NCBI GenBank assembly: GCA_000388065.2
Contig: KB932211.1
Strand: one strand, 5' to 3'
Origin: Fonticula alba ATCC 38817
Taxonomy: Eukaryota; Protista; Nucleariida
DNA length: 45,648 bases
This document shows positions 1 through 45,648 of the stretch, piece by piece. A model generated the notes under the pieces. That model had not been told where the DNA came from and searched no databases. It was given only the letters and a program-made list of their open reading frames with translations. Position 1 is the stretch's first letter; each line of letters opens with the position of its first letter. Made by a program: the position numbers and the translations under genes.

Positions 1-68
1 TCCGCGCCGCGCCCGGCCGGCCCCCCGGCGGCGCCGAGCCCAACCCCCCCCCCCCCCCCCGCATGAAG

Positions 69-1620
69 CCGTGCACGGGCTGCTCAACGCCCTCATGGAC
101 GCCATCCTGGACCGGGTCGACTTCGACCAGGACCAGCCGCTGCTCCTGCTCCATGTCATCCCGCTTGCCTGTGCGTGTGCTGCCCATATCCCCTGCCGGA
201 CCCGGCTCGGGCCCGAGCCGCGCTGACCCGCGCTGACCCGCCCTGCCTGCCGTGCCGACGCCCGGCCACGCAGTTCCCGCCCTGCTGACGGCGGCCCCTC
301 CGCACGCCGGGCACCGTGCCCTGCTCAAGCTCCTCGGCCACGCCGACAGCCTGGCGCATCTTTCCGAGCTGGCGCACATCGCCCGGGCTGTGGCCCGCCC
401 TGCGCATGGTGCGCCCCGGTTGCGCCGGCTCCCCGCGCGTCCGGCCGCCTCACTGACTCCCCCCTGCCCGCAGTCGCCGGGTCCGGCGACTCCCCCTTCC
501 CGGGGGTCGACGCCCTCAACGGCTTCCTGGCCATGTGCATCTTCGGCCCGGCCGGCATGGACCTCGTCCTCCACCCGGAGACCCGCGTCATCGACTGTGA
601 CTTCGACCCGGGCCCGGCCTTTGCCGAGTGGGACGACGACTCGGCCGAGGCCCACGCCCACCGCGAGCACCCGGCCACCAGCCACGGGCATCGGACACGG
701 GATTGCGAAGACCACGCGAGCCAGGCCGAAAGCCACGGCGATCTCGGGGGCCCGTGCTCCCGGGATGCATGCCCCGCCGTCGGCATGCGCCAGGGCCAGC
801 ACCTTGACGCTGGCGGCGACCTGGCGGGCGGCCACGAAGCTGGCCACAGCGAGGTCCGTGACAGTGACGAGAGCTCCATCGCCGACCAGCACTCCGACCA
901 GCACTCCGACCAGGACTCCGACGAGGATGACCCGCTCCCGGCCATGCCACCGGTGGTGCACTTCTCCATGGGGAACGCCCAAGGGGACGGCGCCCCGAAG
1001 AGGCTGGACCCGATCCTGCAGGATCTGCTGGCCACCGGCCGACACACCCTCCCCGCGGGCCTGCCCTTTGACACCAACTACCCGCAGCTCCTGTGGTTCC
1101 TGGCCCGGTGGGCCGACAACCGGGACCTGCTGAACATCTTCCAGGCCTTCCAGGAGGCGGGGTGCTGCTCGACGCCCGTGCACCTTCTGCAGATGCTGGA
1201 ATTCGCCACCAGCCGGGCGGCTGCCCTGCTGACCATGCTGCTGGAGCCGGCCCTGGCGGTCGTCGGACAGTCGGCCATCCTCGGTGCGTCTCCCTGCGCG
1301 CCATGCCCCAGCAGGCCCGGCTCCGCGCCCGCACAGGCCCCCTGGTCTGCGACTCACCAACGCCACCCCGACACACTCGCACGCGCATGCCCAATCCAAC
1401 ACTCGCACGCCATCGCACAACGCAGATGGCACCGACGCCGACAGCCTGCCCCTGGTGCACGGGCACGTCCTCGTGTCCGGCACCATCCTGCTCAAGTGGC
1501 TGCAGTTCGCCTGCGACGCGCCCCTCGATCTCCCCCCGCCCCCGGCCGGGGCCGCCCTCGCCGGCATGGGCACCCTCCTGCCGCGCGTGCTCGCCGTGGC
1601 CCTGACGGTCCTGGACGCCT
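69..1620 (+). CDS. Partial multi-exon gene, uncharacterised Leu/Ala-rich (probably alpha-helical repeat) protein with an acidic His/Asp-rich insert; 5' and 3' ends missing
   Basis: Hand-spliced exons ~69-170, 274-408, 474-1283 and 1426-1620 join in frame through GTGCGY...CAG introns with CTGAC branch points. Peptides include LLNALMDAILDRVDF, YPQLLWFLARWADNRDLLNIF and VSGTILLKWLQFACD. A donor at 1621 runs into the N gap. No family recognised. Confidence 0.7.
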
Positions 1621-1627
1621 GTGCGCC

Positions 1628-1637
1628 NNNNNNNNNN
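1628..1637. other. Assembly gap (10 N)
   Basis: N run. Confidence 1.
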
Positions 1638-1724
1638 AGGGAAATGGAGGGACAGGCAGGCGAGCGAGGGAAATGGAGGGACAGGCAGGCGAGCGAGGGA
1701 AATGGAGGGACAGGCAGGCGAGCA
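1638..1724 (+). repeat. Tandem repeat, 3 x 29 bp (agggaaatggagggacaggcaggcgagcg)
   Basis: Three head-to-tail copies with no spacers, directly after the gap. Confidence 0.9.
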
Positions 1725-2589
1725 AGGGCCAGTACGAGGGGGAAGCACGCGACCGCGGCATCCGCCCCCCGGGCCGCCCGCCGATCTGTCCCCCGGCCCG
1801 GGCCGGGGGAAACGGACAAAGAAAAAAGCACATGTTTGTGATTGGGGAATTTCCTCCCCCACCGGAAAGTGTGTTTTTTTTTTATTGCCGGGCATATTTG
1901 TGTCATCATGCCGGTCGCACGCCATCAGTGCCAACGCATGAGGATCGCCCTGGCCCCTCGCGTGCCCGAGCGCCGTACTCTCACCCGCACGGCCGATGGT
2001 CTGGTAACCATAACCTCGGGCGCCGTCCCTCCCCCCGGCGGATGCAGCCGTGTGGCCGTCCGCTCGCGCGTGGCCCGATCCCCCGCCCAAGGCGATCGCA
2101 TGGCTGCGTTTCAGACATCCGCGCGCCCCCATGTCCCTTTCCCTGCGACAGTCGCCTCTTTTTTGTTGTCCACCAGGGCAGAGAGGGATGCGCAGCGAGG
2201 CATGCCCACTCCCCTGGGCACCGGTCGTCTGGTGCTCTTCGCTGCTATTTTTTTTTTCGCTTTCGGTCGCCTGCCCCTGGCCCCCTTTCGCCGGAAGGCT
2301 CGCCGGTTTGTCTCAACCAGGCAGGCACACGCGCTCGCCCGCCGATCGCACGGTGGCCTGGACCCTCGGCGCGCGCAGGGCCCCCGGGATGGCGATGCCC
2401 AAGGAGAGCCGGGCCACCCCATACGAGCGGGGTCACCGCGGCCACCGACGGAGCCCGCCACCCCCGGAGGAATAATAAGGCCCCCTCCAGGGAGGCGGAC
2501 ATATCCCTGCTGGCCCCCAGCACCGCTCCCCTCGCGAGTCCGCGCCCGCCCCTCCCACCAAGGATCGCCCCCCCCGCCAAGTCCCCGCC

Positions 2590-5500
2590 ATGGAGCCCAC
2601 CAGCGCCGAGGCCACCGCGCCTGCCAGCCCCGAGCTGGCGGCCACACTGCTGGCCGAGCGCCAGACACTCAACCGCGCGGCCGATCGCCTGCTGGCCGCG
2701 CACGCCGCCGCCCTCAACACCGCCCCCTGATGACCGTGCGTCCGACCGACCCTTTGCCGGCCCCGGGCGCGCGTGCTGACCTGCGGTTCCCCCGCCCCGC
2801 CCCCTGGCCCCCTGGCCGCCGCGGCCGCGCGCACCAGTCACCATCCACGACCTGGTGTCGAAGGCCCTCTCGGCCGATGGCCTCACGCCGGGCTCGTGCG
2901 CGCCGCCCGCCTGCTCGTGTGCTCCCCTGCCCCGGGTCCCCGGGTCCCCGGCAGCCGACACTGACACCCCCGCCCCGCCCCCCCCCCGCCCGACCGCTTG
3001 CCACCAGGACCATCGATGTGCCCCTGCAGGGCCTCCCCACCGGTTCGGCCCCAGCCCCCTGCCGCCCGGCCGAGCCCCGCCCGAATTGACCCCCGCCCCC
3101 CCTCCGCCCCGCGCCCCTTGGCGTGTAGACGAGCTCATCGAGCAGGTGCTCCTTCTCGTCGAGGGCCGCACCCCCGGCGAGCGCCTCGCCGGCCTGCACA
3201 TCCTCTTCACCGTGGCCCACCGGCGTGCGTCGACGCACCGCCCCTCGCCCCTTTCGTGCGTGCCAGCTTGTCAGTCCCTGACCATGCCCCCTGCCCCCCC
3301 CCCCCCCCTTCCCGACAGAGAGTCCCTTCGGCGCGTTCCTCGAGCGCGGCGCGGCCGGCGCCCTGTGCGGCGCCTTTCTCCGATCGGCCGACGACATCCC
3401 CCTCCGGCTGGCCTCCTTCTGCCTGCTGAGGCTGGCTTCATGGCCCGGCGCTTCCGGCGAGATCCCGGCCGAGGTGGCCACCAAGGCGGCGGCCCTGGCC
3501 CTGGAGAACAGCCCGGTCGCCTTGCCCCTGGGAAGCCACTGCCGCGACCTGGCCCTCGGCCTGGCCCTCAAATGTGCGCTGCCCCCTGGTGTCCGTCCCC
3601 GGCCCGCGCCCGGCACACGGCTGACACGCCCCCCCCCCCCCTCCTCCCCGCCCCCGCGTGCCGCTTTGGGCCCCTCCTCGCGCACCAAGGCAAAGCCCGG
3701 TCGCTGGCTAGCCCGGTCCCCCGGCTCCTCATCGACATGCTCATCCGCCGGCCGGCCAGCCACTTCTCCACTCACATCCTGTCCACCCTCGAGGCCCTGC
3801 TCGATGCGGCCCCTCCGGATGACGGTGTGCCCACCTGCCCCGGCCCCCGCCCTGCCCGCATNNNNNNNNNNNNNNNNNNNNNNNNNNNNNNNNNNNNNNN
3901 NNNNNNNNNNNNNNNNNNNNNNNNNNNNNNNNNNNNNNNNNNNNNNNNNNNNNNNNNNNNNNNNNNNNNNNNNNNNNNNNNNNNNNNNNNNNNNNNNNNN
4001 NNNNNNNNNNNNNNNNNNNNNNNNNNNNNNNNNNNNNNNNNNNNNNNNNNNNNNNNNNNNNNNNNNNNNNNNNNNNNNNNNNNNNNNNNNNNNNNNNNNN
4101 NNNNNNNNNNNNNNNNNNNNNNNNNNNNNNNNNNNNNNNNNNNNNNNNNNNNNNNNNNNNNNNNNNNNNNNNNNNNNNNNNNNNNNNNNNNNNNNNNNNN
4201 NNNNNNNNNNNNNNNNNNNNNNNNNNNNNNNNNNNNNNNNNNNNNNNNNNNNNNNNNNNNNNNNNNNNNNNNNNNNNNNNNNNNNNNNNNNNNNNNNNNN
4301 NNNNNNNNNNNNNNNNNNNNNNNNNNNNNNNNNNNNNNNNNNNNNNNNNNNNNNNNNNNNNNNNNNNNNNNNNNNNNNNNNNNNNNNNNNNNNNNNNNNN
4401 NNNNNNNNNNNNNNNNNNNNNNNNNNNNNNNNNNNNNNNNNNNNNNNNNNNNNNNNNNNNNNNNNNNNNNNNNNNNNNNNNNNNNNNNNNNNNNNNNNNN
4501 NNNNNNNNNNNNNNNNNNNNNNNNNNNNNNNNNNNNNNNNNNNNNNNNNNNNNNNNNNNNNNNNNNNNNNNNNNNNNNNNNNNNNNNNNNNNNNNNNNNN
4601 NNNNNNNNNNNNNNNNNNNNNNNNNNNNNNNNNNNNNNNNNNNNNNNNNNNNNNNNNNNNNNNNNNNNNCCCCCCCCACGGCCACACATGCGCGCGCCCT
4701 GCACCTTCCCCCCCTCCCCCCTTGGTTCACACGCTACCTCCCTGCCCCCTGTCCCACCGGCCTAGACCATGATGTCGGCCCCACCGCCATCTACCGGCAA
4801 AAGATGATCGTCAAGCGCCTGCTCTTGATGACCAGCCACCTGATCGCCACCGCGGCGGCCTACCTCCGCCGGTGGCCATGCTCCTCGGGCGGTGCGTCCC
4901 CGCGCGCCCGGCCGGCCACCCTGCCCTCGGCCCCCTTTTGACCCCCCGTTGCCGCGCCCCTCCCTCCTTTCCCGATCCGCGCCCGGCCGGCCTCAGACGC
5001 CCCCCTCCCCCGCATGCGGGATCCCTCGGCCGCGAGCTGGGCCCCCCTGCTGCTGGCGTACTGGACGCACCTGGCCCCGGTGATGAATGCCGCGGCCCCG
5101 GTCCACCGGCAGGCCCTCTCGCACATCATCCACATCGTGGTGGCCCTCCCTGAGGATGGTGCGTGTCCCCCCCCCCCGCCCCCACCGTTGGTTGGCAGCC
5201 TCCCCTTGCCCGGCGCCCTGTGCACCCGACTCAGCCCGCCCCGCCCTCCCCCCCCACAGGCCCCCTCGGCCCGAGCGCGGGCCCCCTCCAGCAGATGCTC
5301 CTCCTGCTGCCGGCCGACGAGACCCCCTCGCCGGGGGTGTCCCCCATCGGGGCTCTGTTCGGCCCGCCGGCGGAGAACTACCCGACGCTGGTCTTTGACC
5401 GCCTGGCGGACGGCCGCCAGCCGGCCCCCACCCGGGACACCCTCCACCGGGATCTCCTCCGCGCGCAGGCGCTCCCCCGGCATCCGGCCGCCTCCCGGGC

Positions 5501-6209
5501 CCGGACGGCTTCGGGCTGACCTGGCCCCCGCCCTCGGGCCCCCTCTCCCTCCGGCCGGCGAGGCTGGCCTGCCGCTGTTCACGTTGCGCGGCGCCCGGCC
5601 GGCTCTCTGCCGGGCCCAGCCCCGCGTGCCCGCTCCGGGCAGCCGCAGGCCCTCCTCGCGGGATGTTCCCTTTCCCCCGGCGGGACCCTCTATGGGGCCT
5701 GGACGCAGGCCCCGGCCCCCGGGCGCGCCGCGTTCACGGCCACCCTGTGCGCCCGCGGGCCACCCTCGGCGCCCATGCTCCAGCTGACGGCCACCCCGGC
5801 CCCGAGCCCGGCCGCCTGCCACGCGCCTCTTCGACTCGCCGGCTGCTCGGTCCCCCTCGGGCTCGTGCCCCTCCCGGCCCCGGGGGTGGCCTGGCCCAGC
5901 GAGGCCCGGGGCTTCTTCCGCCACGCCGGCGCCCTGCCCTTCGCCCTGGGGCCGCTGTTCCGGGCCCCGTCCGGGCCTCGCCCGGCGTCTCCGGGCCGAC
6001 GCGCTGCCCTCCCCGGCGTGGTGTGTCCCTGGCCCCTGCTCCTCCGCTGGGCGCACCGAGCCCAGCCAAGCGCCAGTCCGGCGCACGGGGTCCGCCTCGT
6101 GTGCGCGCTCCCCCTTGCCAGCCAAGCCCGGGCCTTTTTTCTTTTTTCCCCCCGCCCCCGGCACACTGTGGCCCCCCCCCCCCCTGACAAGCTGCCTTGG
6201 GCATCCTGA
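2590..6209 (+). CDS. Multi-exon gene, uncharacterised ARM/HEAT-like helical protein with a different C-terminal region; interrupted by a gap and two in-frame TGA problems
   Basis: Exons 2590-2735, 2838-2895, 3008-3042, 3129-3224, 3319-3573, 3690-3824, [gap], 4766-4891, 4997-5158, 5260-~5460 and ~5563-6209. Peptides include DELIEQVLLLVEGRTPGERLAGLHILFTVAHR, RLASFCLLRLASW and KMIVKRLLLMTSHLI. The model needs one C removed at 2723-2727 and an intron over the TGA at 5517. AATAAA lies at 6217-6222. The 3' end is uncertain. Confidence 0.6.
3862..4669. other. Assembly gap inside gene 2
   Basis: N run; probably hides exons. Confidence 1.
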
Positions 6210-6216
6210 GCTGAGT

Positions 6217-6222
6217 AATAAA
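6217..6222 (+). promoter_or_regulatory. Candidate polyadenylation signal AATAAA
   Basis: 8 nt after TGA 6207-6209. Confidence 0.4.
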
Positions 6223-8625
6223 GCCGCATTTCCGCCCATTTAGACCGCCCGTGGAATGTCCCCCTGGGCGTGGTGCGCCAGGTGTTCCCCAAACACCGCA
6301 ATGCCCGCCGGACGTGGCTGGGGGGGTGCTTGCCGCATATTTCAACGATTGGGTGGATGGCCCCGGCCGGGATCTCCTCGGCTGCGGGTCTCGCCCACAT
6401 GTGCCCCGGCAGCGCTGCCTGTCGTGCATTCCCCTGCCCGCTGAGCAGTTGGTGTGCACATGGCCGCTTTTTCGCGCGGCGTCACATCCCTCCCGGGGAC
6501 CCCAGCGGCGCGTTTCACCGGCAGGCGGCTCGACGCCGCCCCCTCCCCCGGGCTTGCCCCTGTGGCCCCCTAGCCAGATGGCCAACATCCCGCCATCTGC
6601 CGGTGCATCCCCCCATTCACGCGGCGAGTGGCCCCCGCATCAGAGCCCCCCTGGTGGTCCTCCTTCCACACCCACAGCCCGGGGCATCGAGCTTGGCACA
6701 TGTGGCGGACCGGCGCCGCGTGCCCTGCGACTGCGCCACGCTCGGCCCCCTGTCTCTTTCGCCGTCGCCCTCGCTTCTTTTTTCTCGCGTTTGCCCGCGA
6801 TGCCCTTCGGTCCCTTCCATACCGGGCAGGCATCCGCCACGTGCGCCCTCTCGCGGAGGTGGCTCCCATCCGGGTTCGGTTCCGGCTGTGGCTCCTGCCT
6901 CCTTGAGCTCCCGTGGCCCTGCCTCACCAGCCCGAGGCCGAAAAGCGAGCACATGCTCGGACGGCCGCTCGGCCAAAGCAACCTTGCAAGATGGGCCCGC
7001 GGCCCTCGCCTCGGCGTGCCGGTGTCCCGCCTTCCTCCACTGTGCTGGGGGACCCATGCGCAGGTACACACCGCCCGGGCTGTCCACGCTCGCTGGTTGC
7101 CGGCACACCCACCCACACGCGGCGGTGCGCCCTCATGTGTCCACCGGAGGGGGGGCGGGGGAGGGGACTCACCATCGGAAGGGGCCCATCCTGTCCAAAG
7201 ACAACTCAGGGGATATGTCCATGCCAGAGATGGGCAAAGTAGGCGCGAGCTTGGGCCCGGGCCTGTGGCAAGTCCTCGCACACTGTCGGACACCGAGGCA
7301 ATGCGTGCACGTTTGGGTATGTCCACAGGGCAGGAAGCACGGCAAGGGGTGGCCCCGAATGGGTGAGAGAGAGGGAGAGAGAGAGAAAGAACGAGCGAGA
7401 GGCGAAGCTCCCACCACCGGTCCTTTCAGCCAACAAAGTGCACGCAAGTAGGTGACCCACTCAGGCATCGACAGGCGTTCCGAGAGCGCGGGTCGCCTTG
7501 TATGTGCGCATCGAGGGCTGACAAAGGGGGCTTACCGAACCCGAGTCGGACACACTGGCGGCTGCATCCTGGCACGGAACTTGCCCGCCCCTGGCATTTG
7601 CAGATTGCCAAGTGCCGTGTGCACCCCGACCGAAGCCAAAGGAGGCGCCCGCGCGCCGGGACCGAATGCGCAGGCCAGTCGACAGACACCCTGGCCGGTG
7701 GCCTACGCAATCTCCGCATCTCCCCAAACGCGGGCTCTCTATGTGCACATGGATCCTTGCGCCGTGGCCGGTGCGCCCTTCCACACCGCCTGCGGCTGAA
7801 TGTCCACCACAGGGCCTCGACCCATTGTCGGACATGAGATTGGGCGAAATGATTAAGCCGAACTGCAACCTAAAAGACGCCCAGAGGCGGGCAACAACAA
7901 CAACAACAGCAAAAAGAAACCCAAACGCAGCGCTAGCCGACCGCATTCCACGAAGGGCCCATCTGGGCCGACCATTAGTTGGAGCCCCTTAAGCCAACTT
8001 GTTTGGACTCGGTCGCTTCAGGGCGGCAGCCCGGTTACCAGGTGGTCCGGGGCGAACATTGTCCCCGGGTGCCTTTGGAAGGTGCTGGCCATCGGTGCTT
8101 TGACTCTGCGGGAATATGGCCTTTCTTAAGCGGCCATATTGGCCATGCATGCCCAAGTCCCCGGACTTGGCGCGCGCAGACCTTGTGGCTCTGTCCTCCC
8201 CCGGCGCCCATGAGGCCGGACTCTCTGAAGAGGCTGCTCGCTAGCTGAGCAGGCATGAGCACCGCCATGTCTACCCTCGCTTCTTGTCTTTGTGTCGGCA
8301 CAGCAAATACCCTTACAACTGCCTGCTACACAAGCCGCACAGCCTCCATGGAAAAGCGCCCCCACCAGGCCCCCGACCCGGGCCCCGGCATGGGCGCCCC
8401 CGCATGCCGACCATCGTCCGGCCGTGCTGCGCCGGGTTCTGCCCCCCCCGGCGGCACCGGCTTCCAGCCCACTCCCGGATGAACATGTGCCGGGCCGGGC
8501 TCTTCAAATGGCACGACCGTAATTCGCCTAACGGCTTCGCCCGTCGCCTCCCCGCTGCCTCTCACCGGCTCGAACACATGCTCGGCTATCGCCCCTTTTC
8601 CTCCTCTACCTCTCTCTCCCTCACG

Positions 8626-8689
8626 CACACACAAGCACACAAGCACACAAGCACACAAGCACACAAGCACACAAGCACACAAGCCCACA

Positions 8690-8734
<45 letters not shown>
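8626..8734 (+). repeat. (AAGCACAC)n followed by (CA)n microsatellite just upstream of the receptor A start codon
   Basis: 8-bp units then pure CA, ending 33 nt before ATG 8768. Confidence 0.95.
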
Positions 8735-8737
<3 letters not shown>

Positions 8738-8767
8738 AGGGGGCCCCCTTCGCCGCACCTTCGACCA

Positions 8768-11700
8768 ATGTTCCAGCGGGCGGCCGTCATTCGTCCAGGA
8801 CGCCCACTGGGCCTCCTCCTGGCCTTACTGATGCATAGCCTCCTCTGGTGGGCTGGCCGCTGCAGTGACACCGTGCCCCGCGCCGCGGACTTGGTGTACT
8901 TGCGCGCGCCGGCCCAGCTGGCTCCCCTGTCCGGGCTGGTGTTCGAGCAGCTTCGCCTCCCGGGACTGAGCCATGCCCGGCGCACGGACCCCATCGACCT
9001 GACCAGCGATGTTTTCCTGCAGGATGGTACCAACATGACCGCGCATTCGGAGCATCGCATAGGGGCCGCATTTTCCGGCCGATCGCCAGTGCTCATTGGC
9101 CAGCGCCCGATGCCCACCCCGCACGATTACCAATTGATCTTCCCCCAGACTACCACCGATCGCATGGACGTGGTGGCCTTTTCCCCGGGCCGGGTGCGCA
9201 TCCTGTCGCCCAACCACACGCAGGATTACCAGGACCCCCTGCTGACCGGGGTCCTGGCCAGCTTGCACCTGCCCGGACACCGGCAAACCGCCCTGATGAT
9301 GGCCCGATTCGAGTACTACTGGGCCCATCTCCTTCTCGATGGCAATGCCGGCATCCTCACCGGAGCCGATCGGGATCTCTGGGCCGACGAGCAATTTATC
9401 AGCTCCACCGGGCTCGGGCCGGCCTTTCACGCCTCCTGCGATTGGGAGTACGCCACCGTGCGGGCCCATGACGCCGAGCAAGTCCACTTTTATTCGGACC
9501 TCGGTCGGAAAACCACGCAGGCACTGGCCACGCGCTTGTATTCCACGGCCCCGGACCAGGAGGACGTCATCCACCTGAAGACCGACTCCACGGTGCACGT
9601 GTGTCTGGGCTTCCGCCCGGAGCCGGATCGCGAGACCTATGCCTGCTCCCTGGGCGAGATCCACTTCAGCCTCCATTACATGGCCTCCGAGAAAGTCCGC
9701 TTTATCAATCCCCCCTCACTGGGCATGCCGGCTCCCATGGACCACCTGCTGCTCTGGGACTACAGCTACTTCCAGCTTGTTCGCATCAACTTGGACTTCA
9801 CCCAAATGCAAGCCACCCACTTCCAAGTGATCACCCTTCCCCCCACGACATCCCCCCAGCTGCAAGAAGCTCCCAGTGTATTGGCCTTCCCGGGCCCGGA
9901 TGGATCCATCGCCTGGCGTCTGGTCGTTGGCGATCGGATTTTCTTCCACCCCGCCGACTTCCAATGTCACCAGGACACCTCGATCCTTTGTGCCGAGCGC
10001 CCGAACGAAGTGGACTCCCAAATGGGCTGGCGCTGCGCCCCCGGTCGCTTGTACACGCCGCTCGGCGATAGCCGGCTCCTGTGCGGTGCCTGTGCCGACG
10101 GGCACACCACGGCCTCGCGGCCGCTCGCCGAAGGTCCGTTCCCCTGCCCGCCCCCCCCCCCCCCCTGAAGCCGGCCGGTGAAGCTCCTCCCGCGGAGCTG
10201 GCAGCCGAGGCAGTGCACCGCCCTCCGGCGGCCGCTCCCCCCCCCCACACACACACGCCTCTTGGTCCTTGGCCTGACCTTTCGGCCCGACTGCCTTCCG
10301 ATGCATGTGCCGGGGGAACGGGTGCAAGAAAAAAAATAGCCCCCCCCTCCCCCTCCCACAAACAGCCAATGTTCACATTCTCTGCCCCCTGACCGCCTCC
10401 CTCGCGCCCCCTCCGGCTGCCCGAACCCTACTTCCACGATGCCCACAGGTCACTGCGAGCCCTGCCCCGTCGGCGGCTGCCGGGTGTGCTCCGGCGAGCA
10501 ATGCCTCGTCTGCGAATGGCCACTCATGCAAGTTGTCGATGCGCACACGGGCATTCCCTCCTGCCAGCAAGCTTGCCCCAGCGACACGATAGCTGCCAAT
10601 GGTCTCTGCCTCCCGGCGGTGGAAATCATCCGCCTGGATCTTGACTGGCGTCCGGTGGCCGTGGACCTGGGCCACCTCTCGCCGCCGGCCACCATCTTGG
10701 CCGTGGCCAGCTCTCGCATGGTGCCCACCGACACCGGGCGGCTGATGCTCCAGGCAGCCGCCTCGGCCGTCCAGGCCCAGGCACTGCTGTTTGGCGCGCC
10801 GGGCCAGGTGCTGGCTCTCGTGCCCGGCCCTGCCGATGCATCCCATCACGTCCTCGATGTCCTGGGCTTCCCCTCCTCCGGGCAGGTGGTGGCCATGGTC
10901 GAGGTGGCCCTGCCGCCGGCGAAAAATGCCTGGCCGGCCCTGGGCCTGGTCCTGTGCCATGCAGATGGCCTGGTGCTGGGCCTGGTGGCTCGCTGTCGGT
11001 CGACCTCCCCCCCGGCGGCCGGTGGCCTGTGCCCGGCCTCCTTCGAAACCCTGTACACCGGGCAGCTGGCCGGGTGCAGTGCCATGCAAGCCTCCAGCCG
11101 GGCCGTCAGCCTCCAGCACCACGGCCAGTCGGAGGGTCTGCTGCTGGAGTTCGATCCAACCGGCGAGACCCTGCGCACCGTGGCCTTCGCCAACAGTGCT
11201 GCTCACCCGGCGCACCTGGCCCGCTCGGACCCGGCCATCGGGCGACTGCTGCTTGTCGACGGAGCCGGCCACACTCGCATCCAGCCGGACACTTTGACAT
11301 CGGAGGATGGCCGCCTGGCCGGTTTGTTGGAGGCCCGCGCCGGGCCGGCACTCCCCGGCGACCATATCGGCCTCCAGGCAGTCACACTGCCCGTTCACCC
11401 GGCCGCCGGGTCCTCGGACCAGGTCTTCTTCAGCTACCTACTCCCGGCTCCCGATGGCCACCTTGCCTGGCGCATTGAGCATCTGCCCGAGGGGCTCCTG
11501 CCCCATGGCCGGACTGTCGGCCTGCCCGGCAATACCCGGGACTTGGCCCGCCTTCCGGCCGATTGGTTTGATCTCAACGCCCCGGAGCGGCTGGCCCTGC
11601 GGCTGCTGGTGGTCCGGCTCCCCAGCACCGACTATCCCAGTGCCCTGGTCCTGGTCAGCCAAGGCGGCATGGCCGCGGCCCCGCTCTATTGCCACCCGGC

Positions 11701-12963
11701 CAGTGGTCTTTGCTGGCTCCAGCCGGCCCGCATGCTGGCCATCCCCCCCGGCACCGGGCCCGGGTCCCTGGAGGGGCTGACCGTGGCGCCGGTGCCCGGC
11801 CCCGGGGCCGCCACCGACGGCCTGTCGCTGCTGCTCCTCGACCAAAGCAGTCACCTATGGAGCCTGGACATCGCACTGGTCCCCTGTCCGGACGGGTCCT
11901 TCCCCGCCCTGTCGGCCTGCCAAAAGTGCCACCCTGCCTGCTTCACATGCAAGGGGGCCCAACCAAACATGTGCACCGCGTGCCATGCGGACAGGCTCCT
12001 CTCCACTGCCGGACGATGTGTCGAGTCCTGCCCCCCCGGGGAGTATAACCCAACCGGGGAGCCCGTTTGTCATGCTTGTCACGCCACATGCGTCGAGTGT
12101 TCCGGCCCGGCCGGCAACAACTGCACCGCATGCCCGCAGCCGATGGTGCTCTTCCGCGACACCTGTGTCTCCTTCTGCCCGTCCCCCTCGCAGCTGTGCC
12201 AGCCGGCCGCCGAGTGCATCGAATGCGCGCCGCACTGTGCCGAATGCCTCGTCCGCCCACTCGACGCCGCCCAGACATGCACCGATGAGTGCACCTCCTG
12301 CCAGGAGGGATACCTCCTGGCAAATGCCGGCAAGCTATGTGTGGCGGCCTGCCCCTCCGGAACCTTCCCCGATTGGCCGGCCGATCATGGCCCGGTGCCC
12401 AGCTGCCTGCCCTGTTACGCCGGCTGCCGGGGCGAGTGCACCGGACCGGACCCGGCGCACTGCCTCGCCACAGGCAAGCAGGTGGATGCCGCCGTGGGTG
12501 CGTCCTCTGATGGGCCCTCCCTTGTGGCTTGGGCCTTTTCCTGCCCCGCCCATCGCCCGCCCGAAATGCAACACCCTCCGGCCGCACCTGCGCCGGCAAC
12601 ACCCACCACCGGGCACGCGCGCCTGCCTGCCCGGCCGTGCACCATGGCCCCGCTAGACCCCCCGCCATAGCTCGCACTTACTGACCCCCCGGCCTTGGCC
12701 ATGCTTCGCTGCTCTCCGGCCCCTTGCCCCCTTTCGCCTCCATAGCCGTGGGCCTTGGACTGACCCTGGCATTCTTGGTGCTTGGCATGCTGGCCTGGTT
12801 TGTGTACCGCCACGTGTGGCTGCCACGCAGGCAGGCCGGCATCTTTGGCCCATCGTACGATGCCAAATTAGCCGAGCCCATGTCCGGCGGCGCGGCCGAC
12901 GACATGGCGGCCGCCGCTGACGACCGGAGTGAACCGCTGTTGAAGGAGGAGATCTACCTTTGA
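8768..12963 (+). CDS. Receptor-like type-I membrane protein A (kinase-less), furin-like Cys-rich repeats, ~1210 aa
   Basis: Exons 8768-10133, 10449-12497 and 12746-12963 (both introns phase 1; total 3633 nt = 1211 codons). Signal peptide RPLGLLLALLMHSLLWW, CxxCxxxCxxC repeats, TM AVGLGLTLAFLVLGMLAWFVY and a ~50-aa tail ending EPLLKEEIYL*. Confidence 0.88.
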
Positions 12964-15733
12964 CGACATGCCCAGGGCCGGGTCTTCGCACGGGGATGCC
13001 GCACATGGGTGTCGTAAGCTGTGCTCGTCGCCCGGGGCCGCGAACCTCTTCCTTTTTTTTTCCACCCCCACCGCCAGGCACCTCGAGCGAATACACCGAC
13101 CGCGGGTCGTCCCCCCGGGCAAGGTTCCCAATACGCCTTTCTCCTTCCCGCTTTTTGGCCCATGCAAGGGCCCACTCATGTGGGCTTGCCGAAGGTGAGT
13201 GGCCGCTCGGCGTCGGGCGCCTTTGGCAGCGCATGGCGGGCCATGGTTTCCCCGGGGCAGGGCCGCGCGATGGGCCCATATGCGCACATATTGTGGGGGC
13301 TTGGTTTTCTTCGGGAAAGGGGCCGGACCCGGTCGAGCTGACCATGGCCAACACAGACCGAGCCCCGGCCGGGCCCACCCGAATGGGCCAGGGCGTGGCC
13401 CCCCGGCCTGCCTCCCTGCCAGGGCAGGAGGCCGGCCGAGGGCCAGGCTGCCCGGCAGCACGGGTCGCAGCTTGCCATCGCTCCTGCGCCATGCCCATCC
13501 GGCCTGCCCTACTGCCCAGTGGGAATGCACCGCCCTGTGGCCACCCGTGCGCGCACATCGGCCGACATCACCCGGTCTACCCATACGCCGGCACGTGCAC
13601 GCCGGAGCCGCCAAGCCATCTGGCCGCCAGCGCCCATGCAACTCGAGTGCATTCGCCTCCCGGCCACAGTGCCGTGTCACGAGTATCCATTGGGCCCGCA
13701 CCACCGCCCAAGGAAGCCCCGTGGCGGTGGTTCCCCCGCCCCCCCGCCCCCCTGGCGGGTGATTTGCCAGCCCGGCGTCGGGCCATCCTCCGCAGGCCCA
13801 GAGTTTCCCGGGGGGTATCCCGGCATCGGCCCTCAGCGCGCTCCGGCCATGCCTGGCTGCCGGGCGGCCCCGCCTAGCCGGGCTACAAACGGCGGGAGCC
13901 CCTTCGGACCTTCGAAACAGTGCCATGCTCCCCGTCGGGAGGGTGCCCACGCTACTCGGGACCCGGCATCCCGCCCATCGCCCATGACCTTTGCTCAAGC
14001 CTTTTGCTTGTACCAAGCAATCGACCTCCCCCCCGTGTGTCGCGCATCCCGCCGTGCCTCTGCTCGGGGGCCACGACTTCCGGCCCGACCTCGAGCCACA
14101 TCTCGCGATGGCATGGCAGGCCGGCGGCAGGGACTCCCTCTGCCCGGGCGCATGTGCCTTCCTCCCACCCCCCCCCCCCCCCCACACAAGCCAAGTGGTG
14201 GCGTCCCTTTCAAGGGCGCGCAAGGCAGCCGCGCGAGGCTGGACAGGCTGCCCGAGGGCCGCACCCAGCGGGGCAGGGCCGCCGGCCCGGCCATCGACAG
14301 GGACCAGGCGGCCGCCGGTTGCCCATGGTGTTTGGCCGGCCCCGGGCCGCCGGGCCGTCCTCGCGCCCAGGAGGGCCCTGGAGCCGGGCAGCTACCCTGG
14401 CAGCCGGCCGCGCGGGCCCGATCCCGGAGCCGCGCCTTATGCACGCTTCCAGGGGCTTCGGCTGGACTCGCTCGCTCCCCGGGGACCGGGACTTGCCTGG
14501 TGTCGCATGGGATGGAGCGCCGTCGGGCCGCCGGGCATCATGCCCGGGTGTGTGTCCCGGCCGCCGGTAGGCGCCCAGGCCCGACGCCAGTCCCGCCCAT
14601 TGGCGCGTGGCCTGCCATGCGGAGATCGCCGTCCCGGGCGATCATCGACCCCGGCGGTGCTTGGCGGCATGTGTGCCTCACGGCTGCCCGCGCGAGAGCA
14701 CCCTCTCGCCAGCACATCCCGACCGGTGCATCGGCGATTGTCGCCGGCGCCCGGAGGGGCCGGTGCCGACCGTCCGGCCGATGCTCCCGCGTGTCGGGCC
14801 TAGCTCGCTCAACGCGTCTTACCCGCCCGGAGCCGGCCGCCCGGATGCCCCCCTTCCCTCGCGCCGGGTCGCCCGCGCCGGCTTGCCTCGCGCCTTCCCG
14901 GCTGTGCCCATGGCCTGCTGTGTCGGATGTCCATCGCCGTGCCCTATATGGCCCGCGCAGATGGCTCGCCTTTGGGGCAGGTGTCCTGGGCGCCGGCCCG
15001 CCTGCCCCACCATGTGCGGGCCGCCCCGGCCCCCCGCCGGGCTCCATGCACCCCGGCACCGCCGTGCCGGAGGCCCACGCTCGGGCTTTCCCACGGGCCC
15101 CGCCCGGCGGACACGCCTCCTCGCCACAGTGGGACCTGCCCTCCGAGCGCCGCCCCCCGCAGCATGGTGTGCCGGGCCCCAGCCGGTGGCCGGGCTGAGG
15201 GGGCCTCTCTTCGGGCGCCCGGTCCCCGCGGCAATGCTGGCCCACGCTCGGCGCCGGAGTTCACCGACCCGACCCCGCGTAGGGCCCCGGCCCACCGCCT
15301 CAACAAGCCACCGGGCTGCCCCTGCCCCGGGTCCGGAGCGCCGCCGCACGCGCGCAAAGCCCCCCCCGGCGCCCCGGCGCCCCGGCCCAGGGCAGGGCGT
15401 CGTGCGTGTGCGCCCTCCTGCCAGGCGCGGACCACCGAGGCCCCGCGCACCGGACCAGCCACCCGGCCGCGGCCCCGGTCCAGATGGCCAGCCTCGGCAC
15501 CCCGCGCCTCGCGGGCCCAAGCGCGCGTATCGCCCCGCCCGCGCGGCGTCCGCCAGAGCACCCGGTCGAGGCCACCCCCCCGCCCCCCTCCAGGCACCCG
15601 CGGCAAGAACGGCAGACACACCGGAAGCTCGTGTATTGCACCATGGACAACAACGCTTGGGGGGCGCCCACACGGGGTGCCCCCCGCACAAGCACACACA
15701 CACACACAATGCCCGGGGCGGCTCTTTGGCGCA

Positions 15734-16045
15734 CTAGTTGCAGACATGCTGCAGGGCCCAGTGGTCGATTTCGCACGCACGGCAGTAACGCACAGGCGAC
15801 CGAGGCACCGGCACGTAGTAGCTCTGCTGGGGCTTGGGCTCGGGCTTGGGCTCGGACTTGGGCTCGGACTTGGGCACGGACTTGGGCACGGACGTGGGCA
15901 CGGACGTGGGCGCGGGCTTGGGCGCGGGCCTGGGCGCGGGCTTGGGCGCGGCGTCCGCCGGCTTCGGGGCGCGCTGCGCGCGGGGCTTGCCGCCGGGCGC
16001 GGCGTTACGCGTGCCGGAGGAGGGGTTGCGCGGGCCGGTGGGCAT
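15734..16045 (-). CDS. Small (103 aa) Pro/Lys/Ser-repeat protein with a C-terminal Cys/His cluster
   Basis: MPTGPRNPSSG...PKPAPRPAPKPAPTSVPTSVPKSVPKSEPKSEPKPEPKPQQSYY...YCRACEIDHWALQHVCN*. The 12-bp repeats preserve frame, and TATAAAAG lies 118-125 nt upstream on the same strand. An upstream in-frame start at 16075 is possible, and GTGCGT motifs near the 3' end could be donors. Confidence 0.5.
   Translation of the reverse strand: MPTGPRNPSSGTRNAAPGGKPRAQRAPKPADAAPKPAPRPAPKPAPTSVPTSVPKSVPKSEPKSEPKPEPKPQQSYYVPVPRSPVRYCRACEIDHWALQHVCN
15829..15950. repeat. Degenerate 12-bp tandem repeat (ttgggctcggac / ttgggcacggac / ttgggcgcgggc)
   Basis: About 10 units encoding PKxE/PTSV/PKPA tetrapeptides on the minus strand. 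Confidence 0.9.
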
Positions 16046-16162
16046 GGTCACAGGCTGGGACGGGGCACAGAGCAAAAAAGCTACGGGAGAGACGGAGACA
16101 GGGGAGGATGGCAGGGGCCGGATGGTTTCCCCTCGGTCCGAGCGGCTCCGCGCCTCGGGGGC

Positions 16163-16170
16163 CTTTTATA
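16163..16170 (-). promoter_or_regulatory. TATA box (TATAAAAG)
   Basis: Rare AT-rich motif in very GC-rich DNA; the identical 8-mer lies upstream of two other minus-strand genes (25891, 42347). Confidence 0.6.
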
Positions 16171-17912
16171 CCCGGCGCCTGGCCGCGACGCCGGCGCGCT
16201 TCCCACCACCGGGGTGCGCGGCTCCCACTGCCCCCGGGCCAGGGGCGCCGGCCTCCTCCGGCACGGGCATCCGCCCCGGGCGGTCTCTCGCCCCTGGGGC
16301 AAGCGGGCTCGCCAGGTCGGCAAGCAGCAGCCCCCCGCCCCCGCTCGGTCTTCCGGGCCGCCGCACGGTCCATCCTCTTCCCCCGCCGCAGCCACGGCAC
16401 CTTGGCTGTGGACGCGCGCCCCGGCCCGGCCGGGTCCAGGGCACCGGGAAGGGCATCCCCCTGCTCCCGGCACCCGCCGCCGCCCGCCTCGCCGGCCATC
16501 GCCCTGCCCCCTTGGGCTCTCGCGCCGTGCGATGCCCCCGGCCGGCCCGGGCCTGCCCCCTGGAAGGCCCTCGGTCGCCTCCCTGCGCCTTTCTCGAAGG
16601 ACAGTCCCATCGAACGGACGGCTTCGCCCGGCTAGCGTGCCAAGTTGCCGGGTCTCCGTGCTCGCCCGCCGGGCCGGCCGTCTGTTCGTCCGCTCACTGC
16701 GCCCCCCTCGCCGGCCCGGCCTCCAGACCCACGGCCCTCGGACGCCGGGCGAGGGCTCTTCACAACATGCGCATCATGCCGACACCCGGCCGACATGCTC
16801 GCCCTCCAGCAACACCGGCACCGGGCGGCCCCTCCCGGCAGCCGCTCCCCTCGCCCGCGCCGAGTTCCCACCCCGCCGCCCAAGCCTCCGAGGGGGGCCC
16901 CGCTCGGCCGATCACACGGCACATGGCGCCCCGGCCGCGCCACGGACCCCGCGCCGCCACCCACCCGACCGACGCCGTACCCATCACCCATCCCGCGGCA
17001 CTCGGGGCCATCCCACGCGCCCGGCCCAACAGGCCTCCCCTCTGGCCCCGCATCGGCCATCCCCTGCCCCGGCGCCTCCCTCGGACGCGGGCCGCCGGTC
17101 CCCGTCCCCGATGGACATGCACAACATCCCCCCCCCCCCCCCCCCCGCGCACGGGGCAGAGCCCCAAAAAAAAGGAAACAACAAACAGGCTAATCTAGTT
17201 TGCAGATCCCCCCGGAGGAGTGGCCCATGTTTGTTTTCTTTTCTTCTCCCAACGACCCCTTGTCCCCCTTGCCCCCCTTGCCCCCCTTGCCCTGTGCCCC
17301 ACTCGCGCGCGCGCGAACTCCCAGGTGGAACACCCAACTGCGCCGGAAATCGGGGTGGTCGTGATCTCCATGCCATGCGCGTGGTTCCGCTGGTATCACG
17401 AGGTCACCGGACTGCCATCGGGTGGTTTGCGTCCCTCGCATCGAGGCCACTCGACGTGACACTCTCATGCCCGCGAACCGCAGGCCGCGCCCCGGGGGCC
17501 GTGCCTATTGGCGCACGCATCCGCACTCCCGGACTGAGCAGGCAACAAGCACCGACGCTCGGTGCGCCAAATGGGGCAAGTTCCTCATGAGTGCGTGTTC
17601 GCCTTCGGCACGCCGGGGCGAGGGGGGGCGGGGGCAATGTACCCCGCTCCGGCCCAGGGGCCCCGCCGTTCGCCTCCCCCAATCATGGCGGTTGCGTATT
17701 CGAAACTGCCGTGCGCCGGCGCGGCCCAGGAAGAAGAGCGGCCCCCGGCCCCGGGCGATGGGCCGCCGAAGGAAAAGCATATCGCACGCACGGTCCCCTC
17801 GCCCTGTCCCTCCGCATCCCCCTGTCTCCCCTCCCTTCCTCGGTCTCCCCTCCCTTCCTCTGTCTTTCCCTCTCCCCCGCACCCAACGGCAAGCCGCCCT
17901 GCTTGGGCAAAC

Positions 17913-20900
17913 ATGGGCGTCTATGATATGCGACCTCTTATCTCGGGTGTCGGCCAGCTCGTCGATAACCTCCCTCCCGGTGAGGGGGACCAACTGCGGG
18001 TCCTCCCGGTGGATCTCAGCAACTTCGTCTACGAGATCCAAAAGAGCAACTCCCTTTTCGTCGACCAGACCCGTAGCATCTGCTTCGACGCGGATTTGGT
18101 CGTCCCCTTCCTAGATGTCCTGATCGATTGGCTTGCCGAACGCAAGGTGCGCCCTCTCCCCCTTCCACACACCATCCTACCTGCCACACGTGCCCGTGTC
18201 TGACTCCCCCGAGAGGTGTGCCCTGTCCACGCTGCCGCGGGCCAAGGGAAGATCTACCCCATTTTCGTGGCCGATAGCCTGGCTTCCGAGAAGAAGGAGG
18301 ACGCTTCGTTTAGGCGTTTCAAAGATAAAATCAGTTCCATGAACATGTACATCAGAGCGTACATGAACTTCCTCCAGCAGGGCGACGCCGCCCGGGCGGC
18401 CCAATGTCTGCGCGACCTGCCCCACCTGGATGAATGCCAGGTCGGCGAGTGCCCCCCCTCATGCACCTTCTCCGGAGGTAACCGCGAGACAAAGAGCTCC
18501 AGTGAATCTTCCGAAACTATTTTTCCCTTCCCCACGTACATCGGCTCGCCGGTCCTTTGGGACGCCATTTCCCATCACCTCAACACTCGTGCCCAGGAGC
18601 ACCCGAACAAGCTGGCACTCATCGGAAGCTTCTTCGAGGCCGATGACCTCCTGGCTCTGCTGAGCCTCGCCTTTTCCGTGCCCATCCTCACGTACGTCCG
18701 CCCGAGGCCGCCGCAGTCCTTGCCAATGCCAACCGGCCCGTCCTCCACTGACACTCGCCTTCCCTTCGCGCTTTCCCACGGGCCGGCCGGCTCGTTGGCC
18801 ACCACCAGTGGCGATTCCGACGCCTTCATCCAGGGCTACGGCCAGATCTCCTGCCGGTCGATCTTTCGCCGGCAATTCATCCTCACCCGCTCGGGGAAGG
18901 ATTCCCGGTCCTTCGGGCCCTCCGATACCTACTCGCAGCCGGTTCCCCACAAGTTGATGCTGTCCCGCCATGTGGCCGAGCAACTGCACACCACCGGTGC
19001 GTTGCGCGCCTTCGCACACGGCTGTGCCATTTTCCTCCTCCCCATTCTCGCCCCTGCCCCCCGTCCTCCCGGCCCCCGGTCGCCATGCCAAGCAGCTGGC
19101 ATCACCTCCTCAAGCCCTTGCCCCCCTCTGCCATCCGGAGCAGCAGCGGAACCCGGGCCCGAGAGAGGGGCCAAGCAAAACTCCCCACAGCTCCGTCTAC
19201 TTACCATCCATTCTGCCACACGACAAACCCAGTCACCAAGCTTGCCTGGCTGCCTCTGATCCATGGATCGGATCTCGTCGACGCGAGGACCTTCCTCCGA
19301 GACTTCCTCCCGGTTGATGTGTCATCAGATGTACACATTTCCCGGTATTTCAACGAGGTTGCTCTTCATTTGGAGTCCATAAAGGAGACGAACTCCACAC
19401 CCCCCGCGAGCCGCTCAGCCCGACACAGGCCGGGTGGCAAGAACAATAACAAATCGAATCCCGTGAAGCATCTCGGTTTGGAGGATGTTCGCCGGCTGCT
19501 CGCCGCCCTGCCGGAGCCGGCCGAAGTCCGCGCGTGCCATGCATCCCCGTCTGATAGAGGCCCGCCTGCACCTGTCGAGCCGCCGGCCACATGGCGTACC
19601 AATCGCGGTCTCCTTGCCAAGACTGTCCAGAATCTCGACCTGTCCAGCAATCCCGTCCTCCGTATGCTGCGAAGCCACCAGTCCGACCTGGACACCCTGC
19701 GCGGCAAGCTATATCCCCCGGTCGAGAGGGGGTCCCTGAAGTACATCCATGATAGTGTGCTCCTCTGCCTTGGCCTGCTCGATGCCTCCCTCCAGGACTC
19801 GCCCAAGGCTCCGACGTGGGCCTTTGCCGAGGAGCTGATCACCTATCTTGCCACGAATCGCGTCGCTCGCCCGGAAAGGCCATGGTGTATTTTTGCTCGC
19901 CGTCCTCCACCGTCGGTCGTTCCTTCACCCCCGTCGTCTTCCTTGCACCAGCGAGCACGTCGCCCACGCCTGCCCTCGGGTCGGGCAGCACTCTCATCCC
20001 GTCGCCTCGCCGCCGGGTCGGAGAACGCCGCCGGGTCTCCGGCGGAATCCGGCCCAGCCGAAGAGTCGCCGGCCTCGGCCATCTCGGACGCCCCTTCGTG
20101 CCAATGCCTCAATGCCCTGCACCTGACCCAGGCTCTGCTCCAGCAGTTCACCTACCTGTCCATCTACCACATGGCCTTCTCCTCGGCTCATGCCAGGGTC
20201 ACCCAGGGTCCGCCCCTGCGGGCTGTCGCCAAATACCTGAAAAATTTGCATGGCTGGGACTATGTCATCAACGAGAGTCTCTCGCTCCTGCCTCACATCA
20301 CCCATAGCACGAGAACCACCATTTGGGAGCCCGTCCGACAGGCGCGTTTCCTGATGTGTGCTTTGGCAGTCTCGGAATCGGCCGCGCGCCCCGGATTCGT
20401 CAGTATCAATGGCATGAACCACAACTACTACGGGCCCCTCATCTATCAACGCTCTCAAGAGCCAAACGGGACCCCTTTGCCAGCAGATGCCCCCTCGGAC
20501 GGTGGCATTCCGCGGCGCGAAGCCAACCCGGATCCGGTGACATCGCTCCCCGCCATGCAGGGCGACTCGCCTTCCCAGGACAAACGAGAAACGGCGCTTA
20601 GATTCAACATCGTGCCACATGCCTCCCGTGTCTTGCCGCTGCTGAAAAAGGTGGACCGTGCCCTGGGGTCGGCCGATCCCAACATGGATACCATCAGTCC
20701 CATACTCCTGGCTGTCATCCTGGCCAGCACCGGCGCCCGCTTCGCTCGGACATCCCATCGCCCCGGGGAGAAACCCACGACAGCCACTTCCTCCCTCCAT
20801 CGGGCAAGAGAAGCCCCCTTGGATGTTCCCCACTCTCCCTTCTATTACCGGGAGGAGGAATGCCTCAGGCGCCTGGATGCCTTGCTCGCCGCGCCTGGCC

Positions 20901-21343
20901 AGTGGCCCCCTGGCGCCTTCGACAACATGGGCATGGACAAGCACGAAATTAAAGCCGCCAAAAGGGCCCTGTCCAACCCTGGGGACACTGGCAATCTCGA
21001 GGAGACCATCCGCTGGGCTTTGAGGCAGATGGAGGAGGCGTTCATCGGAGCCCAGACCCCCCCGATGGATCTCCTGACACCTGCCGGCCTGACTGGCTGG
21101 CTGGAATTGACCCACACCGTGGACCCCCCATCGGCCGAGGATGCCATCCAAAGATTCAACACCTTTTCCTTGGGCCAGGCGGTCATCTGCTCCTGGCTCG
21201 ATGCCTTCTCGGCTCTCTCGGGGCGCCGCGACGCGCTGCTGCGTCTCCAGCACAGCCCTCCCAAGAGCGACATCTGCCTTCGCCCGGCCGAGTGCCGGGT
21301 TGCCATCTTCCTCCTCGGCATCCTTGCCAACATGTCTCTCTGA
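17913..21343 (+). CDS. Asteroid (ASTE1)-like XPG/FEN1-superfamily PIN-domain nuclease, ~1000 aa
   Basis: Exons 17913-18146, 18216(or 18252)-18691, 18809-18996 and 19191-21343. It has the family-typical MGV N-terminus and acidic motifs VDLSN, IYPIFVADS, EADD...PILTGDSDAF (assembled across a phase-2 intron) and H3TH-like LPLIHGSD. These match my recollection of the ASTE1 pattern EAD..PVLSxDSDF..LCGND. Confidence 0.8.
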
Positions 21344-23093
21344 TGGTGATACACCGGCTGGGCGCCTGGCTCGCCTTGTTTTTTGCGCACCCATATGCCG
21401 AGCCATGTTACCGTTCTGCTGCGTGTTCAGCCGGCTTCTCTCCGTCCCCCTTCTTTTTTCTCCCTCTTTCCCCCCCTTTCCTCCCCTCCTCCCGCTTTCC
21501 CCACTGCTTCCCCATACCCCGTGTAACCAGTGTGCGGGCTTGCTCCGTGCTTTCATCCAAGCAGCCCCTCAATATACCCCGTGCGTCGACCCTCTTTCGT
21601 GGCTCTGGTTGCTTCGCCCTTCGAGCGCACAACAGGAAGACACGGCCGGCAACCAGCCCGCTGTCGAGCATGACGCTCCCGCCGGGCGGGCCTCCGCGCC
21701 TGCGCACTGGCGCCTGTTGCCCGGTGCTCGACACAGCAGATCGCCTGGCCGGCCCTTGCGGCGGGCCTCCAGCAGCCCATGCAGGGGCGGATATTTGGCA
21801 TGGCAACTGCCCCCCGCCCAAGGGGCCCACATCACCACATGCCCTGCCCCGGGGGTCGATGGCCGCCGGGAGGGGCATCTCCTCGGGCACATGGCTGGCG
21901 GCCGTGCTCCGGCGGGCGGGGGCGCGGCAGGGGGGCAGCCCTGGCCGCAGCCCCATTCGCGGTGCGTCTCCCCCGGGACGGGCAGAGGGAAGCACGCCTG
22001 TTGGCAGTACCACAGCGAAAGTCCAGGCGCCCATGCGCGAGCGAGCAGGCTTGCGCCATCCGGGCACCGGCTCTCATCCAGCCGGCTGGGGGCTCCTCGG
22101 CCGCGGTGGCGCATGGGGCCAGCGCGCTACTGGCCGGTCCGCGGGCGCCCCGGCCATCTACCGCGCCACGTGCAATGCCTGCAACTGCGCCACACGCATG
22201 CGCCTGCCCACGGCGCCCTGGGCGGACCCGCGCCCGGGGCGACAACCCACCAGGAGAAGGGCCCCCGGCCGCTCTCCGCTGAAGAGCCCCAATGCCCGGC
22301 TCGGGGCTGGTGGCCGGCGTCCCCCTGCCGGCCGTGCTACGCATGGCGACCGGCCCCCGGGGCACATAGCAACCGCCGTGGGGAATGGTCCGCAGAGCGA
22401 GCTGCATGTGGCGAGGGCGTCTTTCGCACGCGCGCCGGCCCTGCCGTGCATGCGCGCGGACTTGCCCCGAGGGGCCGGTGGTGGGTAGGGGGCGCCTCCT
22501 CCAGGAGTGGCCCAGAGCCAGGCCGCGGCCCAGCACCGGACACGGCGTCCCCGGTTCCGGCCATGGGGCGCCCAGGAAATGGGCCCCGCTTTCCCGGGCC
22601 CCTGGCGGCCCCGGCCGCCGTGGGTGCCGGGCTCGCCCGCGCGCGTCCATGGCACGGGCATGGTCCCCAGGGCACGACGGGACGCCGGCGCTCCAGGCCA
22701 CGAGGGTGGCCTCCATCGGGCTGTGTGGCGGCCGGGGCGGGCTCGGGAACGCCTGTCGCCGCGTGGCGCCCTGCACGGCCCCGGGCCCGGGCTTCTCGCC
22801 GTGCCTGCCTCTCGCCATGCAGACCCTCGCTTCCGAGGGGCCACCGGACGACCAGGGCCCTGGCACAGCCGAAGCCGTGGCTCCGACGCCCGGCGCCGCA
22901 AGTCGCCTCCGTTGTCGGCCGGGCTTCTCACCGAGCCGACCCTCACGCGCCGTGTGCACATGCCCATGGGCGCGGATTTTCCGGAACCGGATGGGTCATT
23001 TTTTGGTTTTGTGCAGCGGCGGGCCTCCTCTATGCCGCGTCCCTGGGGCATGTGTCGCGGGCGGGGAGTCGGGCGAGGGGAAGCTGGAGATCG

Positions 23094-23160
23094 GGGGCGG
23101 GAGAGCGGGGGCGGGAGAGCGGGGGCGGGAGAGCGGGGGCGGGAGAGCGGGGGTGGGAGA
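23094..23160 (+). repeat. G-rich 14-bp tandem repeat (gcgggagagcgggg) x4-5, G-quadruplex-prone
   Basis: Direct inspection; alternating G3/G5 tracts. Confidence 0.9.
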
Positions 23161-23177
23161 GGGGCGGAGATGAATGA

Positions 23178-23390
23178 AGAGAGAGAGAGAGAGAGAGAGG
23201 AAGAGATAGGGAAAGAAAGAGAGAAAGAGAGAGGAAGAGATAGGGAAAGAGAGAGGAAGAGAGAGAAAGAGAGATAAAGAGAGAGGAAGAGAGAGAAAGA
23301 GAGATAAAGAGCAAGAGAGACACACACACACACACACACACACGCAGAGAGGGATAGAGGGGAAGGGAGAGAGAGACCGAGACAGAGAGA
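23178..23390 (+). repeat. Compound (GA)n/purine tract with a 30-bp internal duplication and (CA)n
   Basis: gaagagagagaaagagagataaagagagag repeated; CA run ~23319-23343. Confidence 0.9.
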
Positions 23391-25234
23391 GGCCGGGGGA
23401 GTGCGCAGGAAAAAGGCGCCAGTACGGCCTGCGGCGGGGAAGGCCGCGCCGCCGGCGAGCGATGGCACCCCGCTGGGAGGCGACGCATCGCAGGACCGGT
23501 CCGACCGACCCGGCTGCCCCGCTCGAGCAGCCGCCAAAAGGACCCTTTTTTATTTCTCCATCACTACCCCCAGTGTGCGACAGCCCCCCTCCGCCCCTCC
23601 GGCCCTGTGCCGAAGGGGCCGCCACCGCCGCTCGGCTGCCAGGCATGCTCGGTGCATTGAAATGGTCTGTCAGCCCCCTACGAGGGGGTGGACCTCTCCT
23701 CGCGCCCGCCCGCCGCACGAGGAGGGCCCCCCGGCGGCCCACGCCGGGGACGCCCTGCCGGCCCGAGCGGCCGCGTGCCGGGATGCGCACTGGCCCCGGG
23801 GCCCCTACCGCAGGAGGGGGGGGGGAGTATGACTTGCGACCATCGATCTTCCACGGGGCCACGCCGAAGTCGCCCGGGCGGGAGGTGGTCTTTCCCCCGG
23901 CGGCCGGGCCTCCCTTCGGATGCTCGGCCAGCCCTTTGCCGCGCGTGGCCCCGGGGCCGACACGGGCACACGCGACGCCACACGGCCGGGCCACGCCGGC
24001 CAGCACCCGGCCTCCGGCCGACCGGCGCCGCGCGGCGACAACCACCAAACGGGCCCTGGCCGGCGGGGACACACCCTGGCAATGGCCTGCACCCCGGGCG
24101 CCCACACGCACGCTAGCCCCATTCGCCGGGGGCAAAAAAAAAAAAGAAGCCCACATCACTCGCGCATTGGCCCGGGGGCGGGGGAGCCACCGGGCGCGTG
24201 TCGACCGAGCGCCCCAGACGGAGAAGCGGAAATGCCGACGCCCGCGCAACGACCCACCCGGCCGCCCGGCAGGCCATATCCCCACCCGCCCTCGCCCCGC
24301 CGCAGCACTGATGCCCCCCGGTCCCGGACACGCCCCCGCCCCCCGGGGATGCCGGCGGATCATGCATCCGGGGGGCCGCCCGCCGGAAATCACAATTCCC
24401 GGAATGTCCCATTCCGCCCAATCGGGAAGTGACCGTGCTTTCGTGCCAACATCCCGTCCCTCCCGGCGTTTGCGCCGGCCGGAGACCCCGCCAGGCCCCT
24501 CGCCCAGGCCGGCAGGGGGGAGGGGGGAGCCGCGCCCAGGCCAGCACCCTCGCTCCCCCCGCCCCCTCGCACAAACACACAGGCGCTCAGCGTCGGACGC
24601 CCGGCTGGCTGCCTTGCCCCCAGCCAGCGACCTCCGCGCGGCCCCGGCATTTAGACCGAGCCGGGGGTCGCGGCGAAGACCCCGGCGTGGGGCCCGCCTC
24701 GCGGAAGGGCCCACCGCCCGCGAGGCCCCCTGCCGCACCCAGGCCCCCTGCCGCAACCAGGCCCCCGGTGCCTGGCCGCACGTGCCTTTCCCGAATCGGA
24801 TGCGCGCCTGCCTCGATCCCTCCTGCGAGCCGCATGCCCCCGCCCCGCCTCGCGGAAAAAAGAGGGCACATGTCTTCGGCCTGTCCCACATGCCGCCCGC
24901 CCACCCTTCGCTGTGGTCGCCGTGGCTACCGTCCGCGGCGGCGACTCGCTCCAGCCAGCTGGGTCCGTCCGGACCCGGGTCGCCCCCCATCCGGCCCGGC
25001 CCAGCAGGACGCACCTGCGCGTGCGCTGTCCCCACTGCCCACCGCCCCCCGACCTCTCCCCGATCGCGGCAAAGACGAAGGTGTCCAGCGGATGGTCGGG
25101 TGCATTACATCGGCATGCCGACGGGCGGCAGGGGCCGGGCCGTCGGGCCCGGGCCGCCTGCTTGCATGCCGGTCGCGACGCACACCCGCAAGCGAAGGCA
25201 TGCACGCGCGCGCGCGCGCGCGCCCCCCGGGGGC

Positions 25235-25785
25235 TCACAGGCCCAGGGACAGGACCGCCGCCAGGAGCACGCCCAGGGCGCCGGCAATGCCAGCCGCGCG
25301 GTACCCCGCCAGCGACCCGGCCGAGTTGCAGACGAAGGGCGGCTGAGTAACCACGATCTGGGCTCCGTACGATGTGCCATCGATCACCTGGCACGAGGTC
25401 TTGTGGGCCATCATCGTATTGTCGCAGAAGGTTCGGTCGCCGCAGTTCATGATGTCGAAATACCGGTGGGTGCAGGATTCGGCGCACAGGAGATCCGGGA
25501 AGGAGCTGCACTCCTCGCCGAACTTGTTCAGCAGCCGGGTCTGCTCGTCCGAGAAGCACTCGACCCGGGCCGCGGCCACGGACACTGCCCGGGCCCAGGC
25601 CGAGCCAGCACCACGGGCGGAGGTCGACCGACAAGCGAAAGTCAGCACGCACGCACACCAAGGGCCCTCGGCGGGGGGAGGGGGCAGCGCCACGCCCGCC
25701 CGGGGGAGAACGTACCGGCAAGCGCCGCCAGGAGGAGCAGCCCCAGCAGGAGGGACGGCCGCGGACGAGGCATGACTGGGGGCAT
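25235..25785 (-). CDS. Small secreted, predicted GPI-anchored 8-cysteine protein (139 aa)
   Basis: Exon 1 25785-25716 (signal peptide MPPVMPRPRPSLLLGLLLLAALA), phase-1 GTACGT..CAG intron, exon 2 25584-25235; total 420 nt. Cys spacing C-x15-C-x7-C-x3-C-x9-C-x5-C-x10-C-x20-C. A small-residue omega-like site NSAG is followed by a hydrophobic C-terminus AAGIAGALGVLLAAVLSLGL*. TATA box upstream. Confidence 0.85.
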
Positions 25786-25890
25786 GGTGGAAAGGGGGGA
25801 ATAGCGACACGGGGATGGGGGCACGGGGGAGAGGCCACTACAGCGGGTTGCTGGCCGACCAGAGCACTGGCAAGCGTCGCCGGCCCTCCC

Positions 25891-25898
25891 CTTTTATA
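25891..25898 (-). promoter_or_regulatory. TATA box (TATAAAAG)
   Basis: 106 nt upstream of ATG 25785. Confidence 0.65.
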
Positions 25899-26039
25899 GG
25901 CCCCTCGGCGACTGTGTCGGGATGCGCGGCCTCGGCCCGGGCCAGCCGCCCGGCCGGCTGGTGCTCCGGCGGCGCCCGGTCTGCCCGTGTCCCTGGGCCA
26001 GGGGAAGACACACAGCCGGCTCCCGCACCGCTGGGCCGC

Positions 26040-26041
<2 letters not shown>

Positions 26042-26078
<37 letters not shown>
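26042..26078 (+). repeat. (GA)n microsatellite
   Basis: Pure dinucleotide run upstream of the GPI-protein TATA box. Confidence 0.95.
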
Positions 26079-26081
<3 letters not shown>

Positions 26082-26581
26082 CGGCCAGCTGGATGCGCAG
26101 GCTCTGCGCACCTCGCGCACACAGATCGCCCGTCGCCGCCCGGGAATCCGGCACACAGGCCACCGGCCACGCCCGAGGGCCAGACCGAGGGGAGGGGACA
26201 CGGGGGCTGCCCGTGTCCCTCGGCGTGGGAGCCGGGCATCTGTCGTGGCCCTGCGCGTCTGCCAACACGAGCCTTCCCCATCCGGCGGCCATGTTGGCAT
26301 TTTTGCGCGGAGACGCAGAGGTCCCCACGCATTGACGGCCAGTAGCCAACGCGCGCTCCCCACAACATGCGCAAAGCACCCCCATCGCCCCGCCTCTCGG
26401 GGCTGAGCGGGCCCGGGGGGCGTTCTCGCGGCATGCCGACCGGCCGCCTGCGCCACACCCGCGCGGCATGCGCCTGGTGTCCATGCGGCGCTCGGCATGC
26501 CGCTGCCTCTTGGCTCCGGAGCAGGACCGACCGAAGCAAGCGCCTCCCCGGGCCCGGTCCATTGTCTAGTTCGGGGACCCA

Positions 26582-26641
26582 TACATGCACATGCACGCAC
26601 ACATGCACACACACATGCACACACACATGCACGCACACATG

Positions 26642-26673
<32 letters not shown>

Positions 26674-26742
26674 TGCACACACACATGCACACACACATGC
26701 ACACACACATGCACACACATGCACACACACACATGTACACAC
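26582..26742 (+). repeat. Compound (CA)n / (CATGCACACACA)n microsatellite
   Basis: Direct inspection. Confidence 0.95.
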
Positions 26743-27518
26743 ATATAGTGCGGCGGCTGACGCCCAGCCGGCGCCCCACCGAAGCCCAGGCACCCCAAAG
26801 TGTGCGCCCGCAGGCAATCCCAGCCCCGACGTCGACCCCGCACCCGCCGCCAAAACGCCCCTGCCACCAGGCACCGAAAGATGCCAGGCACCGGGGCACC
26901 CACTGGCGCGCCAGTGGGTGCCCGGATGCCGCCGAGCAGAATGCTCCATCGGTGCCCGAGGCCCCCATGCTCCCGGGTGGCCCGGGGTCCTCCTGGGGCC
27001 CGGGCAGGCGGTCGCCCCTGGCTGCCGACACACCCCGCCCCGCGCACATGGTCCGGCTTCTGTCCCCCCCGAGTGGATCCCCGGAAATGGCCTCACATCC
27101 GCGGGGCGCTGCCCCTGGCCCGGCATGTGACGGCACCCCTCCGCCCCGGCAGCACGCGCGCTCGACCCCGCCCATGTCCTCCCCCGCTCTTTCCCGCGCC
27201 CCCCATAACCGGCACATGACGATGGCCGCCCGCCGGACGCCGGGTGTACCACCGCCGGGCCCACAGCCTCGGCCGGTGGCCCGGGCACGGCCGAAGACCA
27301 GCCGCGCCCCCGACAGGCCCCGGGCCCCCCGAGGCGGGGACATTCACCGGGCGGCCCGCGCGAGCACACCCGGCCCGCGCAGCGGCAGCCAGCAGCTCAC
27401 ACACACCACGCGGCAACCGGCGAGGACACCCCACAAAACCCGGCAGGGGCCGAGGCAAATGAAAAATACCATGCACATCGTTGTGTCTATTTTGGCCAAG
27501 GATCGCCACGCCCCCCTC

Positions 27519-30500
27519 TCAGGGCAGACCGCCCACGGCGACATACTGCCCGGCGCAGCGCTGGCGGAAGGTGGCTGCCGGCGGCCGCCGGCCGGGGTCC
27601 TCCTGCCAGGCGGCCTGCACCAGGTCCCGGGCCTCCTGGCCCAGGGACTCGACGCTCGGCCGGGCACCGCCACACACGGCACGCACGATGTCCTGCATGC
27701 CCATGCCAGCCCAGGGGACAGCCCGCGCCAGGCACTCGCCCAGCATGACCCCCGCCGCATACATGTCCACCGGGAAGAAGAGCCCCGGGTCCAGGGGGAC
27801 CGCCCGCTGGAAGACGTCCACCAGCTCCGGCGCCGCATACCGCACCGACATGGCATTCAGCTCGGGCATGCTGTTCACCAGGGCCGACAGCCGGCTGGCG
27901 CTCAGGTTCCTGGACGTGCCCAGGTCCCCGAGGGCCGCCCGCCAGGAGGAGCCCGCCTGGCTGACAAACACATTGCCCGGCTTCAGGTCGCAGTGGGCCA
28001 CCCCGTGCGCGTGCATGGCCTCCAGCCCGGCGGACCACTGCTGGCAGATGTCCCACAGCTGGGCCGCCGACAGCTCCACCTCCGAGTGCAGCAGCGTGGC
28101 CAGGTCGCTGTCGAAGCGCTCCATCACAATGGCCGGCGGCTGGTCGCTGTACCCGAACAGCCGGACGATGTGGCCGTGCTCGCGCAGCAGCCACATCAGC
28201 GCCACCTCGTTCTGGAAGAGGGCATGGTGCACCGGCTGCATGGCCTCGGCCTTCATCTTCTTCACGGCCACCACCTCCGGGCAGCCCAGCCGGGCCACGA
28301 TCCCGGCCCCGACCGCCTGCGCGGCGTACACCCACGCCTGCGTCCCGGCCCCCAGCGGCTCGTCCAGCGGCCGGAAGTCCACCGCCACGTCCACCAGGAT
28401 GGCCCCGGGCAGGGCCAGCTCCACGATGGTGTTCAGCATGGTGGCGTCCTCGTCGTCGGCCGGCGCCTTGCCGACGGCCTGCCCGCGGCGCCGGCGCACC
28501 AGGAACAGCACCAGCAGCACCAGCAGGATCAGCAGCAGCAGCAGGCCCACGCCCAGGCCCACGGCCAGGCCCACGCGCGAGGACTTGGGCCTGGAGGAGG
28601 AAACACAGTCACCCTCCTCGGGGCCGGTGCAGGAATCGGTGCAGCTCGCATGGCAAGGGGCGCACGCGGCCGGCTGGCCATCCGCATCGGCGAAGTAGCC
28701 AAGAGGGCAACCTTCCACACAGGCCGCCCCATCGAGCAGGAACCGGCCGGCGGCACACCGGTCGCAGGTGCCGATGTCCGGGCAGTCAAGGGCCCCGGAG
28801 GCGGTGGGCTTGCAGCCGGGCTGGCCCGGGCCCGGGGTGCACGCGTCGCACCCGGCCGGGCAGCCGAGGCACACGCCGCCCACCGGGGCCGACGCCCCGA
28901 CGCAAGCCGTTCCACAGGCACCCTCATCCGGCCGCAGGAGGCCACCAGTGCACCCGGTGCAGAAGGTCCCCGACCCGTGGCAAGTCCGGCACGACCCGTC
29001 GCAGGGCTGGCAGGCGCTGCCGCCCGGCTCGGCGAAGGTCCCCTCCGGGCAGGCGGCATGGCACCCGCCGAAGTCCAGGAAGTGGCCCGGCTGGCAGGCG
29101 CTGCAGGTCGCCGCGCAGGCCGCCCCGAGGACGTGGCATTCCGTGCAGGCGGCCGGGCAGCCGACGCACCGGCCGGAGGCCGCGCAGCCCGCCCACCCCG
29201 CCGGGCAGCCAGCACCACACAGCCCACCCGGCAGGACCAACCCACCCCCCCGGCAACCGGTGCAGGCACCCCCATGCTCGCATGTGGCGCACGATGCGGC
29301 GCACGGCATGCACACGCCGTCCACCAAGAAGAAGCCCCCCGGGCAGCCGAGCAGGCACTCGCCGCCCAGCAGCACCCGGCCCGCCGGGCAGCCGGTGCAC
29401 TCATCCAGCCCGGCCCCGCGGCAGGCGGCGCACGTCGAGTGGCAGGGAAGGCATGCGCCCTGGCTCTCGAACAGCCCGCCCGGGCAGCTGGCATGGCAGC
29501 CATTGCCCAGCAGCAGCGGCGCTGCGGGGCCGCAGCTCAGGCAATGGTCAGCCCCCGGGCCAGAGCAGGTCCCACACGACCCATGGCACAGGGAGCACAG
29601 GTTGCCCAGGGGCGTGGTGGTGCTCGGGCAGGAGGCCACGCACTGCGGGCCGGCCAGCAGCCACCCGCGCTGGCACAGCTCGCACGTGTCCGGCGCCCCC
29701 GCGCAGCTGGCGCAATGCTCGGCACAGGGCGAGCACCCGGCCGGCGAGGCGTGGTACCCCACCGGGCAGGCCGGCACGCAGCGCACCGGCGACCCGCCGG
29801 CCGGCAGGGCCAGCAGGCCCGCCCCGCAGTCCGGCAGGCACTCAGTCGAACGGGTCCCGGCGCACTGGTCGCAGGACACATGGCACGGCAGGCACCGCCC
29901 GGCCAGGGCCACATGCCCCGGGGCGCAGTGCTGCACGCAGTCCTCGTCCTGCAGCACGCCGCTGGCACAGCGCCAGCAGTGCTTGTCGCTCGGGCCGTTG
30001 CACGTGGCGCAGGCCAGGTCGCAGGGCTGGCAGGCCCCGCCGACGGCATCCCTGTACTGGCCCTCGGCGCAGCCGGACACACAGGCGCCCACGCCGGGGC
30101 CGGCCTCCACCAGGTCCAGCCCGGCGGCACAGCCCGTGCACTGGTCGGCCTGGCCGCCGGCGCAGGTGGCACAGCTGACGTCGCACGGCTGGCACGACTC
30201 GCCATTGGGCCAGGCCCCCGGCGGGCAGTCGGCCACGCAGGCCCCATCGCGCGCCAGGAGCAGCCCCGGCTCGCAGGCCAGGCACCTGTCCATCGTGCAG
30301 GAGAGACAGCCCAGATCACAGGGAACGCAGGCGCCCACGCCGGCGGACGCCTGCCCGGCGGCCCAGCCAAAGCCATCGGCACACACCTGGCACCGGCCGG
30401 GCTCGCCGGTGCACAGCTCGCAGCTGGCATCGCACTCGGCGCACCGGACATCACCGGCATACTGCCCCGGCAGGCAGGCACTCCCACACAGGGACCCCGG

Positions 30501-33500
30501 CTGCTGGTCGACCCCGAGGAAGATCAGCCCCGGCCGGCATGCCGAGCAGCTGCCGGCATCTTGACACCCGTCGCACGACCCGTCGCACGCCCGGCACGAC
30601 CCATCGCCCCCGGGGAAGTACCCCCGGGCACAGGCCACACAGGCATCCGCCGAAGTGCAGGACACGCAACCGTCCGGGCACGGGGCACAAGTCCAAGTGC
30701 TGGAATCCGGCCACATGCCCTCCGGACACGAGCTCACACATGCCCCAGCATGAAGCCAGCTGCCCGGGACACAGGCCGTACAGGCGGCCGGGTCGCCGGA
30801 CCGCACGCACTCGCTGCAGGGGTCCGCACATGGCAGGCACCGGTCCGGCTGGTCGCCGGCCAGGCCCTTGCCATGGCCACCGACACACTGATCGCACACG
30901 TACTGGCCGCCCGGGCCGGGCTCGGCCCGGCACACGAGGCACGTGTCGTGGCACTCGCACCGGCCATCGGGCCCGGGGAAGGTGCCGCCGGGGCAGCTGG
31001 CCACACAATCAGCCGGCAGCCCGGGCAGCCAGTGCCGACAGGCAAGGCAATCACTCGCCATGGGCCCGGTGCACCCGGCACATGCCGCATGACACGGCTC
31101 GCACTGGGCCCCATACGTGCCGGCCGGGCAGGCCATGTCCATCGACAGGGTCACCAGCCCCACCGTCGGCGCATACCCCAGCAGGGTCAGCCGGCTGCCC
31201 GACACCGGCCCCGGCTCGAGGGCCCCCTGGACGACAAATTGCCACAGCGGCACATTCCCTTCCAGGTGCATGCTGGCCGGCAGGGGCATGATGTGCCCCG
31301 GCAGGAAGGCACACTGCCCGGCGTCCAGCTGGGGACAATGCAACAGGGCAACCCCGATGAAAGTGCGCGCCAGCAGCAGCAGCGCACTCGGATGAGCCAG
31401 CCCCCCGCCCGGCAGCCGAAGCTCCTGATAGTAGACATTCGCGTGGACCCCGTTCGGCAGGTACTGGTACGTCGGGAAGGACCCGATGGTTTGCCAGGAG
31501 AAGGGCAAATGGATGGACCGGCCGGCTGGCAGCATGTCCCCCGGCAGGGAAAGGATGTCCCAGTTGGCCCCGAAGGTGTGCGGCAGCACCAGCCACCGGG
31601 GCAGCCCAGGCCCCCGGTAGAGGGTCATCGGCCGGAAGAGCCGGGTGGGCAGGGCCGGCGAGCGCGACACCGCCATCTCCAGCATCGGACCCTGGCGGTT
31701 GGTATCCTGGCTCAGCAGCTGCTCCGGCATGAGATTCAGCCGCCAAGATGTCCCCTGCCACAGGACCCAATCCCCGAGGGTCGGGTCGGCGCGCATGCCG
31801 AGGCCCGACACCGCCGGCATCCTTACCATCCCCAGGCCGGTGATGTGGGTCCCTTGCAGGCGCCGGGTTTGCGGATTCACGCGGTAGTAGAAGTTCGAGC
31901 CGGACAGTGCCACCAGGTGGTTGGCGTCCTCCCGGAGGACCCCATAGCAAATGCCCAGAGCCAGGTCCACCGGGCTGGCCGGCTCGGCGGCCACGCACGG
32001 CCCCCCCGACCCGGTGCATGTCAGCCAGGTGAGGTAAAATTTTTGCTCCGGTCCACAAAAGAACACCGCATACTCCCACCGGCCATTGACCAGGAAGGGC
32101 CCGGCCTCGGCAAAGGTGGTCACCGTATCGAGGGACCAGTCTCCCAGCAGGCGCACTTCCACCGGCACCACCGGCGCCCGGCCGATGTCCCCGGCCGGCA
32201 GGATGTACGCCCGGTTTTGCTGGGTGAAGAGGAGCATCCCCGGGGCCGGGGCATCGCTGCTGGCCGGCAGCACCGGCAGCCCGGTGCCCGGGTCCACCGA
32301 CAGCCATGACTGCGCGGCCGCCGTGATCCAGTCGCCCGGCTCCAGCCAAGGCGCCGGGAGTTTGGCCAAATCCGAAAGCCCCACCTCCAGCCGGACGGCC
32401 CCGGCCGCCTGGCAGACGCCCACCACCGGCAGGAAGCCCTCCGAGCAGGCGCCCCGGCAGACCGTGCTGCCCCCGGGGCCGGTGGGCTCCGGCAGGAAGC
32501 CATGCTCGCACACGAGGCATGTGTCCGGGGTGCATGTTCGGCAGTTGGTCTGCGAGCAGGGCCGACACACGTGGGTGTCCTTCGAGAAGGGGGCCTCATC
32601 TGTGGTGTCCGAGGGGGGGCAAGGGGGCATGGGGGTCATGGGGGGCATGGGGGGCATGGGGGATGGCCATATCAACCACGAGCGCCGATGGTCGGCGGCG
32701 GTGGCGCGGGCCACACCGCGAGGCGGAGGAGAAGGGGGACGTCGAAAAGACGGAGGGGAGGAAAGACACCGGGAAGGCCGAGGGGAAGGAGGAACACATG
32801 GACCACACCGGGAAGGCCGAGGGGAAGGAGGAATACATGGACCACACCGGGAAGGCCGAGAAAAAGGAACACATGGACCACGCCGAGAAGGCCAAGGGAA
32901 GCATGGCGCCACCAGGACAAGCAAGCACACGGAAGGGCAGGTCAGAAAATGGCCAAAGAAGACACAGGACACAAAGAGCAGGAAGAAGAACGGCACGCAC
33001 CCGCCGGCCGGTCGAGGTACCAGCCATCCGCACAGCCGGCACACATGTGGTTGGCCGAAATGTACGGCGAGTCGGTGTACCCCGGAGCACAGCCCCACCC
33101 ACGCGCCAGGCCGGAGGACACCGTCGCGCTGTCACACACCAGCGTCCGGTCACTGTCACACAGGAAGGCCTCCGAATCGAAGAGCACCTTCACCCCGGCC
33201 ACAAGGGTCCACCGGTGGGCCCCGGTCACGGTGACCGCCAGCCGCGCCAGGCGCAGTACATCACGCGAGAGGGCCACCTCCGACGGGAGGACCACCCGAC
33301 GCAAGCCCAGCCCCATGCCCAGGGGATGGACCTGCCACAGGCGGTCGCGCGGATCGCCCGCCCGCGGGGACACCACATAGAAGGGCCCCGGCGCGTCGTC
33401 CATCGCGAAGGCGGCCGACGCCAAGAGGTAGGCCCCGTCCATGGGCACCGCGGCCGGCAGGGACACCGTCACCGGGACCAGCTGCTCGGCCGGGGTCCCC

Positions 33501-34351
33501 TCGAAGCAGGCAAACACCGCCACATGGCCGGTCGCCAGCAGCACCGCCACGTCCGAGCCATCCGGGCAGCCGCTGGCCGAGGAGAGGATCCGCGTGCTGG
33601 CCACATGCACCGGCTCCCCATCGAGAGGCTGCCGGCGGGAGGAGACCCCCCCATCGCCGGCCACCGCCAGCCGGACAAGGCCCTCGCTGGCGGTCGCCAG
33701 GAAGAAGGCCCGCCCCGGGCCCGCGGCCGCCGTGGCCAGCCCGACCACCGGGTCCACCCCATGCTGCATGATTTGCAGCCCGGTCGAAGTGACCATGCCC
33801 AGGATGATGGTGCCTTCTTGACCCGGGCTGTCATCCGCCCAAAGCAGCAGCGCCTCCAGCGGGCCCGTGGCACTGGCCGCCAGCAGCCTCACCGCCGATC
33901 CCGGCAGGGGGAACACATTTGCCGCGGTGAAGAGCCCCACCTGCGTGGGGGTATGCTCCAACACCAGCGGCGTCGGGGCATTCGGCCGGGCCAGCAGGAT
34001 GAGGTGCTGCACGCCGGCCGGGTTGGACCGCGACGAGGTGGAAGCCTGGCGGGTGTCCGAAAAGAGCGGCCCCCAGCGGTACTCGCCGGAATGCCGCATC
34101 GGCGCCATCTGCTCGTAGTGCCAGAGGGTGGTGGCCGAGCTCCAGTGCGAAGACACCGTGGCGCTGCTCCCCAACGTGGGCAGCCCCATGAAGTAGGTCG
34201 TCCGTGTGAAGGGGTAGCTGGCCAAATGCAGGAACATGTCCTGCCCGTGGGACGGCGCCACAAGGGCCAGCACCGTCAGCAGCAGCGCATAGCACAGCCA
34301 CGCCGGGCCCATCGGGCCCGGGGGGGGACCGACTGCCGGCCGCTGCGCCAT
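27519..34351 (-). CDS. Receptor-like TKL-group protein kinase B with furin-like Cys-rich ectodomain, ~2143 aa
   Basis: Exons 34351-33001 and 32599-27519 (phase-1 intron; 6432 nt = 2144 codons). Signal peptide ...ALLLTVLALVAPSHG; ~18 furin-like repeats; TM GLAVGLGVGLLLLLILLVLLVLFLV-RRRR. Kinase motifs GAGTQA, VAVKK, NEV, HCDLKPGN, DLG, YAAPE, DMYAAG, PW and RRP. Confidence 0.93.
32766..32906. repeat. 39-bp minisatellite inside intron 1 of receptor kinase B
   Basis: acaccgggaaggccgaggggaaggaggaacacatggacc x2, then a 36-bp unit and a partial unit; a 9-bp gggggcatg array is nearby at ~32624-32662. Confidence 0.9.
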
Positions 34352-34428
34352 GGCGATCCGCGTGCGCGAATGCGCGTGCAACCTGCTTTCCGGTGGGCCG
34401 GCGCGCCAACGAGAGGGCGGAAGGGGCG

Positions 34429-34431
<3 letters not shown>

Positions 34432-34460
<29 letters not shown>
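34432..34460. repeat. (GA)n/(TC)n microsatellite ~80 nt upstream of the receptor B ATG
   Basis: Direct inspection. Confidence 0.95.
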
Positions 34461-34466
<6 letters not shown>

Positions 34467-34958
34467 GTAGAGGGGCGAGAGGGGCGGGGAGAGGAGGGAT
34501 GGCTCGACCCGGCCACGGCGCCGTCGGCAGGCAAGGTGCACTTGGACGGCCTGCTGCGCGGGTGTGGTCGGCCCCGGCTCCGCCCGGGAGACTCGCGCGG
34601 CGCCCCCCCCCCCCCCCTAACACGCCGGAGCAGGCCCCACCAACCCGCCCGGGACCGACGATCGGGCAACTTTCCCCCCGCCGGCGCCCCACGCGCCGGG
34701 AGGACCGAAGGGGCAAGGGGCCGAGGGGCGGGAACACCCATATGGCGCCGGGGGCCCGGGCGCCCGCCGCGCGGCCAACGCATGTGCCAATGCATGTGTC
34801 CGCAAACGAGGGCCAATATGCCGGGCACAAGCAGGCGCCCGGCGTGGCGGACCGGGCCCGGGACCGCCGGGGCAGCCCGCCGTGTCCCCCCCTCGCCGGG
34901 CGCATGCGAGGGCGCGCAGCCGACTCACGGCCCGGCCGCCCGGCCGCCCGGCCGCGCC

Positions 34959-35578
34959 TGTAGTGGTATCCCCCAATCTCTATAAACCAAGTCACAGGTT
35001 GAATTACAAGATCCCCACGTGAACGGCCCCGTGGAAAATTATGGCATGCTTGAATCGCATTCCTCCTCAGGAGGAATGCGGGGTAGATCGACAGCCAGAT
35101 GGCCGCCGAGTACCGGGCCAGTTCGGTGGCCCAGGAAAGGAGGGAGACACGCGTGCGCGCGGGGTTCTCAGATCCACCCCACGACCAACCCAAGGTCAAA
35201 AGGGGNNNNNNNNNNNNNNNNNNNNNNNNNNNNNNNNNNNNNNNNNNNNNNNNNNNNNNNNNNNNNNNNNNNNNNNNNNNNNNNNNNNNNNNNNNNNNNN
35301 NNNNNNNNNNNNNNNNNNNNNNNNNNNNNNNNNNNNNNNNNNNNNNNNNNNNNNNNNNNNNNNNNNNNNNNNNNNNNNNNNNNNNNNNNNNNNNNNNNNN
35401 NNNNNNNNNNNNNNNNNNNNNNNNNNNNNNNNNNNNNNNNNNNNNNNNNNCCCTTCTGGTTCGGTACGCCCTCCTTCATGCCCGAGCGGTCCCTAACCAG
35501 TAGTAAGATTTCCGGTATAGCTTCCGTCAAAGCTTCACTCCTTTGACGTAAGACTGGATCCGTGAGAACCCTGCTACA
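34959..35578. mobile_element. LTR-retrotransposon-like insertion (solo LTR, or a collapsed full element spanning the N gap 35206-35450)
   Basis: Starts TGTAG at 34959 and ends CTACA at 35578 (inverted termini, TG...CA). Identical 5-bp flanks GCGCC at 34954-34958 and 35579-35583. GC content drops abruptly; TATAAA at 34981-34986. Confidence 0.78.
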
Positions 35579-35816
35579 GCGCCGGTCCTCGCACGGGGCC
35601 GCACATGTCCAAGCCCAAGGCGAGATGAAACGGCATGAAGCGAGATGAACCTGCTACATCAGCAAGGCGGAGGGGCGAACGCAAGAATATGTAATCCTAT
35701 TTTATTTTTATTTTCTCATTAATGACCCGGACAATGCATTTTGCGTGTCCATGTCGTCCCCCCCCCCCCGCGCGCGCCGAGAGTGCGGCCCCCCCCTCCT
35801 CCCCCTGCGCCGCGCG

Positions 35817-35822
35817 AAAAAA
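35817..35822 (-). terminator. Pol III terminator (T6) of tRNA-Ala
   Basis: T run starting 8 nt after the tRNA 3' end. Confidence 0.8.
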
Positions 35823-35829
35823 GAAACCA

Positions 35830-35902
35830 TGGAGGCGGAGGGTATCGATCCCCCTGCCTGCCGCATGCAAAGCGGCCGCTCTACCGTTTGAGCTACACCC
35901 CC
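35830..35902 (-). tRNA. tRNA-Ala(UGC), intronless, 73 nt
   Basis: GGGGGTG-TA-GCTC-AAACGGTA-GAGC-G-GCCGC-TTTGCAT-GCGGC-AGGCA-GGGGG-ATCGATA-CCCTC-CGCCTCC-A. Full cloverleaf, G3:U70 Ala identity pair, eukaryotic Ala-type A54 T-loop. Confidence 0.97.
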
Positions 35903-37767
35903 GGCTTGGTGCGAGGACCTCGCGCATCTACGGCCTATGTACTTGTGCTTTCGAGGCCACGCGCCCCGCGCCCTCCTCGCGTCTCCGGCCCCGGCGCCAC
36001 CCCATCCAGCTCTCCTGGGGCGTGCCAGCGCGCCGGGTCGCCGGCCAATCGGACATCCCCGGCGCCCCGGATCCACGCCGGATCCGACGACGCAGCGGTC
36101 TCCCCTCCGGCCGGCCTGGCCCGAGTGGCGAATGCCGCCGCGAAGCCCACACAAGGCCGGCACCGCCACACGGCCACCCGCCCTGGCGCCATGTGCTCTA
36201 CTGCGCCCCAGGCAAGGTCCATGCTGTCGCGTCTCTGCGGGCACATGTGCATGCTGGCCCGCCGCGGGCCGGCCCGAGCGCCAGCCTACACGCAGGAGGG
36301 GGCCGGTGGATGCGCGCGCGCACCGCCGCCAGGCGCGATCCGGCCCCCGTCCCGCATGGACGCCACACAGCACCGGTGAGCCCCTCCCCCCCGGCAGCCG
36401 CGCCCAGGCCGAGCGCCGCAGCCACATGCGGCCGCCTCTTCGCAAGCCCAAGGGCTGGGAGGAAGCGCCGGGCAGGCACACACAACAACCCCCCAGCCGG
36501 ATGGCCAGCCTGCGCGAGGACCGCCACACGCCGTGCAAAGCCCCGGCCGGGTGGCTCCCACCCCTGCACGGGGACGGCGCCAGCGCGCGGCCTCTCGAGC
36601 AGCGGCCCAGTCGGCGGACCAAGTCAAGGGAGGCCATGCCGCCGGACATGGCGAGCGCCGCCAGCGCATCCCCCCGCTGGGCCGGCCGGTGGGCGTATCG
36701 TGGCCACCGAACGCGCGCACATCGCAGGCCCGCCGATGCCGGTGCCGGCGGCCGCCAGCAGCCCCGCGGTGCCGGTCCGCCGGGCACGAATCCCCCTCGG
36801 CGCCCCGCGGTCATGGGGGCCCCCATCGCATGTCCGGTGCACTTGGGCCGGCGGAGCAGCCAGGGCAGGGGTGCTCTCGCGGGCGCGGGCGCCCCGGCCG
36901 CCGCCGCCGCCGCCGCATGGGGCTCAGCCCGCCGGGCGGCCCCGCACCCCCGGGCTCTCGGGGCCTCTCGCCGCATTGCCCGGCCGTCGGGGCGGCCCTC
37001 CCCCTGCCCCCCTCCGGTAGTAATACGGCACCCCGTCGGCCCCGGTGGGCACGCTCGCGCTTGGGCACATTGCTCGAGAGCGGCAAAGGAGAGGGGGGGG
37101 GGGGGGGGGGAGAGCGAGGGAAGGAGAGAGATAGAGAGATAGACAGGAGCAACAGAGCACGAATGCGCCGGCCGGTCGCCCCCTGTGACGGCAGCCAGCG
37201 GAGCCGATCTGTCCGTTGGCTTTTCGGAAGGGGGGGGCCGCGGAGGGCGGGCCCCGGACGCGCACAGCCGCCAAGCAGGAACGCCCCATCGAGCGTGCAC
37301 ATCATACCCACACACGCCCCCATCCAGTCAGTCTCAGGCCCGGGCGCATGCCCCGGCGGGCAGGCCCGCGCCCCCCCCCCCCCGCCCACCAGGGCCATGC
37401 CCTCGAGCAAATGGCCCGTAACTCGCCGGCGTCTGGTGGAGCGCGCCCGAAGGCCCCGCGCGGCGCTGGCGTCGCCGAGACCCCAGACCGCAAAATACAC
37501 GGTTCTGGTGGTCCATTCCGGCGTTCTGCAAACCTCGCACCTCGGGTCCTCGGCCCTGGGGGCTCTCGTCGTGTACGCCCGGCCGGGGGGCCCTCACAAT
37601 GGCCGGTCCCCGCCCGGTGGCGACACTGTGCCCGAGGGCTCTCCCTCTGCTGGAAGACGGGACCGGCGCCGGGAGCACCAGGAGGAGGCCCCCAAGTGAG
37701 ACACCAAGTGAGGCCCCCCCCCCCCTCTCACACACACACACACACACACACACGCACAGAAGATCCA

Positions 37768-37773
37768 TTTATT
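37768..37773 (-). promoter_or_regulatory. Polyadenylation signal AATAAA of receptor C
   Basis: ~78 nt past TAA, followed by a (TG)n GU-rich tract (37729-37752). Confidence 0.65.
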
Positions 37774-37850
37774 GCGAGGCTCGAGTTCATTGTTCGAGGA
37801 GGGCGCGAAGAAAAGCAACGGCCTCCGCCGCTTCGGGAGCGCCGAGAGCA

Positions 37851-40800
37851 TTAGGAGATGACATCCATCTCCACCGGACCGCCCTTCTGCGGGGTCTGCT
37901 TCCGGGCGATAATCCACATGCCCAACAGCACGAGCAGAATAATCAGCACAGGAAGTCCCAGTCCCAGGCCAAGCCCGAGGGCAAGCTTCTTGTTGCGGCC
38001 GGAGGTGTCCTTGCTGCCGCTGGCGTGGCTGCTGTTGCTGCCACTGGTAGGGCTGCTGCCACTGCCGCTGGTAGGGCTGCTGCCNNNNNNNNNNNNNNNN
38101 NNNNNNNNNNNNNNNNNNNNNNNNNNNNNNNNNNNNNNNNNNNNNNNNNNNNNNNNNNNNNNNNNNNNNNNNNNNNNNNNNNNNNNNNNNNNNNNNNNNN
38201 NNNNNNNNNNNNNNNNNNNNNNNNNNNNNNNNCCGCCGCTGCTGCCGCTGCTCCCACCGCCGCCGCCGCCGCTGCTGCTGCTGCCGCTGCTACCGCCGCT
38301 GCTGCCGGATCCCGGAGCAGCCACGCACTCATCGGCCCCGGGGCCGGTGCAGGACGCGTCGCAGTCCGCGTGGCAGCGCCGACACAGGCCGGCAGCCTGA
38401 TCGGCAAAGTACTTCGCCGGGCAGGCGGCCACGCAGGAAGTCCCCTCGAGCAGGAGATGCGAACTGGCGCACCGGTCACAGGTGGGCACCGTCGGGCAGT
38501 TCCAGGCCCCGTCCGGGCGGCGAACACACCCGGACTCGGTGCCCGGGGCGGTGCAGGCCGCGCAATTGTCCACGCACTGCAGGCACACGCGGTCGATGCC
38601 GAACTGCGGCCGGCCCGCCGGGCAGGAGGCCACACAGTCGCCGCTCTCCGGCAGGATGAAGGCATAATTCGCGCAGCTGGAGCAGAAGTCCACATGGCCG
38701 GCACAGGCGTCGCACTTGGGATTGCAGCTGTCCAAGCACAGGCCCTCCTCCGACAGCAGGACCTTGGGCTTGCACTTGATGCAGGTCGTGTCGCAAGGCC
38801 CGGCCGCCGTGGCGCCGGCCAGCCCGGCCGGCGACAGGCTCGACGAGAAGACACACTGCACGCAGCCGTTCGAGCAGGGGGCGCACCGGCCCTCCGCTTC
38901 GCACTTCAGCGTCGACCCATTGCAGGTTTCCCTGCATGCGCCGGTCGTATTGAGGAAGAGCCCCGGGTGGCAGGAGGTGCATTCGACCGAGGAGCTCCCC
39001 TTGCAGGTGGGACAGTCCCGGTGGCAGGTCGCGCACGCGTACCCGGGCGTGTCGGAGAACCACCCGGCCGGGCAGGTGGCCAGGCACACGTTCGGCTGGT
39101 CCGGCATCCATGTCTTGCATTTGGTGCAGTTCCCGGGCCCGGCCGCGTCGCACGTGGCGCACGTCGGGTCGCACGCTTCGCATTCGAACCCCCGGGGGTA
39201 GCTGCCGGCGAGGCAGTTATCGCCCACCGCCATGATCATCAGGCCGCCGGCCTCTTCGAAGGCCAGCACCCGGGCCAGCTCCCTCGGCCCGGCCGGGTCC
39301 AGGAGCTCCACCGAATCCCACGACCGCAGGCTCGGGTTCGTGGCCATGCCCCGTGAGAGTGAGGACCCGAGCTTCAGCTTGCAGGGGCCGTCATCCTGCG
39401 GGCAGTGCAGCACCGCGAGCGCCACCATCTCGGCGGACATCATCAGCAGGATGCTCGGGTACTCCAAGCCGCCCTCGGGGAAGGGCAGCGCCTGCGCGCG
39501 CATGGTCAAATCATTGACCATGCCAATGGGGTTGGGCATCGGGTAAAGGAGGCGTTGCTCCTGCACGGGCAGGAGGGTGGTCCGGCCGCCGGACACCATG
39601 TCCCTCGGCATGCGGAAGGCCGTCCATGCCCTGTCCTCCACGAGGCTGACGACCAGCTCCGGCTGGCGTCCGCCCCCGCGCGGCATCAGCGTCACCTGGG
39701 CATTGACCGCCGGATCCCGCTGGGCCAGCTTCCCGGCCAGGGTGGCCACACGCGAGTCCTGCAGATCGAGCCCGGTCGGCCAGAGGGAAAGTTCGCCGGT
39801 GTTCCTCTGGATGACGGCCCACTCGCCGGCCGCCGGGGTCGACCGCGCCGGGTGCCCCGGCGTCTCGGCCAGCGAAACCAGGATTTCCACGTCCGGGTAC
39901 GTCTGCACATGGAAGGCCTGGTTGGCCGGGTCCGGGGTGAAGATGACGGTCGAGCTGCCGGGGCCGCGTGCGGACACCCGGCCGTCCGGCAAATGGGTGA
40001 ACCCCTGCCGGATGGCCATCTGCATGTTGGTCGGGCTCAGGGGGCCGGCCACGTCGCAGGGCCCGGGCGCCGGGCACGCCAGCCACCCGTGGAAAAGGGC
40101 CCCGGTGTTCAGCCGCATGAGCAGCCCCATGCGCAGGGTGCTGCCCACGGTGAAGGGCCCCACCTCGGCCATGTGCACCACATGCTCATCGGGGCCGAAG
40201 GCGCTGCCATGCAGCAGGGCCACATGGTCCGGCTCCGTGGTGGTGATGGTGTGCACCTGGTTCGCCTCCACCAGGAAGGGAATGTTGTTGTTCCGCAGGA
40301 GGAGCACATTGTCCGGCGGGGGGGTCGACCCGTCGGCCGCCGGGATGGTGGCCAGGTGGGTGGCCGGGTTGACGCCCAGTCGCGACCGGTAGAACCCCAC
40401 AATGCCCGGCACCCCGGGGCCCGGCTTGTAACCGAGGGTCTTGAATTCCTTGAAGGCCACCCCCGACCGGGGGGCGTTGGTGGGCAGGCACACGCTGGCG
40501 CTCAAGCTGTAGCCTTCCGAGCATTGGGCCACGCAGGCCATCGGCCCGCTGATGTCGTGGTACTCCGGCACATGGCCGGCCTTGCACACGAGGCAATGGT
40601 CGGCGTTGCAGGTGGCGCAATTTTCCTGCGGGCATGGCTTGCAGGCGTGCGTCGTCGACTCGAAGGGCGCCAGTCCTGCGGGGTTTTCATTTTTCATTTT
40701 CCCGGTCGCCCCCACAACATGGCCAGAGGGACGCGCGAGGGCGGGGCAAGAGGAAAGGCCAATCGGTGTTAGTCCAAGCGTGCCGGCCAAGGCCCCGGCC

Positions 40801-42187
40801 CAGCCCCGGTGTCCCGGGCAAACGCACCGTCCGGACGATCGAGGTACATGCCGTTGTCGCAGCCGGCGCACAGGTGGCTCTCCGACACGAGGGGCGACAG
40901 GACATGGCCGTCGGCGCATTGCCAGCTGCCGGAGGCGTCGAGGCTGGCCCGGCTGGCGTCCGCACAGCGGATGGTCCTGTCGGTGGTGCACCCGAAGGAC
41001 GCCTGGTCGAGGAGCACATGGTGCTGGTGCGTCAGCATCCACCGGGCGTCGGCGCCCGACGGGCCCATGCGCAGCAGGGCCAGCTCCACCTTGGACACGT
41101 CCACCTGGTCCAGGCGGTGCTTCTCCCACGTGAGGCTGCCATTCAGGTGGATCAATTTCCACGCCACGCTGGGCGTGCCGGGGGCCCCCTGCACCAGGTA
41201 GAAGAGGCTCTGGGTGGGCTCCTGCAGACTGGCCGCCTGGGGCGCCAGGAGGATGCCATTGGTGGGCTCCCCTTCCGGCAGGCGGAAGACCACCGTCGGG
41301 GTGTTGGCCCCGGCCGGGTCGTAGCAGGAGAAGACCTCCACATCGCCATTGGCCAGCAGGAGCACCATGTCCAGGGAGCCCGGGCAGTCGGCCTTCCGGC
41401 TGAGCAGTCGCGTGGTGATCATGTACAGGATGGCCTCCGGCCGGGACTGGGTCGTGTAGGTCACCGGGTCGGTGTCCAGGGGCCCGGCATGCACCACATG
41501 GTAGAGGGCCCGCTCGCTGGACAGGTAGAAGCCCCGGCCGGTGCCGGGGGAAATGCTCACCGGCTCCCGGAGCATCGGCAGGGTGGTATCCAGAATCGTC
41601 GGGTAGGTGGGATTCATGAGGGCCAAGTAGGGCTCCGAGTAGCCGGGCGCCGAGGTGTCCGGCGTCGCGCCCATGAGGTACACCTGGTCCATGGTCTGGG
41701 CCTGGACCGCTTGGATGCGGGCCGAATCCGGGAAGGACAGTCGATAGGTCCCCTGGAAGAGGGTGGCCGATGTGGTGAAGAACATGACCACGGCCGGGTC
41801 GCTGGACCCGGGCACCTCGGCGATGACGATCCTCACCAGGTCACCGGGCGTGTATCCGACACGTTGTTTCGGTGTGCTGGACTTGTGGAAGAAGCTGCCC
41901 AGGCGATAGTCCTCGAAGTCGGTCATCGAGTCGTCCTGGGTCCGGTAGTGGTAGCTGTTCTCGTTGGGGAAGACGGCCACCTGGGAGAGCTGGCCCGCCG
42001 GCGTGTAGATTCCGACCAAGCCGGTGCTGGTCGACAGGGGAAAGGGAGCCTGGTGCATGAAGTGCCCGGATGTGTTGGATCCATGCGAGGACTTGGCAAG
42101 CAGGGCGAGCAGCGCCACCACGACCAGCATCGGGCGGAGGAGGGCTGCCGGGTGCGCCCGGGCTGGCCACAGCCGAGGGGTGGCCAT
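37851..42187 (-). CDS. Receptor-like type-I membrane protein C (kinase-less), furin-like Cys-rich repeats and Ser/Gly stalk, ~1390 aa
   Basis: Exons 42187-40828 and 40675-37851 (phase-1 intron). Signal peptide MLVVVALLALLAKSSHG; ~6 furin-like repeats; GS-rich stalk with gap 38085-38232; TM LALGLGLGLGLPVLIILLVLLGMWII; 18-aa tail ARKQTPQKGGPVEMDVIS*. Confidence 0.9.
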
Positions 42188-42346
42188 CTTGCGCGCAGAC
42201 GACGGAGGCCGGCCAAGCGCCAGTGCGATGGGATGCGGGCCGGGGGGGCGGGGGGGGGGACGGGCAAAGGGCAAAGGGCGAGGCAAAGCGGCAATGGGGG
42301 GGGGGATGGCGGGGGCTCACACCGAGCTGCGGGCAGGCGGCCGCAC

Positions 42347-42354
42347 CTTTTATA
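42347..42354 (-). promoter_or_regulatory. TATA box (TATAAAAG) of receptor C
   Basis: 160 nt upstream of ATG 42187. Confidence 0.65.
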
Positions 42355-42966
42355 GCTGCCTGGGGTGGCGCCTGCCCGGACGAATGGGCCGCTCTGTGGG
42401 CGTGGCCTGCGCAGCGCGTGTGGGCCGTGTACATCTCTCACAGGGTGTCTGTGTGTCTTTGCGTCTTTGTGTGCGCATGTGTCGGCGGCGTGTGTGCGCG
42501 CCTCTCACACTGGGCGTGCGTGCGTGCGTGCACCCGCCTGCATGTGCCCGCTGGCCAGTGCGCCGGTCTGCCGGTGTGCCCATGCCCCCCGGGCGGGCCC
42601 GCGAGCGAATGCACGCCAAAGATTGTACACATGGGTCGTCGGTACGCGGGAGTCGGCCTCCGGGTGGCCGGGCGGCCCCGCGCCCCCCCCCCCCCCCCTG
42701 GGCCCCCCGGGCCCCGATCGCACGGCACGACATTCCCACTCGGCTCATCATCTCCTATGATCGATGACAGGGATCGCTGGATTGGGCGCATTCGAATGCT
42801 GAGGAATGTCCCCTCCCCGTGGTGTGTGTGTGCGGTTATATGTGGTTATTGCGCCTGCCTGTCGGCTTCCGGGAGTCGGGCAATTGGCGAATGGGCATCC
42901 GGCTCGTCGGCAGTTCTGGCGTCGGTGGCGGGGCCGCCCCTCATGCGCCGATCCCCCCCCCCCCCC

Positions 42967-43651
42967 NNNNNNNNNNNNNNNNNNNNNNNNNNNNNNNNNN
43001 NNNNNNNNNNNNNNNNNNNNNNNNNNNNNNNNNNNNNNNNNNNNNNNNNNNNNNNNNNNNNNNNNNNNNNNNNNNNNNNNNNNNNNNNNNNNNNNNNNNN
43101 NNNNNNNNNNNNNNNNNNNNNNNNNNNNNNNNNNNNNNNNNNNNNNNNNNNNNNNNNNNNNNNNNNNNNNNNNNNNNNNNNNNNNNNNNNNNNNNNNNNN
43201 NNNNNNNNNNNNNNNNNNNNNNNNNNNNNNNNNNNNNNNNNNNNNNNNNNNNNNNNNNNNNNNNNNNNNNNNNNNNNNNNNNNNNNNNNNNNNNNNNNNN
43301 NNNNNNNNNNNNNNNNNNNNNNNNNNNNNNNNNNNNNNNNNNNNNNNNNNNNNNNNNNNNNNNNNNNNNNNNNNNNNNNNNNNNNNNNNNNNNNNNNNNN
43401 NNNNNNNNNNNNNNNNNNNNNNNNNNNNNNNNNNNNNNNNNNNNNNNNNNNNNNNNNNNNNNNNNNNNNNNNNNNNNNNNNNNNNNNNNNNNNNNNNNNN
43501 NNNNNNNNNNNNNNNNNNNNNNNNNNNNNNNNNNNNNNNNNNNNNNNNNNNNNNNNNNNNNNNNNNNNNNNNNNNNNNNNNNNNNNNNNNNNNNNNNNNN
43601 NNNNNNNNNNNNNNNNNNNNNNNNNNNNNNNNNNNNNNNNNNNNNNNNNNN
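42967..43651. other. Assembly gap
   Basis: N run flanked by poly-C. Confidence 1.
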
Positions 43652-45648
43652 CGCACGCATGTATGCACGCAACGCGGGCGGTCGGCCGAAGGCCACGCCC
43701 TCGGACACGGCCGTCCACAAAGGGGGCATCCCGCTCCCCCGGCCCGGGGACCTCATTCCACCGATGACCCGGCGAACATGGGGGGGGGGCGCCCCTGCCG
43801 GTGGGCCGCTGCGCGCGGAAGTCCCCCAGAGCGCGGCCGCGTCCGGGGGTCCCCGCGACCGGCCCACTGTCCCGCGGCGCGGCGCGGAGGGCGCGCGCGC
43901 GCGCACACACACGGGTGCCCGCTTCCAGCGGACCTCGCAAATATGGCCCCCGGCCGGGGGCCTTCGCTCTGCGGCAGGCCCCCGGAAAGGTTTCATCAGC
44001 GGCGCCCGGCACCTCAGACAAGCGGCATCCCAGCCAACACGGGCATTCGCCCTGTTCCACGCCCCTATAAACACATGGGCGGATACCCAGCGGGCCCGGG
44101 TCCGGCGCTGCCTCGGTAAACACCCGCCCAGCCGGCCGGGGCGGCTCCGACCGAAGACGCAGCACCGTCGTGCGCCGCCGGGGCGGAGCCCGCGCCCGAG
44201 TGCCCTGGCCCCCCCCTCCCATGCTCATCTCGCTCCGCCCGCCAGACTGCGCAATAATTACCGCCCCGACCCCCCACCCAATCAAGGAGAGCAATGTGCT
44301 CGGTGCCCATCCGCTCCGGTGCATTGGCACTCGCGCCCCGCCCGGCGCCAGTTCCCTTTGCGGCCCCGCCTCTCCCGCGCACACACACACACACACACAC
44401 ACAAGCCGGGGGGGGATGGAACGCCGCGCCAGGATGGGCGGGCGCACCGGCCCCCCAAGCCTGGATCTCCCGCACACGCGCGCGCTCCAGAGAACGCGCC
44501 GCCGCGGCATTGCGCACTCGGGGCGCATGCTCGCGAGTGCCGGTGGCCAGATCGCGGCTGCCCGACGCCAGGGGTTTTTTTTCGGATTTATTCCGGCCTT
44601 TGTTTTGGACCGCCGCGTCGCCGTCTTAGGCGGGGGGGTACCGCCCGCCGCCGGCAACGCCCCCCCCCCCCGCAAAAGGGGCATAGTTGGCTGCTGGGAT
44701 CTCACCGGCGGGCGCACACGCGGGCCGGCCCGGTAGCCTGGCCAATCCGGCCGCCTGTTGTTCGACCGGCCGGCTCCCCCTTCCCCGGGCACCTGTCCTG
44801 GAGGCCCGACCGTCGATCCCGGCTTCCCTCCGGGCGACCCGCGAAAACCGCCGGACCTTCTTGATAGGGCAAAGAACCCCCCCCCCCCCCGGTGTGCCCG
44901 ACCGAGTCTCCTGCGAAACATGCACCTCTCCGCATGTACACCTCCGTGGACATGCCCTCGACCATCGGCCGCGGCCCGGCGCCTGCGGCTTGGGCCAGCC
45001 CGCCGGCCCCCCTCCCCCGGCCGTGGCACGTTGCGCCGCGCGGGGCCGAGGACGAGCCGACGCGGCCGACCCACGCGCGCCATGCCACCGGCCGCCATCC
45101 GGGCCCCGGTCCCGTCGGCCCCTCGCGGCCAAGCGCCCCAGCCCCGACAAGCATGCTGACAGGCAGGCTGCCCGCTGGGCGCACGCGCCCGAAGGCCCCA
45201 CGCCGCGAGGCGTCCCCACGGCCGCGACGAGCCGGCCCCGCAGCTCTCCTCGGTCCATCGACCGCCCGATGTCCCCGCCCCCCCGGTCGGCAGCCCGGCG
45301 CCCGAGGCACACCCTGCCCGGGACACGCGTCCCCGGCGTGCAACAGCCGCCGGCGCCCGTCACCACGGCGCGGCGGGCGCGTCCCTGCAGGCCGGCGCCG
45401 CGCCCGCCCCCGGGGCCCTGGCAGCAAGGATGCGGGGCCTCGCGTGGCCAGGCCAGGGCCCGGTCCCCGGCCATGTCACACGCCCCGTGGTGGCCCCCCG
45501 CTCGCTCGGTAGCACGCCGGAGGGCCTCGTAGAGCCGGCACGGCCTCCCGGACCGGGCTGGCCCCGCCGGGGCAGGCGTCGCTCGGCAAGCCGGCCATCG
45601 GCCACGGACCCCGGGGCACGCGCGAGCCAGGAGGTGTCCTGCGCGGGG

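What the first reader, a model, noticed from the sequence alone, without database searches (positions are those of the whole stretch)
8768..42187. Three paralogous receptors, one with a kinase and two without: a possible receptor-kinase / receptor-like-protein system
Seen in sequence: A, B and C share the order signal peptide - domain I (~400 aa) - Cys module - phase-1 intron - Cys modules - domain II - furin-like stalk - GxGxG TM. The exon-1 ends align (A GWRCAPG..LCGACADG; B GWGCAPG..MCAGCADGWYLDRP; C SWQCADG..LCAGCDNGMYLDRP), as do the exon-2 starts (B APFSKDTHVCRPC; C APFESTTHACKPC; A HCEPC). Only B has a cytoplasmic kinase; A and C stop 18-50 aa after the TM, and C has its own poly(A) signal, so it is not a truncation artefact. 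Established: plants pair receptor-like kinases with kinase-less receptor-like proteins, and small-xxx-small TM motifs promote helix dimerisation. Inference: A and C are co-receptors, decoys or adhesion/recognition molecules that signal through B-type kinases. In a social amoeba this could serve self/non-self or prey recognition.
Basis: partly seen in the sequence, partly recalled or inferred. Interest (0 to 1): 0.75.

Follow-up and report, generated by a model that had tools for sequence, protein, structure and literature searches.

The report
Kinase-less paralogs of Fonticula receptor kinases

Summary
A (8768-12963, +), B (34351-27519, -) and C (42187-37851, -) are real spliced genes with one shared layout. 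That layout is a signal peptide, beta-propeller I, a small Cys module split by a phase-1 intron at the same position, beta-propeller II, a CXXC/furin-like stalk and a Gly-Leu-rich TM. Only B has a kinase: TKL-like, catalytic motifs intact, HCD (non-RD). A stops 51 aa and C 17 aa after the TM. No kinase remnant lies downstream of either, and a tRNA-Ala gene separates C from B.

The organism is Fonticula alba. A is H696_05425 and C is H696_05432, both "hypothetical" in NCBI.

The trio is not a closed system. Propeller I matches at least 83 places in this genome, and 55 of them have a B-like kinase 4-8 kb downstream. A profile search of 1.84 billion proteins found the head only in Fonticula. A, B and C are distant paralogs (about 20-30% identity in the heads). 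Kinase-less members are scattered over the family tree, which points to repeated kinase loss.

Co-receptor function is inference only. This scan has already met the same family on other pieces of this genome ("double-propeller receptor kinase array"). New here are the membrane-anchored kinase-less members. No paper found describes the family.

The parts
8768..10133 (+). Gene A (H696_05425) exon 1: signal peptide, beta-propeller I (divergent), first half of the Cys module. Ends in phase 1.
   Evidence: hhalign to the family profile 99.5%, E 3e-23, and 96%, E 3.6e-9 for the propeller alone. Identical to XP_009497534.1 residues 1-455.
10134..10448 (+). Gene A intron 1, GT..AG, phase 1, at the position shared by B and C.
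   Evidence: An annotated splice variant (XP_009497535.1) uses another acceptor inside this intron.
10449..12497 (+). Gene A exon 2: Cys modules, beta-propeller II (about 10613-11875), short CXXC stalk (47 Cys).
   Evidence: BLASTP to C exon 2 4e-27 and to B exon 2 4e-24 over the full length. Shuffle z 8.7-10.7 on the propeller part alone.
12498..12745 (+). Gene A intron 2, GTGCGT..AG, phase 1, just before the TM exon.
   Evidence: The junction is confirmed by the NCBI model.
12746..12963 (+). Gene A exon 3: TM (12748-12807), 51-aa cytoplasmic tail, stop at 12961-12963. No kinase.
   Evidence: This exon is unique in the genome. No kinase remnant lies downstream.
33001..34351 (-). Gene B exon 1: signal peptide, beta-propeller I, first half of the Cys module.
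   Evidence: AlphaFold model pLDDT 89.3, pTM 0.86. Generic 7-blade-type propeller matches at Z 15-17.5.
32600..33000 (-). Gene B intron, GTGCGT..AG, phase 1.
27519..32599 (-). Gene B exon 2: Cys modules, beta-propeller II (31128-32426), long CXXC/furin-like stalk (161 Cys in the exon), TM (about 28574-28497), juxtamembrane segment, protein kinase (about 28364-27570), stop at 27519-27521.
   Evidence: Pfam Pkinase 1.5e-29; VSP 37.1 bits against a cut-off of 31.4. Propeller II model pLDDT 82.6, pTM 0.85, Z 15-18. Kinase motifs read. Best PDB matches are B-Raf/Raf at 1.6e-15.
40828..42187 (-). Gene C (H696_05432) exon 1: signal peptide, beta-propeller I, first half of the Cys module.
   Evidence: 29% identity to B exon 1 over 435 aa, E 2e-40. 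Identical to XP_009497541.1 residues 1-453.
40676..40827 (-). Gene C intron, GTGCGT..AG, phase 1.
37851..40675 (-). Gene C exon 2: Cys modules, beta-propeller II (39234-40496), CXXC stalk (61 Cys), Ser/Gly-rich linker holding the assembly gap 38085-38232, TM (37985-37905), 17-aa tail, stop at 37851-37853.
   Evidence: BLASTP to B exon 2 4e-62.. TM and tail 45% identical to those of paralog P0007.
37768..37773 (-). AATAAA poly(A) signal of C, 78 nt after the stop, followed by a (GT)n run.
35830..35902 (-). tRNA-Ala(TGC) gene between the 3' end of C and the 5' end of B. It marks them as separate transcription units.
35206..35450 (.). Assembly gap in the intergenic stretch upstream of B. It lies outside all coding models.

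Best explanation
Shown: A, B and C are three distant members of a very large receptor family found so far only in Fonticula alba. All are type I membrane proteins. Each has two unrelated 7-blade-type beta-propeller heads, each followed by small Cys modules. These sit on a rod of CXXC/furin-like repeats, followed by a Gly-Leu-rich TM helix. B continues into a TKL-like Ser/Thr kinase with intact catalytic motifs and an HCD (non-RD) catalytic loop. A and C end 51 and 17 residues after the membrane, so they cannot phosphorylate anything themselves.

Inferred:
- The fast-diverging heads bind ligands.
- B signals by ligand-driven clustering and trans-phosphorylation.
- The kinase-less forms arose several times by loss of the kinase from receptor-kinase ancestors.
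- A and C are maintained as surface binders with specificities of their own.
- They pass a signal either by joining kinase-bearing family members in the membrane (RLP-like; my estimate about 0.35) or through adaptors on their short tails as adhesion or uptake receptors (about 0.3).
- Decoy function (about 0.1) or decay (about 0.1) is less likely.
For: Architecture and homology.

Folds: propeller I pLDDT 89.3, Z up to 17.5; propeller II pLDDT 82.6, Z up to 17.9.

Kinase: Pfam 1.5e-29. Motifs read: VAVK, HCDLKPGN, DLG and APE. Raf is the best PDB match.

Family size: 83 domain-I places, 58 domain-II places and about 99 B-like kinase loci. 55 of the 83 domain-I places have a kinase 4-8 kb downstream.

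Restriction to Fonticula: 65 hits among 1.84e9 representative proteins. All ten whose source I looked up, including the three weakest hits, are Fonticula except one weak bacterial FG-GAP protein. The 55 other hits were not traced to a source.

Heads diverge while the signalling end is kept: locus C13 is 37% identical to B in head I but 83% in the kinase. B exon 2 is 64% identical to P0005 over stalk and kinase, against 37% in head I.

Kinase-less state is real:
- No kinase remnant in the window apart from B.
- A tRNA gene lies between C and B.
- The NCBI models end at the same stops.
- A has an annotated splice variant, which suggests transcript evidence.
- Coding periodicity is present and there are no frameshifts, despite only about 20-30% identity to other family members.

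Other TM-plus-short-tail gene models exist: P0007, P0062, P0038 and P0033.

Repeated origin: the S state needs 5 changes for 5 rows, and at least 3 are forced by starred branches.

C plus P0007, both kinase-less, as one clade gives a tree 15.5 lnL better than the free search (p-AU 0.75). The two tails also share a C-terminal motif. This suggests an old, maintained kinase-less lineage.
Against: No expression, localisation or interaction data could be examined.

In a genome of about 70% GC, long open frames arise by chance (see the 1980-aa antisense ORF over B), so an open frame alone is weak evidence.

Deep branches of the tree are poorly supported (34 of 56 drawn open), and the root is unknown, so loss versus gain rests on parsimony.

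The join across the gap in C is not proven.

Stalk lengths of A, B and C differ several-fold, which argues against a tight ectodomain complex of A or C with B.

C's TM and tail also weakly resemble the TM and juxtamembrane stretch of other receptor genes, so the shared tail motif is modest evidence.
Confidence: 0.6

Rival explanations
1. One reading: A and C are dedicated co-receptors that pair specifically with the neighbouring kinase B through small-xxx-small TM contacts.
For: The three genes are adjacent in the window. A Gly-Leu-rich motif at the outer end of the TM is seen in the family members whose TM I read. The plant RLP-SOBIR1 precedent is from my own knowledge.
Against: A, B and C are not each other's closest relatives. 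There is no recurrent kinase-less/kinase-bearing pair geometry; kinase-less places simply sit inside tandem arrays. A tRNA gene separates C from B. Stalk lengths differ greatly. A's TM has only G-x-G.
Confidence: 0.12
2. A and C are autonomous adhesion, phagocytic or recognition receptors. They use their short tails to recruit cytoskeletal or endocytic adaptors and do not depend on family kinases.
For: The heads are as divergent as those of any kinase-bearing member, which implies ligands of their own. C and P0007 share a conserved C-terminal tail motif. A's tail exon is unique and acidic.
Against: No recognisable sorting or adaptor motif was established. The tails are very short, and no functional data exist.
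Confidence: 0.3
3. A and C are decoys or ligand sinks that damp signalling of kinase-bearing relatives.
For: Truncated decoy receptors are common in animal receptor families (my own knowledge). Kinase loss has recurred in this family.
Against: A decoy must keep the ligand specificity of a signalling relative. The closest heads I found are only 32% (C) and 25-27% (A) identical.
Confidence: 0.1
4. A and C are decaying remnants (unprocessed pseudogenes in the making) of receptor kinases that lost the kinase end.
For: The family is in birth-and-death turnover. Some gene models have juxtamembrane-only or internally deleted kinases: P0009, P0019, P0002. A has a lower GC3 (0.80-0.82) than B and C.
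Against: Frames are intact over 1210 codons in A and about 1390 in C. All splice sites are intact, the alignment to paralogs stays in register, and the cysteines of the Cys modules and stalk align with those of B and C, all at only about 20-30% identity. C has a poly(A) signal, and A has a splice variant.
Confidence: 0.1
5. Assembly artefact: the kinase ends of A or C are hidden in gaps or lost through a misjoin.
For: Two gaps lie in the stated range, and one is inside C.
Against: The stops of both A and C lie in read sequence. A has no gap for 22 kb downstream. C's stop, AATAAA and a tRNA gene all precede the next gap. tblastn finds no kinase fragment.
Confidence: 0.03

Closest known systems
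Plant receptor-like kinases and receptor-like proteins (for example LRR-RLK / LRR-RLP with SOBIR1 or BAK1)
   Same: Single-pass type I receptors in large, clustered, lineage-expanded families. The kinases are of the TKL type, and many members are non-RD. Kinase-less membrane-anchored paralogs with short tails occur among the kinase-bearing ones. The TM helices are Gly-rich.
   Different: There is no sequence or fold relation in the ectodomain (two beta-propellers plus a CXXC rod, not LRR, LysM or lectin). Membership of the kinase in the IRAK/Pelle clade was not shown; the best solved relatives are Raf. No adaptor kinase has been identified. This is an independent origin in Holomycota.
Entamoeba histolytica transmembrane kinases (TMKs) and the related kinase-less Gal/GalNAc lectin subunit Igl; Giardia VSP-type CXXC repeats
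   Same: A large protist family that combines a CXXC-rich ectodomain, one TM and a TKL-like kinase, with kinase-less relatives on the cell surface. B passes Pfam's VSP cut-off (37.1 against 31.4 bits).
   Different: Entamoeba TMKs have no propeller heads. No orthology was detected: the head profile hits only Fonticula.
Animal Sema-PSI receptors (Met/Ron kinases, plexins) and EGFR/insulin-receptor furin-like domains (with kinase-impaired ErbB3)
   Same: A beta-propeller head followed by a small Cys-rich module on a single-pass receptor, with furin-like Cys-rich rods. These families mix catalytic and non-catalytic members.
   Different: Sema domains are not among the 50 best fold matches of either head. 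The Pfam Furin-like and GF_recep_IV hits are below threshold. The kinase is not a tyrosine kinase, and Fonticula has no TKs (PMC4342544).
The same family as met elsewhere in this scan ('Fonticula double-propeller receptor kinase array')
   Same: The same two-propeller heads, stalk, TM and kinase. The family size estimates agree (80-100), as does the restriction to Fonticula.
   Different: This window adds membrane-anchored, short-tailed kinase-less members.

Membership tests
Fonticula double-propeller receptor family (unnamed, defined here by profile A2) | N-terminal propeller I matches the family profile. | tested here: met
   B is the seed. C is 29% identical to B, E 2e-40. A: hhalign 99.5%, E 3e-23, and 96%, E 3.6e-9 for the propeller alone.
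Fonticula double-propeller receptor family (unnamed, defined here by profile A2) | Phase-1 intron inside the Cys module after propeller I. | tested here: met
   Same position and phase in A, B and C. The ends of the 28 paralog matches read carry the same motif; their introns were not read.
Fonticula double-propeller receptor family (unnamed, defined here by profile A2) | Second propeller, CXXC stalk and Gly-Leu-rich TM. | tested here: met
   for propeller II. for the TM.
Fonticula double-propeller receptor family (unnamed, defined here by profile A2) | Cytoplasmic B-like kinase. | tested here: not met
   Met for B only. A and C end 51 and 17 aa after the TM, with no remnant downstream. They are kinase-less members of the family, not receptor kinases.
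Eukaryotic protein kinase superfamily (B only) | Catalytic core: beta-3 Lys, alpha-C Glu, HxD...N catalytic loop, DxG, APE. | tested here: met
   Pfam Pkinase 103.6 bits against a cut-off of 31.7. VAVK, HCDLKPGN, DLG and APE are read. The catalytic loop is HCD, that is non-RD. Relatives mix HRD and HCD. Activity itself was not tested.
Tyrosine kinases (metazoan-type RTK) | HRDLAARN/HRDLRAAN-type catalytic loop and placement in the TK group. | tested here: not met
   The loop is HCDLKPGN (Ser/Thr type). The Pkinase score exceeds the PK_Tyr_Ser-Thr score. PMC4342544 reports no TK in Fonticula.
Plant RLK/RLP (IRAK/Pelle-type kinase with LRR, LysM or lectin ectodomains) | Kinase in the IRAK/Pelle clade and the characteristic ectodomain families. 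| tested here: not met
   No LRR, LysM or lectin Pfam hit. The ectodomain is two propellers. The best solved kinase relatives are Raf. A kinase-group phylogeny was not done.
Sema-PSI receptors (plexin, Met) | Sema-type 7-blade propeller followed by a PSI domain. | tested here: not met
   No Pfam Sema or PSI hit. No Sema chain is among the top 50 fold matches of either head. A weak fold match cannot be excluded.
Integrin-alpha / FG-GAP (VCBS) propellers | FG-GAP repeat signature in the blades. | tested here: inconclusive
   One bacterial FG-GAP protein was hit at E 1.3e-4. hhalign gives only 21% over one blade. No Pfam hit.

The most novel reading that the evidence does not exclude
Fonticula alba, a sister lineage of fungi, has independently evolved a plant-like two-tier surface recognition system. 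In it, dozens of double-propeller receptor kinases work together with membrane-anchored kinase-less paralogs such as A and C. These paralogs contribute their own ligand specificity and signal by TM-mediated pairing with family kinases, for prey or kin recognition during feeding and aggregation.
Probability: 0.15. Interest if true: 0.8.

Novelty: new variant of a known kind. Interest (0 to 1): 0.58.

Why it matters
Fungi largely lack receptor kinases, and Fonticula has no tyrosine kinases (PMC4342544). Even so, this amoeboid sister lineage of fungi carries more than 80 receptor Ser/Thr kinases with an ectodomain design seen nowhere else. Like plants and animals, it has repeatedly made kinase-less membrane-anchored versions.

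That is a further independent instance of the pattern "receptor kinase family plus non-catalytic paralogs". It occurs in an organism that both hunts bacteria and aggregates. It therefore offers a tractable test of whether such pairs are a general outcome of expanding recognition receptor families.

The genes are annotated only as hypothetical proteins, and I found no paper that describes them.

Tried and rejected
- Pfam on the heads found no family at E up to 0.1.
- Head I and head II as an internal duplication: no sequence signal (hhalign 0.5%; shuffle z 0.2).
- Pairwise A-I against B-I or C-I: no signal (z about 0). Only the profile shows the relation.
- Sema-PSI or integrin-type identity of the heads is not supported.
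- Kinase remnants after A or C: none.
- The word-based protein search was nearly blind here, giving 2 hits and 1 hit, because Cys-rich words filled the candidate list.
I did not try another route, so the genome-wide count of TM-plus-short-tail members rests on gene models only.
- Literature: no paper in the library describes the family.
- Nine other long ORFs of the window had no Pfam hit.

Full report
**What is there.** The window is about 70% G+C and comes from Fonticula alba (G000 contig C11:40236-85883). Every database protein identical or nearly identical to the window's products carries an H696_ locus tag of that species.

- Gene A (+) has three exons: 8768-10133, 10449-12497 and 12746-12963.
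- Gene B (-) has two: 34351-33001 and 32599-27519.
- Gene C (-) has two: 42187-40828 and 40675-37851.

All four introns are GT..AG and phase 1, and three of them start GTGCGT. My model of A is residue-for-residue the NCBI protein XP_009497534.1 (H696_05425, 1210 aa). C is XP_009497541.1 (H696_05432), except that the NCBI model splices over the assembly gap. All exons show strong coding periodicity (GC3 0.80-0.91). There are no in-frame stops, against 1-22 stops in the two other sense frames of the five long exon parts.

**The gaps, tested first.** The gap at 35206-35450 lies in the intergenic stretch between C's 3' end and B's ATG. It is 855 nt upstream of that ATG and on B's side of a tRNA-Ala(TGC) gene at 35830-35902. 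It affects no coding model.

The gap at 38085-38232 lies inside C, in a Ser/Gly-rich linker between the last Cys module and the TM helix. The reading frame carries through only at the nominal gap length (2 + 148 nt = 50 codons), so continuity is not proven.

Homology gives only modest support for the join. The closest paralog of the ectodomain before the gap among the family's gene models (P0007, H696_06274) also matches the TM and tail after it: 45% over 44 residues, E 7.7e-5, with a similar C-terminal motif. That match is only the fifth best in the genome, and several other loci match the TM and tail better.

**Is the similarity more than cysteine richness?** Yes. I cut out the propeller parts without their Cys modules and compared them with 200 shuffles.

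| Pair | z |
|---|---|
| B-I / C-I | 32 |
| B-II / C-II | 37 |
| A-II / B-II | 8.7 |
| A-II / C-II | 10.7 |
| A-I / B-I or C-I | about 0 |

A's first head shows no pairwise signal. It does match a 30-sequence family profile in register: hhalign 96%, E 3.6e-9 for the propeller alone, and 99.5%, E 3e-23 with the Cys module.

**Folds.** Neither head has a Pfam match.
- With family alignments, AlphaFold gives confident all-beta models: head I pLDDT 89.3, pTM 0.86; head II pLDDT 82.6, pTM 0.85.
- Both match many 7-blade-type beta-propellers at Z 15-18 (rmsd 4-5 A over about 290-320 residues). No one family stands out.
- The two heads are not detectably related to each other in sequence.
- The stalk is a CXXC/furin-like rod. 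B passes Pfam's VSP cut-off, while the Furin-like and GF_recep_IV hits are below threshold.
- Stalk length differs greatly. The Cys counts of exon 2 are 161 in B, 61 in C and 47 in A.

**Kinase.** Only B has one (Pkinase 1.5e-29). It has the beta-3 lysine (VAVK), the catalytic loop HCDLKPGN, DLG and APE. It therefore looks active and is non-RD. Relatives carry either HRD or HCD. Its best solved relatives are B-Raf/Raf (1.6e-15), so it is TKL-like and of the Ser/Thr type. This agrees with the published absence of tyrosine kinases in Fonticula (PMC4342544).

A ends 51 residues and C 17 residues after the TM. tblastn with B's kinase finds nothing else in the window. C has AATAAA 78 nt after its stop, and a tRNA gene lies between C and B. 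NCBI also lists a splice variant of A (XP_009497535.1). It uses an acceptor inside intron 1, which suggests that transcripts were seen (the link to transcripts is my inference).

**Family context changes the picture.**
- In this genome, B's head I matches 83 places, head II 58 places, and the kinase 135 pieces (about 99 loci).
- 55 of the 83 head-I places have a B-like kinase 4-8 kb downstream on the same strand. 28 do not. Some of those 28 are at contig ends.
- Most members lie in tandem arrays (C5, C9, C10, C11, C17).
- Within the family, C ranks 30th and A 73rd among B's head-I matches. The trio is therefore a chance sample of distant paralogs, not a co-duplicated unit.
- A profile of head I, searched against 1.84 billion representative proteins, returned 65 hits. 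The ten I traced, including the three weakest, are all Fonticula alba apart from one weak bacterial FG-GAP protein. The other 55 were not traced to a source.
- Heads diverge far more than signalling ends. The C13 paralog is 37% identical to B in head I but 83% in the kinase. P0005 is 37% identical in head I but 64% over stalk and kinase.

**Kinase-less members.** Among the gene models, several besides A and C have a TM followed by a short tail: P0007, P0062, P0038 and P0033. Others keep only the juxtamembrane stretch (P0009, P0019, the first half of P0003) or a gutted kinase (P0002). Some of these could be model errors.

On a head-I tree the short-tailed state needs 5 changes for 5 rows, of which well-supported branches force at least 3. 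Holding C and P0007 together gives a tree 15.5 log-likelihood units better than the quick free search (p-AU 0.75). With their shared tail motif, this suggests an old kinase-less lineage rather than a fresh truncation. A groups with P0030 and P0033 (SH-aLRT 92). The root is unknown, so "loss" rests on the kinase-bearing majority and on the homology of all the kinases.

**How it most likely works.**

Shown: the architecture, the folds, the kinase motifs, the absence of a kinase in A and C, the family size and its restriction to Fonticula.

Inferred:
- The heads bind ligands, and B signals by clustering.
- A and C are maintained surface binders with specificities of their own.
- They need either a kinase-bearing partner in the membrane (RLP-like, about 0.35) or tail-bound adaptors (about 0.3).
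- A decoy role is unlikely because no kinase-bearing member has similar heads (at best 25-32% identity).
- Decay is unlikely given intact frames, intact splice sites and the cysteines of the Cys modules and stalk still aligning with those of B and C, all at such divergence.
- A specific A/C-B partnership is not favoured, for three reasons: there is no pair geometry, a tRNA gene separates C from B, and stalk lengths are very unequal.

**Comparison with what is known.** In function, the closest parallels are plant RLK/RLP families and the Entamoeba TMK/Igl family. In structure, there are echoes of the Sema-PSI and furin-like receptors of animals. None of these is a family to which A, B or C belongs (see the membership table).

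This scan has already met the same family on other pieces of this genome (notes s1-065497, -065624, -065467, -065516, -065580, -065393). My results were obtained independently before I read those notes. They agree on size, folds and restriction to Fonticula. I adopt their name "double-propeller". Their claim that gene conversion keeps the stalk and kinase alike was not tested here.

I found no paper that describes the family.

**Method note.** No joined protein was used in any search or fold.

Noticed in passing
window 35830-35902 (-): A tRNA-Ala(TGC) gene sits in the 3.5-kb spacer between the 3' end of C and the start of B.
   Followed up: partly
window about 10134-10448 (intron 1 of A): NCBI lists a splice variant of A (XP_009497535.1, 869 aa). 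It uses an alternative acceptor inside intron 1, which shifts the frame. The product lacks the signal peptide and propeller I, so it is probably a non-productive isoform.
   Followed up: partly
window 26367-32309 (+), antisense to B: A 1980-aa open frame runs antisense to B's exon 2. Many other ORFs of more than 400 aa overlap real genes on both strands. In this genome of about 70% GC, ORF length alone is no evidence of a gene.
   Followed up: partly
G000:C13:437877-444452 and other loci: Paralogs are only 37-40% identical to B in head I but 67-83% identical in the kinase. The signalling end is far more conserved (or homogenised) than the heads.
   Followed up: partly
P0002 = H696_03229 (G000:C5:about 102461-108986): This family member's gene model joins the juxtamembrane stretch directly to the last 40 residues or so of the kinase. 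The genome search finds kinase pieces 1-55 and 166-292 only. It is either a gutted kinase or a model or assembly fault.
   Followed up: no
G000:C5:320000-400000 (kinase pieces at C5:347893-348423 and 396614-397141): C's TM and tail weakly match the TM and juxtamembrane stretch of several genes in another cluster. The kinases there are only 34-36% identical to B's, so this may be a second, more distant receptor kinase family.
   Followed up: no
window 37729-37752 and around 26600-26750: Long (GT)n/(CA)n microsatellites. One lies directly after C's poly(A) signal and another just downstream of B's 3' end.
   Followed up: no
window 19085-21343 (+) and eight other long ORFs: Nine other long ORFs, lying between A and B and near both ends of the window, have no Pfam match. 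By locus-tag numbering, NCBI has six genes between A (H696_05425) and C (H696_05432).
   Followed up: partly
A exon 2 (10449-12497): The exon that encodes propeller II plus the stalk in A is flanked by two phase-1 introns (a symmetric 1-1 exon), and the TM plus tail is a separate exon. In B and C there is no intron before the TM.
   Followed up: no
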